Positions 1 through 64,000 of a stretch of DNA of 64,000 nucleotides are shown here, in pieces. Made by a program: the position numbers and the translations under genes. The stretch is taken from positions 5,580,001-5,644,000 of the forward strand of contig NC_092680.1 of the NCBI RefSeq assembly GCF_964355755.1. Direction: 5' to 3'. Within the stretch, counting starts at the first letter, position 1. Each line of letters opens with the position of its first letter. The notes under the pieces were generated by a model that saw nothing but the letters and a program-made list of their open reading frames with translations, searched no databases and was not told where the DNA came from. The DNA comes from Antedon mediterranea (lineage: Eukaryota > Animalia > Echinodermata).

Positions 1-188
1 GAAAAATGCACGTTTAGATGTTTCTACAAGCAAAACGGATACAATATAATCACAATAAATAACACTTGATAAATAAAATGTGGGAAAATGTTACAAATAT
101 TTTACTACTAAGAAAACTGCGGCTAGAGGAATATTCTTGTAGCCGGTTACGACTTCGTACTGCTACAGTACTACACTCTTTATTGAAA

Positions 189-2075
189 ATGGAAAGATAT
201 TGCTGGTGTGGGAAAATTAGATACTTGTTGCTTTGTATTCTCATACAATCTTGTTGCTTTTCTTTTGGATTCAGTAAAATTATAATACATCCAGCAGAAC
301 AGCATGTTTTTGTCGGAGAAAATGCGATAGTTGAATGCAATAATCATCACGACGAGAAACAGTTTTGGAAATGGTATAGCGTGACCGAAAACAATCTCAA
401 CGCCAAATTAATATGGAATGAACGTTCGAATGTTATTAAACAAAGTAGGTTTAACTTTGAAGTTTATGAGCAAAGGAAAAGTAGTTCCAGTAGACTGACG
501 ATAATGGGTGTTACAGTTGCTGACCAGGCTAAATACATCTGTTCACATGGAACTTTTTTAGCAATTGCTAACATTTCAGTGACCATTGGTAAACGATTGG
601 ACTCCAATTATCCAGAGTGCAAAACACACTTCTCAGAAGTCAACACAGAGAAAAAAGTACAGATGAATTGCACTGCAAATGGCGGCGAACCAAGACCAAC
701 ATTAAAATGGTACAGAAACGGTGAAAAATTAAAAGAATTTGATAAATTTCTTCTTTCTAATGGGACTTGCACGAATAATGTTGAATATTTATTGACACCT
801 AATGACGAAGGGGCTGTGTTCACATGTAGAGCAGAAGGCGTGGCAGCAGATGACAATCATAGTTGTTCCATTTCTTTAGAAACTCTTCCAACGGTCACCA
901 TTATTGCAACTGAAACATCCTTCACTGTTGGTAACTCAATGGGGTTCACATGTATGGTAATGAGCCCGTGGACCGTCACAAGCTACAGGTGGACGTTTGA
1001 TAATCAGATGGTGCAGTTATCAAATCCAGAATTTAGACATGATATTAATAATAGTATGTTAGTTAAATTGAATTTACAAGAAGACGATGAAGCTAAAGAA
1101 ATTGAATGCATTGCGATGACGGCCTCTGGGTTAAATGCTAGCGATTCTGTGCAAATTTCACTTGCACATAAAAGTCGCAAAATTGTTTTAAAAGCGGTTG
1201 CAGGAATAGTAACTCTGTTATGGGCGTGTATTATCATATTGGTTATAATAAAGAGAAATCCAATTAAATCATTAGTTACTAATTGTAATGTATCTACAAG
1301 GGATAGGCATACTGTTATAAATGATGTATCATCACCGTCCAAAACAAGCAGCAACTCTATACATAACGATATAAAATCGCAATCAGAAGAGTCAAATAGT
1401 TTTCCTATTAGAAGAAATATTGAACAAGAAAGTGTTTCATTCGATACTAATGCTGACTCTTTCGACACTTATGGAAGTATTAGTAATTTACAAGATTTGG
1501 ATTCACAGGAACGCGAACATGTTTGTAACAAGCAAACCGTTACAGGAAGTGACGATGTTCTTGACTCTCACGATACGTATGTATCGATGTTAGCCCGACC
1601 TCATAAACCACATAGAAGAACTTATTTCGTTGATTTAAATTCAAAACCAATAAAAGAAACCCACGGAACACCATCAGTTAGTAAGTTAGTCCATTCTAGA
1701 ACTATATATGCAAAACCACTGAATATGACGCAACACCGACGTTCACGATCGTCTGGGACACTGGCCGATTTTAGATATCTTTATGCAAAACCAAATAAAA
1801 AAACTAAACGACACGATAAACCACACTTGTATAGAATACATGGTTATAAAGCTATCTATGCAACGCCTACTATACGTCCCAAATCAATACATCAATCACT
1901 CGAAGATATTTCAAAAGTAACTAAAAATGACTCGTATAAAAACCGGTTGGGATCAGTTGATAATTTGTACGCCCAGCTTAACAGTAATTCCTTAGGAATG
2001 AATTCAGGAATGTATACAGGTTCTGATAAAGGCTTAAATGCACATGATGCAATGTTTCTTTTCTCCAGAATGTGA
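189..2075 (+). CDS. IgSF receptor 1 (divergent member): signal peptide, 3 Ig domains, TM, long Tyr-rich tail (TIYAKP, YLYAKP, AIYATP, NLYAQL)
   Basis: Uninterrupted ORF 66..2075. The first ATG followed by a hydrophobic leader (MERYCWCGKIRYLLLCILIQSCC) is at 189. Ig motifs: VEC..WKW..LTI..D.A.YIC; C.ANGGEPRPTLKWYRNG..FTCRAEG; FTC..SPW..YRW..IEC. TM: IVLKAVAGIVTLLWACIIILVII. Confidence 0.85.
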   Translation: MERYCWCGKIRYLLLCILIQSCCFSFGFSKIIIHPAEQHVFVGENAIVECNNHHDEKQFWKWYSVTENNLNAKLIWNERSNVIKQSRFNFEVYEQRKSSSSRLTIMGVTVADQAKYICSHGTFLAIANISVTIGKRLDSNYPECKTHFSEVNTEKKVQMNCTANGGEPRPTLKWYRNGEKLKEFDKFLLSNGTCTNNVEYLLTPNDEGAVFTCRAEGVAADDNHSCSISLETLPTVTIIATETSFTVGNSMGFTCMVMSPWTVTSYRWTFDNQMVQLSNPEFRHDINNSMLVKLNLQEDDEAKEIECIAMTASGLNASDSVQISLAHKSRKIVLKAVAGIVTLLWACIIILVIIKRNPIKSLVTNCNVSTRDRHTVINDVSSPSKTSSNSIHNDIKSQSEESNSFPIRRNIEQESVSFDTNADSFDTYGSISNLQDLDSQEREHVCNKQTVTGSDDVLDSHDTYVSMLARPHKPHRRTYFVDLNSKPIKETHGTPSVSKLVHSRTIYAKPLNMTQHRRSRSSGTLADFRYLYAKPNKKTKRHDKPHLYRIHGYKAIYATPTIRPKSIHQSLEDISKVTKNDSYKNRLGSVDNLYAQLNSNSLGMNSGMYTGSDKGLNAHDAMFLFSRM

Positions 2076-2734
2076 ATGATATCTATAGCATTATGTATTC
2101 AAGCATTGCCTAGACATTTATGATACAGATGTTGATGATACAAACGCCCAACTATCGTTGACCATGAAGAACAGAGATGAACGGTTTGAGTCATTGTGCT
2201 ATAAATAGTATAACATTCTATATCTCTAGAATCTATATTATTTGACACGAGTGATATTAGGAAGACGATTTACACTACAAACGATAATATTTCAATATAA
2301 TTGTTGCAATTTGTAATGTTTAATTATACTAAACGACTGAGTAAATCATTAATTAAGAAAATGCATGATTCTAAAAATATTATAACAATCCTCTTAAGAA
2401 TGTTTAAGCACCATTCTTTATGATAAGTACCGCACACATGAAAGAAGAAGTAACACATTGTGATATATTGTTTGTTATTGAATTTTTATAGATATGTACG
2501 GAAATTGTTGAGATACCTCGGAAACCATGTCTATTTTTCCTATCTATTAAACAACTGCTTTCGGAAGCTATTCACATAAAACCATTCTCGGAAAACATAC
2601 TTTGAAAGCGTAATATGTCACAAGACAATCTATATTATTTATAAATTGGAAGTACAACGGGTATTACGTTTAGAGTAGAAAATCTGTTGCTCAATAAACA
2701 ACATATTACATGTTTTATCTTTTTACTATATCAT

Positions 2735-4198
2735 ATGATGGTGTTCACTGGACGTTGCATGTTTATTTTTATTTGCAACATATTGTTCAATTATTGTTTA
2801 ATTCCTGCTGCTGCTGTAACAATACAACCGTTGAAAATAGATGTATTTGCTGGAGAAAATGCTGTATTTGAGTGCAATACTGATACACTAAGTTCTACAT
2901 CCAAATGGATTTGGCTTAAAGGTGCTGCTGATTTAATAGCCAAGGAAGATGTGTTTGTAAGCAATGGATATGAAGTATTGATCAGCAAAAATAGAACAAC
3001 TAGCGTATTGACAATACTTAATACTACCATTGAGGATGAAAGTATATATCATTGTCAACTTAGCTCATCATCGCCAAAAGCCACTCTAACAGTTTTGGAG
3101 GGAGTGAAATTAAACTCACTTTATCCACAGTGTGAATCGGACACCTCGTTACTAAACACAGAAACAACAGTCCAAATAAAATGTTTTGCAGAAGGAGGCA
3201 AACAAAGACCAGAATTACAATGGTACAGAAACGGAATCAAGCTAACAGAACAGACCGATCTCTTCGATGGTAAGTCTTCATACTTTGACGAGTTAACACG
3301 TGTACTGACTATCGATGACGAAGATGCTGTTTTTATGTGTAAAGCAGAAGGACCAGCTGCCGATGAGAATCAGTCATGCCAGCTACAGTTAACGGTTCCC
3401 CCAGACGTTCATATAATCTCTAACGGAACAACTTTTACCTCTGGAGGATCTCTGTTTTTGACTTGTATAACAGTAAGTCCTTGGAAAATAACAGACTATA
3501 TTTGGAAAATTGATAACGAGTTATTAATTTCGAGTAAATTAATGTATTCCATAGAGAACAATGGGAGAAACATTGCAATATTTGATCTCAATCAGAATTA
3601 TAATATCGTAATTGGTTGTGACGTAACCACGTCTTCTGGATTGGTTGGTAACGATACTATTGAGCTAAAGTATGAAGATAAAACGTCTAATGATCACAAT
3701 TATTTAATCCTAATTGTGTGTCTTTCAATTAGTATGTGTTTTGTTGGATTATTGATTGGTAGTTTGGTTAAATTCAGAAAATTGTTTAAATCGTTTAAAT
3801 GTTTTTGTATCATTAATGATAAATGTAATCAGAAACAAAGTATAGTCACATCATGCCCCAAAACAACTAGGTCATCTGATCAGACAATTTCTGGTGAAAT
3901 AGTGTATTCAGGGTTAACTACGTCATCTGATCAGACAATTTCTGGTGAAATAGTGTATTCAGGGTTAAATACGTCATCTGCTCAGACAATTTCTGGTGAA
4001 ATAGTGTATTCAGGGTTAAATACGTCATCTGATCAGACAATTTCTGGTGAAATAGTGTATTCAGGGTTAAATACGTCATCTGATCAGACAATTTCTGGTG
4101 AAATGGTGCATTCAGGGTTAGTTCCAACAACTTCCTCAATATACACCGAACTAAACCAAACAAATGTGAATGAATCACCATACGAATCATTAACTTGA
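2735..4198 (+). CDS. IgSF receptor 2: 3 Ig domains, TM, tail with tandem ITIM-like IVYSGL x4 plus SIYTEL and SPYESL
   Basis: ORF 2687..4198; the family-typical start MMVFTG is at 2735. Same Ig motifs as the paralogs. TM: YLILIVCLSISMCFVGLLIGSLV. The tail contains a 17-aa repeat. Confidence 0.9.
   Translation: MMVFTGRCMFIFICNILFNYCLIPAAAVTIQPLKIDVFAGENAVFECNTDTLSSTSKWIWLKGAADLIAKEDVFVSNGYEVLISKNRTTSVLTILNTTIEDESIYHCQLSSSSPKATLTVLEGVKLNSLYPQCESDTSLLNTETTVQIKCFAEGGKQRPELQWYRNGIKLTEQTDLFDGKSSYFDELTRVLTIDDEDAVFMCKAEGPAADENQSCQLQLTVPPDVHIISNGTTFTSGGSLFLTCITVSPWKITDYIWKIDNELLISSKLMYSIENNGRNIAIFDLNQNYNIVIGCDVTTSSGLVGNDTIELKYEDKTSNDHNYLILIVCLSISMCFVGLLIGSLVKFRKLFKSFKCFCIINDKCNQKQSIVTSCPKTTRSSDQTISGEIVYSGLTTSSDQTISGEIVYSGLNTSSAQTISGEIVYSGLNTSSDQTISGEIVYSGLNTSSDQTISGEMVHSGLVPTTSSIYTELNQTNVNESPYESLT
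3872..4120 (+). repeat. Coding minisatellite, 51-bp unit x ~5 (SSDQTISGEIVYSGL[T/N]T)
   Basis: Near-perfect repeats of tcatctgatcagacaatttctggtgaaatagtgtattcagggttaa(c/a)tacg start at 3872, 3923, 3974, 4025 and 4076. The last copy reads MVHSGL. Confidence 0.95.
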
Positions 4199-5548
4199 AC
4201 ATTTTCTATATATCTGAATATGTTGCATCAGATTCGTGCATATTTTTAACCATTGCTTCTTTAATGTACAAAGTAGTTGCTTTGTATTAAAAAACAAGTC
4301 TGCATATCTATGTATTACACTAACAGTAGCAATAACAGTTTGAAATTTACTTACAATTTTACTCAAAATATGGGAAAAAATATTGCTGTTGTTACAGAAA
4401 ACCATAATAAATGCTTAAAATTTATTTCATATACAATAATTTTCATTTGATTTCACTTCAGTGATTATTATAGTACTTCATTGTCATTTTTCAACATTTA
4501 ACAATTTGATATCTCATAATGGCTTTTGTTTAGCAAATGTTATCAAGATTGCCATATTAAATGCTATATGATGCATATTTTGCACTGATATTGTATGTAT
4601 ATAAAGTATTTCCGAAATAAATAATGTATGACAGCATGATTTTAAGGTTATTGTAGATTAATTGTAAATGATAGTCTGGTTTGTAATTATAAATTCTTAC
4701 ACGAGCAGCTTTTTTAGAAGAATCTTCTCGCCGGGAGAATTATAAAACATGTTTAAAGTTCTCCCGACAACCTAAAAACGGGATTTAAGATGTCTTCGTG
4801 CCTCGTCATTCGATGCTGTCTGAGTTGGCCTTAAGGAACAACGAAACTGTTAAGAAGGTATTCAACATCTAATTTTATATTTTTACCATTGGTTTAATAA
4901 AAGAATTGTATACATTCATTTGCATTGTAGATGATGGTAGGTCTGTAATATTAAAATGAAATTGCACGCACGCGTAACAGAGGTTAAATTGATACGCCCT
5001 CAAACTTATGGACAGGAGTTAAGAAATGTTAAAGTTTCAAACTCAAAATATCGTTGATATGTTGATCATGTGTGTTATGCTTGCCTGCAACTAATTGATA
5101 CAAACCCTGTATCATGAAATCTAAATCCTTAGACTTTTTCAAACAAAATATGTAACCATGTTTGTTTTCAACTCTGTATGCATATTCATAAATGAAAAGT
5201 GTATTTTACAACGTTTTAGATTGTTCTGCATAAATAAATGCCATTAGAAAAAATAAAATAAACACAACGGGCAAAAGAATTGCATGCATTTGAATAAAAA
5301 TGGAAACACCTCACGACGATTTTACAGTGTGAATTAAGAAGTAAACATTATAGTGTGGAGCGTGTGTTCTACAGTATGCTGTTCAAGTACTACCGTACAC
5401 CAAGACAGACGTAGATCATTGTGGCTTACTGATTGCAGGATATTTTGGAAGGAAACAACTTAAATATTGGAAAAAACAATTGTATATATTTATGTTATTA
5501 CTGGATGTGTACTAGAAGTATGTTTTGATTATACCGTACTAGGACGCC

Positions 5549-6813
5549 ATGATGTTCACCGGCCGTTTAATTTGGTTTATATTTCCTGTTGTGTGTAACT
5601 ATTGGTTACTGTCTGAAGCTGGTATCACTATACAACCAATGAATCTTGAAGTATTTGCTGGTGAAAATGCTGTATTTGAGTGCAGTGTTGATACAATAAG
5701 CTCTTCATCCAAGTGGCAATGGTTTAAGGGTGATGATGGCATAATATACAAGGAAGATGTGTTTGTAACATTTGGATATGAAGTAATGATAAGCAACGGC
5801 AGAACAACCAGTTCATTGACAATACTGAATACTACTACTATTGATGATGATGGAGACTCTTATCATTGTATGTTTGGTTCAGTATCACCATTCGCTAGCT
5901 TAGCAGTTATTGAAGGAATGAGGCTAGACTCTATGTATCCGCAGTGTGAAGCTGAAACCTCGTTACTGAACACAGAAACAACAGTCCAAATAACATGTAT
6001 TGCAGAAGGAGGTAAACCAAGACCAGAATTACAATGGTACAGAAACCGAATCAAGCTAACAGAACAGTTTGATCTCTTCGATGGTAAGTCTTCATACTTT
6101 GACGAGTTTTAACACGTGTACTGACCATCGATGACGAAGAGGCAGTGTTTATGTGTAAAGCAGAAGGTCCAACTGCAGATGAGAATCAGTTATGTCAGGT
6201 ACAGTTAAGAGTTCCCCCAGACGTTCACATATTCTCTAATTCAACAGCTTATAAATCAGGAGATCTAGAATTGACTTGTAAAACAATGAGTCCATGGAAA
6301 ATAACGGATTATATTTGAACGATTAATAACGAGTTATTAATTTTTAGTGAATTAAAGTATATCTTAAAGAACGATGGGAGAAACATAGAAATATTTGACG
6401 TCAATCATAATTGTAATATCTTCATTCGTTGTGACGTAACCACGTCTTCTGGATTGGTTGGTAACGATACTATTGAGGTAAAGTATGAAGATAAAACATC
6501 TAATGATTCAAATGACTTACCTATAAGCTTAATTGTGTGTCTTTCATTTTGTATGTTTTTTCTTGGATTGTGTATTGGTATTTTAGTTAAATTCAGCAAA
6601 GTTTTAAAATCAATCAGATCGATTCTCATGAATAAAACTAAATCTGATCAAAATGGATCTGAGAATCACGATACGAGCACTGCTGAACCTTGTTACCAGA
6701 ATACAATTATAGAAAATGATCAGACAATATCTGGTGAAATGACGTATTCAGGGTTAGTTCCAACAACTCCTTCAATATATAGAGAACTAAATCAAATAAA
6801 GGTTAATGAATAA
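5549..6813 (+). pseudogene. IgSF receptor 3 pseudogene (ITAM-type tail)
   Basis: Frameshift at ~6108-6111 (gacgagttttaacacg vs gacgagttaacacg in paralogs) plus TGG>TGA at 6316-6318. The remainder aligns almost exactly with receptor 4. There are two independent lesions. Confidence 0.9.
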
Positions 6814-8200
6814 GAGTCATAATACATCAGATTCTGTCTAAACATGTTCTATTCTGTCTGAATTACTATAAGGCATTTAATGTATGCATGATAGTTTGTC
6901 TATCGAATGGTAACAACTGATTTACATTGGTAGTCTGTTTCTTTACGTACTTTATTACAGTACCCGATGTAACTATTCTACTTTTGCTTTGTGCTTTATA
7001 ATAAAAGAAAGGTCAAGTCTGCAAATATAATGTAAAACCGTTAGATATATAGATTTTGGTTTTTTTATGCATGTATTTATGAAAGAATATGTTATTATAT
7101 GATACAAATGACAAAAAGTTTTTTAAAAAAATGTTTTGTATACTGTAGTCTTAATAATCGAAGTTTAATAATATAATCATTCACTATGTTATTGGTTTTA
7201 AATATATATCTGTAGTAAGCATAATGATGAGTCTTAAAATAATTACCCTATAATAAAAAAGATAATGTTATGTTGTTACACCTATGTTATGTAAATAAAT
7301 ATTATATTAAATATTAAATTGTGTTGTAATAATTGTACAGTCAGCAAGGAATATAAGATGACTTACCAGACTATATGATAGTATATATCAACCTTTTACA
7401 GTCAGTATACTTTTTCTATAGAATGATAACTGTAGGCACGATGATATTTATAGTGTTAATAGAAGAAAATGATAATGATCCTAAATAAATTACGATTGTG
7501 ACATTAATGATTATAATAAAGAAAAGATGACAAATAGTGACAAATAATAATAAAAGAGGGTGCACTCGCCGATGAGGCCAGTTTAAATTGGAAGCGGCAA
7601 TATTATTATGGTCAGTATGCAAAACAACAGGGCTAACGTGTTTGGTTTTTCTCAAATATGAAACATTGCTGTGGGTATAGAAACACTTATACACATACCG
7701 GTACATTCGGTAAACTGACAACACGTCAAACTAAGACTAAAGCGTGGTTCCTACTATGACGCAACGCAAGGACGTAGACGCAACGCAAGCGAGTTGACCA
7801 ATGACAAGCAACTGTTCGAATAATCCATCGCTTGTGATTAGTCAAATCACTTACGTTGCGTTACGTCGTTGCGTTGCGTCTCTAGTGAGAACCAACCCTC
7901 TAGCAACAGCAAATGTGACCAAACAGAGCCCTCAGTCCCTATATACACTCAATGAAACTATATCTGTCTAACTCACATGGCACTGTTTTTAACAACATTA
8001 TCCTAATCACATGGGCCTAGACTATCTAGACTAGACCATACTATCTTTGTTGCAAGAAGCAATAGTCTACCTGGCGGTTTTCGGACATGTGAATAGATAC
8101 TAAAATATCCATATTGAATTCAGGAAGTTACTTTAAAAATAATAATATTATACTATACTTATACGTCACTGCACTGACTGAAGAATTCTTTCTTATATTA
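6030..8200 (+). repeat. Segmental duplication: 3' half of receptor 3 plus downstream intergenic DNA, paralogous to ~9160-12390
   Basis: Coding sequence and 3' flank are near-identical (e.g. tacatcagattctgtctaaacatg and cgtcaaactaagactaa occur in both). The copies differ by a MITE in the first and a Helitron in the second. Confidence 0.85.
7741..7900. mobile_element. Palindromic MITE (~160 bp)
   Basis: Imperfect long inverted repeat (ggttcctactatgacgcaacgcaag... / ...gttgcgttgcgtctctagtgagaacc). It is absent from the paralogous site at ~12140-12150 (agactaagcaac). A partial relative lies at ~26330-26380. Confidence 0.8.
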
Positions 8201-8396
8201 ACACAAAAGAGCATAAAAGATGTCCATGCTTAAGCACTACCGATGCATAACAATTTAAAAAGTCGAGTCAGTGTACTATTACATAGTACGACGCATAATT
8301 TTAACGTAGCAGGATGCAAATCATTCGTGTGGTTCTGATGTTTATAGATACTCGGGCGTACTTTTAAATTCTACAGGACTGGAGGTATGTTTTGAT

Positions 8397-8664
8397 GGAG
8401 TGGAGCTGTGGCTTGGTGGTTATGATGCTTGGCTACCAATCTAAGGGTCCTGGGTTCAAGTCCTGTCATATGTCAGGGTTTTTTCTCATGACAATTTACA
8501 ACTCCACTCCCAAAGACTTAATAATAAGTCTTTGTTTATGTAGAGCATCTTGTGTATTTGTTTGTCTTGTGAAATTTTAAATAGTTTATCCATCCTGTAA
8601 TTGGCGGGTTACTCGCTGTTGGATGAGTATGAAATAAATAAAATAAAATAAAAATAAAAATAAA
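8397..8664 (+). mobile_element. tRNA-derived SINE inserted just upstream of the receptor 4 start codon
   Basis: Pol III A box-like tggcttggtgg, B box ggttcaagtcc and an (AAAAT)n tail. It interrupts the tatgttttgat...atgatgttc leader seen contiguous in the paralogs. Confidence 0.8.
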
Positions 8665-8669
8665 ATGTC

Positions 8670-9941
8670 ATGATGTTCACTGGCCTTTGTAACGTTATAT
8701 TTGTTTGGTCTATATGTTCTATTGTGTGTAACAACTTATTAGTTTCTGAAGCTGTTACAACAATACAACCATTGACACTTGAAGTATTCGCTGGAGAAAA
8801 TGCTGTATTTGAATGTAACGTTGACACACTTGAACCAATATTCCCTTGGCAATGGTTTAAAGGTAGAGATGTTAGAATAGCACTGGAAGATATGTTTGTA
8901 AAAAATGGATATAGTGTTAGTATCAGTAACAATAGGAGAACCAATGCGTTAACAATATTCAACACTACGCTCAGTCATGGCCAAAGTCAGTATGCTTGTC
9001 AATATGGTTCTGTATCATCATTCGTTAATCTGACAGTATTTGAGATAATGAAGTTAGACTCAACGTATCCAAAGTGTGAGGCAAACATAACGTTGATAAA
9101 CACTTTGAAAACAGTCCAACTAAAATGTAGAGAAAAAGGTAGCAATCCAAGACCAGAATTACAATGGTACAGAAACGGAATCAAGCTAACAGAACGGGTT
9201 GATCTCTTCGATGGTAGTTCTTCTTACTTTGACGAGTTAACACGTGTACTGAATATCGATGACGAAGAGGCAGTGTTTATGTGTAAAGCAGAAGGTCCAG
9301 CTGCAGATGAGAATCAGTTATGTCAGGTACAGTTAAGAGTTCCCCCAGACGTTCACATATTCTCTAATGCAACAGCTTATAAATTCGGAGATCTAGAATT
9401 GACTTGTAAAACAATGAGTCCATGGAAAATAACGGATTATATTTGGACGATTAATAACGAGTTATTAATTTTTAGTGAATTAAAGTATATCTTAAAGAAC
9501 GATGGGAGAAACATAGAAATATTTGACGTCAATCATAATTGTAATATCTTCATTCGTTGTGACGTAACCACGTCTTCTGGATTGGTTGGTAACGATACTA
9601 TTGAGGTAAAGTATGAAGATAAAACATCTAATGATTCAAATGACTTACCTATAAGCTTAATTGTGTTTCTTTCATTTTGTATGTTTTTTCTTGGATTGTT
9701 TATTGGTATTTTAGTTAAATTCAGCAAAGTTTTAAAATCAATCAGATCGATTTTCATGAATAAAACTAAATCTGATCAAAATGGATCTGAGAATCAAGAT
9801 ACGAGCACTGCTGAACCTTCTTACCAGAATACAATCATAGAAAATGATCGGACAATATCTGGTGAAATGACGTATTCAGGGCTAGTCCCAACAACTCCCT
9901 CAATATACACAGAAGTAAATCAAATAAAGGTTAATGAATAA
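8670..9941 (+). CDS. IgSF receptor 4: 3 Ig domains, TM, short tail with ITAM-like E-x7-E-x2-YSGL-x7-YTEV
   Basis: Intact 423-aa ORF with leader MMFTGLC..., the Ig motifs and TM LPISLIVFLSFCMFFLGLFIGILV. Confidence 0.9.
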   Translation: MMFTGLCNVIFVWSICSIVCNNLLVSEAVTTIQPLTLEVFAGENAVFECNVDTLEPIFPWQWFKGRDVRIALEDMFVKNGYSVSISNNRRTNALTIFNTTLSHGQSQYACQYGSVSSFVNLTVFEIMKLDSTYPKCEANITLINTLKTVQLKCREKGSNPRPELQWYRNGIKLTERVDLFDGSSSYFDELTRVLNIDDEEAVFMCKAEGPAADENQLCQVQLRVPPDVHIFSNATAYKFGDLELTCKTMSPWKITDYIWTINNELLIFSELKYILKNDGRNIEIFDVNHNCNIFIRCDVTTSSGLVGNDTIEVKYEDKTSNDSNDLPISLIVFLSFCMFFLGLFIGILVKFSKVLKSIRSIFMNKTKSDQNGSENQDTSTAEPSYQNTIIENDRTISGEMTYSGLVPTTPSIYTEVNQIKVNE

Positions 9942-10799
9942 TAGTCATCATACATCAGATTCTGTCTAAACATGTTCTATTCTGTCTGAATTACTATAAG
10001 GCATTTAAGGTATGCATGATAGTTGTCTATCGAATGGTAACAACTGATTTACATTGATAGTCTGTTTCTTTACGTACTTTATTGCAGTACCTGGTGTAAC
10101 TATTCTACTTTGCTTTGTGCTTTATATTAAAAAGAACGTTTAGTCTGCAAATATAATGTAAAACCGTTTGATATATAGATTTAGGGTTTTTTATGCATGT
10201 ATTTATGAAAGAATATGTTATTATATTTTATGATACAAATGACAAAATATATAATAGTCGTATATTGTTGGCTTAATAATTGAAGTTTATTAATAATATA
10301 TTCGTTCAATATGTTATTGGTTTTAAATATATATCTGTAGTAGGCACAATGATGAGTCCTAAAATAATTATGTTGTTACACCTATGTTATGTAAATAAAT
10401 ATTCTATTAAATATTAAAGTGTGTTGTAATAATTGTACAGTCAGCAAGGAATATATGATGACTTACCAGACTATATGATAGTAAATATCAACCTTTTACA
10501 GTGAGTCTAATTGTTCTATAGAATGATAACTGTAGGCCCTGATGATAATAGTGATAATGAAGAAAATGCTGATGATTCTAAATAAAATTACGGTTGTGAC
10601 ATTAAGGATTATAATAAAGAAAAGATGACAATAAATAGGAAAAATAATAATAGAGGTTGCACTCTGATAAGGCCAATTTAATTTGGAATTAATGATGATG
10701 ATTAATATGATTACGGCCAGCATGCAAAACAACAGAGCAAACATGTTTGGTTTTCTCAAATATGAGACATTGCTGTGGGTATAGTAACACTTACACACA

Positions 10800-12128
10800 T
10801 CTATATATAAATTATGGTTAATTCTGACATAGGCGAGCACAATGCAAAAACTTCTCTACAAATCTCCGCCTTGGATACCTACCTTATCTATCCGATATGT
10901 ACCGCGAAACGTAGATTTGATAACATTAGTGTGCACGCCGACGCTATTGTTCCATATTTATATCTTAGGAAGATATTATAAAGAGTTTTTTAACAACATT
11001 TATGATTTCAACATTGGATTTTCCTCTCAATTTCAATTCTTCCCGGTCAAAGTAATTTCCGGGTTTAAGATAAGTTCACCTTAGTTTCAAATATTTTCTC
11101 TCTTTTATACACAAGGGAGCAGTTAAAATAATAGATTTGACCCTAAAGGTGACTGGAAACAGGCACTTTCCATCAATCAATACAGTGTCCCTTTGAAAGA
11201 CGAAAAAAAAAATTGGCCATTAATCATAGCCATTTCAGTTTTTTGTTTATTTTAAAACATACCACACGTGTGTGAAGGTACAGTAGTTAAATAATAGGAA
11301 TTATACTGCAAATTAATAAAGATCAAATTAAATATACGCCATAAAGAATCAGAATATATTGTGGGGAATAGTATTATAAAATTACATAGGGAGATTTGAT
11401 AAGACATTTTTCGAGTGAAATCCCGATAGCTGAGTTTTATTGAGTAAGCTTGCAGGAATAACTGTAGGCTATCTTCCTGTGTCCCGTTAGGACCGAGATG
11501 TCTGCCCATGTTGCAAGCCGTAATGTCTTCTTTCTTGGGCCCACTCTGTCACGGCAGTTAGTTTCAAAAGATGATTAAATTAAATAATGTATTAATAATT
11601 ATTACAGGATGGTATTCATTTGAATAAACGCCAATAAAACATCACTTTGAATAATAACCCCCCCCCCCCCCCCCCACACACAACCCAACTATCTAATAAA
11701 CGTCCATTCACATATTTATAATAAGACAATTATACTATTTGTAGTAGAATTCACCGCACTGTTATCTGCAATTTACCAAGCATTTGTTATTCTTTTTTAC
11801 CACTTTTCATATCTATGAGAGGATTTCATTTGATTATAAATGTTACCATATTATTAGAACTAAAAAATTGAACATATATCCCTCCAATAAGCACCTCCCT
11901 CAAATGACCTCCGCCTCCCCAAAGGGCCCTACCAAACAATAAAAACTATACTTTAAAATGTTATTAATCATCTAAAACACTGTGAAACAAAGTAGTTTAG
12001 TTTTACGAATGTCAAGCATTTTCAATAATGGTAACCGACAGAAAAGGTATAAGGAGAACATTATCATTCCGAGAACCATCGTCTACACTTCCTAGAGGGG
12101 GAGCGAGCGAAGCGAGCTCACCCTCTAG
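10800..12128 (+). mobile_element. Non-autonomous Helitron
   Basis: 5' TCTATATATAAA; 3' hairpin ctagagggggagcgagcgaagcgagctcaccctCTAG. Inserted between A and T with no TSD. The paralogous empty site (acacatac) is at ~7691-7698. Confidence 0.85.
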
Positions 12129-13050
12129 TACGTCAAACTAAGACTAAGCAACAGCAAATGTCACCAAACAGAGCCCTCGATCCCTCTATACACTCAATGA
12201 AGCTCTATCTTACATGGCACTGTTTTTAACATTATCATAATCACATGAGCCAAGACTATCTCAAGTTGTGGAAACAGTAGTCGGACATGTGAATATACAC
12301 TAAAATATCCATATTGAATTCAGGAAGTTACTTTAAAAATAATATTACACTACTTATACGTCACTGAGTAAAGAATTCTTTCTTATGTAAACAAAAATAC
12401 TATACACTGAGCATATTTATGAAAGAAAGGTGTATTTTACAACGTTTTAGATTCATAGATACGATATATAATGTATATTAATTATAAATTAACTGTATAT
12501 GATGACTAATGATTAATTATGAGAAAATAACATACTGTAGCTAACGTATTTTCGAATAATATGTCAACGTATATAATCTTAAACAGTGTCCGTTTCACAA
12601 TGATGTTATAGTCGATAAATATTTTGTCATCATAAAACATCCAATTTTTTTAAGTATCTTGCGGTATTCAAACTTCTCGATGATATAATTATATTATATT
12701 GTTAAACAAGTTGAATGCAGGAACTTGTTCTGCATAAATAAATGCCATTAGGAAAATAAAATAAACAAAAATACAAAAGAATTGCATGGATTTAAATAAA
12801 AAATTTAAGAACAACCGATGCATAACGATTTAATGGTGTAAAATAAAAAGTAAACATTTTTGTGCGGAGCGTGTGTTCTACAGTATGCTGTTCAAGTACT
12901 ACACCAAGACAGACGTAGATCATTGTGGCGTACTGATTGCAGGATATTTTGAAATGAAACAACTCAAATATTGAAAAAAATCGTATATATTTATGTTTAT
13001 TACTGGATGTGTACTAAAAGTATGTTTTGATTATACTGTACTGGAATGAC

Positions 13051-13866
13051 ATGATGCTCACCAGGCGTAAGGTATTTGTTTGGTTTATATTTCCTGTTGT
13101 GTGTAACTACTGCTTAGTTTCTGAAGCTGTTACTACAATACAACTAATGAATCTTGAAGTATTTGCTGGTGAAAATGCTGTATTTGAGTGCAATGGTGAT
13201 ACAATAAGCTCTTCATCCAAGTGGCAATGGTTTAAGGGTGGTGGTATAATAATATACAATGAAGGTGAGTTTGTAGTAAATGGATATGAAATAATGATAA
13301 GCAACAGTAGTAGTAGTATCGGTTGTTCTACTGTTGCTTATCATTACTTCATATCCATTTACTACAAATATATTCACAATATTGAATACTACCATTGAAG
13401 ATGGAAGTGTGTATCATTGCCAACTTGGTTCAGCATCACCAGAAGCCACTTTAACAGTTTTGGGAGTGAAATTAAACTCACTGTATCCGCAGTGTGAAGC
13501 TGACACCTCATTACTGAACACAAACAAAACTGCACAAATAATGTGTAGCGCAAAAGGAGGTTACCCCAGACCAGAATTACAATGGTACAGCAACGGAGTC
13601 AAAGTATCGGAAAATGAAGATTTTTTTTTAATTTTGCTATTGGCATATTGGTTAAATTTAGCAAACTGTTAACACCATTCACATCTTTTTGCATGAATAA
13701 TACTGATTCTGATCAAAATAGTGGAAATCAAGAAATGCGCACTGCTGGACCTTGTTATCAGAATACAATCATAGAAAATGATCAGACAGTATCTGGAGAA
13801 ATGACGTATTCAGGGCTAGTTCCAACAACTCCCTCAATATACACAGAACTAAATAAAATAAAGTAA
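13051..13866 (+). pseudogene. IgSF receptor 5 pseudogene (ITAM-type tail); inverted duplication in the V domain and a large internal deletion
   Basis: Starts MMLTRR..., is broken by a fold-back insertion at 13270-13368 and resumes in another frame. It then jumps at ~13620 from mid-Ig2 directly to the end of the TM. The tail ENDQTVSGEMTYSGLVPTTPSIYTEL is retained. Confidence 0.9.
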
Positions 13867-15091
13867 ATGAATAATAGTCATACATTAGACTCTTTTTCTG
13901 AAGATGTTATATGTCTGGATCACTATGAATTCAATCTATGCATTTTGTACATGGTAATCACTGATTTACGTTGGTAGTCCGTTTCTTTGTGTATATTATT
14001 GTACCATATTAAATGATAGTGCGTGTACGTTTAAAAGGTATCTAACAATGTGGTGGAATGGTTATACATTCATTCGAAATGGATTCTGAAACAAAACATA
14101 TAGTTTAGCAATAATATTCGAAAAGTTGGCTAATCTTCTTCCAAACTATGTTTGGTTTTGTATATGCTAGTATAATAATCTAATTATTATGGTAATTATA
14201 CTTCTCCAAAATGGTATTGGTTATAAAAGATATATGTAATAAAAACAGAATACTATATAAAATTATTGTGACTCGAATTACTTACTTTATATTGTAAACT
14301 GATTTATAAGAATAAATATTACACTATTATCATTCACATGTGCTGTAATAACTGAACAAATATGATTGGACAGGGTACAAGGATCATACAAATTGCCATG
14401 ATTTTAAAGTTGCATCCATTAGAAATTATGAATAAGTTATAGTTATTAGACGACCTAACTAGGTCAGGTCAATCGGTGTGTCGTCGGTCATCGCTTAGAC
14501 CTAGAACCATCAAACCTATGTCGAGGAAACACTCCCAGCGCACAGTGAATTGAAATTACTTTGGTCGCATGTCTTGCTTTTGAAATAATGCATATTGCGT
14601 GCCTGGCAAACTGACTAATCGAAAGATTAAATTATGAGAGAAAACACACAAACTTCATTAACTTTAATTCCGTAGCTATCATATTTTTTTCTGTATATAA
14701 ATAACCTAATACTGTAATACAAACACATTTTGTAAACTCTTCTTATTGTTCATGAACACTATGTTGCGTTGCATGAGAAATGGGGAAAACCTATGACCAT
14801 TAAATTACAGGGCGTGTATCATATGTGCTACTCATAGAAAATGTATCATTCATCATAAATATTATCTACAAAAGTACAGCAAATTATTGTTATAACAGTA
14901 ATTACTAGGTACACTAAAGAAAATGTACTTTCTAACAATGGAGTAGTATAAATATCACTAGTGCATAACGATTTGATGACATAAACGAGATTTAAAGTAC
15001 AGTCTCAGAGTGAATGACGACGTATAACGTGACGAACCTGTTGCTCTGCTATTTTAAGAGAAAACAGACCAAAAGTATATTAAATTCTGCA

Positions 15092-16419
15092 ATGGTGTTC
15101 ATCGGTTGTTTTAAGCTTTTCTTTGGTCTATATGTCTTATTTCGTCAAACTACTGTTTAACCTCTGAAGCTTTTACCATAATTGAACCACTGAATCTTAC
15201 TGTACTTGCTGGGGAAACCGCTGTATTTCAGTGTAACACTGATCGGGTAGACCAGGCTCTTTGGCAATGGTTTAAAAATCGAAATAAACCAATAGCTGTG
15301 GAAAATGGATATGTATCAGATGAATACATTATGTCGGTTAGTGGAAGAACAAGTGAGTTGATGAAACATAATACTACTACTGAGGATGATCAAAGTCAGT
15401 ATCATTGCCAGTATATTTCTTCCTCGTTATACGCTAATCAAACGGTTATCGAGAAGTTGGACGTTATGTATCCATTATGTGAAACGACTATAACGTCCAT
15501 AAACAGTGATAAAACTGTCTCAATATCATGTAGTGCAAAAGGAGGCAACCCAAGACCAGAATTACAATGGTACAGAAACGGAGTCAAACTATCAAAAAAT
15601 AGCGGTAAGTCCACATACTACGACGTGTTAAAACGTTTATTGACTTATGAAGATGAACAAGCAGTGTTTGTGTGTAAAGCTGAGGGATTGGCTGTTGACG
15701 GAAAACAAACATGTAGTGTGAACTTAAATGTTCGTCCAGAAGTCATAATAACTTACACAACAATTTCTTTCGAGGTTGGAGATTCTCTAGAATTTAAATG
15801 TAGAGTAATGACTCCGTGGAAGATCATAGATTACGTTTGGAAAACCAATAACACGTTGGTGACTACGTCAGGCTATAGTTTTATTCTAACAGATGACAAG
15901 ACAGTGCTCATAATTAATAATTTAAAATCGAGTGACACAGACGTAGAAATAAAATGTCAAGTGACAACGGCATCAGGTCTAACCGGTAGTGATTCAGTAA
16001 CAATTTCACTAAGTGACCGTGAATCAGATTGGTTATTTGTTGTTTTATTTGCTGGAGGAATCATCTTTATGTTTATTTTTATATCAGTATGTCAGAAAAA
16101 ACAAGAGAAAGCATCAGTCGCCACAATACTTGAAACACTTCAAACGCCCAATCAATCAAACGCTGACATACAAAACATTGTTTCCCAAGAAAATCCTACC
16201 TTAACATATGACCAAACAGATGATGAACGTGGGTCATCATTAGTTGCCATCATTAATAGTAGCAGTGAAGAATCGTCAGAAGCCGAAACTGAACGTGTAA
16301 CACAAAGTCCAACGCCTTCGAACGAATCTACAGGGAATCAGACGTCCGACGTTGATGAAGACAGTAGCATTGGCAGCTTTTGTAGTTTCTATAGTTTTGA
16401 TGACGAAGATACCGAATAA
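15092..16419 (+). pseudogene. IgSF receptor 6: intact from 15115 onward but with a 1-nt frameshift in the signal peptide (pseudogene, null allele or assembly indel); short acidic tail
   Basis: The ATG at 15092 (MVFIGCFKLF) is out of frame with WSICLISSNYCLTSEA...; the main frame has a TAA at 15112. The indel lies in the T-rich cttttcttt run. Three Ig domains and TM WLFVVLFAGGIIFMFIFISV follow. Confidence 0.65.
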
Positions 16420-17157
16420 TTTCCTAACAAGAAAATCATTTTGATGCTGTACAATTAGACATCATGATATATTATATAATGTGTTTGATTAGTTATTCAA
16501 TGTATCTATTCTTTTCAACTACTAATATTTTAGTGGTAATTTCCACACACAAATGTGTAGTTTAATAATCAATATCTTTACAGTAAATCATTATTCATAA
16601 AGTATAATCAAAACGATAATTATACTAGGCCTACTTTTAGATAATGATGACTATAGAAACTGTAATGTATATTTTATAGTTAGTTTATTGATATTTTAAA
16701 CCGTATTTGTTAAAAAGAATTGTAATTATTATTATTATAATGTTACTGAAAGTTTCAAACGAATTTAAGTGGGTCGCCCCCACGAAAAAGAAAAAAAAAG
16801 ATAACAACTTGGCAATGATTAATTACATTAGGCCTAAATTAAAAATATGAAATATCAATTTTAGTTTAAAGCGTAGTATCTTGAAATATAAAAATCATAC
16901 TATTTATATGAAATCATGTTATTCGTTTACACATCGTAATTAAAAATATATTATATGGGGTTACAACTGAGAAATATTGATATCGGTTCCATTTTTACCA
17001 TATAGGCCTATTTAGTTTAATGTAGACTGTTATTCAATTCAATTGAATTGCATTCTCTGGCTCATAGAAAATAAACTAAATGAACAACATTTAAAAGTGT
17101 GAGTACAATATATCAGAATACCATTCTATCTGGAGAGCATCTTTGATTCATATGATG

Positions 17158-17825
17158 GTAGGGTGCCTCAATGGGAAAAATGACAAGAATCGTTACACGA
17201 ATGACAAAGTTTTCAAATGTTGCATATATGTTCACTAGGGCATATTATAGACTCGAAAAATACTGTAGCAAAAAAAAAAGTTGTTGGCTACGACCATATA
17301 TGAGGCATTTTCAAAATGACGGCCAAAACTAAAATATGGTCTATATCTCGTTCATTTTAGTGTCAAAATGCTCAGAACATAATATATTTCTATTCGTAAT
17401 AATACCTTTTTTGTCAGGAAATGGCCGGAATCACAATTTCCGTAATTGTGACCTTTGACCCTAGTGTGCTCATATCTTGATAACTACTTGTTGTAGAGAC
17501 ATGCGATTGGGCTTAACTTGTTACCGACATATATGTTAAAATGTTGTCCTAAAGTGACTGGAAACCACGGTATTGACCCTTGATAGTCTCAAATTTCGGT
17601 AACTGATGGGCATAAAATCGTAATATTGAGCTTAAATTATGCAAGACGTATACTATTTATATTTGAATATAATGACTAAATGTGTTTGTAATTTGGTCTA
17701 ATTAACTGTTTGTAGCCAAACAATTTTTTTTTTGGCTATAGTGATTTTTCGAGTCTATAAGCCCTAGTGAACATATATGCAAACTTTGTCATCCGTGTAA
17801 CGATTCTGACTCAAAGACACCCTAC
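17158..17825. mobile_element. Non-autonomous DNA transposon (MITE) with long terminal inverted repeats (~115-135 bp)
   Basis: gtagggtg...gaatcgttacacgaatgacaaagtt...gcatatatgttcactagggc...tatagactcgaaaaat is mirrored by atttttcgagtctata.gccctagtgaacatatatgc.aactttgtcatccgtgtaacgattc...caccctac. Confidence 0.85.
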
Positions 17826-18414
17826 TAAATATATTGTCTAATATATTTTCACGTGTATTAGATCTACACATCAGGCCATGTATCGTTTTTCTTTTAAAAT
17901 TATAAAAATAATTATACACTCTGTAAACATGAAGATGACACAATGTCGAGGCTTTTACATCAATATTCTTAAATCATCACTATACTGTATACCGAGATCA
18001 CAAGACCCTAGATTATAGTATGTAGTAGGCTATAACACATTATTTAAGTTATGACCACATGAAATTGTAGTGTGCATTGGCATGGGAGAAGCTAGTAATC
18101 AGAGAACTATCTCCACTCTCCCCCTCTCTGTTCTTTCCCCTCTCCTATCCAAATTACATTTACAACTCTCTTGATCAGGAAGTTAACAAAATAAATGGTC
18201 TCTTACTAGTATTTCTAACAAAATGACTACACACAAAGATCACAAAAGAACCCGGATACTCGTACGGTAAGTTTAAGCATCGGAGCATAACGACTTTATA
18301 ACAAGTGTATATACGATGTTACAGCACTACACCAAATGGTTGACTGATTGCGTTGACTTTTTGGTTGCACGTTGGAGTAGGACTGGATATATGTTTTGAT
18401 GATACTAAGATGTT

Positions 18415-20469
18415 ATGATGTTCACTCTTTGGTCTATATTTTCTGCTCTGTATCTGTACTCATTAGTTTCTGAAGCTGTTACCACTATAAAACCATTGAA
18501 TCTTGAAGTATTTGCTGGCAAAAATGCTGCATTTCAATGTAACACTGATCAGAATGGGACAGCTTTATGGCAATGGTTTAAAAATCGCAGAAATCCAGTA
18601 GCCACAGAAAATGGATATGTATCAGAAGGATACAGTATGACTGTTAGTATAGGAACAAGTGAGTTGACAAAATATAATACTACTATTGAGGATGACCAAA
18701 CTCAGTATCACTGCCAGTATATTTCGTCTTCGTTATACGCTTATCTAACGGTTATCACGAGGTTAGACGCTATTTACCCGTTGTGTGAAACAAATACAAC
18801 GTCAGTAAACAGTGATAAAACTGTATCAATATCATGTAGTGCACAAAGAGGTAACACAAGACCGGAATTACAATGGTACAGAAACGGAGTTAAACTAACA
18901 GAACGAGTTGATTTCTTTAATGGTAAGTTATTCATTGACGAGTTAATACGTGCACTGACTTATGACGATGAAGGAGCAGTGTTCTTGTGTAAAGCCGAGG
19001 GTTCAGCAGTCGGAGAAAACCAATCATGTCAGGTAAAGTTGAATACTCGCCCAGACGTCATCATAACTTATGCAAACAAATCTTTTACCGCTGGAGATTC
19101 TCTAGAATTTACTTGTACAGCAATGAGTCCATGGAAGATCATTTCTTACGTTTGGACAATAAACAATGAGTTGGTAACTGCGTCAGGGCACAGCTTCAGT
19201 CTAAAAGATAACATGACAACGCTAGTTGTTAGTGATTTACAATCTAGTGACGATGACGCAGAAATAAAATGTGAAGCAATGACAAAATCTGGTCTTACCA
19301 GTACTGATTCAGTCACAATTTTATTTAACGACATTCCAATAACCACTGACAGTGAATCTGTTTTTCCAATTTTCATTTTATATATTGGAGGAGTCCTGCT
19401 CTTGATATTAATATCCATCGTAATTGTAATATTAGTAAAACGTAGGAAAAAACAAGGGAAAACATCCATAACCAAAACAGAACGTGTAAGATTTCAAAAT
19501 TCAACTCATTCAAAAGATGGAATAGTGAACATTATTTCTCTAGATAATCCCACCTTCACATATGATCCAGAATCTGTTAACGAGATTAACGAAGATTTTA
19601 ATAATCCTCATGTCGTGAAGATTAGACTTAATGATTATGATATTGGTGATAACGGTACTGATGAATTTAGGTCATACGAAGAACAAGGTTTTGAAACTTA
19701 CGCAAATGCAGAATCCGCTGCAAGCATTGGAAGCTTTTGCAGTTTTAACAGTTTTGATCAAGATGATGGAGATTTTCGTCCTGTTTATGATGATGTTGGA
19801 AGCCAACCTAGTATAGATATTGGTCTTGATATGCAAGAAAGTCAGATGAACAGGCACACTAATACATTAGTAGAAACAATTAGTGTTGATGATTTATACG
19901 CAAAACCAATAAAGAAGAGACGGGTAAAAGGTGACACCAGATCTCTTGATGGAATCGATAATGTTGAAGAACAATACGCAAAACCGATTAAGAAGAATAA
20001 AAGTAACCTACTACATCGGCAATCAATACACCAATCTCTTGAAAACGTACTAAGACCAAATATAAAAAATGACACGTTTTATAGCACAGTAGAGTCATTT
20101 GATGATCTATATGCTAAGCCTAATAAAACTCGTGTAACTGGACAGCCTAAAGAGTTCAAATCTAAACAGAGCTTAAAGCCGAAACTCCCGCCAAAACCTA
20201 CGCATATTGATGGGCGTTCTACCATTCGTAAAAAGTTAGACCCTGAAGCGAGCGACAAACCGAAACCTCCTACCAAACCTAGCCCTATCAATGGGCGCTC
20301 TTCGGTTCGTGAAGACTCCGACCAAAAGCAACGTACCAAACCAAAACTTCCTCCAAAACCTAGGTCAACTAATAGTGATCATAAAACACTGTCAAATGTA
20401 CCATCTGGCAACCAGCTCATGCTAACTTCATTACCCTCAATGGATTTTACATATTCGAGTATTGCATAG
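18415..20469 (+). CDS. IgSF receptor 7: 3 Ig domains, TM, long tail with DDLYAKP-type motifs, KPKLPPKP proline-rich motifs and C-terminal DFTYSSIA
   Basis: Intact 684-aa ORF with leader, Ig motifs, TM IFILYIGGVLLLILISIVIVILV and basic stop-transfer KRRKK. Confidence 0.92.
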   Translation: MMFTLWSIFSALYLYSLVSEAVTTIKPLNLEVFAGKNAAFQCNTDQNGTALWQWFKNRRNPVATENGYVSEGYSMTVSIGTSELTKYNTTIEDDQTQYHCQYISSSLYAYLTVITRLDAIYPLCETNTTSVNSDKTVSISCSAQRGNTRPELQWYRNGVKLTERVDFFNGKLFIDELIRALTYDDEGAVFLCKAEGSAVGENQSCQVKLNTRPDVIITYANKSFTAGDSLEFTCTAMSPWKIISYVWTINNELVTASGHSFSLKDNMTTLVVSDLQSSDDDAEIKCEAMTKSGLTSTDSVTILFNDIPITTDSESVFPIFILYIGGVLLLILISIVIVILVKRRKKQGKTSITKTERVRFQNSTHSKDGIVNIISLDNPTFTYDPESVNEINEDFNNPHVVKIRLNDYDIGDNGTDEFRSYEEQGFETYANAESAASIGSFCSFNSFDQDDGDFRPVYDDVGSQPSIDIGLDMQESQMNRHTNTLVETISVDDLYAKPIKKRRVKGDTRSLDGIDNVEEQYAKPIKKNKSNLLHRQSIHQSLENVLRPNIKNDTFYSTVESFDDLYAKPNKTRVTGQPKEFKSKQSLKPKLPPKPTHIDGRSTIRKKLDPEASDKPKPPTKPSPINGRSSVREDSDQKQRTKPKLPPKPRSTNSDHKTLSNVPSGNQLMLTSLPSMDFTYSSIA

Positions 20470-21184
20470 ATGTATTCAGTATACAGTTGAGCTCAAAATT
20501 GCTTGGTAAATACAATGTTTTGAATTGAAAGGAACGATGCCGTTACTCATACCATGCCAAAAGACGATGAAATTCCTTTGACCATGGAGACTCAAAATAC
20601 AATGTTTAAAATATATTAAAACGTAGTTGCGTTGTAAAGTATACATTTAAAAAATTGCGCTCTTTCTAATTTTAAAATAGGCACCGAAATGGAACTGGGA
20701 TACATCAACTGAATTGATTTATGAAATTTTAGTTTCTTGATAACGGAAAATTTCGGAAGATTTCAGTATACTATGTTTATAGATGACAATTATTTCAGAA
20801 TGTTTATACATGTACGGTATTCATTTACATTGATATTAAATCCTTCACCCCTCTGTCTATAGGCCTAATTAGTATATAATCTGAGATCTTGAATACTTGC
20901 TTGTTTTGTATTTCGTATTGCAAAGCAAACGGACAATAGCGCTATAGAAAACATCTAAAGTTGATGATATGATTATGAAAGTTAAAGAGAAATTGAAAGT
21001 TCGAATAACAAAAGAAACACAACGTATAACTACTGAACTGAACTGAAGTATTATAATAGCAATACAGTATGAATACTGAATGCTCTGATTGAATAAAAGT
21101 GGTATTTTACAAAAGAAAGAATGTATAGTATGCCATATCGAAGTGTATTTTGTAATGTATAAATAGATAGGCAATCGCAATCAT

Positions 21185-21316
21185 TTTTAGTCGCGTGCAA
21201 TGCGACTCTACAGCTCACTATGTCGGTCGGTTGGTCGGTCGGTCGGTTGGCCGGTCGGTCGGTCGGTTGGTCGGTCGGTAAACGCTAACTCAAATTTGAG
21301 CACGCGACTACAGTCT
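21185..21316 (+). mobile_element. HINE/DINE-1-like short element with (GGTC/GGTT)n microsatellite; relatives at ~25700-25775 (+) and ~31900-32073 (-)
   Basis: tttttagtcgcgtgcaatgcgact hairpin, then tcactatgtcggtcgg microsatellite, then gagcacgcgact inverted repeat. Parts of this layout recur at the two other sites. Confidence 0.65.
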
Positions 21317-22631
21317 TGTTAATATTAAAAATTAATATCAAATTTAATCATTTTAATAAATTTTTCCAAATTGTTTATTGTATATAATAAATTATTTTGT
21401 TATACTTTTAAATATTTTCTGTACTTTTCTATTTTTACGCATTTTAAACTGGAGTGTATTAAAGATATTATTATTTGTATATTTGAAATTTTAATTGTTA
21501 ACATTGCCATTGTAAAACTGTATTGGGTAAACGTAACCGAAACAATAAACTTGTACAGTTTAATGATTACGCCTACACATTGTATTATTTTCCTCATGTG
21601 TATTAATAACTTTTGGAAATATTTTATTATGAACATTTTTACACTTTTTAAATGTGTCTATTATACTTGATAACAAAGTATAAAGAAGGTCCAGTACACA
21701 ACACACTATTAGACTGCAATTTATACGTGTACGTTATAAAATTCATTAGAATTGTTACAACGTTTAGATATTATATTTAAGTGTAATTGTGATTTGTAGG
21801 CCTACGCTCGTGAAAATATACTGGTATGTGTCATCTTATCATGAGTAATTTGTGATAATATATATGTTTGAAAAACGGTACACACGCACTTGCCAGCAGA
21901 GAATGTATCCAAAAAAAAGTGCGTATCCATGCGCGAGTACAATAGCACAAATACATTAAACGATTACAACGGTCATCATAATAAAGAACAATTTATCGAA
22001 GCCTACAAGCGGCAAATGAACAAATCAAAAAGTTAGTTCATATCATGGGATATGAGAAATCTAATAATAGACCAGCGAGAAACGAAATTTTACGCCATGG
22101 GCTCCAAATGGGTGGGGAATATCGGCGCTATATAAGTTTTCATTTATTATTATTAAGTATGAGTCCGCAAATGAAAACCTAATGAGTCACTAAAAATAAA
22201 AATAAATCTATCAAAATACAGGAAGTGAATTCCAAAATCTTTCGTCATCGTAAAAGAAACAATTTCTTTTGTTAAATGTCTATACAAAAGTATGGCCTTA
22301 CCACACATAAAGATTGGTTTAAAAACTTAGATCATAGGCAGCGATGCATAACGCTTTGGTAGTTGACAATGAAAATACAGTATTTTAGAATAGGGAAGCG
22401 TGAATGTTAATCACTGTCATAGGGTATCTGTATCAGTTAAACTGGAAGTAGCCTAAAACACTGGGCATATACAAAACTTTTCAATAATATTTGAAAATTA
22501 ATAGACATTGAAGACTATAGAAGAATATATCTGTGGCGTTTGAAATGTAAACAAGGCTGTTACTGTTTCGAACTATAATATTATATTTGATACTGCTGGA
22601 CATTTCATTTGAAATTTTTACTTATGATGCC

Positions 22632-24527
22632 ATGATGTTCACTGACGGTTGTAAGTTTACATTTGTATCATCTATATTTCTTGTTTTGTTTAACTACTGT
22701 TTAATTTCTGACGCTGTTGTCACTATACAACCATTGAATATTGAGGTATTTGCTGGTGAAAATGCTGTATTTGAGTGCAATACTGTTATAGGCCTACTGA
22801 GTTCTACATCCAAGTGGCAATGGTTTATTGGTACTGATGGGCACTTGATAGCTAATGAAGACGCATTTGTAACAGATGGATATGACGTAATGATAAGCGG
22901 CAATAGGACAACCAGTATATTGACAATATTAAATACTACAATCATTAGGAACAATGGAAGAGTGTATTCTTGTCTATTTGGTTCATCATCACCACAAGCC
23001 ACTCTGACAGTTATCGATGGAATGAGGTTAGACTCAATGTATCCCCAGTGTGATTCAGACATGACGTCAATAAACACCGAGAAAACAGCACAACTAACAT
23101 GTAGTGCAAAAGGAGGGGATCCTAAACCAGAACTGCAATGGTACAGAAACGGAGTCAATTTATCGGAGAATCAAGATTTTGAAAGTTATGATTCTTCATC
23201 ATCATACTTTGAACAGTTAACACTTGTATTGACTATCGATGACGAAGATACAGTGTTTATGTGTAAAGCAGAAGGTCTAGCTGCTGACGAGAATCAGGCA
23301 TGTCAAGTTCAGTTAAGAGTTCCTCCGGACGTAGAGGTAATGTCTAACAAAACATATTTTACTTCTGGAGAGTCTCTAGAATTTACTTGTATAGCAATGA
23401 CTCCATGGAAAATTATGGAATATATTTGGACTATCAATGACGAGATAATGTCTACCTCAAAATATACCTTTATTCTAACAAATAACATGACAACGCTCGT
23501 CATTGATGATTTTGACGCTGATGCAGAAGTAAAATGTGAAGTGATAACAGCAACTGGTTTAACAGGTAGCGATTCGGTCACAATTACATTTTTAACTGTA
23601 AATGATGAATCAAATTGGTTACTTTTAGCGATAATATTGGTTGGAGGAGCAATGTTATTGTTACTTGTATTCATTATTGTTTTCATATTTGCAAAACGTC
23701 GTCAAAAACAAGGTAAAACATCGATAACCAAAACAGAACGAGCAACATTTCGAAATGACATGACAGATGGAATTGTACACATAGTACCGGTGCCTTTAGA
23801 TAATCCGAACTTTATCGACGAGAGAGATTATGAGGTTGATATTGATAATCCAAATGTGTTGAGGATTAATTTTGAAGATAATATGGAAGGTTATAACATG
23901 GATGATAATCATATGGATGATGACTATATGAATGATGATCATATCGATGGTAGTTCGGATATAAATGATGGCGGTAGATCATACGAAGAGAAGCCTGGTT
24001 TTGAAACTTACGCAAATGCAGAATCAGTTGCCAGTCTTGGAAGCTTTTGCAGTTTCAACAGTTTTGATCACGTTGATAACCGTCATAGTAGATATGTTGG
24101 CCATATGATCGACACTGGATCTCAAGATAGATTGACTGAGTTTGACGATCTATACGCAAAACCAAACCAGAGTAGGCAAAGTAAAGTGGACACAAAATCA
24201 GTTGATGGAATAGATAGGCCTAATGTTGAAGAACTGTATACAAAACCGAATAAAAAGTACAGGCAATCAATACACCAATCTCTTGAAGACATTTTAAAAC
24301 CAAGCACCGATAATAACAGAGCAGAATCATTTGATGATCTATACGCTAAGCCTAATAAAAAGCGTGCAACTGGACAGCCTATACTTTTTAACGAGTTATA
24401 CACTAAACATGACTTCAAACCCAAGCCACCACCAAAACCTAGGCCGATTAAGATTTCAGTATGTGATGATCAGATGAGTTCGTCAAACGTAATTGAACAT
24501 GATTTTACATATTCAAGTATTGCATAA
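22632..24527 (+). CDS. IgSF receptor 8: V domain of the receptor 2/3/5 type with a receptor-7-type YAKP/PxxP tail
   Basis: ORF 22587..24527; the family start MMFTDG is at 22632. Ig motifs present; TM WLLLAIILVGGAMLLLLVFIIVFIFA. Tail: ETYANAES, DDLYAKP x2, KPKPPPKP, DFTYSSIA. Confidence 0.92.
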   Translation: MMFTDGCKFTFVSSIFLVLFNYCLISDAVVTIQPLNIEVFAGENAVFECNTVIGLLSSTSKWQWFIGTDGHLIANEDAFVTDGYDVMISGNRTTSILTILNTTIIRNNGRVYSCLFGSSSPQATLTVIDGMRLDSMYPQCDSDMTSINTEKTAQLTCSAKGGDPKPELQWYRNGVNLSENQDFESYDSSSSYFEQLTLVLTIDDEDTVFMCKAEGLAADENQACQVQLRVPPDVEVMSNKTYFTSGESLEFTCIAMTPWKIMEYIWTINDEIMSTSKYTFILTNNMTTLVIDDFDADAEVKCEVITATGLTGSDSVTITFLTVNDESNWLLLAIILVGGAMLLLLVFIIVFIFAKRRQKQGKTSITKTERATFRNDMTDGIVHIVPVPLDNPNFIDERDYEVDIDNPNVLRINFEDNMEGYNMDDNHMDDDYMNDDHIDGSSDINDGGRSYEEKPGFETYANAESVASLGSFCSFNSFDHVDNRHSRYVGHMIDTGSQDRLTEFDDLYAKPNQSRQSKVDTKSVDGIDRPNVEELYTKPNKKYRQSIHQSLEDILKPSTDNNRAESFDDLYAKPNKKRATGQPILFNELYTKHDFKPKPPPKPRPIKISVCDDQMSSSNVIEHDFTYSSIA

Positions 24528-26019
24528 ATCGAATAATTCACATTCGGGATAAAACACTTGTGGACAGTCTACAACACAGCTCTTCTCTTTGATTGCCCAT
24601 AAAGATAACTTCTCATTTGTGCCGTTTCACCGAACAGAAGACGTCACTGTTCAAAACGGCAACGTCCTGTACTTTATACCTATCACTGTGTGAACAAACT
24701 AAACTTTGAACTATGAAATAATAATGTACAGTCCTGCCATAGATTTGATTTTTCAAGATTTGTCAATGTGTTTATCTTTCAATTTATAACCTATTTTGTA
24801 TTAATTGGTCAGATACTTTGCCCTACTCTGTCGTAAATACAATTACAACCTTATTTTGTATTATCTAAATATAATACTTGGTATTAAGCTTATAATCAGA
24901 AACACTAATTATATACAGTAATTATATATTTCAATACAATTTGTATACAATTTTCGCAAATTAATTATTAAATTTACCTGGTCATTTCTGCACTGTGTGT
25001 AACATGTTATGGGTAAATTAAGCCTAACTGTATTAGCCGTGATTTCATTATAACGCTTTTGCAGATAATCAAAGAAGAATAACAAAGTATCTAATTCGAG
25101 ATAATTACTAAATTAATTTAAAAGGGTAAATCTCACAAATTGTTGGCAAGCATTTTTGTACACTTTTTTATTCCAACTAAGACCATGTATGGCTTAGTTC
25201 CCACTAGGTATGGACACATCACAAGTAGTTCAATTCACGTTATGATTTATTAGTCTTCGTGTGAACTAAGCTTAACCTTCACTAAAACCAAACTTTATAT
25301 AAAATACGTGTTCTTTTTTATGCTTTTAATGCATTATGAAGAGCGTGGCTATGGTTACAGCTTTGCGACAGCTAAATTGCGTTTTTGAGTTTAAAAACAT
25401 TTAAAAAGCCAATTAGTAATAACAAGTAAATGGAGTAAAACTAAGCTAACTAAGCTAAGCTAATCAGAAAGGACACCATGTTTTATTTCCTGAAGGTGAA
25501 CCTTTGTGAAATAACAAAACACATATTTGAAGTATTTACCTAAGTTCCGTAATAATTCAATAAGCCTACTCTATACTTAGTAAAGCTGTTCGTGAGGGGA
25601 ATCGGAATTCGTACCCTATTCGTACCCCTTTTTTATTTACTTCCTCATAGTTGGATTAGTTACACTTGCTATGTTGTTTTGTTATATAGTTTTATATATA
25701 GTCACTAGGTCGGTTGGTCGGTCGTTCGGTAGGTAAACACTAACTCAAATTTGAGCACGCGACTGCAGCCATGTATGTCTTGTTATCTCAAAATGACATG
25801 AGAATAATTGAGTAACGTTGATACAATTATTACTATAGACAAATTCAAAATATATACTATATAATAAATGTAAAATGTAAATTAAATGAAATCACTAATG
25901 GACGTGGTTCTGTCTGGATTAATACATCCGGATAGAAAACTAATACTAATAAAAATTAGTACAGATTAAGGAAACTATTGAAAAAGGGTTTATTTTGGTG
26001 TATTAGGCAAATACAAATA

Positions 26020-27690
26020 CTAAAGTCTATTTCCTTATATTCGAATTAGTTCCACTTGTCTGTCTGATAATAGAATAACGTAATTATTTACTTTTGATTG
26101 ACGTTGAAATAAAATTATTCGCTGATATCCTAATAATTATTCGTCAAATAACACGTATAAGCCTAAATGGCCGTTGCTGGTCTAAAACAACATAAGTTAA
26201 ATTGTGCGCAATTTGTTCTACCTAAACAGTGAAAAATTCACAAGTGACAGAAGTTCTGGTAACCATCGTGTCCTGATTTGTAAAATCACTATGGTGCGGA
26301 TGTTCTTGAGTTGGTTTCCACAATTAGGCCGTCACGCAACGACGTAAGCGCAACGCAAGCGAGTTGGCCAATGACAAGGGGCATTTTGGATAATCGCATC
26401 ACAAATCGAGACAATTTGTACAAACTGAGGAAACGTATTGGTTTAGCTGATCACGGTCTCTTCATAAATGAGGGGAAATGAAGGGGAATTTATTTTGAAA
26501 TGAATTCCACTTTTAAGATGCTTTGATATTGTAACTGTGTCAATCACAAATAGTAGTTTATTCACCTGTATTGGGCCTGGTTTTCTTATATAGTAATGTC
26601 TCTCACATAATAATTGTGTATACGAATCATTTATGTTGTTGATGTTTCAGGTGTGGCATGCCTAACCAGAAAAGGTGAGCAGCTTTTGAGTACTAACCAT
26701 TTAAATTGGTAAAACGGTTGTTTTAACTGTAAATGTTTGTTCTATAGGTAAATGAAACGGGGTATTTCCTTAAACTCGGATTAGTTCCACTTGTTCAGAT
26801 GCTTTGTGTCTAGCAAACAACAAATGAATCACAGTGACGTGGATACTTCTAATAATAGGACAGTTCAAAACGATTATTTACTTTTAAATAACTTTTGACT
26901 TTTACATAATATTAGCCTTAGGCTAGTAATCGTCTAGGCCTATGCTTTATGAAGTCATTTATGGTGAATTCTAAACGTTTGTCACATACTTAATTTAAGT
27001 ACGAACACAAACGACTTCACCAACAAGATTTTCGAATAATCGTAGTTTTTTCAAGAGGTATTAAAATGAAATGGGTATTTCCTTATACGCGGATTAGTTC
27101 CACTTGTTCAGATGCTTTGTGTCTAGCAAAGAACAAACTACTCTAATAACAGTGACGTGGGTACTTCTAATGAAAATATAGTTGACTTTATAATCTTTTA
27201 AAATAACGTTTGACTTTTCCATAATACTGAATTAGCCTAGGCTACTTAATCTATGGGGAGCCATATGGTGAATTCTACACGTTTGTCTTTATGTTAGTAC
27301 AAACACAAACGATAGGTAAAACAGGGGGCAGTACTTCAATATCTTCGTGAGATGTAATGTAAAATGAAAACAAACAAATGAAAATGTGTGAACTATTTTA
27401 AAACGGGATAGAGGATAATGATGATCATGTCAAATGTATATAAAAATATAAGAACATTAATGAAAAAAGGAGTAATACGGAATTCATATATGTTAGAATG
27501 TTACTTATGAATTGTAACGACATTTACAATGTGTTAAATAATATGATTTTATGTAATGACATGATATAATAAGAATGTGAATAAAAGTGGTGTTTGCGCC
27601 ACAAAAGAGAAAAAAAAAATCTTCGTGAGATGAATAAAAGGTTATTCTTTTAATTCGGATCAGTTTTACTTGTTAAGATACGTATTGTGT
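26020..27690 (+). repeat. Degenerate local repeat (two adjacent ~310-bp units plus two diverged partial copies)
   Basis: The motif tatttcctta.a..cggattagttccacttgttcagatgctttgtgtctagcaaa occurs at ~26763 and ~27076. Diverged versions are at ~26028 and ~27643. Confidence 0.7.
27355..27618 (+). mobile_element. Short 3'-UTR fragment of the same Tx1/L1-like LINE as at 53-57 kb, with poly(A) and 14-bp TSD
   Basis: Matches 56284-56539 (tgtaaaatgaaaacaaac...gtttgcgccacaaaagagaaaa). TSD atcttcgtgagatg is at 27341-27354 and 27619-27632. Confidence 0.92.
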
Positions 27691-30600
27691 ATCATTATAC
27701 AACGATCAATGTATTATTCAAATTATGAGGAAGGACTATTATAATTATTATCTATATATATAAATAATACTAAAGATGCAATACTTTAAAGAATATACAT
27801 TCAATAAGATTCCTCTTTCGAATGATGGTATGTGCCATTTTTAACCTAAGAATTCTATCTTTGATTGTATTATCTATTATTGGACCTAATTAGCTATATT
27901 GAAGGAGTTATGGCAGATTTCGAGATTTGTTTTAATACTAAAAACGTAATAATAGAAAAGAAAAACAACCAACAAATTCTAAAAATGGAGGCAATTCTAA
28001 ACAAAATGAATATCAGGAATTCAAAACTATGGGAGATAGTTGCAACGCATTTGACGAGAATGTATACGCTGAACCGACAACACGTAGTGTGCCAAAAAAA
28101 CAGTCACATATATCTACGAAAACACTATAATGTAACGTTATATTATTGTTATAATGTCTACCTGAATTAAAGAACGATAAAGTCACTAAAGTGAAGACAC
28201 GAATGGTGATATTCCTCCATAATAGAGTTTTCAGTTATTATGCCATTTATGTTAGTTATCAAATTTATTCTGGGTTTCCGCTGAAAAAATCGTAAAGAGA
28301 AAACATGCTGTCAGATAACGTCATACCTATTTATGATACATTAATATTACGAAAAAAATCAAAAAGCCCGCTGGTGGCGCTCGTGCTGTAAAGGCTAACG
28401 AAGTTTGATGTAAATTATTACTTCCGTCTTTTATTTGATCTCTTAAAGGAATAATTACAAACACGATATTAAGATTGAGTTTAGTCCGGCGTATAAGTAA
28501 GCGTCATATAATATATTTTCATTAAGATAGATATATCAAATTATAAAATAGCTGAAAAATATATTGATTTTTATAAGAATCAACTGTCTGTAGGCCTATG
28601 TAAAAAAGAGACACGAGACAACGTTTTACCCGCTGCGCCACGCAATTTGCTTAATTGAAGACATTAATTAACTAAACTATTTAAACTATGCATACATAGC
28701 ACCATCATGTGTTATTCGCCCTCTCTAAACGCGCTGAAACATCGGAACATCAGCTAGCGCTTCGGGAAATATATATTCTTTCGAGAAAAATATCATCTCT
28801 CGATGATGTCAAATCTTATATTTTACATCTAATCATGCAATATCTGTATAATACAACATTTCATTGGTATCACATGTGATCCTTGTATCATGTACGTTTG
28901 TGCTAAGGGTTAGGTTATGGTATATTAAGATACCATGTAAACACATGGGTTATTGTATTACCAAATATTCTAATGAAACCGGAGAAATCTAGATACTATT
29001 TCGCGGATTGGGTGCACCGACAGTTGACGCACAATACTTAGTGTGAACCAAAAATAATGCTTGAGCGTCACTTGATAAACAGTGACTTATCACTATGGTA
29101 ATGAATTACATTGAATAGTTATTGATTTCTACTATAAGCCTACCTACATGTATGTAATGAGAATAAGATTGTGTTTCTCCTGTTAATAATTAAGGAGTAG
29201 ATGACAGCACGAATAAGAAATCACTGAAGACACAGTACACATCACATACCGGTAACTTATAATAATAACACTGGATGTAGGTGTACTCCTCCTTTGAGAG
29301 ACACTATCCTTTTCCATCAAACAAAGGAGGATAAATCATGTTTTAAAATACGGCCAACCATAGTAGGAGCTCTAACGTATTATAGTATGAGTTATTATTA
29401 GAGAGGTCGGTAATTATCACAAGGCAATAAATAACAGCTTACTCTATTAGAGAATGGAATAGCGACAAATGTATATTTCTATTCTACAAGATATTAACAA
29501 TTACAATAATTGATAGAGTATATTGTGTTAAAAATATGTCTATTATGTGTGCGTATGCACGTTAATTTGTTGTACTATGCGTATCCTATCCTCAATCAGG
29601 ATATGGCCAATCACGCAAATATTTCATTCCATGCATGAGAGGCATATTCTAGTAAAACAATGTACACCAACACATTCAATAGTGCAACACATTAGGATAG
29701 ATTCGCTTTCGATAAAAGGGAAAACTAATGCGTTACACTATCTATTTTATAAGTGAGAGAGTTTGTACGTTTGTTTGTTCGTTATACAAATTTTTGTTAC
29801 TGCACATAACCTTTCATACTGGGTATCAAAATGACCGGAAAGTTCTAAACTACATCACCCGCCACCTAGGATCCAAGTTAGGGCCAAAATGGGGTCAAAA
29901 TGGTCCGCTTTTCCCCACTTTCGATGTTTGTTCGGTATACAAATTTCTGTTTCTGCACGTAACCATACATTATGGAGTATCAAGACGATCGCAATTGACC
30001 GGAAAGGTTTTAAACTACATTTGGGATTTGATGGGAGAGAGGTTGGAGAGATAGGTTATGGGAGTTAGGGTTGAGGGGATAGTGGGGATTTTGCTCAGGC
30101 TAGGGGTAGTAGGCTATCAAATTGACCAGAATTGTGGTAGGAAATTGTTAAAGTACTTTAAGTATCCCTGAGAACTGGCTGGGAGTTTTGGGTAGGGATG
30201 TAGGCCTATCACCATGACCGACTGTACTACATTTGAAAACAGCCAGTGAGGGATTATGGGTTGGGCGTGATGGCATAATAAAAACATAATTTATACTGGA
30301 AACGTCTTAAACTAATAACCCACTATCTGGGGTGTGTTGGTAGAGAGGAGGAGGGCGGAAATACTGGCGTAATGAAGTATAACATGATTGGAATTGCACT
30401 AGGAAAAGTTACTAGGCCTACATTTGAACTGTCTAGGGGAGGAATGGCGGTTGATGAGGATAGGGAGACACTGGCGTCGGGTGTTATGTACTGAGAAGAC
30501 TTTAACTAAATTTGAAATCCGCCCTGGGGCGGGTATAATTGCTAGTATATTGTATAAGAACACCCGAACCAAAAAATTGGAACAACAATTGGCAGGAAAT

Positions 30601-30754
30601 AAGAATAAAAATAACAACATACAGCATGCAACCAACAGAATCACTCTGTTTCGAATAGCTACTGCATTGCCAGCTCATTACACAAATTAAATCATAATTA
30701 CAGCATGTAAGCAGCATGTACAGAAATGTATGTTTCGTTTTCAAAACCAATACC

Positions 30755-30977
30755 TTAGACAGGAAGTATTAATAAAGGAGGAATTCCTGTATTGTTGAAA
30801 ATAATTCCTGACGTCATTTTTCTTGAGTATCCTAGCTATTTTATAAGGAACTAATGATAGTTAGTAGGCCCCACTTCTATATCAGAAGGCTAGGAAGAAA
30901 CTTGCTGTAAGAAGAAAAATAGCAGTATAATACACTACACTATTGAACACTGAAATAAAAAATATCTTTGGGTTAAG
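30755..30977 (+). promoter_or_regulatory. Putative promoter and non-coding first exon of Death-TIR-TIR gene A
   Basis: ETS-like caggaagt (~30760), perfect CRE tgacgtca (30809-30816) and donor AAG/gtaagt at 30977, with an acceptor at 31203 just before the ATG. A similar arrangement precedes gene B (acgtcatt ~42094, donor 42217, acceptor 42474). Confidence 0.45.
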
Positions 30978-31220
30978 GTAAGTTGTTTTGATATTGAATA
31001 GTAATACTGATTTACTGATTTGGTGTTCTTAAAATCTTATTTGCAAATTAATGTGATTTTATTGGGCAAGTTCAATTGCCAAACACAAACATTATGATCA
31101 TTAGGAGCAGCAGTGGAAACCGAACCTTACGGTATAACTTGGCTATCACATCCCAATCATAATATCATAAGCTTACAGTAGGCGTTTACTTGTGATTTTC
31201 CAGTAGCGAAGATAATAACA

Positions 31221-34200
31221 ATGAAACGAGAAGAGGTCGAAGCGTTTGTAGAACAAATCTTAGAATCAATTGGTGATTTTAAGAAGTACTTGCCGAAGCT
31301 GATAAAAGCAGTGAGTGAATTTGAAGAGGAAGAGGAAGACGAAAATGAGCGGAACATGCAAGTATTAACGGATGTTATTGAGCAAGTGCTTTCTGCTGCT
31401 GAAAAAAGGTGATACGACATGTTATTATATTACTACAGCATCATTTGATCGTTTTATAAGAGATAAGAGATCGTAGTTCATACATAGATGATTTTATAAT
31501 AACATAAAAATAAAATGTCTATATTTGTCTTTGAAATTGCTGTATGGCGTAACCAAAATCTTATCATAAAATTTGTTTGGATACAGCAAGGGTAAACAGT
31601 CAAAGGTATTCGCCGAACTTGCAGTTGCCATGGCAGAGAAGAAGATGTCTGAGTATTATCATATTCTTGAACGCTTATTTAGGGACCGGAACATCGTAAA
31701 TTGGAAAGTAAAAATTATTGTTTTAATTAAAAATGTTTACTAATGTATGCATGATTCCATTTCATTCTTTATCAAATTTAGACCAATTTATTAGTATAAC
31801 CTAATAATAATATAATAATATTTATTGGTTACTCTCCTTTAAAACGGAGGAACACTCTTGTAACAAGAGGTTCGACCCATTTTTGTACTAAACAGCCACA
31901 AGTCGCGTGCTCTCAGAAAAACATTTCAAAAAGTAATGTATATCAAAACAGTTTAAAAAGTACAGAAAAACGATAAAACGCATAGTGATACCGGACCGAC
32001 AGACAGACCGACAGACCGACAGATCGACCGACCGACATAGTGAACTATTGAGTCGCGTTCACGTGACTAAAAATCATGTTTCTGAGTTATCTATTTTATT
32101 TATTTAAGAATCAATCAACAGAAGCCATACAAATAATCGAGACGTTCATGGAACCGCCAGCAATTAAAATGACAAAACGTGATGAAAGTTTTTATGGCAC
32201 CGAGGAACCAGAAAGATATGAAATGTCGAGCCGAATCGAAGACTGCACAAACGTATTGGTAGAAGCATTCATGTAAGTATGGAAAGTTCTTACTTTGGAA
32301 ATGCAACTGTTCCGAGTTACCTCTTTGCCCGTCTTTGCTTTCCTACATATTCAGTATTTTATTTCTCCTTCAGAACATAGCAATCCATTGCATGACATAT
32401 CTATTTCAGCCATTATTTCATCCTCTTTCAATTCTCTACCAGTTGTTTTCATATTTCCTCAGACCATCTCTTCATCTCATTTTGGTTTGCCTCTTTTCCT
32501 TTTCCCTACCCTTTTCCATTAAATTATCATGGAGTCTTGCAACGTGGCCTGCCTATTTTCACGTACAGGTATGTTTGGAGCAGATTTTTATCTTTCCATT
32601 ATTACTTGAATGGTACTTTGTTCATTATTACTCAGCCAAGCTCTCTTCGTTCCAAAACTCAATAAGTCTCCACGTCAATCAAATCTAATAATCGTAATTA
32701 TTTATTTTTAACAGACGAGATAAGTTAACGAAAAAAGTTCAAATCCCACTTCTACGACTATTGATAAATTCTCTGAAGAAATCTGAGATTGTCCATCTTA
32801 TGATTGCCAAGGGATTGTTAGATGGTTGGGATTTTAATGTTGAAGTAAGTTGTTCGTTTAATTAATTTTAGTAATGAAGATTTAAAGACGCAACACATGA
32901 AAAAGGATAAAATCAAATATTTGATTTTTAAGAAATGTTTTTAAGAAATGGCCTAATTTATTTTCGTTAAAAAAAACATGAACAAAAAAAGACAAAATAA
33001 ACGGTTACATTTTACTGTGGTTGACTCAGGTAAATATTTGTTTAAAAATCTTATTTTCGGTCAAAATAAACTGTGGTGACATTAAAATGGCCTATTAAAA
33101 AATGCCTACTTGTGCACGTGAAGTTGTCAATCCGAAAAAATGGCGGTATCAAATAATCATCGTGTGCAAGGTTCAAAATATTTGGGAGTTTTCAGCATTT
33201 TTTGTAGGGTTGGGTTTTCATAAAATGTTTAATCATATAGGACGGTGACACTAAAACTCTGATACCCGAGTTACTAAAGACGGTTGATGAGTGGACAAGA
33301 AAGTTTGACGAGAAGTTGTCAAGCGACGAACATCCAATTGAAGAAAACTTTGCAACAAATTCGTTGACAACTGCATTCAACTCCAACTGGTAAGATACCG
33401 ACATCTGTTTTAAAAACATTTTGACCTTTTTTAAAATGTTTAAAACTCCAACAATATTTAACAAATTAAGTATTTTACCTATAAATTTTTCCTAGAATAA
33501 AATGTATACGTGTATCTATACCGTTCCACGGCTGTCATTGCAGGTAATACAACATAACAAAAGATAGCCTACTGTTCGCGTGCTTTTAATAGGATGGATG
33601 AAATTAGCTGGTCACGGACGAAGTGAATAACTGAAATAAATTGGCGTAAGCCTATAATCATAATTATGCTAATTCCATTTTTTAGCCCTCCCAAGTTATA
33701 CATTAACCATGTTATATCGATATGGAATAACACATTGACGAAAGAGTTAGACGGTCAGCCAATGAATGGATGGGGGTTAATTGCCAGTAGCATACTAGGT
33801 AATTTCATCGTTGCAAAGGTAAATATTTACTTTTACATTTACTTGCTCCCGTTTTATTATTCAAGCATCATTTGATCTAGCGCATTTTTCTGAGCGTTTT
33901 TATTTTATATTTATAGGCTACTAAGATTGATATGACTGATTTAGTTCCTGGTGTAATGAGGCTAATACGGACAGACATCGAGGTATTGAGAACACTTTCA
34001 TCTGGCGTTATAGCATCCATGTATCAAAAGATTGACGCACTCGTGCCTTGCGCAGAAGAAGTTGTTGAGGTTTTTCTGGACTGCGAAGACATGTTTTTTA
34101 TGGGAAGTATGTGCTCAGATTTTATAAATTTGTATATAATATAGATGTGCAGGCCTATATAATTTTGATGACGACAGCTAAAACAATAATAATATGTTTT

Positions 34201-37200
34201 CCTTTCGTGTAAATTAATTATATAATAATTACTATTTCTATACACATTAGTTGTATAATACAAAGAATTTAAAATAATTTACGTAATTATTTAGTCTCCA
34301 ACTTAGTTGAAAATTATATCTAATTTGTAGAAAAATAAGAAAGATGATGCGGAAACGTCGTAATTGTTATATTTATGAACCTTAATCGCATAATTGTGGA
34401 AAAAATTGTTTTATTTAGTGTCATTAAAGTCACTGTATGCTAAATGTCCTGAGAAAATTATGAGTAAAGTGGATTTAATCTTGAGAAAGTTACCAGACAT
34501 GGAAGATGCAAAGAAAACATACGTTTACCTATTATTGGATGATATTTCAAAAACTTCCCCCCAGGTAAGAAATAACCTCATACGACAAACAAAAAATTAA
34601 TAATAAAAACAAGTTTAACAATTCATAATAAAAATAAATTGTTATAATTGTTATTTATTAAAATAATATAATATATATTAATTTTTTTTTCTTTCAATAA
34701 AGAAAATAGATCGAATAATTATTAGCCTACGAATGAATTTTTTTCTAACTTCCATATTCTAGTAAGAAAGTCTAGTAGAAAAACAACTATCCAAATTTAT
34801 TTTTTTATACAGACACTTGCACCACACATTGAAACCTTAATGGAGGACATTGATGAGCCGGGTATTCAACACCACTTACTTATGGTTCTTGGCGAAATTT
34901 CTGCAAAATACCCAGAGAAATTTGTAAATCACGTTGAAAGTCTTACCAGGGTATTACAATCACAGCCAGTGGTATTGTATCACGTAGATAAAATTATTGC
35001 AAGTGTTGGAACCATTAATAAGGTAGGAATAATTGTCAGAAGTTAAACTCTAAATTCTTATTGCTATTCACTCATTCAACAGAAGACAATATCTGCTTAA
35101 TTACATCGTAATACAGATTTTAGACAAATATAATAAATTAAATAAATTGATTTATATAGACCTACTATTATAACAAATTTTTCTAGGAATGGGCAATCAA
35201 AATCCTAAATATTTTAGCTGATCAACTTCAGACAGTACAAGCATTATATCAGTCAATTGTTTTATTGGAGATGAAAAGGATAGGGCAAAAGTTTCCTGAA
35301 TGTTTAACAACCCACAGAGCTAAGATAGAGGCGATGAAGAACAGCCCGCAGATGGGGATAGGAGACCTGGTGATTTCACTAATAGATTTTATGGAAGGAA
35401 GAAGGTAAGTTATTGGAGAAAGACGTAAATTAAAAGACTGTGGGCGGCTAGCTGGCATAAAATATTACTAATTTATAGAGAAAATAGTACAGACTATCTA
35501 TATTGTATTCTGTAGTAACTCTTCTGAAAATATCACTAAACGTTGAAGATACAAGCACAAATACAATAATCTTATCTTTCTTGGTAAATTAGCTGTACAC
35601 AAAATACTGTATTTTCTATAGTCTAGGGGTTTTACACGAGGAAATTATAGACCAGCGAGAGGACATCGAAGTCCTAGACACACGGGTGACAGCCACGGAA
35701 AGTAATGTTGCAGAAGTTACAGAGAATGTTGAGGAACAAGGAATGGACATAACGGCGGTGAAAACAGACGTCGCAGAACAAGGAAAAGCGTTGGAAGAGT
35801 TAGAAGATGTTGTTGATGAAACCGTTGTAAAGGTTGATGAGATAGACCATAAGGTAAAGTAGTTTTGTAATTACTCGGTAGTAACGTATACTTTTTATTT
35901 TGGTTCATACTGCTACTCTGTATTGTTTTTAGACGATTACGAATGCCCCTAAATGGTCTCGTGATGTTTCAAAACTGCTAAATCCAGAAGCTGATTATGA
36001 TTGGAGATTTTTGGCGATACGTCTCGGCTATTCGGTCGAAGACATTCGGAACTGGGTGTTGTCACCCGACCCGACTATGGCAATTCTAGCCGAATGGTAC
36101 ACGACTCATAAAAGTAGCGATGCAACATATGCAATACTGACGGCGTTAGAAGATATGGGACAAACAGAGGCTGTAAAGATAGTTGAAGAATCTTTAGAAC
36201 AAGCAGGTAGGCCTAATCAAGAACACACACATAACAAATGTGATGTGACCGATACTATTTTAACGTTATCTAATTTGTTACTTACCATTAGTACACTTTA
36301 TAATGAAAATATTCAACAATAATATCCCTAATTTAGATTTTTATTGAAATCGATAGATGCAATGGTTCCGAAATTAGGACCAGAAATATCAGAGAAACCA
36401 CCAAAAGTATTCATTAGTTACCAATGGGATCATCAACCTGAAGTGAAGGCTGTAAGAGATCATCTCGAGATGGCAGGGTTTGCTTGCTGGATGGACATTG
36501 GTCAGATGGGAGGTGGAGATAACTTATATGCAAAGATCAATGAAGGAATGAGAGCTGCTAAAGTTGTTCTGTGTATGACAACTGAGAAGTATTCGAAATC
36601 AGAAAACTGCAACAAAGAGGTAAAAAGAAATTTACTGGGCTATACATCTACGACGCTTTTCAACAAATCTATATTATATAAATTTACGTAAGGGCAAAAT
36701 TCGGTAAATCGCGCCTTACTTCTAGAAAAGTTGGTTCGTACTTTCGGTACTGATTTTAACCGCCTGATGTAACCCTGTTTACTAATTAAATTGAGTTAGA
36801 TAATTAGTTATTGACGATTAAAACGAATTTAGGTTCAACGATTTGCCCCAAATAGGGGTGTTTTCCGATCGTGGTATACACTGTCTAATGGATGTCCATC
36901 TTGAAAAATACCCGCCAAAAAAATGCGAGGAGGCTTCGCATTTTTCTATCTCCTCCTACGATAATTGTTTTTAATAGCTGAAAACCGGTTGAACAGCTAG
37001 AGTACACCATCATAATGTTGAAGACAGGCCGATTTTCTTTAAAAAATACTATTTTGATAGATTTAATATACGATTATACAAATGTATTGATTTGCGATGA
37101 ATGGAACATCCCAATCTCTCAGTCTGCCAGAGTTTGGTTTAACACAAGTACTGTAGGTAAATTTATGAGCCCTTGGTTTAACACATACGGTAGGTAAATA

Positions 37201-40079
37201 TATGGGCCCTTTGAGAATAAACTTGCAATAGGTTCGGAAAATGTTAAAAACCAATTTATATTATTTGAATCGGTAAACAGTTTCCATTTATTATACATTG
37301 ATAATGAAACATGAAATATTCCTATTTATGTCCCTCGAGGTTCATTACAATTTATATTTAGTAGTCCCACGGACTTCATCTTAGCCACTCCCCCGAGTGC
37401 TAAGGCCAAATTTATGATACCCTACTTTCTATGTAAGTTTAGTTACAGTTAGTTCTTGATAATACAACGAATTTAGGTTACACCCTTCGGCCGCGAAAAC
37501 GTTTCTGTACAAATATGATACCGATTGGCTTTATTTCATTCAACAGCGACCATAATCTCGCCAATTACAGGATAGATAAACTATTTTATTATTGATGTGC
37601 TTATAAATTAAGACTCATGTAAACAGCTTGATTACATCATTTTACAGACAAACGAAACTTTTTTAAACCTACTGTTTCAATAACTGAGTATAATACTGTA
37701 TACGTTTTCATAAGTAAGTGCATATACATTTTCGTGTTTTCATTGACGAGATTGTAATAGTAACTTCAGTAACTATTACAGTACTTATTTATTATACGAC
37801 ACAAGACAATTGTATCTGACAGGTACGTACATTATTCTAAAAAATAAGTCTAGATAGATCCCTTAGGCGTCATAAATCACAGGCCAACAAATCAGTACTC
37901 ATGACAGAAATTCGACCCAGTTTGGTTCACACAAATGTTTACAGGAATTTCAACCACCACAACCGATGATTTGCCCTAAATATTTAGGTAGACTACAGTT
38001 TAATTTTTCACTGAATAGGAGCTTGAATTTCCGATTTCCATTTCGCAGAATGTCTAGGTCTATTTATTTAGTTTGGTTCTTATAATATATAAATACAATC
38101 AACTTTATTACTGCGGTTCCATCACCACCACCACGTGCCGCCCAATTCCCCGGTACATACATTTCCATTTCTCCCTAATTTCTTTAGTCCACATAAATTA
38201 ATTGTCCTTTATGGAATCCAGTATTGGTTTTGTTGTCTCTATTCTATTCTACTGTATTCGAGAACCATCTGTGAGCACCCCTAGATGGTACGCGAGCGAA
38301 GCGAGCGTGCCATCTAGTTATTTAAATTACTTTAAATACTAAATACTTTATTTTGTTTATCCTTATTACAGGTGAACTTGGCGAATCTGCTCAACAAGCC
38401 AATCATACCGATCCTTATTGAGCGTACAGCCTGGCCTCCAGAAGGACCAATGAGCATGCTTTTTGCACAGCTTCTTTACATTCAATTTTTCACGGATAAG
38501 GATTACGTCAGAGGAGATAAATTCTGGGTTGATGCCAAGTTCGCTGAGTTATTGGCGCAAGTTAGTTATTATGCTTCCCCTGATCCAGATAAAATAACCG
38601 ACGGTAGGTAATTTTACTCGAAACTTTGTTTTAGAAACACTGAAAACATTGTCGTCACTCATTATCGTTATGATACTGCAGATACTTTTTAATGAATGTT
38701 CGTTTTCATCAAGAATCGAGTGACAATCGATTAAATTATTTTTCCAGAATACAAAAGTTGGGTACCAACAGTTGAAACACCTGACAAAGAAATAAAGAAA
38801 GCCAAGAAAGATGAACAAAGTGGTGAAACAAGCGCTTTAGCTTCTCAACCGGTACGTAGGTCCCACATAAATTACACAATAAACCTAACTTCACTGAAGC
38901 AATTGTTTTAAGGGTAGTTTAGTCCCCTTAACAGAAAAATCATTTATAGGGTATTGTATTTTTTTTATCAGGAATACCATATTTTTCTCCTCACCCCGGA
39001 CAAACCCGCTATGGACTGGTTCTCTTAAACATATAAATAAATAGGAATAAATGGAGTGGTGTGTTTAGCAGCTATATTTTTAAATACTGAAAGGTTCATA
39101 AACAAACTCTTTTCCAAATATATTAGTTCTCTTCTTTACTTAGAAAGCGGAAATCGAACCAGAGGTCTTTATATCATACCAATGGGATCATCAACCGCAG
39201 GTTAAGGTCTTGTACAAACGACTGACCAGTCTTGGTTATTCGTGTTGGTTGGATATCAAACAAATGGGCGGTGGAGATCCATTATATAGTAAAATTGACA
39301 AAGGTCTTCGCAAAGCTAAGGTAATCCAATTTTTATTTACGTTAAGTTTTTGATATGCAGATAGGTTACCTCACAAAATGAACTTTGAAGAGTCAACTCA
39401 GTTTTAATTTTAATTACTAGAATAAACGTTTTTAAGTAACTAAATCAGTAAATCTATGTGTTAAAAAGACAAAACTGGGATTGGAAGTGGCTGGTTGTTC
39501 ATTTTGTATAGGCCTACGTACTATTTTAACAATAATAGATTTAGAGATAAAGATAAATAATGCACATCTCCAAAACAAAGACGTTAAAGACAAATTTCTC
39601 TATTTAAAACATTCTGATACGCATTAATGTATTGAAACTTATAGGTTGTAATTTCCTGCGTTACACCGAAGTATTCATTGTCAGCCAACTGCCGTCGTGA
39701 AGTCAGTCTATCAGATGCTCTCCGTCGACCAATCATTCCAATCCTTCTCCAGCAGATGGCGTGGCCACCAGAAGGTCCAATGAGCATGACATTTACGCAA
39801 CTTCTCTACATAGACTTCACCAAGGAGTCAAATCAGGAAAGTTTTGCTGACGAGAAATTTGACGAACTTATTGCAAAAATTAGCGAGCATTCGCAGCCTG
39901 TAAAAGGAGGTGACACTCCTGCTAAACCATCTGCACCGGAATCAGTTTCTGGTGAGCCGAAACCCGAAGAACCAAAGTCCGAAGATCTAAAACCCGATCA
40001 GGTACAGACTCCTACAGAAACTCCGTCTGAACAAAAAAAGCAGCAACCTAAACCATCTAAAAGATGCTGTGTTTCATAA
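31221..40079 (+). CDS. Gene A: helical repeat (ARM/HEAT-like)-coiled coil-Death-TIR-TIR-CCaX protein, 17 coding exons, ~1121 aa
   Basis: Exons 31221-31408, 31587-31707, 32109-32272, 32715-32844, 33241-33389, 33686-33818, 33917-34106, 34419-34564, 34813-35022, 35187-35404, 35622-35853, 35933-36206, 36357-36619, 38372-38603, 38748-38851, 39144-39320, 39645-40079. All introns are GT-AG with consistent phases; total 3366 nt. Death: [29 protein letters not shown]1: [27 protein letters not shown]2: [24 protein letters not shown]. Ends KRCCVS. Confidence 0.9.
36668..38317 (+). mobile_element. Non-autonomous Helitron in intron 13 of gene A
   Basis: 5' TCTATATTATATAAA; 3' hairpin ctagatggtacgcgagcgaagcgagcgtgccatCTAG; A/T insertion site. 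The equivalent intron in gene B (48344-48460) lacks it. Confidence 0.88.
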
Positions 40080-42491
40080 CTTCTTTTTAAATGACATCTG
40101 CCGGTGATTTTATAATAATTCAGTGTGTGCTGGGTGGTAACCGGTTAATGCTGTAATTTTCTTCTTCATCTACATTTATACTGCATAATTGTATTCATGA
40201 GAAACCTTTCATAATTACTCAGTTAACATGATCGAGATAGATATTATACATTGAAGTTGTACTGAATTCCATTGCTGGTAAATTGTAATATAGGCATATG
40301 AAATCATTATAAGGACATGTTGAATGGAATTTTTTTTTCTACAATTACAGATGTCTTTTTGTATATGATATGTTAGATAGTGCAAAGAGTTATTGTTGAT
40401 CATAGATCACAAAACAAATGGTGGAGGTATGTTTGAAATAAAATACATTAGTATAATGAGAGCGAAACAAACAATATCGGGAGTGATGCCAGTCACAATT
40501 TTTTTTGTATTTGCCAGTTACAATTTTAACAATTGTATCAGTATGTCTAATGTTTCTAAATCTTAATTATTTTGTTTTGGAAATATATTGCTGGATTAAA
40601 TTTACAATTAATATCGTAAATTTTAATATTTTCACTCTCTATAGACCTTAATCTGTATTTCAATTACTGAATTATATTTTGATTTAAATAAAATGTTGAA
40701 TTTTTAATTAAAAAAAAGCTTCCCGTCGTACACTATTAATACATTATACAACATTATTTATTTGTTATATTATATATTTTAGTATATACATTGTTACGTA
40801 GTATGCATATAAAGCAACCAACTGTCTGTTGGCCTCCTAATTATAATACCAACACAATAAGTTATCATCTTTTCCATCTAATTTAATTTTTATTTTTGTT
40901 AATAAAAAAAATGCAATCGGTCCTCTAACCTACAATGTTGGAAAAAAGATAAATATATTAGTTAAACTAATCAGAATTACGAAAATGGTTTTGAACGCGA
41001 TTTCTTTCTGTTATATTATCTACATTACATTGCTACACATCACCATAGCAATAGCAATATTATTTGTCGTTACGTGTAATCAATATTTGTTTAGTTATTG
41101 TTAATATTCCGGTTCACTGATTCATACAAACCCAGCAGTTGTAAGGCTAAGCCAGCAGTATGCTGAATGGTTTAAACTATTTAGCAGAAACCAGTGCTTA
41201 AATAAATTAATTAATTAATTACAGAAGACAAGATATTGAGCTGTATAAGGTAATTATGATAATTATTTGATATGACGTGAGATACACTTTTATTATAATA
41301 CGGATACTGTATAAGAATGCGGTTAACAGGGACACACTGTTCTGTCATGTGGACAATCGAGATTGAAGGAGACTACACGTGTGCTGCAATGACAATAGCA
41401 AATAGTCACATAATATTAATTAGGCTGTTCTTATATGGAAAATATTTATATAGGCCATTGTTTATAACATTGCGATAAAGAGTCTATGTATGAATACTAC
41501 GATAAAGCTGTTGTTTCTGCAAGGGGTTTTTTTAAATAGATTGGCAAGCAAATGACAGATTGGGGGCAAAGTACGTAAGCATAAGGTACCCAACCGATAA
41601 TAATCCATGCTTTTATTATTATCAATTTAAGCATTGAAGTAACTAAGATACGGAATACTGTATTACTATACAATCAAAACACATTAAAGAAGGCTGCTTT
41701 ATACACTAATATAATGACATGCATGTCACATTAATTTGATCAATATAGTGTACACGTACCCACTTCTCTTACCACACGATATGCCTACTAATTATATTAC
41801 AGTATAAATAAGAAAACGGGATTCAAATTAAGAATAAAACGGGACAGGAATAAATGGTCAAATAAATACCTAAATGTATATGCTTTAATAAAAACAAAGA
41901 TACTAATATAGAAGCATGTTATTTAAACAAATCCCCTTTGTTTGAAATAGCTACAGTCATCTCACTATACAAACTTAAATCACAGTAGGTCGGTTTAAAA
42001 GGTGTACACAATACGATACACAACAAAAAAACAGTAGGTTATCAGATAGCGATATACAAGGTAACCTTATGTACCATTATTGAAATTTTGCCTACGTCAT
42101 TTCCAATCCAAAGTAGTATATATCTTTTAAGGAACTGACTAGCTATAATAATACTATAAGATCCTTCTTTGACAGGAAGACGCACTACATCGAAACAATC
42201 CGTTCATTGAGTTTAAGGTAAGTTTTGTGGGTTTATGGATTTTCACTAAGGGTCAGTTCACGTAAAGCTCATTATTTAAAGCTAAAGAAACATTTTCTAC
42301 GTGAATGACTGGAGCGAATGATAATTTTTTTAAGCTTATTAGTCTTATCATACTGGTGTATGCTACACTAAAAATAAGCAATTTTGGCCATTTATCATTA
42401 CTAAACCCAACACTAACATCCATCGACTTGAAGGGAAATAGGTCTATCTCATCAAATATTATAATAATTTTCAGCAACAACATTAATCACC

Positions 42492-45400
42492 ATGAATCGA
42501 GCAGAGGTCGAAGCGTTTGTAGAACAAATCTCAGAATCAATTGATGATTTTAAGTACATACCGAAGCTGATAAAAGCAGTGAATGAATTCGACGAAGCCG
42601 AAGATGTAAATGAGCGGAACATGCGGGTACTAACTGACGTCATTGAAGACGACATATTTTCTGCTGCTGAAAAAAGGTTACAACATTTCTTGTTTACTAG
42701 TTGTTTTAGTAATTAACAATAGGCCTACTTCTTACTTGATGTTAGATGAGAGTAGATAAGAGAGGTGGTATTTAGTAGTTAGGCTACAGTACGACAGACA
42801 AAATTATCATCTTGAACAGACTCACATTTAAAGTTACTGCTAGAGACTAGCATGATAACCGTAAGACATAATCATAATAATCATCGGTATGGCAATTTGC
42901 TGCGTGAGTTGAAAGAACCAGATATGCCCGACCACTGTAAAAAATACGGAGGTATGTTTCGAAATGGAGGAAAAACGCTTACTTCCTTCGTGGTTTCAGA
43001 CTGATCTACCTTACATGAGAAAAATACCCAAAGTGGTGATCATTTCTAGTCATACTATTGCTAGTTACTCTTCCATATAATGAAATAAGACATTGATTAA
43101 TTAAAACCACCAAAACAATATTTGTCTTTGAATTACTTTTTAAACATGTATTTATTTGTTTGAATACAGCAAGGGTAAACAGTCTAAAGCATTAGCTGGA
43201 CTTGCAGTTGCCATGGCAGAGAAGAAGATGTCCGAGTATTACCGCAGTCTCGAACGTCTATTCAGAGAGCGGAACATCGTCAATTGGAAAGTAAATTATA
43301 CCTTGAATGTTCTCTCCAGTTTATATGTTTATATGTTAATAACTTTATCTTAGGAATGCATATAACCTCAAAGGGAAATCTTTCTCATAATTGTCATAAT
43401 ATCATTAATATAATATTAAGTGTTTCCAATTTAGGTCAATTACTACTACTACTCGGCTATCCAAGGAGTTGGATAGCCGAGTCAATTGCATCTAGTGGTT
43501 AGGACACTTGACTGTCATACAGATAGACCCGGGTTCAATTCCCGACAGCTCCCAGTCCACTCAGCTGTAAAATAGTACCTGGTTGAAAATACTAGGGAGA
43601 AAAAAGGCGGCGTAGAAAGCAACTGGCCACCCTACCACATAATGCCGAGGCTTAGTACAATGAGCTCCTAACAGCTCATTCCACTACGTTCAGAGAATAC
43701 GGGACTCACCTTTACCTTTACCTTCACTACTATATACTACAACTTTTCTATGATCGTTACGAGTTAATTTTATCTTATGTATTAAGGATCGATCAACAGA
43801 AGCCATAAAAGTAATAGAAACATTTATGGAACCACCAGCAATAAAAATGACTGATAAGGATGAAAGTTGGTATGGCACTGAAGAACCAGAAAGATATGAA
43901 ATGTCTGAACGAATTAAAGATTGTACAGAAAAAATGGTAAAAGCATTTGTGTAAGTAAAACTATACTTCATGCTAGAAATAAGCTTCTTGGAAAAATTAT
44001 GTTGTACCTCAGTATAGTGATTATAAAATGTATCTCACAAAATGATCATTTTCCGTCATAAGCACAAATGTTGATCTTCGGTGTCGAAACAAATGGATAA
44101 TAACAAAACAAACTATTAATCGTAATTATTTTCTTTTTTAAATGTATGTAACAGACGAGATAAGTTAACTAAGAAAGTGTGTATCAACCTTCTACAACTA
44201 TTGATAAACTGTCTGAAGAAATCCGAGATTGTTCATCTTATGATTGCCAAGGGATTGTTAGGTGACTGGGATTTTAAGGTTGAAGTAAGTTAATAATTTC
44301 TTTTGTTTCTTTATATAATAGTTTACACATTTATTATTAAGGGACGTGGCCACAATGACTACCTAACCAGTGATGACAGTAATATAATAACCGGTAGTAA
44401 ATGATCAAGACAGATCGTGTAAAGGGTCTTTCATTGGCGTTCGATTCGAAGGACCGGAACCATGCCGGAACAGCTGGTGTGAAAGACCCTTAATGTATGT
44501 TAGGGCAGCCAGACGCTACCGATTTAGTAACTGAAAATTACCTCTGGGCTAGTTTAACGGACCAATATTTGTTAGTATTTTTGAATGGGTGTGGTGCAGA
44601 TTTATCTAATCAGTAATAAATTCCTACAGGACAGTAAAGCTAAAACTCTGATACCTGAATTAGTAAAGACTGTTGATGAGTGGACGAGAAAGTTTGACGA
44701 GAAGTTGTCAAGCGACGAACATCCATTTGAAGAAGACTTTCCAACAAATGCGTTGACAGTTGCATTTGGCTCTAACTGGTAAGATACCAAAATCAGTTTT
44801 AAACACATTTTGACCTTTTTTAATATGTTCAACTTAGTGATCGTCATCATTATATTTTCAGTAAGTAATTTGAAAAATAATAATTTACACTAAAAAAAAA
44901 ATAACGCTATACTGAATTTATAATATAAATTAAAATACAATGACTATTTATAATAAAACGTTGAATTAAACCCTTATAAAGATCTACGGTAGTAACAATA
45001 CATTCATTTCCACTTTTAAAATAATGATGTAATGCTATTTAATCGTACAATGTCTATTAATTTAATTCACGGGAAAGCTGCGCAACGTCTCGTTTCAAAG
45101 GACTGAGTATTGAGAGTAAACAATCTTGGACGGATACAAACAGCTGAAGAATCAAATCTAATAACTAGTGTGTAGACCTTAATAATGTTATTTTTAATTG
45201 ATAGTCCTCCTAAATTATACCAAAATCATGTTGTATCAATATGGAAGAACCTATTGACAAAAGAATTAGACGGTCAGCCATTGACGGGATGGGGGTCAAT
45301 TGCATCTACAATATTAAGTGAATTCATCATTCCTAAGGTAAATATTTACTTTTTACACTATTTGAACATTATTCAAACAACGTTTTAAGCCTAATCCACA

Positions 45401-48400
45401 CTAGCATACTATACCAAACTCTTTGCGAACTCTGTGTTTGCGACTGTGTTTGTATTACCTGTCGAAACGAGTTACTAGGAGTCTATCATTTTGTCTATCT
45501 GAAAAATCACATTACTACAAAGCACCCAAATACTTGTTACTTGATTCGTTGAGTTTACAAGCCTCTGCAAACTGTCAAGAAAATACACGGCCCAACGTCT
45601 GCAAACTACGATAGTCGACTAGTCAACAGAAAACTGTTATTGCCAAACTCGAGTTGTTTCAGCCAACTTTCCTTGTACAGTAGACTCTAGGTTTTAAACA
45701 AAACCATGCAAAGTCTTCCTCAAATTAAAAATTGAATTATTTTCAAATAATTGCCTTCGTAGTTTTGTAAGCGTTTTTTTATATTTATTGTTGTATTCAT
45801 AGGCCACTAAGATTGATATGAATGAGTTGGTTCCCGGGGTTATGACGCTAATACGGTCAGACGTCGAGTTGTTAAAGGATCTTTCATCTAGCCTTATAGC
45901 ATCCATGTATGAAAAGGTGGACTCACTCGTGCCGTGTGCAGAAGAGCTGATTGATGTTTATCTTGACTGCGAAGAAATGTTCTATATAGGAAGTATGTGT
46001 TTAGATTTAATCAGGTCAAAATGTGTACTTTTTCCGGATCTATTACGGTAGTAGTTTAGAGTAAATATAAATATGTGGCACATGCAAGAGAAATCAGATA
46101 TAAGTCGGAATTTTCTAAAGGTATTTCAAAGAAACTTCCAACTTCGGGTACATTTTTAACAATTACGCAATATTATACTTTTTACTATGGTCATTTTGTT
46201 TCATCATAGTGTCATTAAAACCGTTGTATGCTAAATGTCCTGAGAAGATTATGAATAAAATGGATACAATTTTGGAAAAATTACCTGACTTGGATAAAAA
46301 CAGAAAGCAATTCCTTTATTTACTATTTGACGGAATTGTGAAATCGTCTACTAAGGTAAGTAAGAATTAAACAAAAACTTTATATTTTTTTTGTGATTAC
46401 AGATCCTTTAATAACTGGTCCAAATCATAACAAGACAATACAAAGTTTAATAAATCAGTAAATGTATTCAAACAATCTGAATACACACAGTTTATAAAAT
46501 AACGAGGAAGCTATGAATAATGTATCCAATAACTATATAAAAGGTATTAATTTTTGTTTAAAGGTAATTTCGTTCTATTTCAGACATTTGCACCACACGT
46601 CGATACCTTAATGGAAGATATCAATGAGTCGAATGTTCAATACCAAGTTCTCTTGGTTCTTGGTGAAGTTGCAGCGAAATACCCGGAAAAATTTGTAAAT
46701 CACATCGAAAGTCTTACTGGGGTATTAGATTCAGAGCCAAACGCAGTGTACCACGTAGATAAGATCATTGCCTGTGTTGGAACCATGAATAAGGTATGTC
46801 GAAAACAAGCAAATTCAAAATATAAAAGTGCTTTTTATTTTCCTTTTGCCCATTTTCAACCAAATGTAACATGCCTTCTTTTTCAACTACTTTCCAGGAA
46901 TGGGCAATCAAAATTCTAAAGATTTTAGTTGGTCAGCTTCAGACAGTACAAACGTCCTACCAGTCAGTTGTTTTAATGGAGATGAAAAGAATAGGCCATA
47001 AATTTCCTGAATGTTTAACACCATACAGAAAGGAGATAGAGGCCATGAAGGAAAGTTCACAGATGGGGGTAGGAGACTTGGTGATTTCACTAATCGATTT
47101 TATGGAAGGAAGAACGTAAGTCATTTGAGAAGGGTGTACATTCTTTTTCTAAACAGAGATAGATCAAGTTCAGAGAAAGTTTGGGAAGAATCACCTTTAG
47201 AAAATAAAACATTGAACACCCACATACCCATTTGATCATCGTTATCAGTGTTTATTTTTCTTATTTTCCCCCATAAAAGTTTGGAAGCTTTACATGAGGA
47301 TATTGTAGAACAGCGAGAGGACATCGAAGTCTTAGACACACGAGTAACAAACACGGAAAATAACGTTGCAGAGGTTACAGAGAAAGTTGACGAACAAGGA
47401 AAGGAAATAACGGCGGTAAAAACAGACGTCGCAGAACAAGGACAGAAATTGGAAGAGTTGGAAGAAGTTGTTGATGAAACCGTTGTAAAAGTTGACGAGA
47501 TAGACCATAAGGTAAGATGTTATACTTTGTAATGTTTGATGAGAATACCATTATTGATGATTATCTTTGTAGTCTACTGCAGATCGAAAGTGGACAACAT
47601 AACATGGTGGTGGTTTTTCTAAAATGACTATTATTATGGCAAATTTATTTTAAATAAAAATCTGTTAAATTTTCAGACGATTACTAATGCACCAAAATGG
47701 TCACGTGATGTTTCAAAACTACTAAATCCAGAAGCTGACTATGATTGGAGATTTTTGGCGATACGTCTCGGCTACTCGGGAGAGGACATTCGAAACTGGG
47801 CGTTGTCACCTGACCCTACTATGGCAATTCTAGCCGAATGGTACACGACCCATAAAAGTAGTGATGCAACATATGCAATATTGACAGCGTTAGAAGATAT
47901 GGGACAAACAGAAGCTGTAAAGATAGTTGAAGAATCTTTAGAACAAGCAGGTAATCAAGCACACATAAATAAACATACAATTTATTTTAAGTTTTTTCTC
48001 ATTGACGATTAATGTTTAAGCTTTAATGTATAATGAATAACAATCGTATTCTTAATTAAGCTTTTCATTGACATCGATAGATGCAATGGTTCCGAAATTA
48101 GGATCCGAAATATCAGAGAAACCACCAAAGGTTTTCATCAGTTACCAATGGGATCATCAACCTGAGGTTAAGGCTATAAGAGAGCATCTTGAGATGGCAG
48201 GGTTTGCTTGCTGGATGGACATTGGTCAGATGGGAGGTGGAGATAATTTATATGCAAAGATCAACGAAGGAATGAGAGCTGCTAAAGTTGTTCTGTGTAT
48301 GACAACTGAGAAGTATTCGAAATCTGAAAACTGCAACAAAGAGGTAAAAACAAAATTTACTGAATAACTGGGTTATCTCTACGACGCTACGACTATAGAA

Positions 48401-50559
48401 ATCTTACTCACATGGTAACTTTAAATACTAAATACTTGTTTATGTTTATCCTCATTACAGGTGAACTTGGCGAATCTGCTCAACAAGCCAATCATACCGA
48501 TCCTTATTGAGCGTACAGCCTGGCCTCCAGAAGGTCCAATGAGCATGCTTTTTGCACAGCTTCTTTACATCCAATTTTTCACGGATAAAGATTACGTCAG
48601 AGGAGATAAATTTTGGGTTGATGCCAAATTTGCAGAGTTATTGGCGCAAGTCAGTTATTATGCTGCTCCAGATCCAGAACAAATTACTGACGGTATGGGA
48701 AGATTATGTTTAAATATTTTATTTATTTCTATTTTATTTTATGTTTCAGAAGTATTCAAAACGTATTGTAATCATCTAATAATATTATTATTAAAAAAAT
48801 GATTTACGAAATACGGTTTTCTTTTTTTCAGAATACAAAAGTTGGGTACCAACTGTTGAGGCACCTGAGCAAGAAATAAAACAAGCTAAGAAAGATGATA
48901 AAGGCGGTGAAACCAAAGTGGTAGAATCCGAGCAGGTAATATTCAGGAGTATATAAAGTGTATTTGACGTAAGGTCACTAACATATACAGAGTAATATTA
49001 AAATAATAAGCCCATGTAATCGTAATTATTTCTTTCTTATTGATGATTGTATAGATGCATTGAGTATTGTGTTGCTCTACAAATGGGTTTATATCCACTA
49101 AGCCAGTAACTTAATCAACGATTCTTATCTTAATTCATTTATTACCAGTTTTGTTCTTTACTTAGCAAGCGGAAATCGAACCAGAAGTCTTCATATCATA
49201 CCAATGGGATCATCAACCACAGATAAAGGTCTTGTACCAACGACTGACCAGTCTTGGTTACTCGTGTTGGTTGGATATTAAACAAATGGGCGGTGGAGAT
49301 CCATTATATAGTAAAATTGACAAAGGTCTTCGCAAAGCTAAGGTAAGTCAGTTAAAATATTATTTACATACACCTATTGTAAGTAATCAATAGGCCTACA
49401 TTATAATAATGTACCTAACCTACGTAATTATTCGAATACTAGCTAGTGTTCTAAAGGACACAATTAAGTGCCACTGTTCATGTATAATTTTAATACTATT
49501 TTAAAACTCTGAAATTATGTCGTCCTTCTATAGGTCAGTTATAGAGAGTGTCATAACGTATTCTTTAACGGTATGGTTCGGTAGCACTACCGAAAATGAA
49601 AAGCGTGACCTAAATAGAATAGTCAAGACCGCGTCGCGTGTAATTGGATCTGCACAACTGCCTTTGGAGAGCATATTTTCGGATCGTCTTCTGAAAAAGG
49701 CAGTGGCTATCAAAGATGATCAATTTCATCCGGCCTATAGTATGTTCCAGTTGATGCGCAGCGGTTGGCAATTTTGTTCTATTAAGGCCAATAAGGCACG
49801 ATTTACAAATAGTTTCTTTGCAGGAGCTATTAGAGCCTTAAACATAATGTAGACACTTTTTTGTAATGTTTTTGTTTTTGAGTTCGTGTTGTGTCCGTTG
49901 AATATTGTGCTACGCCAACAGAGCAAACAGAATTTCTATGTTTTTTCTTAAAACAAATGATAATAAATGATACTTGACTTGACTTGACTTGAAAGTCGTA
50001 CTACCAAAGGTGCTCAATGCACAGTTGAGGTTAATTATTAGATTTAATATTTTGTCTATAAATTGTATTATAGGTTGTTATTTCCTGCGTTACGCCGAAG
50101 TATTCATTGTCAGCCAACTGCCGACGTGAAGTCAGTCTATCAGATGCTCTCCGTCGACCAATCATTCCAATCCTTCTCCAGCAGATGACATGGCCACCAG
50201 AAGGTCCAATGAGCATGACATTTACACAGCTTCTCTACATTGACTTTACCAAGGAGTCAAGTCAGGAAAGTTTTGCTGACGAAAAATTTGACGAACTTGT
50301 TGCAAAAATTAATGAACATGCGCAGCCTGGAGAGGAAGGTAAACAATCTACACCTGAACAAGTTTCTGATCAGCCGAAACCTGAAGAATCAAAATCGGAA
50401 GATCCTAAACCCGAAGAACCAAAATCCAAAGCTCCCAAACCCGAAGAACCAAAGTCTGAAGATCCAAAACAAGAGGCTCCTCAGCAGCAAAAACCTCCAA
50501 CAGCGCCTGAACCGAATAAGCAAAATCAGAAAAAATCGAAGACTTGTTGCGTTTTATAA
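42492..50559 (+). CDS. Gene B: paralog of gene A, 17 coding exons, ~1137 aa, ends KKSKTCCVL
   Basis: Exons 42492-42676, 43170-43290, 43787-43950, 44155-44284, 44630-44778, 45205-45337, 45803-45992, 46210-46355, 46584-46793, 46898-47115, 47280-47511, 47677-47950, 48081-48343, 48461-48692, 48832-48935, 49166-49342, 50074-50559. Internal exon lengths are identical to gene A. Confidence 0.9.
43475..43725 (+). mobile_element. tRNA-derived SINE in intron 2 of gene B
   Basis: tRNA-like head (tctagtggttaggacac...gggttcaattccc), body ccagtccactcagctgtaaaatagtacc, tail (ACCTTT)n. Absent from the same intron of genes A and C. Confidence 0.78.
44423..44490. mobile_element. Tiny MITE with TAA target duplication (PIF/Harbinger-like)
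   Basis: TIRs agggtctttca / tgaaagaccct, flanked by taa on both sides. Confidence 0.6.
49510..49993 (+). mobile_element. 3' fragment of a Rex1/Babar-like non-LTR retrotransposon in intron 16 of gene B
   Basis: [22 protein letters not shown]...[13 protein letters not shown]...HPAYSMF...SG...[13 protein letters not shown] is typical of the post-RT C-terminus of this clade. It is followed by a (GACTT)n tail. Confidence 0.75.
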
Positions 50560-51178
50560 CTGTTTACAAATAACATCCAAGTCATGCGTTTGCTGTGCAG
50601 TAATGTTTTCTAAACAAATAATAAATAGTTCTATTGTCTCCTTCCTTCTTCAGTCGTTTGTCCACTAACGTCAAATTCCCTACAGTGACAATCCCATCGT
50701 AGAGCCCTGTCAACTGTCTATTGTTTGCAGTTGTTCAAAGTATACCTATAGTAACGCTATAGTTAATTCGTTATGATCAGTGCAAGTCTAATTATTTTGT
50801 TTAACCATTAAAATGTAAGTCAGCGTATATTGTATTTAGATCTTTGAACACTCTTTTGAAAATATTACATTTCTATTAATTCTTTAATTAAATTTAAGTA
50901 AAATAATTAATTAACGCTTCACTTAAACGAATTGAAACTTACATAAAATCGAATATAATTTATTAAAATAGTTTTTTTAAATTATTATTTACAAAAAGGT
51001 ATTAATAAATATTTATATATATATAGTAATTTAATTTTTGTGATGTGACTATACATGCTGCATGTTGTATTTTCTTTAATTATTTAGTTTATAAATATGG
51101 ATTATGGTTATTATGAATTCATAGAATAAAAACTTTAAAAAATTGAACGTGTGTATACTTTGAGTTGATTTATTTAAA

Positions 51179-52476
51179 TCTATATATAAATTTACGTAAA
51201 GGCAAAATTCGGTAAATCGCGCGTAATTTCTAGAATGTTTACTCGATGGTATGTAAAGTTGGTTCGTACTTTCGGTACTGATTTTAACCACCTGATGTAA
51301 CCCCGTTTACTAATTAAATCGAGTTCGATAATTAGTTATTGACGATTAAAACGAATTTAGGTTCAACGATTTGCCCCAAATAGGGATGTTTTCCGATCGT
51401 GGTATACACTGTCTAATGTATGTCCATCTTGAAAAATACCCGCAGACAATAATACGAGGATGCTTCGCATTTTCCTATCTCCTCCTACGATAATTGTTTT
51501 TAATGGCTGAAAACCGGTTGAACAGCTCGAGTACAGCATCATAATGTTGAAGACAGGCCGATTTTCTTAAAAAAATACTATTTTGATTTAATATACGTTT
51601 ATACAAATGTATTGATTTGCAATGAATGGAACATTCCAAATTATTTGGTTTAACCAGACTTGCATACTTCCATGGTTTAACACAAGTAGGTAAATTTATA
51701 GACCCTTGGAGAATAAACATAAATAGTATTGTAATGCTATACAATACTGCAAATAGGTATTAACCACTTTTGATCGCCATTTGAATCAAAAGTGTGTTGG
51801 TACTGTTAGATATAATATAAACAAATATACTAATAAACTTTATTACTGTGAGGGTGGGTATAGCCCCTACTTTTAGATTATAAACACATAATAATATAAT
51901 ACTTTATTACCGTCAGTTGCTTCTCAACGTTTGTATTAATTAATAATTACAAAAATATAAACGTATTAGTGGTCTTTAAATGTACTTTACTATTTCAATC
52001 GACTATGAGACAGTGACAGTTTTAACTAAGTATTAAATCGGAAATGGTTTACTCTTTTTAGTGGTTTATTATTTATAGGCCTATAAAAAAATATTTCGTT
52101 ACTGAGTGGATAATAAAGAAATATAAAGAATAGGCTAATTTAATAGAAGAATATATTAAAACATTGTTCTTCTTTGTACCTATCCTCATCCCCAACTCTC
52201 AACTCTAATGTTAGATACAAAACACAAATTGGGAGTCCAAATAAAAAAATTGGGCTCCTTTTGTGACAAGTTTCTAGGTGCTAATTTGGGTTGACTGCAT
52301 AAATCATTGTGTCTATTTATTTTTTTCTGTAAACGACAATGTTTTATAGTCCTGCCGTACGTACATTTGAAATCGCCAGTTTTTTATGCTGAAATTACTA
52401 CGGTATGTATTCGAGAACCATCTGTGGGCACGAACTAGATGGTACGCGAGCGAAGCGAGCGTAGGCTACCATCTAG
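51179..52476 (+). mobile_element. Non-autonomous Helitron (same family as 36668-38317)
   Basis: 5' TCTATATATAAATTTACG; shares ~530 bp with 36668-37210. Same 3' end gagaaccatctgtg..ctagatggtacgcgagcgaagcgagcgt...catCTAG. Confidence 0.88.
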
Positions 52477-53071
52477 TAATAATAATTATTATTATATTCA
52501 AATACATTTATTGTGTACTAGTGTGTTATAGCAATCATGTGGTTTATTTGAATTTAAACTAACTAAATTTAGTTGAATTTAATGAACGTAATAGCGTAAA
52601 GAAAATTACACGAAAGACTATTAATTATTTCTTTTTTTCTAACTTTTGAAAACGTTTCGTTTCGTTCGTTTCGTTCAATGTTTGTTTTAAAAAAAACACA
52701 AAAAAACAATGCAGTAACAGTAAGCTTAGTTTGCTATATGTATGTATCCCAATAAATAAATTAATATGAGATGTTCTTGAGAGCGATTTCTATCTATTAT
52801 AATATCTACCTAACATTGATTATTACATCACCATGGCAATACTAGGCAATATTATTGTTTGTAGTATAATTAATTGGTTTATTGTATTGTTGATGATGCG
52901 GTTCACTGATTTCTAGCCAGCAGTACGCCTACTGTGGCAGTATGGTGGAAATAAGAAGAAATAAGCAGCAAGTACTTAGGTTGATACTGAGCAATAGCTA
53001 AGGTAATTATGATAATTAGTGCTTAAGAACGTGAGAAGACTACTATAGTAATACTTAACTACTGTATAACC

Positions 53072-56000
53072 TGTGACATTCGTCCAGCTATTCTCACAGA
53101 TCACCAGGCGGTATCAATTAAAATAGATTTGCATGAAAAAATACGCGGTCCTGGTTTATGGATTTTCAACAATAGCTTTCTGAAAGATGAAACATTTACA
53201 AAATTAGTAATTAAAATAATTGATGTTTCAATACTAAAAAATAATAGAGAACCTGTAAGTGCAAGTTTGTTATGGGAGCTTGTAAAAACAAAAATAAAAG
53301 AATTTTCAATTGCATACGGAAAACAAAAAAATAAAAACCAGAATAAAAAGAAAGAAACATTACAAAAACAAATAAAAAACTTAACTGAAACAATTATGAA
53401 TACTCAAAATTGTGATATAACCATTGAAAATAAAATTGAAAACAAAAAAATAGAGCTTGAAAACATTTATAATATAGAAGCAAAAGGCGCGCAAATTAGG
53501 TCCAGAGTAAAATGGATAGAGGAAGGCGAGCGGAATACAAAATACTTTCTTGGGTTAGAAAGATCCAAAAGTAAAAAGAAACACATAAAAAGTTTAATTA
53601 CTAAAGATGGGAGCTTAGCAACGAGCCCAATTGATATTTTAAAGGAACAAATACAACATTTCGAAGGTTTATACGCAAAAAATGTTATAAACCCTGGAAA
53701 AATTAATAAATACCTTTGTAAATCTATTATAAACAAGCTTTCAGAAATAGAAAAAGAAAATTGTGAAGGTTACGTCACTATTGATGAATGTAAAAAGGCC
53801 ATTTCAATGATGGAAAAAAATAAAACACCTGGATCGGATGGTCTAAGTGTTGAATTTTATGTGTTCTTTTGGAATAATATTAAACATTTAATTTGCGATG
53901 CGTTAAATGAAAGTTATAATTCTCAAGAATTATCCTTTTCGCAAAAACGAGGTGTAATCACCCTTTTGTTCAAGGATGGAGAAAGAGAAAATTTGAATAA
54001 TTGGCGTCCCATTACCCTCTTAAACACCGATTACAAAATTCTTGCACATGTATTAAGTAACAGACTTAAAATGGTTATTAAATCAATAGTAAGTTCAGAC
54101 CAAAAAGGTTATATAAAAGGCCGTTTCGCTGGTGAAAACATTCGGTTAATAGAAGACCTGCTTTATTATACAGAGTGTAATGATATCGAAGGGGCAATAA
54201 TTACCGTAGATTTTAAGAAGGCTTTTGACTCTATTAGTAGAGATTTTATGTTCAATGTTCTAGAAAAGTTTAACTTTGGAATGTTCTTTTGTAACTGGGT
54301 AAAAGTATTATACAATAACGTTGAATGTGTCACAGTTAACAATGGTTGGGTTTCAAACAATTTTAAAATGGAAAGAGGTATTAGACAAGGTTGTCCTCTA
54401 TCTGCTCTGTTATTCATTTTAGTGGTTGAAGTAATGGCATCTAGAATAAGAAACAAAGATGACTATAAGGGTATTAAACTTCCAAATAATGAAAATAACA
54501 TAGAAGCTAGAATAAGCCAATTAGCCGATGATACTATTTTGTATGTTGGTAATGACAAAAGTATTAAGTCAGCAGTCAGTGTAATTGAACGTTTTTGTGA
54601 AGTATCTGGAATGACACTAAATAAAAAAAAAACCAATGCTTTTTGGATTGGTAAATGGAAGAACAGAATAGATAGACCTTTAGAATTAAATTGGGTAAAA
54701 CACCCGATCAAAATTTTAGGCATATATGTAGGGTATAATACAGAAGAATGTACCAGAAAAAACTGGGATGTTAAATTAATAGAGCTAGAAAAGACTTTAA
54801 AACAATGGAATGCTAGAAATCTCTCAATTTTTGGTAGAATAATAATCCTGAAAAGTCTTGCACTATCTAAATTAACATATGCTGCAAATATCACTGATGT
54901 TCCAAAATATGTATATACAAAAGTTACAAATCTAATATATAATTTTATTTGGAACAATAAAAGGGAAAAGATAAAAAGAAAAACTCTAATTGGTGATGTT
55001 GAGATGGGAGGCATTAAAATGCCTGATTTTACTCTTCATGTTAACGCACTCATGTGTGGCTGGTTAAAAAGAATTATGAATGATGATGGTGCTAAATGGA
55101 AAAATATTCCAATGTATTATATTAAAAAAATATGTGATGTTAATGTTTTACTTAATATGTCATGTTATAACATTATTGATGTTAATTCTGATAAAATTCC
55201 ACTGTTTTACAAAAATATGATAAAAGCCTACATAAATTATAACAGAATCTCTAAAAAAAAACCTGAAACTTATAACGATATAATGAATGAGCAACTGTGG
55301 GGAAACCACTACGTTAAACTAAAAAAAAAAATCGCTTTTCTACAAGCATTGGATTGACAGTGGCATTATCAGTATTAAAGACATTGTTAATAAGAACACT
55401 TTTTTAACATCAAACGAAATACTGGTGAAACTACAATGTAAAACAAACTGGTTAAATGAGTATTTGTGCATTATTAAGGCAATACCAATTCAATGGAAAC
55501 GTATTATTAAGGAGGTAGATATTTTCAATTGTGATGATAATGATGAATTAGTTGGGACCAAGTATGAGATTAATACTACCAAACTAATATACTCATGGTT
55601 TGTGAAAGAATATTTCATTATTCCAATGTCACAACTAAAATGGGAAGAGTACTTCAATGATAACAACATTGATTGGAAAACTTCTTGGTTACGGAAAGTA
55701 TGTAAAATGAAAGATAAGAAACTAGCACAATTCAATTATAAGATGTTACATAGAATACTGCCTACCAACAAACGGCTGTATCAGTGGAAAGTTAAGGAAA
55801 CACAAACGTGTGACAAATGTGGAGAAATTGAAAACGAAAATCATTTGTTTTTTAGTTGTAGATTTATTCAGAAATATTGGAGGAAAATGCTTAGTATCTT
55901 TGTAAGTTTAAATCACAATAATATATCATTTAAACAATTAATACTAGGAACGGGAGATAAGCTAATAGATTATATTTACACTTTTGCAGCATTTACTATT

Positions 56001-57059
56001 TATAGAATAAAAATGTTATCTGCACTAAATAAGCCAGTGGGTAAATCTTTATGGAATTCATTTAAAAGCAATATGTTATATAACATTGAATGTGAAACAT
56101 ATAACAATAAAGAAACAAGTATAGAAAAATGGGTAGCTTTAAGAAATAAGATTATGATAATATAATTTCCAATTTTTATACGATTAACTGAAAAAGAATT
56201 ACAGTGATACGGGTTACTGGTGGTACTGAGCTATTATTGTTTTTTTTTTTATCATGTATATAAATATATTGTATAATCCGGGTTGTAAAATGAAAACAAA
56301 CAAATGAAAATGTGTGAACTATTTTAAAACGGGATAGATGATAATGATGATCCTGTCAAGTGTATAACAAAATATAAGAAAATTAATGAAAAAAGGAGTA
56401 ATACAGAATTCATATATGTAAAAATGTTACTTATGAACTGTAACGACATTTACAAGTTAAATAATACGATTTTATGTAATATGAGATAATATGAATGTGA
56501 ATAAAAGTGGTGTTTGCGCCACAAAAGAGAAAAAAAAAATTTACTATTTATAGAATAAAAATGTTATCTGCACTAAATAAGCCAGTGGGTAAATCTTTAT
56601 GGAATTCATTTAAAAGCAATATGTTATATAACATTGAATGTGAAACATATAACAATAAAGAAACAAGTATAGAAAAATGGATAGCTTTAAGAAATAAGAT
56701 TATGATAATATAATTTCTAATTTGATACGATTAACCGAAAAAGAATTACAGTGATACGGGTTACTGGTGGTACTGAGCTATTATTGTTTTTTTATCATGT
56801 ATATAAATATATTGTATAATCCGGGTTGTAAAATGAAAACAAACAAATGAAAATGTGTGAACTATTTTAAAACGGGATAGATGATAACGATGATCCTGTC
56901 AAGTGTATAACAAAATATAAGAAAATTAATGAAAAAAGGAGTAATACAGAATTCATATATGTAAAAATGTTACAAGTTAAATAATACGATTTTATGTAAT
57001 ATGAGATAATATGAATGTGAATAAAAGTGGTGTTTGCGCCACAAAAGAGAAAAAAAAAA
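53072..57059 (+). mobile_element. 5'-truncated Tx1/L1-clade LINE with duplicated 3' end, poly(A) and TSD
   Basis: Begins at the end of the endonuclease domain (TDH..GPGLWIFNNSFL). TSD ctactgtataacc is at 53059-53071 and 57060-57072. Poly(A) tracts are at 56530-56539 and 57050-57059. Confidence 0.93.
53129..56165 (+). pseudogene. LINE ORF2 remnant (reverse transcriptase plus C-terminal zinc knuckle), one frameshift
   Basis: KTPGSDG, NWRPITLLNTDYKI, DFKKAFDS, GIRQGCPLS, QLADDT, ILGI. Frameshift in the A-run at 55321-55331. CDKCGEIENENHLFFSC is a CCHC motif. Confidence 0.92.
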
Positions 57060-57566
57060 CTACTGTATAACCAAAGAATATACTATTCGATTGTATATCT
57101 ATTCTTATGCTTGAGTTGAGACAGTTCTGATACATATAATTACACGTAGGCCTACATATAAATACATACTGAAATTAGGTCTAGGTCTATTACATTGATC
57201 AATGAACAGATTGACTAAGTACTGGAAGGATTTCGGAGCAATGTACGTAAACATATTGAAGCCTACGAATATTAAAAGCGACGTAATAATGTTAACGTAC
57301 TAAGATACGAAATACTGTATTAGTAATACTTAGGCCTACATACTGTACAAAAAGCACTGTATGCCGCTTTGCAGACAAAAGCCCTTGCATGGATTAAAAC
57401 TGTGCCTTATGCACCGTTTCCGATACGAAGGGACATTATGCGTTTAAAAATGTTGACTTTTTGGGTTGGTCATGAATTTATAACAAGTTACTATAGTAAG
57501 TTACTAGGCCTATAAACGAAGTAAACCGTGTTATTTTTATTTATTTTTTAGCGGAAAAAAATCGAC

Positions 57567-60500
57567 ATGAAAAGGGCAGAGGTCGAAGCGATTGTAGAAG
57601 AAATCTCGGAATCAATTGATGATTTTAAGTACATGCCGAAGCTGATTAAAGCAGTGACTGAATTTGAAGAAGAGGAAGATGTCAAAAAGCTGAACATGCG
57701 AGTATTGAGAAATGTCATTGACAAAGTACTTTCTGCCGCTAAGAAAAGGTTTGTCATGTTATTTAAATTGTTTAATAACTAACAGGAATAGTATCATGTA
57801 GGTCTAGATACTAAGTTAAAACTTGGTATCTGGCCTACATGGAATGGTATAAGCGAATAGTTAAGGGCGTATTTACACACAACACAAATAGGTTAAGCTT
57901 CCAAGTTTATTCAGAGTATACATATTTAACAATACATAATATTTATTTCTACTGATACTGTACAAGCAATGCTAAAAACTACTAAAGCTTAATAATAAAC
58001 TACATTTTGGCCTCTTGGGGGCTACCACTCATATGAAATCGCTGTATGAAAGGTCCAGTGTGTTGTCACAGGAGCCAGTAAATCAAATGGTTGTTATTAA
58101 GTAGGCCTATATCGGTAAGTTCGTGACATCCGTTAGGTAAGTTGTGGAATTTGGGGGCAAAATAATTCCCCAGAATTATACCAGCCAAATTAGCGAATAA
58201 CATGAGTAACATATGAGTAGCGCCTGTGTTGAGTTAGGTGTTGGATGATGCCGGGGGATGGCTGGGTGGGAAAGATTGAAAAGTTTGTACAACTATCGAA
58301 CGGCTAGTTTAACAATGAAGTGTGCTAGTATGCATCTTAGTAAACAACTGAAAACACACTGAATTCTCATTGGTTGCCAATTAGAAATTAGCCTATCCTA
58401 CATTTTTGTGGTTCCACTATTAGATATACCCGTAATGATCTATAGAAATACATTGTCAATTACTGTGGTTGGAACTTTGATTAAGGGTCTCCCTTGACTA
58501 ACATTCCGTTTTAATTACCTGTAAAAACAATATACCATTCATCCTAACACTTCTATTACTCTGAAATCTACCCACATTTATATACCACATCCTTAGTTAA
58601 AAGAAAGTACTTGTGCTGTGTATAAACTATAATTTATTACTTTAAATTTCCTTTTATTTACTCAATTAGAAAATCCACTAATCCTTCTAATTTGTTGCAA
58701 TAATAAGTTATTGGTGGACAACCCTTAAAACATTATAATATTTAATTCATTTATTTAATAATAAAGAGGCTTAACATTTAAGACCAAATAGTTCAGTACA
58801 TAACAGAAACTGCTGGAACAAAAATACTTCTACCAGATTCTCAGTGTATCTCCAAATATTTAAAGTATCATAGGGATATTTAATAATACATGTAGCATCT
58901 CATTTGAGTCACATGTGGTGTCTGCATCATGCAGTGTCTGCATCATACAATGTTAGGTTAAAGTATATGATACTACTGTAGGAGAAACATGTGAAACAAA
59001 TGTGATGTTGTATTTACCATTATGATGATACTAGCGAAATCTATATATAGTACCGAGAACCGGGGGATACTTCTTTGTGTTGTAGACGGATACATATTAC
59101 TGTGCGTCCAGTCTTACTAGATCCTCTACTATCTGTTAATAAAATTATAAATAATGACCAATTTAACCAAAAAACAATGCATATTTTCTTTTAAATTGTT
59201 GAAATTCGTAAAACAAATATGTATTTAAATTTGTTTGGATACAGCAAGGGTAAAGAGTCTAAAGCATTCGCCGGACTTGCAGTTGCCATGGCAGAGAAGA
59301 AGATGTCCATGTACTGTCGCAGGCTCAAGAGCTTATTTAACGACCGGAACATCGTCAATTGGAAAGTAAAACTATTTCTTTTTAAGGTTTTAAAGGTTCT
59401 CATCTAGTCTAGTTTAAATTAGGATAAATTACTTATCTTTTTTCATACGCTGTTTAGGGTCACCCTCTATAACTAAGGTGTAATAAAAAAAATAAAAAAT
59501 GGGGAGATGAACAAGTTGCTGCATTCTCACTCTTCTCCTATTATTAGTCGTTATGAGGGCTTTTGTAAAGCGATTCATAGAGGGCACTTACTTTTTATCA
59601 TGTGACACAATCGTCCAATTAAATAAAAGGAATCTATTTTAGGTGTTATATAATAGGTTTTATTTTGTTTACCAATTAAGTTTTTTTTTATAAACAAATA
59701 CTCTCAGTACAGTTTTTAATTTAAAAGTCTGGATTACTATCTATTGTTCTTCAGTTTTCAGCCAATATATATTTTATCTTGTTTGTTAAGGACCACTCCA
59801 CAGAAGCTATACAAATAATAGAGACATTTATTGAACCACCAAAAATCAAAATGACTGACGATGATGAACGTTGGTATGGCACTCGCAGACTAGAAGAATG
59901 TGAAATGTCTAAACGAATAAAAGATTGTGCAGAAGCAATGGTAAAAGCATTTTTGTAAGTACGCTTAAAGATACATTTCGCCCCTTAAAAGACAACCCGT
60001 AAGTAAGGTAGGATGAAGTATACTCAATTTGTATTAATTTTATGGGGTGGGTACGAAAAGGTTTTTGTTTTCATATTTCTTTTTCACCACCAATCCATTG
60101 GAGGACTGCAGATAATATCTGGAGAACCCACGCCCACGACACAAACGTATCTCGACGTATTCGAGAGTACAAAATAAACGTTTCAATTTAAAACAGAGAA
60201 CCAATTTAAACATACAGTTTTATCATTACTGTAATAGTAAATGTTCGTCTTTATCTCTTTTCCTTTATTAGACGAGATAAATTAGCTAAGAAAATTGAAA
60301 TCAAGCTTCTGCAACTGTTGATAAATTGTTTTGAGAAATCGGAGGTTTTTCATCTTATGATTGCCAGGGGAATGTTATATCAATGGAATTTTAAGCCTGA
60401 AGTAAGCTATTTATAGTTTAATTTTGTGTCTAAGAAGGTTTAAATAGTGCAACAAAGCCAGATTGAGTAACATTCGTTTTTGACCGAATTGACTTGAGCC

Positions 60501-63500
60501 CGAGATGACTTGAGGCCGAGTTGACTTAAGGCACAGTTGACCTGAGGCCCAGATGAATTGGGGCCGAGTTGACATTGGCCGAGACGGTTTAGAGTCGACT
60601 TGGATCGAAATCCATGTGTGCTAGAGAAACTAATAAGCAAAGCTTATTACTGTTAGTTGTTACGCAAACAAAATAAATTTGTAATAATTTTATAGAAATG
60701 TATATAGTACATGAGTTTTTTTATACCTGTACATTTATCATACTCTAAAAGTAATTTACAGGATTATTTTCATAAACGGAGGATGAGGTTCTAAATATAA
60801 TTTCGAATAATGAAATTGACTACTCTAACATCTAATGGAAAGGTTAATGTTGGTGTTTTCAAACGGGTGTGGTGCAGAATTATCTAATCAGTAATTAATG
60901 TTTGTATACCAAAAGGACAGGACTCTGATACCCAAGTTGATAAAGACTGTTGATGAGTGGACTAGAAAATTTGATGAGATAATGTCTAAAGACAACCCTC
61001 CCTACCAAGTAACCATTGTAGAGAAATCGTTGGAAATTGCATTTAATTCCAACTGGTAAGAAAGCAATGTTATTTAATTTATATCATGAAAATATAGAAA
61101 TATAATTTTAAACAATTTTGATAAAGAAGATGTCAGTTATGTTATTATACTGTAATTTTTATTCTCAATTATATAATTATATACCCTAGGTTTATTTTTA
61201 TTTTTTTAGTAATGTGTTTTGTTGTGGGTCCCTGCGAGACAAGTTTTTAACTTCTAGAAGGGATCCATGATAATAATGACTACAACTTACTGTTTTATCT
61301 ATGTTCACTTTAATATTTTTTTCTATTTTGTATATGTTCATTCATTATTATCTGAATAAATGTTATCTGAACTTGAATCTTACATCAATGAAGTAAATTT
61401 GAAATGGTCAAAAAATTGACAATTTTGAATTAAAATACTCATTTTCGTTACTCCATAAGCTACACATTCATGGCAAAGTAAAAGCTTTCCAATTTAAAAA
61501 CCTACACAAACTTATTTTTACAAATGAAAGATTGTTCAGAATCGGTTTAACTGAATCCGACTTGTGTTCCTTTTGTAAAAAAAAGAAAGACAATTTACTT
61601 CATATATTTGTGTATTATAACATGTGCCGCCCTTTATGGATATTTCTTAAAAACCTTATATTTTAACGAACAGGAAATTTAAGTAATGTAAACAATGAAA
61701 TAATTATTAGGTTTGGAGACAAAGGCTAATTAACAAAATATTATATTTATGACTGCAGAATTAAAAAATAATGTACCTTATTTAAAAGCCTTAAAATTCA
61801 TATTTAACAGATTATAACAAATTTTAGATCTTGCTTAAGTGGGTAGTGAATTATGGGTGCTCTATTCTGTATTCTTTTATTTAAATGTGTTTTTTTTTTG
61901 TATGTATAAAAGATATGAAAATAAAAAAATAATAATAATAATAATAATAATAAAACCAAGCTTTAAACGGTACGCCATTGTTTTTAGTATTCCACCTTAG
62001 ATCTATTAATCTTTCTCATTTCAGTACGTAATTATTACATTTCTAAAGTTACTGTGTTTACGTTCAGTTATTAACAGAAAACGGTTTTAAAATGGAAAGT
62101 TTTAAAAAAAAAGTAAATATCTTGGACTGGTGTTATTGGTGGTTAAAACTTGAGGTATTTAGGCCATGCTAATGTTACTTTTTTTTCGTCTTATTTTTAG
62201 CCCTCCAAAATTATACCTAAACTATGTTGTAACAATGTGGAAGAATGCATTGACAAAAGAGTTAGAAGGTCAACCATTGACAGGATGGGGGATAATAGCA
62301 TGTGAAATACTAAATGGACTCATAAATCAGAAGGTAAATATTGCTCCCTTTCCTCAAATTTAAGAAATTTTGGATAGGGTTTAATAAACTTTACAACAAT
62401 ATTATACTTGTGCTGTGTGTTACAACTGACTTTAATCTTGAATTTTAGGCATTTTGTATTAAAGATACGTAATATCAAATAACATCCAATTCATCACTAA
62501 TTCTTCCTATCATTATCGTTTTCTTCGTCTTATTTTTTGGCTAGAATGGAATAATGACTTGAGAAATGCATTATAAATTATTGTTTATAATAATAACTTT
62601 AATAATAATAATGTACACATAAAAATATACATACATACATTTTCAGCAGAAAAAAAAAATACAATTATTAAATAATTATGTTTTATGTGCACATTTTAAA
62701 TGTTTGTAACATAATATTCTTTTAAAATATTTTTTTCACTTTTTGTGAGTGTTTTTATTTCATTACAGGCTTCTATGTTTGATATGACTGAGTTAGCCCC
62801 GGGTGTAATGACTCTAATACGGGCGGACATCGATAGGTTAACTTCTTCTGCGTGTAGAGTGATATCATCCATGTACGAACAGATAGACGCACTTGCGCCG
62901 TGGACAGAAGAACTCGTTGACCTTTTTTTAGACAACGATGAGATGTGTACTAGTATAGGAAGTATGTGATCAGATTAACGCTGCATTCACACTCTTTCAC
63001 AAGCGGAAGGCGGCGCCATTTTGTTCAATATTGGAAAGTGATTTTAAGAAATAAACGGTGCCGTCTTCCGTCTCGTAAAATGGAACAAGTTTGAATATAG
63101 CGTTAATAATCTCGATGTACGCCTATTAGTATTTAATCATCAATGAATGATAATGAAAATAGTCCATGTTATTAAACTAAATTTGAATTTAATAGTCTTC
63201 ATTATGACGTCACATTACCTAATTATCATATCAGCTCAAAATTATACAATAAGTTGGAACCATTGCATACAGTACACTGCTATATTATACACAAAGAATT
63301 ATAACGTAAAACAACATTGTGTATCTTTCAAAAGAACTTATTACTTTTGAAAGTATTTTAAAGACACAACTTATTTAGTCTACAACTTATCAATGGAAAT
63401 AGGATTTTTTCTTCTTCGTTGTCAATAAACCATTACTTTTATTATTGCCATCGGTCCCTTAATTTGTAGGAACATCAACATATTAATTAATTAAATTTCA

Positions 63501-63732
63501 GTATATCACCAGGCGGTTTAGAATTACTATTCTTTGCCTAATTTGTTTATATATATATATATTATTTTTTTGCACTTTATTTGTAGTGTCATTAAAACCA
63601 CTGTATATTAAATGTCCTGAGAAGATTATGAGTAAAATGGATTTAATCTTTGAAAAGTTACCGGACCTGGATGCGAACAGGAAACGATACCTTTATCTTT
63701 TCTTTGACAATATTTCGAAAACTTCCACTAAG
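57567..63732 (+). CDS. Gene C: third paralog of the Death-TIR-TIR family; first 8 coding exons only (continues beyond the window)
   Basis: Exons 57567-57748, 59245-59365, 59791-59954, 60272-60401, 60916-61055, 62201-62333, 62769-62961, 63587-63732. Phases match genes A and B, and I found no stops. The exon 5 acceptor is shifted and less certain. Confidence 0.82.
60480..60605. repeat. Degenerate ~16-bp tandem repeat (gagttgacttgaggcc), probably a transposon subterminal array
   Basis: About 6-7 imperfect copies, GC-richer than the flanks, in intron 4 of gene C. Confidence 0.55.
61380..61955 (+). mobile_element. Decayed 3' fragment of another L1/Tx1-like LINE in intron 5 of gene C
   Basis: Translates KAFQFKNLHKLIFTNERLFRIGLTESDLCSFCKKKKDNLLHIFV (zinc-knuckle region) and ends in aataaa + (AAT)n. 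Confidence 0.7.
62975..63106. mobile_element. Small palindromic MITE just after exon 7 of gene C
   Basis: ttaacgctgcattca / tgaatatagcgttaa termini with inner inverted gcggaaggcggcgcc / ggtgccgtcttccg. Confidence 0.55.
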
Positions 63733-64000
63733 GTAAGGCAAGAACAAACTGATTCATGGTCCAAACTTTGTCTTTACTTTTGAAACATCTCTTCAGTTCA
63801 AATCAAACATGTTTTCAAACAATATGACAATAAGGATTTATTTAATCATTATTACTATTATCAGTATTTATTCCAGCAATGGTGAGCTGAGATTTTATAG
63901 GTCTAAAGAACTGCAATAACATAAATTACGGTAAAAGCAAAACAACCAAATTCTTGCACCTGACAATGTAATCTTCAATTTGAAAATATATCAGTTATAT

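Follow-up and report, generated by a model that had tools for sequence, protein, structure and literature searches.

A crinoid array of KirrelL/Kirrel2L-like Ig genes with apparently exchanged tails: candidate paired recognition receptors

Results

The 64-kb window of Antedon mediterranea DNA analysed here (by window we mean the whole stretch) holds, according to a frame and paralog scan, eight paralogous immunoglobulin (Ig)/transmembrane (TM) loci at 189..24527, all on the plus strand, as are all features described below. Each is of Ig type, with a V-like first domain (D1), a C2-type second (D2), an I-type third (D3) and a TM in this order, which bears out the initial annotation of eight same-strand genes of this make-up in 24.5 kb. 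Its statement that every coding sequence lacks introns holds in part: namely, a single unbroken frame runs from the signal peptide through three Ig domains and the TM into the tail in five of the eight loci (g1, g2, g4, g7 and g8), whereas g3, g5 and g6 are disabled (two to three such copies had been counted earlier), and "without introns" refers throughout to DNA frames only. In a structure model with a mean pLDDT of 90, signal peptide, V-like, C2-type and third Ig domain and single TM are collinear with the KirrelL/Kirrel2L layout.

Judged by their sequences, the tails fall into two lineages rather than the four classes proposed earlier: type A (g2-g5), ending in a tyrosine pair with ITAM spacing, and type B (g1, g6-g8), with YxxP repeats and, in g7 and g8, proline motifs. 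Namely, the g2 tail is an expanded g3/g4/g5 tail and the g6 tail a truncated g7/g8 tail. The first gene, g1 (189..2075), is intact and the most divergent copy, with signal peptide, V-like D1, C2-type D2, D3, TM and a type-B tail carrying three YxxP motifs (1707, 1782, 1857); a further in-frame ATG lies upstream at 78. In the intact g2 (2735..4198), with type-A TM and tail, four ITIM-consensus copies of IVYSGL are followed by IYTEL and a terminal YESL. A 51-bp tandem repeat (3871..4120; 4.9 copies, 97% matches) encodes these ITIM units, with M>I in units and Y>H in the fifth; the first tyrosine of the ITAM-spaced pair is replaced by His, and IYTEL/YESL form a loose ITAM with a 9-residue spacer. 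Both a pseudogene and a chimera, g3 (5549..6813; type-A tail YSGL-x7-YREL) is nearest to g5 in its 5' part and, from about 6020, 92-100% identical to g4, past the stop and into the 3' flank; its lesions are two extra T at 6107-6110 (a frameshift) and a TGA at 6316-6318. Intact g4 (8670..9941) has a short type-A tail, E-x-x-YSGL-x7-YTEV, with ITAM spacing, V in the last position and a second half that fits an ITIM as well. Its leader carries an insertion of about 270 bp (8398..8665) with an A-rich run at its end, just 5' of the ATG, which is SINE-like by eye only, tRNA and Rfam scans having given no support. The pseudogene g5 (13051..13866) keeps the type-A tail end YSGL-x7-YTEL; in D1 a piece (13321-13368) is inverted, and near 13602-13638 about 480 nt have been lost, with them the D2 end, D3 and the greater part of the TM. 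In g6 (15092..16419), sister of g7 in D1-D2, a frameshift in the signal-peptide region leaves it 4 nt shorter than g4; the rest is open, and the type-B tail is truncated after a shared Ser/acidic block. Finally, g7 (18415..20469) is intact, its type-B tail holding three YAKP (19897, 19975, 20110), two PxLPxK (20179, 20341) and a C-terminal YSSIA, and g8 (22632..24527) is an intact mosaic, nearest to g2/g3/g5 in D1-D2 and of type B in the second half of D3, TM and tail (three YxxP, one PxxPxK and a C-terminal YSSIA). A 13-nt element resembling TGCATAACGATTT stands 130-430 nt 5' of the ATG of g4-g8 (8244, 12819, 14962, 18284 and 22345; span 8244..22357); the pattern was picked after being seen, and these sites are five of its ten matches. 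A neighbouring array encodes Death-TIR-TIR proteins, a circumstantial support for an immune reading.

Comparison with shuffles of the same tails upholds two of the earlier tail descriptions. Y[AST]xP, a pattern chosen after the tails were inspected, occurs three times each in the tails of g1, g7 and g8, described as YAKP-rich (0.13-0.16 expected, p<=0.0006), and g2, described as multi-ITIM, has six ITIM matches against 0.51 expected, four of them copies of one 51-bp unit. The ITAM-type label given to g3, g4 and g5 needs qualifying: all have ITAM-spaced pairs, but g3 and g5 are pseudogenes and the g4 pair (p=0.0012) is found only with V allowed last. Two further crinoid paralogs have one tail type each, P0012 type A with a strict ITAM (shuffle p=0.0004) and P0016 type B. 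Strict ITAMs are thus found in P0012 and the dead g3 and g5, the V-variant in g4, and YxxP, which is neither motif, in the B tails. Of the A-type motifs in the window, only that of g4 is intact; its final V and a second half that fits an ITIM too make its signalling polarity ambiguous, as is that of g2, which keeps a loose ITAM beside four ITIM copies. None of the six TMs examined, from intact or near-intact genes, has a charged residue (K/R/D/E) in its core. Type-B motifs are retained in Anneissia, and the RefSeq isoforms of an Anneissia homolog differ by an 80-aa tail repeat. Kirrel2L tails have a conserved YAKP and a C-terminal ITIM-like tyrosine pair; in Kirrel2L and an Asterias relative the members of this pair lie 21-29 residues apart, against 11 for type-A ITAM spacing.

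As far as sequence comparison can tell, the array genes belong to the echinoderm three-Ig group of KirrelL/Kirrel2L type, in which they form a crinoid branch. Kirrel2L comes first after the crinoid rows among 166 scored sequences, with 119-127 bits per single stretch, P0085 and P0155 having been assigned to Kirrel2L by visual comparison with supplementary sequences covering the first 400 residues; the crinoid clade stands apart from it at 100/100 in trees without any KirrelL sequence; and the layout matches that of the KirrelL group over 276 collinear columns (hhalign 99.9%, E 1.8e-35). What is more, an extra Cys pair in D2 (P-x-C in the first strand, C in the last), a feature defined in this analysis that occurs in hemichordates too, is present in 16 of 19 sequences tested, namely in six of six window genes, five crinoid paralogs, P0085, P0124, P0145, P0141 (hemichordate) and P0088; the pattern missed P0076, P0158 and P0118. 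Of the 150 profile-search matches listed, 19 were identified by name, long multi-Ig proteins being mostly left aside; word-based searches were insensitive (4, 6 and 5 matches), missing close paralogs that the profile search recovered. Giant hemichordate proteins (P0007, P0008, P0017), at or near the top by summed D2-D3-like repeats, were rejected as a parent gene, with a best single stretch of 60-78 bits.

The initial annotation had envisaged a family of independent origin, perhaps derived from a retrocopy, and a search for an intron-containing parent. No such parent is among the profile-search matches, and a recent retrocopy as founder was rejected, as kinship to an intronless gene suffices: kirrelL lacks introns, and its possible origin by retrotransposition is already in print (PMC8903837). 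Because this relative is reported to be intronless, the absence of introns in the array is probably inherited. In other words, independence gives way to a KirrelL/Kirrel2L branch, and the retrotransposition idea survives at the level of kirrelL. The concern that the genes might be plain orthologs of known adhesion molecules proved half right, since they appear to descend from an adhesion/fusion group but are probably not one-to-one orthologs.

The new result, from tree comparisons, is mosaicism between ectodomain and tail, produced by recombination within D3. The outer two Ig domains and the module of half-D3, TM and tail give conflicting trees (AU p 6e-7 to 1e-3). With groups chosen by tail type and by tables of identity, so not blindly, forcing the four A-tail genes together on D1+D2 was rejected (p-AU 5.8e-7; 11 rows), as was, on half-D3+TM, joining the ectodomain sisters P0012 and P0016 (0.00135) or g2/g3/g4 and g8 (1.1e-8; 11 rows), and the conflict remains without g1, g3 and the TM (AU 1.0e-5, 0.044 and 0.014; nine rows). 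The switch point lies mid-D3 in both lineages. The dS values for D1/D2/D3 (0.87/0.26/0.01 for g3-g4, 0.53/0.62/1.21 for g2-g8 and 1.27/1.12/0.62 for g7-g8) agree with these tests, so that the mosaicism is seen at synonymous sites as well. Related ectodomains thus sit on unlike tails in g8 (B) with g2-g5 (A) and in P0012 (A, strict ITAM) with its YxxP-tailed sister P0016 (B; support 100/99), although these partners are just 62-73% identical in D1/D2; in this one genome, D1 identity among array copies ranges from 27 to 70%. That similar ectodomains bear different tails is as in paired receptors, and together with the two extra paralogs it sustains the paired-receptor-like organisation and birth-and-death pattern first suggested for the array.

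Site models (own script, 7-8 sequences, low power) gave M0 omega values of 0.38, 0.30 and 0.37 for D1, D2 and D3, with 56-64% of codons under purifying selection (omega 0.12-0.22) and 36-44% fitting omega=1. Positive selection among paralogs was not detected (M1a vs M2a p=0.26, 0.76 and 1.0), so that the per-domain dN/dS check proposed earlier gives no sign of diversifying selection. In reads of run X1, contigs over 14000-19069 match exactly (0 differences, 0 gaps), so that the g6 lesion, the one among g3, g5 and g6 that this check covers, is no assembly slip. The three contigs are unbroken there at a depth of 29-34, against 42-58 in several pieces further right; this would fit a second haplotype lacking or divergent over g6 and the 5' end of g7, though depth is no proof. 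Likewise, the g6 tail bin is uncovered in both X7 and X9, and g7 D1 in X9, but gaps in cover are no proof of absence. In the eight longest pieces per run, some of which include UTR-region flank and to which paralogs outside the window may contribute, run X5 (a second sample with the same organism code) differs at 189 of 4701 gene-region letters (4.0%, five pieces) and 20 of 1456 flank letters (1.4%, three pieces; p=1e-7), the shortest piece, g6, differing by only 0.9%; in run X7 (another organism code), divergence is 9.6% in the g8 D1-D2 piece, 3.7% in the g8 tail and 6.6% in four non-coding pieces, the excess of D1-D2 over tail and flanks (p 0.0006, 0.026) being a hint of diversification only. 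An X5 contig at the g6 5' end places 568 letters on 564 places, its four gaps equalling the 4 nt that g6 lacks relative to g4; this agreement in number makes an intact g6 allele in this sample a lead only, and g6 is possibly intact in another individual. We did not use X5 as expression evidence, it being only guessed RNA that covers non-genic flank too, nor the 20 listed coding variant sites (11 non-synonymous, 9 synonymous), a biased top slice of 1093 rows with paralog cross-mapping.

Exact look-ups returned no record for any of five sequences tried, among them g1, g2 and g4 as read here. No NF-kB or IRF site lies in the eight upstream regions (under 1 expected); Ets-like cores number 25 against 16 expected (2 of 100 shuffles), as one of six motifs and in non-independent paralogous leaders; and Alx1 palindromes are not enriched (12 of 100 shuffles). 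We regard these promoter scans as uninformative. The predicted g8 D1-D2 homodimer scored 0.00 in two runs without alignment, a score that we count neither for nor against dimerisation.

Discussion

The explanation we favour, at about even confidence, is that the array products may be paired activating and inhibitory recognition receptors of mesenchymal or phagocytic cells. Related ligand-binding ends have been joined to two membrane-plus-tail modules by recombination inside the third Ig domain; D1 would bind a ligand, either microbial or on cell surfaces, and the tail tyrosines would be substrates of Src-family kinases. Type-B tails, with three YxxP and proline motifs, could then recruit Crk/Nck/Abl-type adaptors and, through Rac and actin, drive adhesion or engulfment; the paired type-A tyrosines of g4 and P0012, with their 7-residue spacing, could recruit the tandem SH2 domains of Syk or HTK16/Shark; and g2, which carries four ITIMs and has lost the ITAM tyrosine, might dampen the response through SHP/SHIP phosphatases. 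Unequal crossover and conversion would keep yielding new ectodomain-tail pairs and dead copies. Blastocoelar cells are larval immunocytes. According to the available part of PMC12189403, sea-urchin mesenchyme that is Prox1+ and non-PMC, and is thought to contain such cells, shows enrichment of Kirrel2L_4, and Syk, HTK16, Csk and Abl are listed for a sea star transcriptome in that of PMC11593052. That said, the role of known kin in skeletogenic cell fusion counts against the paired-receptor reading, as do the lack of a positive-selection signal, the modest identity of ectodomain partners, the ambiguous tail polarity, the uncharged TMs and the upstream regions devoid of NF-kB and IRF sites. A fuller version, possible but rather unlikely with all its steps, has a crinoid paired-receptor immune system derived from a group of intronless genes for cell fusion: the two ITIMs at the C-terminus of the ancestral tail would have moved together to ITAM spacing, loss of one Tyr and repeat expansion would have made g2 inhibitory again, fixed-point D3 recombination would replace the exon shuffling of vertebrate and cnidarian clusters, and haplotypes would differ in intact gene content.

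The strongest competitor, unlikely though to be taken seriously, is a developmental adhesion and fusion code, in which the copies retain the KirrelL-type function and sort or fuse mesenchyme cells, skeletogenic ones among them (ossicles, arm regeneration), while the tails adjust the link to actin and the tandem layout gives rise to mosaicism as a side effect. The nearest non-crinoid kin is Kirrel2L, whose own YAKP and ITIM-like pair imply that such motifs occur in a developmental protein, and the Ets-like surplus points the same way; kirrelL is required for PMC fusion, with expression also in the skeletogenic centres of adults and in arms under regeneration (PMC8903837), and the YxxP-Crk-DOCK180-Rac route serves migration and phagocytosis alike (PMC2689226, in the part available). 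However, across sea urchins Kirrel2L orthologs share 78-80% identity, far from the D1 range among the copies here, three of eight copies are dead, Alx1 palindromes are not enriched, and Aj_kirrelL, the crinoid KirrelL ortholog in the supplement of PMC8903837, is on visual comparison unlike each of the six Anneissia relatives recovered.

Largely neutral birth-and-death, with one or two copies that matter, the rest drifting as redundant crossover products and functionless tail swaps, seems quite improbable. The dead copies, the g4 leader insertion, the codons fitting omega=1 without a positively selected class and the empty look-ups suit it; yet more than half of the codons are under purifying selection, both tail types persist in separate ectodomain clades with B motifs kept in Anneissia, two swaps at the same mid-D3 position left complete proteins, and five of eight genes share an upstream element. 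Feather stars, to our knowledge, live singly and show no natural fusion, which counts against allorecognition. An Alr-like complex, in which allele-specific homophilic D1 binding tells self from conspecific tissue, is very improbable, for all the clustered Ig receptors, ITAM/ITIM tails, pseudogenes and domain shuffling that Alr likewise shows (10.1101/2022.03.04.482883, in the part available) and the raised diversity of the X5 gene pieces, since that diversity, about 4%, is modest, no cnidarian is among the hits identified by name, and Alr has a different exon plan.

Returning to the paired-receptor reading, Ig receptors with opposing tyrosine motifs are described from cnidarians, oysters, tunicates and vertebrates, and our searches of open-access literature found no such cluster described in an echinoderm, nor this crinoid family. 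If true, this reading would fill the echinoderm gap, link a skeleton-fusion protein group to immune-type recognition and mean that ectodomain/tail shuffling is possible without introns. Since the genes are short, single-frame and come with natural tail swaps, the signalling claims are directly testable in cell lines.

How does the array compare with known systems? With the KirrelL/Kirrel2L/IgTM/Hypp1164 group (PMC8903837, Figure 6 source data 3) it shares a V-like, a CD80-like C2 and a third Ig domain and TM, but differs in its fast-turnover tandem copies, pseudogenes, two tail lineages and ectodomain-tail swaps; by eye, its genes do not look like orthologs of KirrelL itself. The best solved-structure sequence match is SYG-2 (E 2.3e-19). 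Fasciclin-3, nectin, roughest and CADM are Atlas look-alikes, and RefSeq automatic names include syg-2-like and nephrin-like, but the roughest-like P0158 and nephrin-like P0118 reach about 56 bits per single stretch, well below Kirrel2L, and lack the D2 Cys pair pattern. In classic paired receptors, partner ectodomains are more alike than the 62-73% seen here. The array differs from them also in that homology stops at the Ig fold, that the receptor itself bears an ITAM-like motif in place of a charged TM residue or a DAP12-type adaptor, and that swaps fall within a single reading frame instead of at exon borders. Among fold matches SIRP ectodomains rank first, at a TM-score of only about 0.4, a generic three-Ig likeness. 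Shared with vertebrate paired receptors (Siglec-5/14, Siglec-11/16, PILR, SIRP), as the available part of PMC13358205 describes them, are linkage, related ectodomains with unlike tails, homogenisation by conversion and null copies. Hydractinia Alr (10.1101/2022.03.04.482883) and the Botryllus fester co-receptors (10.1101/2024.10.16.618699), in the parts of both sources available, are likewise clustered invertebrate receptors with ITAM/ITIM-type tails, intergenic recombination and pseudogenes. Both, however, are tied to allorecognition in colonial animals; and Alr, with homophilic allele-specific binding shown, has separate exons for every Ig domain, spacer and TM, and an Fn3-like region as well, in contrast to the single frames with three Ig domains described here.

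Results

The main result of this analysis is that the ectodomains and the tails of these receptors have different histories. Namely, in the first Ig domain (D1), locus g8 is 67% identical to g2 vs 48% to g7, and over half of the third domain plus the transmembrane segment (half-D3+TM) the two values are 27% vs 55%. The paralogs P0012 and P0016 are 62% identical in D1, 73% in D2 and 24% in half-D3+TM, the corresponding values for P0012 and g2 being 43%, 51% and 55%. A clade of the genes with type-A tails (see below) was rejected on D1+D2 (AU test, p 5.8e-7), and both ectodomain groupings were rejected on half-D3+TM (AU tests, p 0.00135 and 1.1e-8); with g1, g3 and the TM left out, the p-values were 1.0e-5, 0.044 and 0.014 in the same order (D1+D2, then half-D3). 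A sliding window located both switches at mid-D3. Since synonymous distances flip in the same direction as the trees, the mosaicism is due to recombination, and convergence is ruled out. All exchange events fall within one reading frame. In particular, g3 is a recent hybrid: its 5' windows are up to 97% identical to g5, and from about 6020 on it is 92-100% identical to g4.

The array comprises eight paralogous loci on the + strand (g1 to g8, 189-24527), as seen in an ORF listing and a tblastn search of the window against itself, which together revealed no ninth copy elsewhere in the 64 kb. Ig-family matches are present in all eight, bearing out the array of eight Ig receptors proposed in the initial annotation. 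At the level of the DNA, the intronless coding sequences proposed along with it are seen in g1, g2, g4, g7 and g8, each a single unbroken frame running from a signal peptide through a V-like D1, a CD80-like C2 D2, a third Ig domain and one TM to the tail; g3, g5 and g6 are disabled. For g8, an AlphaFold2 model (mean pLDDT 90) predicts three beta-sandwiches in the ectodomain. The frameshift in the signal-peptide region of g6 is real, since contigs from sequencing run X1 agree with the window letter for letter over 14000-19069. Assembly error is an unlikely source of the other lesions, because g3 carries two independent ones and g5 two rearrangements, an inversion and a deletion.

Rather than the four tail classes described initially, we find only two lineages. 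Type A (g2, g3, g4, g5 and P0012) combines a TM containing Cys and GxxxG with a short tail ending in E-x-x-Y-S-x-L-x7-Y-x-E-L/V. Type B (g1, g6, g7, g8, P0016 and the Anneissia proteins P0002-4) has a longer tail with a Ser/acidic block and repeated (D/E)LYAKP-like motifs, the tail of g6 ending after the block; g7 and g8 add proline motifs. The SH3 domain of Crk prefers PxLPxK. The g2 tail is of type A, with a 51-bp unit copied about five times; the copies encode IVYSGL, an ITIM consensus (M>I relative to g3-g5), and with the last copy reading MVHSGL, the ITAM-spaced pair has lost its first tyrosine. Its C-terminal YTEL-x9-YESL is nevertheless an ITAM by the x6-9 spacer definition used for Alr (10.1101/2022.03.04.482883). 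In non-crinoid kin the tail terminates in a pair of ITIM-like motifs separated by 21-29 residues, and we infer that the type-A pair may derive from this ancestral pair, because the first motif is alike. Kirrel2L contains one YAKP.

Directly before the g4 ATG lies a SINE-like insertion, recognized by eye (8398-8665), which could alter g4 expression or translation; g4 is the only intact gene of the window with an ITAM-spaced pair.

Tandem arrays and tail-length pairs are seen again in another crinoid, Anneissia. P0076 (1123 aa) looks like two tandem three-Ig/TM/tail genes of the wider group fused in one model, and in P0022 and P0025 near-sister ectodomains are joined to a short vs a long (YAEP/YAKP) tail. 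Of the RefSeq isoforms P0003 and P0004 (LOC117110357), one has an additional tandem copy of 80 residues in its tail, through true splicing or as a gene-model artefact; this repeat expansion parallels that of g2.

As for descent, the close relatives come from Anneissia japonica and Antedon mediterranea. The A. mediterranea proteins P0012 and P0016 probably make at least two further family members on the chromosome of the array, and together with the window genes and five Anneissia proteins they form a single clade (15 rows, support 100/100). Next below the crinoid rows in single-stretch score come P0085 and relatives (119-127 bits), then 3-Ig proteins of Amphiura, Asterias and hemichordates (93-111 bits); nephrin-like and roughest-like proteins score about 56 bits. 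P0085 and P0155 were matched by eye to Kirrel2L in the supplement of PMC8903837, where sequences are truncated at 400 letters, and a profile-profile alignment was collinear over all three Ig domains (99.9%). Because of this ranking, these matches and this alignment, the window genes are placed, by sequence, as a crinoid side-branch of the KirrelL/Kirrel2L-type group; judged by eye, the crinoid KirrelL of the same supplement is a protein other than any of the six Anneissia relatives found. The kirrelL gene is reported to lack introns in all echinoderms examined, possibly having originated by retrotransposition (PMC8903837). Given the placement, the absence of introns was therefore probably inherited, the report itself covering kirrelL, and the oddity initially seen in it is accounted for by known kin. 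Among the hemichordate proteins, P0007, P0008 and P0017 are giants in which a unit of roughly 211 residues, resembling the family's D2-D3, is repeated 7-18 times, P0007 ending in a hydrophobic segment without a tail.

Downstream on the + strand, three tandem intron-rich paralogs (about 31.2-40.1 kb, 42.5-51.7 kb, and 57.5 kb to beyond the window end) share 72-95% nucleotide identity over shared exons (31200-64000). The first combines helical-repeat-like exons with a coiled coil, one Death domain (E 1e-10) and a pair of TIR_2 domains, and ends in a CaaX-like CCVS, the second in CCVL; such proteins could possibly be membrane-anchored adaptors. With these genes the window has a further expansion of innate-immune type, 7 kb away from the Ig array. 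Between the second and third of them sits a LINE-type retroelement remnant (53396-56165, +; RVT_1 E 2e-34, zf-RVT E 6e-9), with a tandem 549-bp duplication after it. A decayed-looking short stretch at 27850-28130 (+), covered by contigs of runs X5 and X7, has a hydrophobic run with stops and then a 62-codon open frame with the tyrosine motifs NEYQEF and ENVYAEP; it gave no Pfam match and may represent a last exon, or what is left of the tail of another receptor.

Discussion

We give an even chance to the reading of these genes as paired recognition receptors, in which related ectodomains would recognize the same or overlapping ligands, type-B tails would drive actin responses, the tails of g4 and P0012 would activate a Syk-type kinase, and g2 would inhibit. 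Phosphorylated YxxP repeats bind the Crk SH2 domain, leading to DOCK180/Rac in migration and phagocytosis (PMC2689226), while ITAMs bind Syk/Shark and ITIMs SHP/SHIP (10.1101/2022.03.04.482883); sea star transcripts include Syk, HTK16, Csk and Abl (PMC11593052). Paired receptors are described as linked genes with conversion-homogenized ectodomains and opposing tails (PMC13358205).

A developmental adhesion or fusion code is the foremost alternative, though in our judgment an unlikely one. For kirrelL, Ettensohn and Dey 2017 is reportedly the primary paper. Skeletogenic cell fusion requires this gene (PMC8903837).

Mostly neutral turnover we regard as improbable, and allorecognition of the Alr type as more improbable still.

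A site-model test (own script) found omega of 0.30-0.38, with 56-64% of codons constrained, and no positively selected site class (p 0.26 for D1, 0.76 for D2, 1.0 for D3). The eight longest pieces each were compared from X5, a second sample under the same organism code, and X7, under another. X5 differs at 189/4701 letters in five gene-region pieces and 20/1456 in three flank pieces; X7 differs at 50/519 in the g8 D1-D2 piece, 14/377 in the g8 tail, 44/704 in g7 D2-TM and 101/1526 in four non-coding pieces (the eighth, a duplicate flank, was dropped), values that are hints, as the pieces are few, some include UTR-region DNA and paralog mapping is possible.

A review of invertebrate IgSF members names an oyster ITAM receptor and, in the part of its text covered, no echinoderm case (PMC11999971). 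The crinoid array is real and apparently undescribed. It is not an Alr, nor does it belong to any vertebrate paired family. By descent, its sequences place it in the KirrelL/Kirrel2L-type group, and its genetics is that of a paired-receptor cluster, a likeness that on the side of function is read from sequence.

Follow-up and report, generated by a model that had tools for sequence, protein, structure and literature searches.

The window, by which we mean the whole 64-kb stretch of DNA analyzed, has the composition of AT-rich animal DNA, and its first 24.5 kb carries eight same-strand genes, or their broken remains, for receptors whose nearest named homologues are crinoid proteins. Each encodes, or in its remains once encoded, three Ig-like domains, a transmembrane helix, and a tail in a single frame. 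Among them, R2 (2735..4198, + strand) is an uninterrupted ORF of 487 aa encoding a type I membrane receptor, and three paralogs follow on the + strand: R3 (5549..6813), an ITAM-tail paralog broken by a frameshift near 6108 and an in-frame stop; R4 (8670..9941), which is intact and contains YSGL-x7-YTEV; and R5 (13051..13870), which is broken by deletions and contains YSGL-x7-YTEL. The initial annotation's mention of the paralogs' ITAM needs a correction: only R4 is intact, and it ends in YTEV rather than YxxL/I. In R6 (~15092-16419, same strand as R2), the frame shifts within a T-rich run directly behind the first ATG, and the tail is short, with neither ITAM nor ITIM; it is a pseudogene or an assembly error. 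R1 (78-2075), R7 (18415-20469), and R8 (22632-24527), all on the same strand as R2, form a third tail class: each of their long tails contains three YxxP motifs of the YAKP type, which Anneissia homologues share (up to six) and which may be Crk/Nck-type docking sites.

Along the + strand, R2 begins with a likely signal peptide (2735..2812, approximately residues 1-26, from the hydrophobic N terminus), followed by three Ig-like domains (2813..3700; Pfam Ig_3 at 5.8e-17, I-set, and C2-set_2, with V-set below the cut-off) and a transmembrane helix (3704..3769) with no charged residue. An Ig-fold ectodomain, a single transmembrane segment, and a cytoplasmic tail together make R2 an IgSF type I membrane receptor. 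The ectodomain is modeled as three Ig domains (predicted structure, pLDDT 88.4), and its best folds in a fold search were Necl-4 (nectin-like) and SIRP-alpha, at 18-19% identity. These are generic three-Ig matches only (TM 0.29-0.47), and the modeled likeness is one of architecture that says nothing about family. R2 was absent from the protein collection when searched with three alternative start codons, and a GT(A/G)AG splice donor sought within 3861-4200, which is a weak test for splicing-out of the array described below, was not found.

Per 100-nt bin, R2 is 65-93% identical in nucleotides to R3 and R4, and their tails differ, with opposite motifs in one cluster, as in paired receptor families. 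R3 and R4 share 69-81% identity in their first 500 nt, which encode the signal peptide and first Ig domain, and 93-100% in the remainder, a contrast that may stem either from gene conversion or from diversification of a domain that binds ligand.

The 51-bp array and the ancestral tail

The R2 tail contains five in-frame units of 51 bp (17 aa) at 3865..4120 (+ strand), found by TRF and by self-match, and the 51-base junction recurs in five sequencing runs. TRF reported 3871-4120 (period 51, 4.9 copies, 97% matches, 0% indels, score 472), and because the period-51 self-match covers 3865-4069, with six mismatches, the array comprises exactly five units, every one of which terminates on the +3 Leu codon. 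Units 1-4 read ...GEIVYSGL and place IVYSGL at 3899..3916 (Y391), 3950..3967 (Y408), 4001..4018 (Y425), and 4052..4069 (Y442, 28 residues before Y470); unit 5 reads ...GEMVHSGL and places MVHSGL at 4103..4120 (H459), the dead first half of the ancestral ITAM, which is the same in runs X1, X5, X6, and X7. The reading frame then continues as VPTTSSIYTEL, followed by NQTNVNESPYESLT and the stop. Here, SIYTEL (4136..4153, Y470) is the ancestral second half-site and also a loose ITIM, and SPYESLT* (4175..4198) is a derived run into the former 3' UTR that yields YTEL-x9-YESL. The tail tyrosines are thus residues 391, 408, 425, 442, 470, and 483, with spacings of 17, 17, 17, 28, and 13, and with His at 459. 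R3, R4, and R5 each hold one copy of the unit, END(Q/R)T(I/V)SGEMTYSGL; all five R2 units share a Thr-to-Val change at -1, and His459 and Tyr470 sit at the ITAM spacing of the paralogs. TRF and self-match therefore confirm the initial annotation in its account of four IVYSGL copies and a fifth, MVHSGL, with Tyr changed to His at ITAM spacing from SIYTEL. Two further in-frame coding repeats occur in the window, one of 15 bp in the R8 tail (23873-23949) and one of 15/30 bp in the last exon of a TIR gene (50377-50470). P0113 and P0114 gave only low-complexity matches to the repeat and were dismissed as relatives of the array.

Beyond the window, the cluster was covered through protein sequences. 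The direction of change was read from one of these, P0005, encoded on the same chromosome and 49% identical, with a homologous transmembrane segment and a homologous tail ending in ...SETDYSELTPTTPSIYSELNEPKVQKK. This tail is a canonical ITAM (YSEL-x7-YSEL), and its stop lies at about the position of the R4 stop. In a tree of 17 rows, built from ectodomains only and excluding R5 as too deleted, R2 is sister to R3+R4 (100/100). Because the homologous P0005 tail has a canonical ITAM and R2 is sister to R3+R4, the ancestral state of the tail is a single-copy ITAM. The initial annotation had proposed reconstructing the ancestral tail from related species; the P0005 outgroup supports its view that the array amplifies the first half of an ancestral ITAM. 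P0005 itself (ITAM tail) clusters by ectodomain with P0009 (YxxP tail; P0156 is listed alongside), apart from R2-R4, while its transmembrane segment and tail resemble those of R2-R4; tails and ectodomains appear to have been shuffled within the cluster.

Two residues of R3-R5, the juxtamembrane Tyr and the -11 Glu, have disappeared from R2. R2 also lacks the six bases that hold the stop of the paralogs and reads on through their 3' UTR, as seen in pairwise alignments with R3 and R4 (two of the three; R5 aligns less cleanly). Run X1, compared over 4110-4175, also carries an ITAM-tail paralog absent from the window, and in a paralog contig from this run the same stop precedes the bases translated as Ser-Pro-Tyr in R2. 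Since R2 lacks the stop-holding bases, the X1 paralog contig agrees, and P0005 stops near the R4 position, YESL is derived. The history of the R2 tail comprises duplication of the 17-aa first half, Met-to-Ile in the upstream copies, Tyr-to-His in the last copy, and a 6-nt loss that added YESL. The break of the old ITAM by Tyr-to-His and the novelty of the four ITIM-consensus motifs, both proposed earlier, are borne out. However, the stop loss also built YTEL-x9-YESL, which fits an invertebrate ITAM pattern, so R2 is better described as a rebuilt, mixed tail than as a clean ITAM-to-ITIM switch, and the earlier claim of a change in signaling polarity is weakened by the gain of this YxxL-x9-YxxL pair.

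Recurrence in a second sample and a second species

Nine runs covered part of 2600-4700, and five of these were examined: X1 and X5, two samples of organism A, and X6, X7, and X9, three samples of organism B, a second species, from one study. Read contigs were compared with one array unit at a time. The 51-base back-joints were present in all four runs X1, X5, X6, and X7 in one set and in all four runs X1, X5, X6, and X9 in another. In organism A, the His unit was matched in both X1 and X5, and a 217-nt contig from X1 (4075-4291) showed no differences from R2; a two-unit contig of 82 nt, present in both runs, can be read in more than one way. X1 also carries a second R2 haplotype with seven differences (3622-3913).

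In organism B, single contigs cross the whole array and contain three units, two with Tyr and one with His. The first keeps I-V-Y, with an in-frame 3-nt deletion; the second has no differences from unit 1 in one comparison, and 6 against 3 expected in another piece; and the His unit leads into unchanged SIYTEL and SPYESLT*. As the junction and the His unit recur in a second sample and a second species, an assembly artefact, named in the initial annotation as a possible refutation, is ruled out as the source of the repeat. Since they are common to organism B, the duplication, Met-to-Ile, Tyr-to-His, and the stop loss predate the species split.

Because short-read contigs may collapse identical units, the organism B count is a minimum of at least three units, at least two of them with Tyr, compared with five units, four with Tyr, in the Antedon window. 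The count of exactly five comes from the assembly alone, and no organism A contig spans the array. The difference in unit number is thus one between species, and the earlier proposal that ITIM dose varies among individuals as a VNTR is only a possibility. Contig depths in X5 (199, 172, and 152 over stretches present three, two, and four times in the window, with a flank of 38) give mutually inconsistent ratios and do not equate to copy number. X5, which we guess to be RNA, lacks cover at 3705-3869 and beyond 4474, and this has no bearing on expression.

X9 differs from R2 by 20 substitutions over 3482-3921, none of them inside 3871-3921. Together with one at 4165, these change 20 R2 codons between organisms A and B, 14 with and 6 without an amino acid change and none to a stop; this shows no clear purifying selection, and 20 codons are too small a sample for dN/dS.

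Docking motifs and the predicted sign of the tail

The strict ITIM consensus (I/L/V-x-Y-x-x-L/V) matches four sites in the R2 tail, and two more match loosely, with Ser at -2; SIYxE(L/V) fits the loose form in every ITAM paralog, as R2 SPYESL does. Among 100,000 shuffles of the unit, 2.4% hit the strict ITIM, a figure that counts for the docking reading below, and 11.7% the loose ITIM, which counts against it. Because six of the nine single-base neighbors of ATG encode I/L/V, an ITIM match comes cheaply to an existing YxxL, and Met-to-Ile is the likeliest single change class. The canonical ITAM (D/E-x-x-YxxL/I-x6-8-YxxL/I) is absent from R2 and present in R3 and P0005. In the available portions of the sources, the spacer is x6-9 for Hydractinia Alr (PMC9546547) and x6-12 in a wider pattern (PMC3576117), and YTEL-x9-YESL matches YxxL/I-x6-9 or x6-12-YxxL/I. 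A hemITAM has three acidic residues before YxxL (PMC3576117, available part), and R2 units have one Glu, at -3; the CEACAM definition, as far as the text at hand gives it, needs an acidic residue before YxxL, a motif being only ITAM-like otherwise (PMC2832619).

We favor, with a probability of roughly 0.5, a reading in which R2 has an inhibitory-leaning tail that would serve mainly as a multivalent dock for SHP-2-type phosphatases, making R2 a predicted inhibitory-leaning partner of the ITAM paralogs. Upon ligand binding, a Src-family kinase would phosphorylate the E-I-V-Y sites, and SHP-2, with its two SH2 domains, would span pairs of sites separated by 28 or 34 residues (Y442-Y470 or alternate units), with extra repeats adding avidity. 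The terminal pair may add a weaker Syk/Shark input, or serve as more ITIM-like sites. R2 and R4 would share a ligand, and R2 would be expressed, recruit SHP-2, and inhibit. A charged transmembrane residue is a feature of adaptor-coupled activating receptors, and R2 has none, which speaks for this reading. So does the conservation in organism B of the frame, the His unit, SIYTEL, and SPYESLT*, with no stop among the 20 changed codons.

Spacing bears on the docking reading in two ways. Terminal ITIM pairs in distant echinoderm members lie 21 (P0069), 24 (P0117), 24 (P0138), and 29 (P0082) residues apart (four proteins; of six scanned, one more was a near-duplicate and one had no match), and the loss of Tyr459 left Y442-Y470 at 28, inside this range. 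Neighboring R2 units, at 17, are closer together than the family pairs (21-29), and linker length matters: the accessible part of PMC10231330 ties SHP2 activation to a linker near 40 A. Human SHP2 N-SH2 favors Ile/Leu/Val at -2 and a hydrophobic residue at +3 in the part of PMC11287265 available, which counts for the docking reading; with Ser at +1 and no Phe/His at +5, the R2 sites do not match its optimum, which counts against it. For CagA, a second SHP2 site raised binding over 100-fold (PMC4623810, in part); the binding data cited for SHP2 sites come from mammalian proteins. The presence of other in-frame coding repeats in the window also counts against the docking reading.

Its main rival, already raised in the initial annotation as a possible atypical ITAM and in our view rather doubtful, is that R2 is still activating, or dual. 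YTEL-x9-YESL is an ITAM by two published patterns, is the same in organism B, and, because the pair is derived, activating capacity may have been relocated to it, with the repeats as extra YxxL half-sites that Syk/Shark could bridge. Each unit retains the ancestral Glu at -3, and tails mixing ITIM and hemITAM exist in Botryllus FcoR, in the text available (PMC12582321). However, YTEL lacks an acidic residue at -1 to -3 and would be only ITAM-like under the CEACAM definition (PMC2832619, in part); the new pair fails x6-8, the 13-residue spacers between the repeated half-sites exceed x6-12, and the tyrosine lost is the one placed for a canonical ITAM.

Neutral drift, by which a decaying paralog in a birth-and-death cluster would have caught an in-frame minisatellite with incidental motif matches, seems to us unlikely. 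It would suit the broken state of R3, R5, and R6, Met-to-Ile as the likeliest change class, the 14 to 6 codon changes, and the missing R2 entry in the protein collection. Terminal array units often escape homogenization, which we also counted for drift. Against it, the 487-codon frame is open, the 564 coding bases covered in organism B are free of stops and frameshifts, with numerous indels in the 3' flank, and one change in 124 tail-end coding bases compares with four substitutions and two indels in the next 95 bases (small numbers). SHP-2 acts positively in growth signaling too, a point counted for trafficking or scaffolding. That reading, in which Yxx-hydrophobic endocytosis motifs would sit on an adhesion-type receptor and immune polarity would be the wrong frame, draws on the nectin-like molecules among the best folds and on the listing of Yxx(L/M/V/I/F) as an endocytic motif (PMC2832619, in part), but is very unlikely given that the family joins three tail types (ITAM, ITIM-pair, and YxxP) to ectodomains that are alike except for divergence in the first domain, a paired-receptor pattern.

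A bolder extension of the docking reading, which we advance only tentatively, is that, within a single exon, an activating receptor gave rise de novo to an inhibitory one: half an ITAM would have become an ITIM cassette, with the number of copies adjusting how much phosphatase is recruited, and the stop loss would have rebuilt a second tyrosine pair, giving a repeat-number rheostat in a crinoid paired-receptor system.

Comparison with known systems

Motif swaps and mixed tails as such are already known from Botryllus FcoR, Hydractinia Alr, and the CEACAMs, as far as the portions of the sources at hand go (PMC12582321 for FcoR). Botryllus FcoR resembles R2 as an invertebrate deuterostome IgSF cluster with mixed tails, in which point changes create, remove, and exchange ITIM and hemITAM motifs among alleles; it differs in having Ig and sushi domains and a switch by allele and splicing, whereas the single frame of R2 encodes three Ig domains and was altered by minisatellite expansion and stop loss (PMC12582321, in part). 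Hydractinia Alr shares clustered IgSF genes and pseudogenes, ITAM or ITIM tails, and the same motif definitions, but is multi-exon, with an Fn3-like spacer and an allorecognition role (PMC9546547, in part). No homology between R2 and FcoR is claimed.

Echinoderm three-Ig receptors (P0082 from Diadema, P0117 from Anneissia, P0069 from Asterias, and P0138 from Acanthaster) have a homologous ectodomain (E 7e-16 to 1e-9) and automatic names only; they differ in ending in two ITIMs 21-29 residues apart, with no repeat. The Anneissia isoforms P0003 and P0004 differ by an 80-aa tail duplication with tyrosine motifs.

Vertebrate paired receptors include, besides CEACAMs, SIRP, LILR, and KIR. CEACAM1/CEACAM3 parallel the R2 cluster in similar ectodomains, opposite tail motifs, gene conversion, and birth and death; in the text available, an activating member usually comes to be paired with an ITIM receptor when exons are exchanged or the ITIM is lost, whereas in R2, ITIM-like motifs would have been built from an ITAM half-site (PMC2832619). 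Helicobacter pylori CagA EPIYA-C is alike in that its avidity for SHP2 is set by duplicating a single phosphotyrosine site in tandem (PMC4623810, in part), but CagA is a bacterial effector of unrelated sequence, and the dose effect was measured there, whereas for R2 it is only predicted.

In the literature searched, largely papers outside subscription, we found no account of the crinoid family or of an ITAM half-site amplified into ITIMs. The cluster points to an echinoderm IgSF family that appears not to have been described before, with ITAM, ITIM, and YxxP tails, and to a candidate paired-receptor system, none having been found described in the phylum by these searches. If the predicted function is true, R2 would provide a stepwise record of how an ITAM became an ITIM, through two point changes, a duplication, and a stop loss, and a dose test could draw on naturally occurring versions with 2 and 4 copies; without it, the tail is a well-documented case of motif turnover.

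Elsewhere in the window, a multi-exon gene is duplicated in tandem (~33200-40100 and 44600-50560), with two TIR_2-like exons per copy, an innate-immune neighbor of the Ig cluster; its copies end in CCVS and CCVL, which are presumably prenylation-like. LINE-type retroelement ORFs (RVT_1 and zf-RVT) occupy 53396-56165, followed by a 549-nt direct repeat of 94% identity at 55991-57059.

Follow-up and report, generated by a model that had tools for sequence, protein, structure and literature searches.

Finding an ITAM on a receptor of the Ig superfamily is no surprise in itself, since such receptors have been described in oyster, in Hydractinia and in amphioxus. The oyster receptor CgIgR is an invertebrate single-pass Ig receptor with an ITAM in its own tail, which is reported to co-precipitate and recruit CgSyk and to promote phagocytosis (PMC6994640). 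The Alr genes of the invertebrate Hydractinia encode IgSF proteins with an ITAM or an ITIM in the tail; they lie in clusters shaped by duplication and shuffling, in a genome for which Syk, Shark and SHP homologs are reported (10.1101/2022.03.04.482883). In vertebrates, CEACAM1/CEACAM3 and the Xenopus ceacam proteins are single-chain receptors with an intrinsic ITAM or ITIM, and the accounts of these paired receptors also mention ligand-binding domains equalised by recombination, a YxN site beside the ITAM, and gene birth and death (PMC2832619, PMC5112662). In Botryllus, related FcoR receptors or alleles are described as flipping between hemITAM and ITIM through small changes (PMC12582321). No description of an ITAM receptor in echinoderms or crinoids was found in the literature, searched by titles and beginnings of abstracts of mostly non-subscription papers.

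The present analysis concerns a stretch of 64,000 nucleotides from the crinoid Antedon mediterranea (hereafter, the window), in which eight receptors lie head-to-tail between positions 63 and 24527. Their organisation recalls that of the systems above and differs from each of them. CgIgR, whose function was tested whereas only sequence is considered here, has five Ig domains instead of three and is not known to swap cassettes (PMC6994640). The Alr genes are given as spliced and multi-exon, with an Fn3-like fold and a role in allorecognition (10.1101/2022.03.04.482883), whereas each Antedon receptor has one continuous ORF and three Ig domains, with a crossover within D3. CEACAM conversions are described as recent and exon-bounded, whereas here the shared ectodomains are 55-74% identical, so that a common ligand is not assured, and the partners have LYAKP (YxxP) repeats; the likeness to CEACAM is one of organisation. 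Finally, the Botryllus switch is reported to involve a point change and splicing (PMC12582321), compared to the amplification of a 51-bp half-motif and a Tyr>His change here. What this locus adds is a concrete, testable ITAM candidate in a crinoid and sequence evidence that, much as in the paired receptors of vertebrates, different ectodomain lineages have traded a signalling cassette.

The receptor array and its ITAM-like motif

All members of the array (Table 1) have a single reading frame each, encoding a signal peptide, three Ig domains, a transmembrane segment that is uncharged or nearly so, and a tyrosine-bearing tail. Their closest named relatives come from the crinoids Anneissia japonica and Antedon mediterranea and are annotated merely as adhesion-molecule-like or uncharacterised. 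The exact sequences of R7 and R8 are present in the protein collection; those of R1, R2 and R4 (two starts each) are absent, which is at most a weak hint against the ITAM reading. In R4, an uncharged transmembrane segment (residues 328-348) precedes a 75-aa tail that is predicted to be disordered and that contains a YQN site at Tyr385 in addition to the ITAM-like motif. An AlphaFold model of R4 built on a 32-row alignment has a mean pLDDT of 78.9, with residues 362-423 below 50. The best matches of its ectodomain (Foldseek, phmmer) are SIRP, CD155/nectin-like proteins, SYG-2 and NCAM2. SIRP alpha/gamma and the CD155/nectin-like proteins have a similar three-Ig ectodomain, and the likeness to all these proteins, at 15-20% identity and TM-scores of 0.24-0.37, is that of a common fold, not orthology.

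Most tails of the family carry (D/E)LY(A/S/T)KP repeats, in both Antedon and Anneissia (R1, R7, R8, P0005, P0007, P0012, P0160 and P0161), with two or three LYAKP-type repeats in those of R7, R8, P0007 and P0012. YxxP sites suit the SH2 domains of Crk, Abl or RasGAP. A C-terminal (F/V)(T/I)YSSIA is common to R7, R8, P0160 and P0161, and the tail of R8 also includes a 15-bp tandem repeat (23873-23949) encoding an acidic, Asp-rich stretch.

Table 1. Features of the Antedon receptor array (positions in the window)
Feature	Position	Strand	Description
R1	63..2075	+	three-Ig receptor, YxxP-type tail, without ITAM
R2	2735..4198	+	ORF 487 aa; same tail lineage as R4; six ITIM-consensus tyrosines
51-bp tandem repeat x4.9	3871..4120	+	in R2; first motif half amplified, four IVYSGL units
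R3	5549..6813	+	broken; chimera
R3 motif copy	6712..6789	+	full consensus match; downstream of frameshift and stop
SINE-like insert, 267 nt	8398..8664	+	between family 5' flank and R4 start; very high depth bin
R4	8670..9941	+	ORF 423 aa; three Ig domains after a signal peptide
Approximate recombination breakpoint	9444..9464	+	D3 tryptophan, about residue 260; R8-like upstream, ITAM cassette common to P0009 downstream
R4 ITAM-like motif	9840..9917	+	E-x7-E-x2-YSGL-x7-YTEV; Tyr402, Tyr413; second tyrosine also fits ITIM consensus
R5	13051..13863	+	broken
R5 motif copy	13774..13851	+	full consensus match; reading frame does not reach motif
R6	15092..16419	+	without ITAM; start codon not in frame with main ORF
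R7 (P0004)	18415..20469	+	intact; LYAKP-repeat tail
R8 (P0002)	22632..24527	+	intact; LYAKP-repeat tail; D1-D2 ectodomain closest to R2/R3/R4

The motif reads ENDRTISGEMTYSGLVPTTPSIYTEV in R4, ENDQTISGEMTYSGLVPTTPSIYREL in R3 and ENDQTVSGEMTYSGLVPTTPSIYTEL in R5, exactly as in the original prediction, and our scan bore out that R3 and R5 match the full long ITAM consensus (D/E-x7-D/E-x2-YxxL/I-x6-8-YxxL/I) throughout and that R4 misses only its last residue (Val). By the core YxxL/I-x6-8-YxxL/I, R3, R5 and P0009, an intact paralog from outside the window, qualify as ITAMs by sequence, and R4, with its terminal Val, not strictly so. A Glu three residues before the first tyrosine (-3) is found alike in R2, R3, R4, R5 and P0009. 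The acidic residue at -11 is Glu in R3-R5 and Ser in R2 and P0009; since it is not conserved, the match of R3 and R5 "at every position", although real, is partly incidental.

A six-frame scan of the window revealed three matches to the full consensus. Two are those of R3 and R5, and the third, at 42191, is on the minus strand and lies in none of the listed ORFs of at least 100 aa. The bare core is matched 28 times across the window and is therefore common in raw DNA. When the R3 tail is shuffled 200,000 times, the full motif arises at a frequency of 4.5e-5, and the shuffles give a chance of about 7e-4 that it occurs in at least one of the six other tails of the window (0.054 for the core only). 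The full motif thus occurs in receptor tails beyond chance. Even with an E-value limit of 10, the Pfam ITAM model, which was built on vertebrate chains, matched none of the seven tail pieces.

It should be emphasized that R3, R4 and R5 are recent, near-identical duplicates, with 91-94% identity of their motif DNA; they therefore amount to one event and give no independent support, and counting them as three conserved instances was rejected. Between R4 and R5, the motif DNA is 94% identical, versus 81% and 76% in its flanks, and between R2 and R4 82%, versus 55% and 60%. The core of R3 and R4 is less alike (39/45) than its surroundings (97%), and three of the seven changed codons are non-synonymous.

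An intact paralog and the mosaic ancestry of the tails

P0009 is a named, intact Antedon protein that is not encoded in the window and was found among the representatives at 50% identity. It aligns along the whole of R4 (182 of 429 residues identical, 42%), and its motif, ETDYSELTPTTPSIYSEL, keeps E-x-x-YxxL-x7-YxxL, thereby meeting the definition D/ExxYxxL/I-x6-8-YxxL/I used for ceacam receptors (PMC5112662). Between P0009 and R4, 11 of 15 residues are identical in the core, versus 16 of 59 in the remaining tail (Fisher p=0.002 for a 15-residue core picked after seeing the alignment), and both proteins have tail tyrosines at 385, 402 and 413. The seven-residue spacing and the acidic -3 are constant in the five sequences (R2-R5 and P0009). 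The Leu at the last position is also present in R2 and intact P0009, so that the Val of R4 is the odd one; Leu is likely ancestral and Val derived.

Among 32 membrane proteins of 250-900 aa (159 proteins fetched), P0009 is the sole carrier of the strict core. A search for homologs of the tail only gave two candidates, none of which scored, and it missed P0009, which shows that it was insensitive; an atlas search with the transmembrane segment and tail of P0009 gave a best feature score of 0.84, below the bar. In R4 and P0009, the motif lies in the disordered tail of an intact-frame protein, after the transmembrane segment, whereas the frames of R3 and R5 stop earlier. If any of these receptors has a functional ITAM, P0009 is the strongest candidate.

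The comparison of receptors along their length revealed that their identities flip at the D3 tryptophan, around residue 260. Before this point, P0009 resembles P0007 and P0012 (50-82% identity), whereas the nearest gene without the cassette is, for most of the length, R8 in the case of R2 and R4; after it, P0009 and R2/R4 are mutually closest. At the DNA level, the similarity of R2, R3 or R4 to R7 or R8 stops at the same point. Trees of these short regions (15 rows, LG+G4) agree with this pattern: the N-terminal part groups P0009 with P0007/P0012 (100/100) and R2/R3/R4 with R8 (88/83), and a clade uniting the four proteins with the cassette is rejected (AU p=3e-48). The 100 residues that follow give a tree, obtained with a long-branch warning, in which these four group together (99/99), and both N-terminal groupings are rejected (p=3e-4 and 2e-4). 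R5 (too broken), P0006 (isoform), P0014 (partial) and P0022, P0160 and P0161 (near kept rows) were left out. Judging from these trees, a cassette made of the second half of D3, the transmembrane segment and the tail has recombined onto two ectodomain lineages. Other members of both lineages bear LYAKP tails, and either the cassette moved onto new heads or neighbouring genes may have converted the heads. The AU tests also support similar ectodomains with different tails in the two lineages (R2/R3/R4 with R8, and P0009 with P0007/P0012), and R2 and R4, which are 62-63% identical, have an ITIM-rich and an ITAM-like tail, respectively.

Signalling by the tail and competing readings

The motif is probably a true, conserved ITAM, carried by a recombined cassette of this paired-receptor-like three-Ig family. 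This ITAM reading, which was that of the original prediction, gains most from the conservation of D/E-x2-YxxL-x7-YxxL in an intact paralog at 42% identity, the one independent homolog that backs it, and it loses some ground with the Pfam result and the fit of the second tyrosine to the ITIM consensus. According to it, a ligand would cluster the receptor, a Src-family kinase would phosphorylate both tyrosines of the motif, Syk (or Shark) would dock on the phosphorylated motif through its tandem SH2 domains, and the cell would be activated or the bound particle taken up. The upstream tyrosine (YQN in R3-R5) might add a Grb2-type site. Since the receptor bears its own motif and has a transmembrane segment devoid of charged residues, an adaptor would not be needed. 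Sea urchin SYK accessions are given in a report that also describes amphioxus SYK as inhibitory on NF-kB (PMC13344425), so that binding of Syk need not mean activation. A wider proposal is that a paired immune-receptor system arose separately in crinoids from single-ORF three-Ig genes in which a mobile ITAM cassette is joined inside D3 to the current head, with LYAKP-tailed counterparts and a half-ITAM whose fourfold copying can turn an activating tail into an inhibitory one; we consider it possible but tentative. If it is true, echinoderms would have an ITAM/ITIM paired-receptor family in which the switch is caught mid-change.

In the tail of R2, the first half of the motif has been amplified; in the fifth repeat unit, a His replaces the first ITAM tyrosine and is followed by SIYTEL and SPYESL. 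R2 was likely rebuilt into an inhibitory, multi-ITIM form, whose sign is not certain: its tail ends in YxxL-x9-YxxL, which fits the broader definition of an ITAM that was applied to Hydractinia (10.1101/2022.03.04.482883). P0009 (perfect), R4 (Leu>Val) and R2 (Tyr>His and ITIM repeats) make up a natural series of tails for the choice between Syk and SHP. A literature search on the tolerance of Syk for Val at pY+3 found nothing usable.

The ITIM consensus applied here, (I/L/V/S)xYxx(L/V/I), is matched by the second motif tyrosine, SIY(T/R/S)E(L/V), in R2-R5 and P0009, and the tail could therefore be inhibitory or switch-like, with S-I-Y-x-E-L/V acting as an ITIM that recruits SHP or SHIP and the ITAM spacing incidental, or with an ITAMi of which one tyrosine is phosphorylated. 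The Val of R4 spoils the ITAM yet keeps the ITIM, Anneissia P0022 ends in SIYSDV, and few changes were needed to amplify ITIM-consensus units in R2. In addition, ITAMs are reported to recruit SHP-1 on low-avidity ligation (PMC6481281), and DNGR-1 to be switched to SHIP1 by one flanking residue (PMC12669754). However, 16-17% of shuffled tails contain an ITIM consensus, which makes a match to it weak evidence, and the first motif tyrosine of R3-R5 and P0009 fails it: the -2 position is M, T or M, with no conserved aliphatic residue, while the acidic -3 is retained. The exact x7 spacing and both Leu are also retained at 42% identity. Among the relatives from starfish and sea urchin, P0062, P0076 and P0111 bear two or three ITIM-consensus sites, but the tandem ITIMs of echinoderms lie about 24-38 residues apart and not 11. 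For these reasons, an inhibitory or switch-like tail appears unlikely as the general explanation.

These starfish or sea urchin proteins belong to a set of distant three-Ig relatives (P0062, P0076, P0111, P0090 and P0136; three are so named) that end in tandem LxYAxL-type ITIM-consensus sites, which suggests that an older inhibitory branch exists in echinoderms.

The conservation of the spacer PTTPSI counts against the ITAM reading, since an ITAM does not require a conserved spacer sequence. Residues kept letter for letter would fit a reading in which PTTP is the site of a regulating kinase and the YxxL/V sites serve in endocytosis or sorting, or dock single-SH2 adaptors, on an adhesion or scavenging receptor with no Syk step. 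YxxL/V does double as an endocytic signal, a possibility that the authors of a CEACAM study leave open for the ITAM-like motifs of their receptors (PMC2832619); moreover, the sister receptors carry LYAKP repeats and not immune motifs, and the ectodomain matches are generic (SYG-2, NCAM2, SIRP, nectin-like). A sorting signal, however, needs neither a pair at ITAM spacing nor an acidic -3, and cassette swapping, tandem duplication and pseudogenisation suit receptor families of the immune type, so that this explanation seems quite improbable for the family. Least of all do we favour a motif without function, a remnant or chance match that gene conversion and duplication within the array have multiplied: the three copies of the window are near-identical and all broken or altered, and the strict core was found in none of nine tail-bearing Anneissia homologs (two of them isoforms), but intact P0009 conserves the motif far above the rest of its tail and the shuffle probability is below 1e-3, so that P0009 largely refutes this view for the family; for R3 and R5 alone, the remnant reading is correct.

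Lesions and neighbouring features

Whatever the function of the ITAM candidate in P0009, the three ITAM copies of the window appear to be decaying, R3 and R5 by broken frames and R4 by its Leu>Val change and an insert in its leader. The two lesions of R3 and the Val codon of R4 are read from the assembled sequence of the window alone. In R3, a 2-nt insertion near 6107 leads to a stop at 6110 and a TGA follows at 6316; a rescue by splicing was rejected, as the sole acceptor-like site found (6220) precedes the stop at 6316. The 5' part of R3 is 60-77% identical to R4 and its 3' half 93-100%, a contrast that marks it as a chimera. R5 has a 49-nt inverted insertion (13311-13359), a stop at 13396 and, after 13614, a deletion of 483 nt that removed half of D2, D3 and part of the transmembrane segment. 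The deletion junction is covered by read contigs, of which X1 and X2 (one sample, possibly the source) show no difference and X5 (another study) shows one. Because of these upstream stops, the motifs of R3 and R5 are not translated from a start of the annotated type, and the pseudogene status proposed for both genes is confirmed by frameshift, stops, insertion and deletion.

The insert located upstream of R4 ends 5 nt before the start codon. It includes A-box-like and B-box-like words, seven ATG and, in its (AAAAT)n tail, six AATAAA, and we infer from the A-box/B-box consensus that it is a tRNA-derived SINE. The only Rfam match of this insert (E 0.38) was dismissed as chance, and nothing significant was found. 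The distance from the family 5' flank word to the ATG is 284 nt in R4, compared to 25-30 nt in R3, R5 and R7. R4 is therefore likely impaired by this insert, presumably through its expression.

Among the other five receptors, only R6, which has no ITAM, is broken, by a frameshift in the signal peptide (15092-15115). Broken frames thus affect two of the three ITAM copies versus one of the five others, and since these copies are few and related, selective loss is not demonstrated. The original prediction that the perfect ITAMs are the pseudogenes holds inside the window, but intact P0009 has a perfect core, which is therefore not restricted to pseudogenes. Its proposal of a fast turnover of activating members is backed by the mosaic trees as regards turnover and paired-receptor-like shuffling, both of which the sequences support, but not as regards a selective loss of perfect ITAMs. 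The pseudogene pattern was rejected as proof of such a loss, given the near-identity of the duplicates, the Leu of R2 and P0009, the insert of R4 and the frameshift of R6.

The collection model of R6 (P0010) begins at an internal Met and lacks the signal peptide. Over the start of R6, the X5 contig has four gaps, and the allele may differ there. Another X5 contig, over 9866-10385, was set aside as evidence of expression, because X5 is RNA only by conjecture. The X1 contigs have a depth of about 28-34 over R5-R7 (13331-19069), compared to about 46 elsewhere, which may reflect haplotypes that differ within the array. The word GCATAAC is common to the upstream regions of R4-R8, 129-425 nt 5' of the start (around 8245, 12820, 14963, 18285 and 22346), and is a possible promoter element.

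About 10 kb from the array lie two tandem copies of a spliced gene (34726-40079 and 46551-50559) that encode a Death domain upstream of two TIR_2 domains, a neighbour of the innate-immune type. Further along the window (53027-56165), a non-LTR retrotransposon encodes RVT_1 and zf-RVT domains in two overlapping frames.

What the first reader, a model, noticed from the sequence alone, without database searches (positions are those of the whole stretch)
31221..64000. Tandem family of helical-repeat/coiled-coil/Death/TIR/TIR/prenylation proteins: a candidate membrane-anchored, SARM1-like immune NADase with an architecture I do not recognise
Seen: manual splicing of genes A and B gives, in order, ~550 aa of helical Leu-rich sequence, a heptad coiled coil (exon 11), a Death domain (exon 12), two TIR domains and a C-terminal CCaX box. 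Known: MyD88 is Death-TIR with no N-terminal helical region and one TIR. SARM1 is ARM-SAM-SAM-TIR, with ARM autoinhibiting an NAD+-cleaving TIR. Inference: this looks like a sensor/autoinhibitory solenoid, an oligomerisation module (CC + Death in place of SAM) and a tandem TIR effector tethered to membranes, expanded to at least three copies. The ARM/HEAT call is the weakest part.
Basis: partly seen in the sequence, partly recalled or inferred. Interest (0 to 1): 0.9.

Follow-up and report, generated by a model that had tools for sequence, protein, structure and literature searches.

The report
Membrane-anchored twin-TIR immune genes, feather star
Three side-by-side feather-star genes encode a large protein of an already catalogued but barely studied invertebrate family (repeat solenoid, coiled coil, Death domain, two TIR domains), which has a conserved lipid-anchor motif and likely acts as a membrane-bound danger sensor that would cut NAD+ when switched on; this enzyme activity is untested.

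Summary
Gene A (17 exons, 31221-40079) splices to 1121 aa, identical to a RefSeq protein of the crinoid Antedon mediterranea. Gene B is intact, gene C runs off the window, and a fourth copy lies outside it. The order is alpha-solenoid (AlphaFold pLDDT mostly above 90; adaptin/HEAT-like), 78-aa coiled coil, p75NTR-like Death domain, TIR, TIR, CaaX. RNA-like contigs join exons 6-17.

The architecture is not new. It is the published ecTIR-DC family 6 (ARM-like/Death/two TIR), named 'MyD88-like L1/L2' in sea urchin, with relatives in echinoderms, hemichordates, molluscs, annelids, nemerteans and rotifers.

Not found in the papers I could read: CaaX in 58 of 70 members; the SARM1-type catalytic Glu in both TIRs in 58 of 70; TIR sequences closest to enzymatic TIRs (SARM1, AbTir, Cat1); paralog changes concentrated on the solenoid's predicted inner helices; and a Death-TIR-CaaX cassette shared with ROCO proteins.

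The most likely mechanism is a prenylated, autoinhibited sensor that oligomerises and cleaves NAD+ (about 0.5). A scaffold adaptor remains a strong rival: the Glu occurs in over 70% of all TIRs and SARM1's pocket Trp is Asn here. It is not a SARM1 or MyD88 ortholog.

The parts
31221..40079 (+). Gene A coding span, 17 exons: 31221-31408, 31587-31707, 32109-32272, 32715-32844, 33241-33389, 33686-33818, 33917-34106, 34419-34564, 34813-35022, 35187-35404, 35622-35853, 35933-36206, 36357-36619, 38372-38603, 38748-38851, 39144-39320, 39645-40079; 1121 aa
   Evidence: GT-AG, open frame, identical to RefSeq P0001; 11 of 16 junctions in RNA-like contigs
31221..35404 (+). Gene A exons 1-10: alpha-solenoid, aa 1-549; seven adaptin/HEAT-like helix pairs of 33-37 aa period in aa 301-546
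   Evidence: importin-alpha/ARM solenoids, Z 23.1, rmsd 5.8, 356 aligned; beta-COP, AP-3 delta, SF3B1, E 0.0015-0.03; Adaptin_N E 5.3e-06 in P0004, below cut-off
35622..35853 (+). Gene A exon 11: 78-aa coiled coil (11 heptads; a = Val/Ile/Leu, d alternating Leu/Val and Gln/Thr); predicted oligomeriser, possibly a trimer
   Evidence: weak PDB profile hits to coiled coils gp26, UspA1, sigma-1, cavin, Lpp (their trimeric state is recalled)
35933..36206 (+). Gene A exon 12: Death domain, closest solved relative p75NTR
   Evidence: PF00531, E 1.3e-10; p75NTR Death domain, E 2e-07
36398..38581 (+). Gene A TIR1 (aa 733-876, exons 13-14); putative catalytic Glu806 at codon 36617-36619
39159..39893 (+). 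Gene A TIR2 (aa 924-1060, exons 16-17); putative catalytic Glu996 at codon 39699-39701
40065..40079 (+). Gene A C-terminal CCVS CaaX box and stop codon, after a basic stretch and a low-confidence, likely disordered tail
42492..50559 (+). Gene B, 17 exons (42492-42676 ... 50074-50559), 1137 aa, ends CCVL; coiled coil 47280-47511, Death 47677-47950, TIR1 exons 48081-48343 and 48461-48692, TIR2 exons 49166-49342 and 50074-50559
   Evidence: intact, GT-AG; equals RefSeq P0002 after exon 1
57567..63732 (+). Gene C exons 1-8 (solenoid part; the gene continues beyond the window)
   Evidence: open, equals the first 403 aa of P0004, 1174 aa, ending CCVL
53027..57059 (+). LINE retrotransposon remnant between genes B and C (RT and zf-RVT in two frames, duplicated 3' end); not part of the immune gene

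Best explanation
These are three tandem crinoid copies of the invertebrate ecTIR-DC6 / 'MyD88-like L' gene, whose protein is likely held on a cell membrane by a predicted prenyl anchor and likely works like SARM1, as an autoinhibited sensor that would cluster its paired TIR domains and cleave NAD+. Shown here: gene structure, domain order, solenoid fold (predicted at high confidence), family membership, and conservation of CaaX and of the Glu in both TIRs. Inferred: (1) the basic tail plus CaaX is prenylated, mostly geranylgeranylated, with the extra Cys possibly palmitoylated; (2) the HEAT/ARM solenoid binds a trigger on its concave face and keeps the TIRs off; (3) the coiled coil and Death domain take the place of SARM1's SAM ring; (4) TIR1 and TIR2, joined by a linker of conserved length, form head-to-tail composite active sites that consume NAD+, giving either cell death or an ADP-ribose-type signal; (5) duplication varies the sensor while the effector stays fixed.
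For: Catalytic-position Glu in TIR1 in 61 of 70, in TIR2 in 66 of 70, and in both in 58 of 70 aligned members (14 of 84 rows lacking a full Death+TIR+TIR were dropped first). It aligns with SARM1 E642, and the W-P motif with SARM1 W662 (via the relative P0107), and with the Glu of Cat1 and PdTIR; this Trp is present in 67 of 70 TIR1 and 66 of 70 TIR2. In PDB sequence searches the TIR hits are AbTir, TcpB-type, PdTIR, Cat1, SARM1 and Roq1; no MyD88, TLR or MAL TIR is among the 60 of 63 rows shown or the 29 rows. The Glu is rare (<10%) in MyD88 and TIRAP (PMC7075850). TIR active sites span two TIR domains (PMC11364022); the TIR1-TIR2 linker is 39-52 aa in 60 of 70 though poorly conserved in sequence. 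CaaX ends 58 of 70 members, against 0.4% Cys in the adjoining tail; X is Leu or Ile in 46 of 58. Gene A vs B dN/dS is 0.05 in Death+TIRs and 0.28-0.31 in the solenoid. Among the four Antedon copies, non-core positions vary in 38 of 58 B-helix and 21 of 62 A-helix sites (p 0.0009); 3 of 6 paralog pairs from other echinoderms show the same, 0 of 6 between-species pairs do. TIR1 groups with the TIR of NHR-ROC-COR-Death-TIR proteins (SH-aLRT 98), of which 12 of 16 also end in CaaX, so one effector cassette sits under different N-terminal modules. Homologs are gill-enriched in two bivalves.
Against: No enzyme assay, localisation or challenge data were seen. The Glu is present in over 70% of all TIRs, including over 90% of TLR1/2/6/10 TIRs, and does not track activity. 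SARM1's ligand-binding Trp four residues before the Glu is Asn in 59 of 70 TIR1 and 62 of 70 TIR2. By structure, TIR2 is tied between non-enzymatic and enzymatic TIRs: TRR-2 Z 17.6 / rmsd 2.8 / 126 aligned, IL-1RAcPb 17.3 / 2.6 / 136, SARM1 16.6 / 2.1 / 128, MyD88 16.2 / 3.0 / 129. Foldseek's SARM1 matches have TM 0.11-0.14 and rmsd about 30, which reflects domain order only. dN/dS is nowhere above 1, even on B-helix surfaces (0.31); the helix test was post hoc, 3 of 6 outside paralog pairs were not significant and one of them was reversed. A Death domain normally recruits partners, which suits an adaptor. 12 of 70 members lack CaaX and 12 of 70 lack one or both Glu. The coiled coil has pLDDT 39-48 over aa 585-629 in the monomer model.
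Confidence: 0.5

Rival explanations
1. It is a non-enzymatic, membrane-tethered scaffold: a fused sorting-plus-signalling adaptor (MAL and MyD88 in one) whose TIRs bind the expanded invertebrate TLRs or other TIR proteins and whose Death domain recruits kinases or other Death proteins, or damps them.
For: This is the reading in the literature (PMC6836662; PMC9334734; GenBank name 'MyD88-like'). It is co-expressed with TLRs in clam gill. The TIR fold is as close to TRR-2, IL-1RAcPb and MyD88 as to SARM1. The pocket Trp is missing. The Glu is common in inactive TIRs.
Against: TIR sequences are closer to bacterial and SARM1-type enzymatic TIRs than to MyD88/TLR TIRs. The Death domain is p75NTR-like. 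The Glu is kept in both domains across deuterostomes and spiralians, whereas MyD88 and TIRAP lack it.
Confidence: 0.33
2. It is an enzyme of the same layout, but not for pathogen defence or not an NADase: for example a metabolite or stress sensor in neurons or epithelia, or a hydrolase of cADPR-like nucleotides, as shown for the twin-TIR protein Raw.
For: SARM1 acts in axon degeneration, and Raw's two TIRs hydrolyse cADPR rather than NAD (abstract and passages of PMC13455253). The altered pocket (Asn for Trp) could change the substrate. Starfish and the second crinoid each gave one hit.
Against: Separate multi-copy sets in Antedon, sea urchins, sea cucumber, Glandiceps and Dimorphilus, paralog-biased change on the solenoid B helices and gill enrichment fit immune genes better.
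Confidence: 0.14
3. The long product is a splicing or annotation artefact and the solenoid exons are a separate gene.
For: Junctions 1/2 to 5/6 were not seen in the rows shown, and the RNA-like contig begins at exon 6; RefSeq gives gene B a different first exon.
Against: One contig joins exons 6-12 and an overlapping one joins 12-17. RefSeq gives the identical 1121-aa product. Exon phases match in genes A, B and C. The whole architecture recurs in dozens of species.
Confidence: 0.02

Closest known systems
ecTIR-DC family 6 (Gerdol et al. 2017, PMID 28109746; original not held, definition seen as a passage in PMC6836662) = sea-urchin 'MyD88-like protein L1/L2' (UZG77129.1, UZG77126.1) = Aplysia 'MyD88-like with Armadillo-type fold' (LOC101850562, PMC9334734)
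   Same: Long ARM-like N-terminus, central Death domain and two TIR domains, no transmembrane segment; 48% identity to sea-urchin L1; nested in one tree with L1, L2 and the Aplysia protein.
   Different: Four recent Antedon copies, three of them in this window. The coiled coil, CaaX box and catalytic Glu are not mentioned in the passages I read; the 2017 and 2023 primary papers were not held and may mention them.
SARM1 / TIR-1 (ARM-SAM-SAM-TIR NADase)
   Same: N-terminal helical solenoid, central oligomerising module, C-terminal TIR with aligned E642 and W662 equivalents; top full-length Foldseek match.
   Different: No SAM domains; coiled coil plus Death domain instead; two TIRs; C-terminal CaaX; W638 equivalent is Asn; adaptin/HEAT-like rather than demonstrably SARM1-like solenoid; TM only 0.11-0.14.
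MyD88 (Death-TIR adaptor)
   Same: Death domain directly followed by a TIR domain.
   Different: Death domain nearest p75NTR; TIRs score with TIR_2 (E 3.6e-49) far above PF01582 (E 9e-04) and keep the Glu that MyD88 lacks; 630 extra N-terminal residues, second TIR, CaaX.
NHR-ROC-COR-Death-TIR proteins (ROCO 'MyD88-like' of Aplysia, PMC9334734; hits in oyster, tick, nemertean)
   Same: Related Death-TIR cassette (TIR1 clade, SH-aLRT 98) with the Glu and a CaaX end in 12 of 16.
   Different: N-terminal Neuralized and ROC-COR GTPase domains instead of solenoid plus coiled coil; a single TIR.

Membership tests
ecTIR-DC family 6 / MyD88-like L | Long N-terminal region with Armadillo-like repeats | tested here: met
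   AlphaFold solenoid; importin-alpha Z 23.1, rmsd 5.8, 356 aligned
ecTIR-DC family 6 / MyD88-like L | Central Death domain | tested here: met
   PF00531 above cut-off
ecTIR-DC family 6 / MyD88-like L | Two TIR domains, no transmembrane segment | tested here: met
   PF13676 with two stretches; no dedicated transmembrane predictor was run, but the model is a soluble solenoid plus globular domains
ecTIR-DC family 6 / MyD88-like L | Sequence kinship with named members | tested here: met
   Sea-urchin L1 E 1.9e-43 on the Death exon alone, 48% overall; Aplysia LOC101850562 E 2.3e-187; tree. The family's original definition could not be read.
SARM1 | Tandem SAM domains between ARM and TIR | tested here: not met
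   The central region is coiled coil plus Death domain; no SAM Pfam hit at E 0.01 in P0001 or 10 other members
SARM1 | Catalytic Glu (E642) | tested here: met
   Glu806 and Glu996; 61 of 70 and 66 of 70
SARM1 | Pocket Trp four residues before the Glu (W638) | tested here: not met
   Asn in 59 of 70 TIR1 and 62 of 70 TIR2
SARM1 | ARM domain homologous to SARM1's regulatory ARM | tested here: inconclusive
   Full-length Foldseek matches have low TM; generic solenoids fill the VIA lists
SARM1 | NAD+ cleavage released by loss of ARM autoinhibition | not testable with these tools
   Needs biochemistry
MyD88 | Compact Death-TIR protein with one TIR and N-terminal Death domain | tested here: not met
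   1121 aa, Death domain at aa 628-718, two TIRs
MyD88 | MyD88-type TIR (Box 1 F-D-A-F-I-C-Y, Box 2 R-D-V-L-P-G, Glu rare; PMC7075850) | tested here: not met
   Box 1 is V-F-I-S-Y-Q-W, the BB loop is D-I-x-Q-M-G-G-G-D, and the Glu is conserved
MyD88 | Binds TLR TIRs and recruits IRAK kinases | not testable with these tools
   Needs interaction assays
CaaX-prenylated proteins | C-terminal Cys-a-a-X with upstream basic residues | tested here: met
   58 of 70 members; two or more Lys/Arg in the preceding 10 aa in 48 of 58. The modification itself is untested.

The most novel reading that the evidence does not exclude
ecTIR-DC6 proteins are a second, SARM1-independent class of animal TIR NADases: prenylated intracellular immune receptors in which a paralog-diversifying HEAT solenoid senses a pathogen or damage ligand, a trimeric coiled coil plus Death domain nucleates assembly, and a built-in TIR pair supplies composite active sites. 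With the ROCO-Death-TIR-CaaX and LRR-Death-TIR proteins they would form a modular, plant-NLR-like sensor-effector system in echinoderms, hemichordates and spiralians that is missing from the usual model animals.
Probability: 0.33. Interest if true: 0.82.

Novelty: new member of a known kind. Interest (0 to 1): 0.47.

Why it matters
[quoted passage not shown] This family has been read as a TLR adaptor. Its conserved Glu pair, fixed-length TIR linker, CaaX anchor and variable solenoid make a cheap, specific test for an NAD+-based immune effector in invertebrates, including farmed molluscs and sea cucumbers. As a locus it is an ordinary lineage-specific expansion of a catalogued family.

Tried and rejected
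No whole genome was held, so copy number beyond the window rests on four RefSeq proteins from a contig of the same length.

The single-sequence AlphaFold model was unusable (pLDDT 39.9); the 84-sequence model (83.8) was used.

Complex prediction for the coiled coil plus Death domain was not available, so the oligomer state is untested. The ESM Atlas did not answer.

No run was on record as RNA. X1 is a guessed RNA run, and its depths were not used as expression levels. RNA support for junctions 1/2-5/6 and for genes B and C remains open.

Positive selection was not found: dN/dS was 0.26-0.51 in the solenoid and coiled coil, and 0.31 on B-helix surfaces of A vs B.

SARM1's ARM domain and MyD88's Death domain were not listed in the VIA or PDB profile tables; absence from a capped list is not exclusion. 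The second half of TIR2 alone found no TIR in the PDB. The region search of aa 250-627 gave only 8 echinoderm proteins of this family.

Papers not held: Gerdol 2017 and Chou et al. 2023 on sea-urchin MyD88 homologs (its citation was seen in a reference list). Either may already report the CaaX box, localisation or function. Paper searches that found no NADase or prenylation report for this family, judged from listings only; some searches were uninformative. No supplements were read.

Earlier-findings look-ups were empty. The family tree is a quick tree without bootstrap, and long branches (Ptychodera, Adineta, Helobdella) are unsure.


Full report
OBSERVATION. Reading the window and splicing by coordinates gives gene A: 17 exons from 31221 to 40079, all 16 introns GT-AG, 1121 aa. 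Gene B (42492-50559) has the same exon phases and gives an intact 1137 aa. Gene C exons 1-8 (57567-63732) are open and run off the window. A search with the Death exon returned P0001, identical to gene A and annotated as an uncharacterized protein of Antedon mediterranea, plus three more Antedon proteins on a contig of the same length: P0002 = B with another first exon, P0004 = C, and P0005 = a fourth copy. In run X1, whose kind is guessed as RNA, two overlapping contigs carry 11 of the 16 junctions (exon 6 to 17), none of which appear in run X2. The first five junctions were not among the rows shown.

ANATOMY. Pfam finds Death on exon 12 and TIR_2 twice. With an 84-sequence alignment AlphaFold gives mean pLDDT 83.8 and an all-helical N-terminal 550 aa, mostly above 90. 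Structure searches match it to ARM solenoids (importin-alpha Z 23.1, rmsd 5.8, 356 aligned), while sequence profiles give weak hits to beta-COP, AP-3 delta and SF3B1 and Adaptin_N; the repeat period is 33-37 aa. I call it an adaptin/HEAT-like solenoid. Exon 11 is an 11-heptad coiled coil with beta-branched a positions and Gln/Thr at alternate d positions. Its weak PDB hits are coiled coils I recall as trimers, so a trimer is a lead only. The Death domain is closest to p75NTR (E 2e-07). The TIR1-TIR2 linker and the tail have low pLDDT.

FAMILY. A full-library search gave 187 proteins at E up to 1e-30. Profiles show the whole order solenoid-coiled coil-Death-TIR-TIR in dozens of them. Named members come from all five echinoderm classes, hemichordates, molluscs, annelids, a nemertean and rotifers; only 20 of the 150 listed hits were looked up, so absence from other phyla is not shown. 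The four Antedon copies form one clade (SH-aLRT 99) sister to the single Anneissia hit, and sea urchins have their own multi-copy set (quick tree).

The architecture is in print. PMC6836662 (passages) describes an ARM-like/Death/two-TIR gene as characteristic of ecTIR-DC family 6 and as gill-enriched; PMC5549309 (passage) also finds family 6 high in mussel gill. PMC9334734 (passages) lists Aplysia LOC101850562 as MyD88-like with an Armadillo fold, and that protein is my hit P0062. Sea-urchin members carry the GenBank name MyD88-like protein L1/L2. The two primary papers were not held.

FEATURES BEARING ON MECHANISM. I counted on the 70 of 84 aligned rows that cover Death and both TIRs. The Glu at the catalytic position is present in 61 (TIR1), 66 (TIR2) and 58 (both). 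Alignments place it on SARM1 E642 and on the Glu of Cat1 and PdTIR, and place a conserved Trp on SARM1 W662 (SARM1 numbering counted from the alignment of the relative P0107; the role of W662 in NAD binding is recalled). PDB sequence neighbours of the TIRs are bacterial, SARM1 and plant TIRs.

Against this, the Trp four residues before the Glu, which binds ligand in SARM1 (PMC7075850 passage), is Asn in 59 and 62 of 70. The same paper warns that the Glu is present in over 70% of all TIRs and does not track activity. By fold, TIR2 is tied between TRR-2, IL-1RAcPb, SARM1, IL-18Rbeta and MyD88 (Z 16.2-17.6). Enzymatic TIR sites form between two TIRs (PMC11364022 passages), and the linker here is 39-52 aa in 60 of 70, which would allow an intramolecular pair; the model's coordinates could not be inspected for this.

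CaaX ends 58 of 70 members, against 0.4% Cys in the nearby tail; X is Leu or Ile in 46, and two or more basic residues precede it in 48. From general knowledge of CaaX proteins this predicts geranylgeranylation, with farnesylation for gene A's CCVS and possible palmitoylation of the second Cys.

EVOLUTION OF THE COPIES. Between genes A and B, dN/dS is 0.05 in Death+TIRs and 0.28-0.31 in the solenoid; dS is also lower in the 3' part (0.27 vs 0.43-0.57), which may reflect gene conversion. Among the four Antedon proteins about half the solenoid positions vary, against 5-8% in Death and TIR. Non-core positions of the second (B) helices, which line the concave face in HEAT solenoids (established knowledge; A/B assigned from the model's helices), vary in 38 of 58 sites versus 21 of 62 for A helices (p 0.0009, stable over thresholds; 5 of 6 Antedon pairs p below 0.01). 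Three of 6 paralog pairs from other echinoderms agree (p below 0.05), two are not significant, one is reversed, and 0 of 6 between-species pairs show it. The test was post hoc and dN/dS stays at 0.31, so this suggests, but does not show, a diversifying binding face.

The nearest sister proteins are NHR-ROC-COR-Death-TIR and LRR-Death-TIR proteins. TIR1 groups with the ROCO TIRs (SH-aLRT 98), and 12 of 16 single-TIR Death proteins checked end in CaaX. One membrane-anchored Death-TIR cassette thus appears under several N-terminal modules.

MECHANISM. Most likely (about 0.5): a prenylated protein on a cytosolic membrane face; the solenoid binds a trigger and restrains the TIRs; coiled coil and Death domain oligomerise; paired TIRs cleave NAD+, causing cell death or making a nucleotide signal. 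Only the anatomy and conservation are shown; every functional step is inferred. Rivals are a non-enzymatic TLR adaptor or regulator (0.33), an enzyme with another substrate or a non-immune role, as for the twin-TIR cADPR hydrolase Raw (0.14), and an annotation artefact (0.02).

VERDICT. A real, intact, transcribed (gene A) tandem cluster and a new member of the known ecTIR-DC6 / MyD88-like L family. It works like SARM1 in layout but fails SARM1 membership (no SAM domains, no W638 equivalent) and MyD88 membership. The interest lies in the untested NADase and prenylation hypotheses for a widespread family, which I did not find reported in the searches named under Tried and rejected. Interest 0.47.

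Noticed in passing
window 63-24527 (+): Tandem array of at least six long single-ORF immunoglobulin-domain proteins (2-3 Ig domains by Pfam) with an apparent transmembrane segment and tyrosine-motif tails, plus broken copies near 5543-6813 and 13018-13866; looks like an expanded receptor cluster next to the TIR genes.
   Followed up: partly
window 53027-57059 (+): LINE remnant with RT and zf-RVT in two frames and a 94% identical duplicated 3' end (55991-56539 / 56539-57059). It lies downstream of sequence shared with gene B's upstream region (52771-53069 vs 40985-41314), so likely inside gene C's 5' UTR intron.
   Followed up: partly
window 40065-40076 vs 50545-50556: Gene A ends CCVS while B, C and the fourth copy end CCVL: a predicted switch from geranylgeranyl to farnesyl type; only 3 of 58 family CaaX boxes end in Ser.
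   Followed up: no
window 39900-40064 and 50330-50544: The tail before CaaX is a Pro/Glu/Lys-rich repeat of very different length among the four Antedon copies, a likely flexible tether.
   Followed up: no
window 42492-42676 vs RefSeq P0002: RefSeq starts gene B with a different short first exon, although an intact exon homologous to exon 1 of A and C is present (84% nucleotide identity to A); alternative start or annotation error.
   Followed up: partly
proteins P0141-P0174: Sister proteins with Death-TIR, several shown to be NHR-ROC-COR-Death-TIR (oyster, tick, nemertean), mostly end in C-x-x-C-a-a-X; a prenylated ROCO-TIR class that may deserve its own look.
   Followed up: partly
proteins P0084, P0086, P0097, P0099, P0105, P0108 (Ptychodera, Adineta and unnamed): Divergent family members have lost the Glu in one or both TIRs; possible decoys or one-active-site pairs.
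   Followed up: no
window 36600-38350, 49505-49852, 61403-61666: Introns hold high-copy repeats (very high depth) and retroelement-like fragments (zf-RVT at 61403-61666).
   Followed up: no

Follow-up and report, generated by a model that had tools for sequence, protein, structure and literature searches.

Gene A, at positions 31221-40079 (+) of the window (the whole 64-kb stretch of DNA that was analysed), encodes a protein with two TIR domains, and both domains keep the catalytic glutamate position of enzymatic TIRs. We give roughly even chances to the reading that its product is a membrane-anchored, SARM1-like NAD+ glycohydrolase, restrained by its ARM region and activated by oligomerisation; judging from the sequence, such an NAD+-cleaving immune switch is likely to be a better description than a plain adaptor. 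The family is old, tandem-expanded and widely distributed among invertebrates, molluscs and echinoderms included, and has so far been classed as a MyD88-like adaptor. If its members cleave NAD+, these animals would possess a second SARM1-like pathway, anchored at membranes and assembled from other components, and the natural covalent TIR pair and the variants with a Glu-less TIR1 would offer a handle on how a composite site is divided.

Gene A has 17 exons separated by 16 introns, all GT-AG, and its exon translation agrees letter for letter with the 1121-aa protein P0001, in which ARM/HEAT repeats, a coiled coil, a Death domain, TIR1, TIR2 and a polybasic CaaX end follow one another. According to the exon map, exons 1-10 (31221..35404) encode a helical ARM/HEAT-like repeat region (aa 1-549), which is all-helical with high pLDDT in the predicted model; armadillo repeat structures match this N-terminal model (Z 21.4, rmsd 3.3, 249 aligned), and a profile search of the region matched adaptin HEAT. 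Exon 11 (35622..35853) corresponds, by exon map and model helix, to an acidic coiled coil (aa 550-627), where aa 551-600 form a long helix in the predicted model and homologues give weak matches to coiled-coil families. The Death domain (aa 628-718) is encoded by exon 12 (35933..36206) and recognised by Pfam Death (E 6.8e-09), the p75NTR death domain being the closest solved sequence (E 7e-06). The stretch 36357..39800 is the TIR half of the gene. Exon 13 (36357..36619) covers TIR1 from betaA to alphaC, with Asn802 at 36605 and the Glu806 codon (36617-36619) closing the exon; the Val after this Glu is real only once splicing joins exon 13 to 38372, the start of exon 14 (38372..38603), which holds the second half of TIR1 with Trp827-Pro-Pro at 38432, equivalent to SARM1 W662. 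Exon 15 (38748..38851) encodes the inter-TIR linker, conserved in its first half and of low pLDDT in its second; exon 16 (39144..39320) covers TIR2 from betaA to alphaB by the exon map; and exon 17 (39645..40079) carries the second half of TIR2 (Asn992 at 39687, Glu996 at 39699, Trp1017 at 39762) and, within the same interval, a disordered Pro/Glu/Lys tail with a basic stretch, and the closing CaaX with Cys1118 at 40065 and CCVS-stop. The motifs of both TIRs sit in spliced exons, not within one ORF; a 1,136-nt contig of run X1, taken as RNA by guess, joins exons from 36355 to 39796 over GT-AG introns, and therefore both Glu codons lie on it. The predicted model contains soluble domains only and no transmembrane segment. 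Repeats and a retroelement surround the gene.

The claim of the first-pass annotation that both TIRs retain the catalytic-Glu position was borne out. Pfam TIR_2 matches both TIRs (2 stretches, E 3.6e-49), and the Glu residues, E806 of TIR1 and E996 of TIR2, lie on alphaC helices in the predicted model (801-812 and 991-1002). In the family members P0050 and P0052, HMMER aligned this Glu with SARM1 E642 and the WPP Trp with SARM1 W662 (SARM1 residues counted from the printed alignment), giving two features of an NADase, the alphaC Glu and the Trp after betaD. The attribution of the motif S-x-x-C-x-x-E to SARM1 did not hold, since SARM1 reads C635-K-D-W638-V-H-K-E642. In our core set of 139 homologues, 134 of which have two TIRs, the Glu is near-invariant (134/134 in TIR1, 133/134 in TIR2), as are the columns of S739, Y740, W763, D765 and W827 (133-134 of 134 in both TIRs) and that of the AA-loop Trp W742 (133/134 and 132/134); the position four before Glu is Asn in 134/134 TIR1 and 132/134 TIR2. 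These homologues come from echinoderms, hemichordates, amphioxus, molluscs, annelids, a nemertean, a flatworm, a bryozoan and rotifers; the gene A protein matches crinoid proteins, and bivalve and gastropod homologues share its layout.

A second set of 114 further proteins includes divergent paralogues. Here Asn is kept in 154 of the 160 Glu-bearing TIRs and lost in 17 of the 22 Glu-less ones, and WPP is kept in 22/23 Glu-less TIRs. Among 73 two-TIR proteins, Glu is present in both TIRs in 59, in TIR2 only in 12, in neither in 1, and in TIR1 only in 1, which is poorly aligned. Glu and Asn are lost together in divergent paralogues, mostly in TIR1, with the Trp equivalent to SARM1 W662 staying; this apparent joint loss is newly described here. 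The Glu-less paralogues are mutually related, and independent losses may be few.

The window contains at least three tandem paralogues on the + strand. Gene B (42492..50559; P0003) has Glu codons at 48341 and 50128 and ends in CCVL-stop; its record begins at 42852, with a homologue of the first exon of gene A lying at 42492. Gene C (57567..63735; the 5' part of P0004) continues past the window end. The TIR1 and TIR2 motifs had been said to recur in gene B, and this was confirmed: the 11-residue TIR1 motif begins at 36590 (gene A) and 48314 (gene B), and the 11-residue TIR2 motif at 39672 and 50101, respectively. A 14-residue motif and WPPEGPMS each have four copies on the + strand, two per gene. 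Between genes A and B, dN/dS is 0.027 for TIR1, 0.105 for TIR2, 0.030 for Death, 0.31 for ARM and 0.27 for the linker, and the TIR domains are under strong purifying selection. Since dS is 0.2 in the TIR exons, less than the 0.5 in ARM, the paralogues may look more alike than they otherwise would through gene conversion.

The proposal that the TIR pair arose by internal duplication stood, in that TIR1 and TIR2 share 54% identity, far beyond chance, and a quick tree (33 of the 134 proteins, no outgroup) agrees; the duplication is, however, ancient and, by sequence comparison, older than the protostome-deuterostome split. A recent duplication or ongoing homogenisation of the two TIRs was rejected because they form separate clades and differ in intron positions. 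The TIR1-TIR2 spacing is tight (185-202 aa, n=124), and we considered it as evidence of a fixed interface; this was rejected because the Death-TIR1 spacing is equally tight (quartiles 111-112, n=60) and inter-TIR spacing is thus not specific. As for the active interface that the covalent pair was suggested to pre-form, and which stays hypothetical, the tandem TIR model has pTM 0.53 with linker pLDDT below 50; a complex prediction run without alignments gave TIR1 and TIR2 as two chains a score of 0.00, which speaks neither for nor against it.

The C-terminus fits the pattern of CaaX-prenylated proteins, a Cys fourth from the end with aliphatic residues behind it and a basic stretch upstream. 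A C-x-x-x end is present in 118/139 homologues, with Leu as X in 88 of them; Cys makes up only 0.3% of the preceding tail, and the last ten residues before the end contain a mean of 2.7 Lys/Arg. The remaining 21/139, some of them fragments, have no CaaX end. The gene A protein is likely prenylated and membrane-bound, and the common occurrence of this end in the family is newly described here.

In the SARM1-like reading, the CaaX lipid and basic residues would hold the protein at the membrane, the ARM region would sense a ligand and keep the TIRs apart, and the coiled coil and Death domain would cluster molecules. Once clustered, the TIRs would stack in head-to-tail order, with the Glu pocket coming from one TIR and the adenine-binding Trp from the next, and with two TIRs per chain fewer chains would be needed. 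With Asn for the alphaC Trp, a non-standard product or linear ADP-ribose, the latter meaning local loss of NAD+, would be likelier than 2'/3'-cADPR, and TIR2 may be the more indispensable catalytic copy. The active sites of SARM1 and AbTir are formed across two TIRs, SARM1 is restrained by its ARM domains, and in AbTir the adenine is contacted by W227 of the adjacent TIR; the family Trp after betaD is, from its spacing, probably equivalent to W227.

At E<=1, P0001 matched 22 solved sequences; the TIR matches among them are PdTIR, Cat1, AbTir, SARM1 and other bacterial TIRs, and none of these TIR matches is to TLR, MyD88 or MAL. The best PADLOC and NCBIfam matches are bacterial defence TIRs, under the curated cut-offs. 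According to Hurieva et al., who tested 154 TIRs, the Glu is retained by the majority of animal TIRs that belong to clades other than TLR/IL-1R; of 61 TIRs of this kind, 12 showed activity in E. coli, and the Glu is also present in TLR2, IL-1R9 and IL-1R10, which were inactive. The kept Glu is therefore weak evidence alone, being common in animal TIRs of which few are active, and a TIR survey suggests for it a role beyond catalysis. W638A makes SARM1 less active, and L6 and ROQ1 lost all activity on the equivalent change; a Trp at this position is absent from the gene A family. Structure comparison gave Z of 16.9 for Hydra TRR-2, 16.1 for IL-1RAcP, 15.8 for IL-18Rbeta, 15.5 for SARM1 and 15.4 for MyD88, and by modelled fold the TIRs are as near scaffold TIRs as enzymes.

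The strongest rival, which we regard as possible though doubtful, is a non-catalytic MyD88-like adaptor, brought to the membrane by prenylation, whose TIRs bind TLRs or other TIR proteins, whose Death domain recruits IRAK-type kinases and whose Glu is structural. The Death domain points to adaptor signalling and counts against the enzyme reading, and MyD88 likewise combines Death with a TIR, but this Death domain is nearer p75NTR (E 3.6e-08) than MyD88 (E 0.0087). The published reading, in the reports on a Loripes gill gene (PMC6836662) and the Aplysia 'MyD88-like' genes (PMC9334734), is that of an adaptor, and P0026 is named 'MyD88-like protein L1' in UniRef; the TIR atlas, however, places family members in clade 13 and MyD88 in clade 1 (PMC13142454). 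The nearest ESM Atlas clusters are MyD88 (0.86-0.87, all matches being below 0.9, and thus a lead only), and fold scores tie with MyD88 and IL-1R TIRs, whereas the BB loop reads W-x-D-I-x-Q-M-G-G-G-D against the R-D-x-x-P-G of MyD88/TLR box 2. The WPP surface stays in paralogues without the Glu, as an adaptor would allow, but the pocket residues are near-invariant in both TIRs and the Asn is lost along with the Glu.

Less probable is an extended form of the SARM1-like reading: a prenylated analogue of SARM1 would be present across Bilateria, the two TIRs of a single chain would form half or the whole of a built-in composite site (TIR1 giving the adenine-binding Trp, TIR2 the Glu), the Asn-for-Trp pocket would yield an undescribed NAD+-derived product, and the Death domain would couple it to cell death or NF-kB. 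If true, no clade 13 TIR would have been characterised as an enzyme before it. Somewhat more unlikely still is a cyclase at the membrane whose second messenger would be cADPR or one of its isomers. Canonical cADPR was the product of most active animal TIRs in Hurieva et al., an echinoderm and a mollusc TIR among them, and the invariant AA-loop Trp (W742) could replace the missing aromatic; against this, W/Y/F stands four before Glu in 12/12 cyclase TIRs among 122 characterised domains, and mutating it moves the product to ADPR (Manik et al.), a rule that rests on bacterial TIRs. The family has Asn there, in ungapped register with the Trp of Cat1 and PdTIR, and the cADPR-type signal suggested earlier is therefore the less likely branch; the family would test this cyclisation rule in eukaryotic clades 10-13. 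That the motifs are an artefact or remnants of a decaying duplicate free of selection is very improbable and already largely refuted, for although repeats and a retroelement lie around the gene, tandem copies can decay and one sea cucumber paralogue (P0048) has a degenerate TIR2, the 17-exon frame is intact, the contig (RNA by guess) is spliced, TIR dN/dS is 0.03-0.1, and conservation extends over many phyla from echinoderms to rotifers.

Among known systems, the family with armadillo repeats, Death and two TIRs is already catalogued, and gene A is another member. It matches family 6 of the ecTIR-DC proteins (cited in PMC6836662 from Gerdol et al. 2017), with an armadillo-like N-terminus, Death and two TIRs, equal to the 'MyD88-like with Armadillo-type fold' of Aplysia (PMC9334734), whose three loci are P0033, P0035 and P0257 in our homologue sets. 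Gene A likewise has a long armadillo-like region, then a central Death and two TIRs with no transmembrane segment, and both are confined to invertebrates in these sources; the accessible portions of the prior accounts treat the family as a TLR adaptor and mention no catalytic Glu, coiled coil or CaaX. Our literature search, with subscription journals mostly outside its scope, turned up neither a functional or enzymatic study of the family nor an account of its CaaX end, and did not trace where the name 'MyD88-like protein L1' comes from. Clade 13 of the eukaryotic TIR atlas, called uncharacterised there, includes sea urchin, Capitella and Lottia family members; its choanoflagellate and diatom single TIRs have N-C-x-x-E and W-P-P as in the gene A family, and in the rows examined the partner domains of the remaining members are SAM, Tudor or ARM, with no Death among them (PMC13142454).

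By sequence the closest TIRs are bacterial NADase TIRs (AbTir, Cat1, TIR-APAZ, Thoeris ThsB), and gene A TIR2 compares with TIR-APAZ at Z 17.9 (rmsd 2.0, 133 aligned); four residues ahead of the Glu, Cat1 and PdTIR carry Trp, whereas the gene A family has Asn in a multi-exon eukaryotic protein. MyD88 shares a Death domain directly before a TIR, but the family has D-I-x-Q-M-G-G-G-D in the BB loop in place of the R-D-x-x-P-G of MyD88 orthologues, and has in addition an ARM region, a coiled coil, a second TIR and a CaaX end. SARM1 and C. elegans TIR-1 have in common with it the ARM region and a TIR in which Glu occupies position 642 and Trp-Pro positions 662-663, and are the top Foldseek match for both models; whole-protein TM-scores to SARM1 are 0.11-0.15, and therefore domains are shared, not the overall structure. 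SARM1 is also membrane-targeted, as predicted for the gene A product, by an N-terminal mitochondrial signal. The family differs from it in a coiled coil and Death in place of the two SAM domains that SARM1 orthologues carry between ARM and TIR, two TIRs, Asn for W638, a shorter alphaC region, a C-terminal CaaX, and its place in clade 13, SARM1 and TIR-1 belonging to clade 8.

Gene A is a real gene, expressed if run X1 is RNA as presumed, and it is strongly conserved and belongs to a catalogued family. The TIR motifs of the first-pass annotation were confirmed in this gene and again in the neighbouring gene B, in short exons within AT-rich eukaryotic sequence. When the first TIR exon served as query, 53 proteins from 66 candidates were found, and the best four are named as belonging to the crinoid Antedon mediterranea, on a single contig. 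Gene A comprises 17 exons at 31221–40079 (+) with 16 GT-AG introns, and its translation is identical to P0001 (1121 aa) at every letter; gene B corresponds to P0003, P0004 (gene C) starts at 57567, and P0002, a fourth paralogue, has no exact match within the window. A run X1 contig of 1,136 nt spans five joined exons from 36355 to 39796, and the three introns checked against gene A all have GT-AG ends; because exons are joined across introns, both Glu codons would lie on one spliced molecule, run X1 being RNA by our guess. The contig differs from gene A at 12 letters, and may represent an allele or a paralogue.

Several other features of the locus were observed. An exon at 42492 of gene B is homologous to exon 1 of gene A, yet the database protein P0003 begins at 42852 (region 42492–42886). 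The 1.75-kb intron within TIR1 of gene A contains high-copy repeats (36665–38356), part of which recurs downstream of gene B (51176–52516), and its gene B counterpart is only 117 nt. An open frame of 115 codons (49505–49852, +) in the intron splitting TIR2 of gene B resembles, by eye, a retroelement C-terminal fragment, and the region between genes B and C holds pieces of non-LTR retroelement sequence at 53129–56165 (+), with matches to zf-RVT and RVT_1 (the latter at E 2.5e-34). At 66–24527 (+) is a tandem array of at least seven long ORFs that each encode two or three Ig domains. Six have a transmembrane-like segment and a Tyr-rich tail, and one (2687–4198) has repeated ITIM-like IVYSGL motifs; the array looks like an expanded immune receptor cluster adjoining the TIR genes.

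P0001 begins with ARM or HEAT helical repeats (aa 1–549; predicted model, pLDDT mostly >80), which resemble armadillo proteins in structure comparison of the model (Z 21.4, rmsd 3.3, 249 aligned) and adaptin HEAT repeats by profile. There follow an acidic coiled coil (aa 550–627), a Death domain (Pfam E 6.8e-09; closest solved structure p75NTR), TIR1 (aa 733–872), a 49-residue linker, TIR2 (aa 922–1062), a tail predicted to be disordered and, last, a basic stretch with CCVS at its end. Gene B ends in CCVL. Among the matches listed, a C-x-x-x end is present in 118/139 homologues, with Cys at 0.3% over the preceding 90 residues, and in 72/114 proteins of a second, fragment-rich set; Leu is last in 88 of the 118, and Ser only in the gene A form. 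The established CaaX rules predict geranylgeranylation for the forms ending in Leu and farnesylation for the gene A form, which ends in Ser.

The proposal that the alphaC Glu (E806 in TIR1, E996 in TIR2) occupies the catalytic position was supported by alignments of weak-to-moderate strength: HMMER aligns it with SARM1 E642 in the homologues P0050 (TIR2) and P0052 (TIR1-type domain), at E 0.007 and 3e-06, a gap of four residues lying ahead of Glu, and pairs the W-P-P Trp with W662. The attribution of S-x-x-C-x-x-E to SARM1 was wrong, its sequence being C635-K-D-W638-V-H-K-E642. In the 134 two-TIR proteins of 139 (the search contributing 120 listed of 192 matches), Glu is kept in 134/134 TIR1 and 133/134 TIR2 domains among the matches listed, and the betaA Ser-Tyr, betaB Trp-x-Asp and W-P-P columns are conserved nearly as well. 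Comparison of gene A with gene B gave dN/dS values of 0.027 for TIR1, 0.105 for TIR2 and 0.030 for Death, vs 0.31 for ARM and 0.27 for the linker. The suggested internal duplication stands, and is older than the protostome–deuterostome split, since all TIR1 separate from all TIR2 in a quick tree (66 domains of 33 proteins, SH-aLRT 99). Named members among the matches listed come from echinoderms, hemichordates, amphioxus, molluscs, annelids, rotifers, and one nemertean, flatworm and bryozoan each. Other TIR proteins were also met: P0345 (named from Candidatus Parabeggiatoa), P0367, P0298, P0309 and P0348 have five to seven TIR domains with a period of ~200 residues, a bacterial architecture, and S-x-Y-C-x-x-E in most repeats; the tick Death-TIR protein P0252 (349 aa; Glu present, Ser replacing Asn, CVLL end) is a possible arthropod relative.

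The linker length would permit a head-to-tail TIR1–TIR2 pair. TIR1–TIR2 spacing is tight (185–202, n=124, among the matches listed), and Death–TIR1 spacing is equally so; the tandem model (both TIRs confident, linker low-confidence, pTM 0.53) does not indicate a fixed orientation. In SARM1 and AbTir, according to the available text of PMC11282687, our source for the SARM1 mechanism, and of Manik et al. (bioRxiv 10.1101/2022.05.07.491051), Glu is on one TIR and adenine is held by the neighbouring TIR's Trp. We surveyed 114 further proteins, drawn from 120 listed of 402 matches. Among these, Glu is kept in 161/184 domains covering the column, Asn four residues before it is kept in 154/160 Glu-bearing domains and lost in 17/22 Glu-less ones, and W-P-P is retained in 22/23 Glu-less domains. 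Among the 73 two-TIR proteins listed, 59 have Glu in each TIR, 12 in TIR2 alone, one in TIR1 alone (poor alignment) and one in neither. The opposite pattern, with TIR2 degenerate, is seen in one sea cucumber paralogue of the 139 homologues. Glu loss with W-P-P retention would fit an active site split over two TIRs, although the relatedness of these sequences lowers its weight, and the reason for W-P-P retention may instead lie in folding or assembly. The abalone paralogues P0118, P0120 and P0121 have Gly for the TIR1 alphaC Cys and lack the CaaX end.

Cyclic products, which the first-pass annotation had suggested as cADPR-type signals, are disfavoured. In ungapped register Asn802/Asn992 occupies the Trp position of Cat1 and PdTIR, and Asn is present in 134/134 TIR1 and 132/134 TIR2 domains of the two-TIR proteins listed; in the available part of Manik et al., an aromatic residue is at this site in 12/12 cyclase TIRs among 122 TIRs, and its mutation shifts the product to ADPR, a rule derived from bacterial TIRs. 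The accessible text of Hurieva et al. (bioRxiv 10.64898/2026.04.20.719644) reports that, the TLR and IL-1R clades aside, Glu is retained in most animal TIRs and that 12/61 tested were active in E. coli, with mostly cADPR products; a member of the present family may be among them.

A role as TLR adaptor was put forward for a gill-expressed clam member in the available part of PMC6836662, which assigns ARM-like, Death and two TIRs to ecTIR-DC family 6 (Gerdol et al. 2017), where the gene A family belongs by its architecture; the part of PMC9334734 available lists three 'MyD88-like' proteins of Aplysia that have an Armadillo fold, and these are P0033, P0035 and P0257 of our sets. By fold (model of the homologue P0016), the TIR domains are equally near scaffold and enzyme TIRs; by sequence, the solved TIR matches are SARM1 and bacterial TIRs. 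Our literature search found neither an enzymatic test of the ARM-Death-TIR-TIR family nor a mention of its CaaX end, and the available parts of PMC6321704, PMC4346834, PMC9092222 and PMC13597471 hold nothing specific to it. The enzyme reading is a reasonable prediction: NAD+ processing of some kind is probable, and the chances of a hydrolase-like output are about even.

The family is assigned neither to SARM1, nor MyD88, nor the WxxxE-type cyclases. The MyD88 box 2 motif, as defined in the available text of PMC7075850, is absent from it. In the accessible part of the TIR atlas PMC13142454, its sea urchin, Capitella and Lottia members are in clade 13, termed uncharacterised, whereas MyD88 is in clade 1 and SARM1 in clade 8. 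The putative working mode of the gene A protein is most likely SARM1-like.
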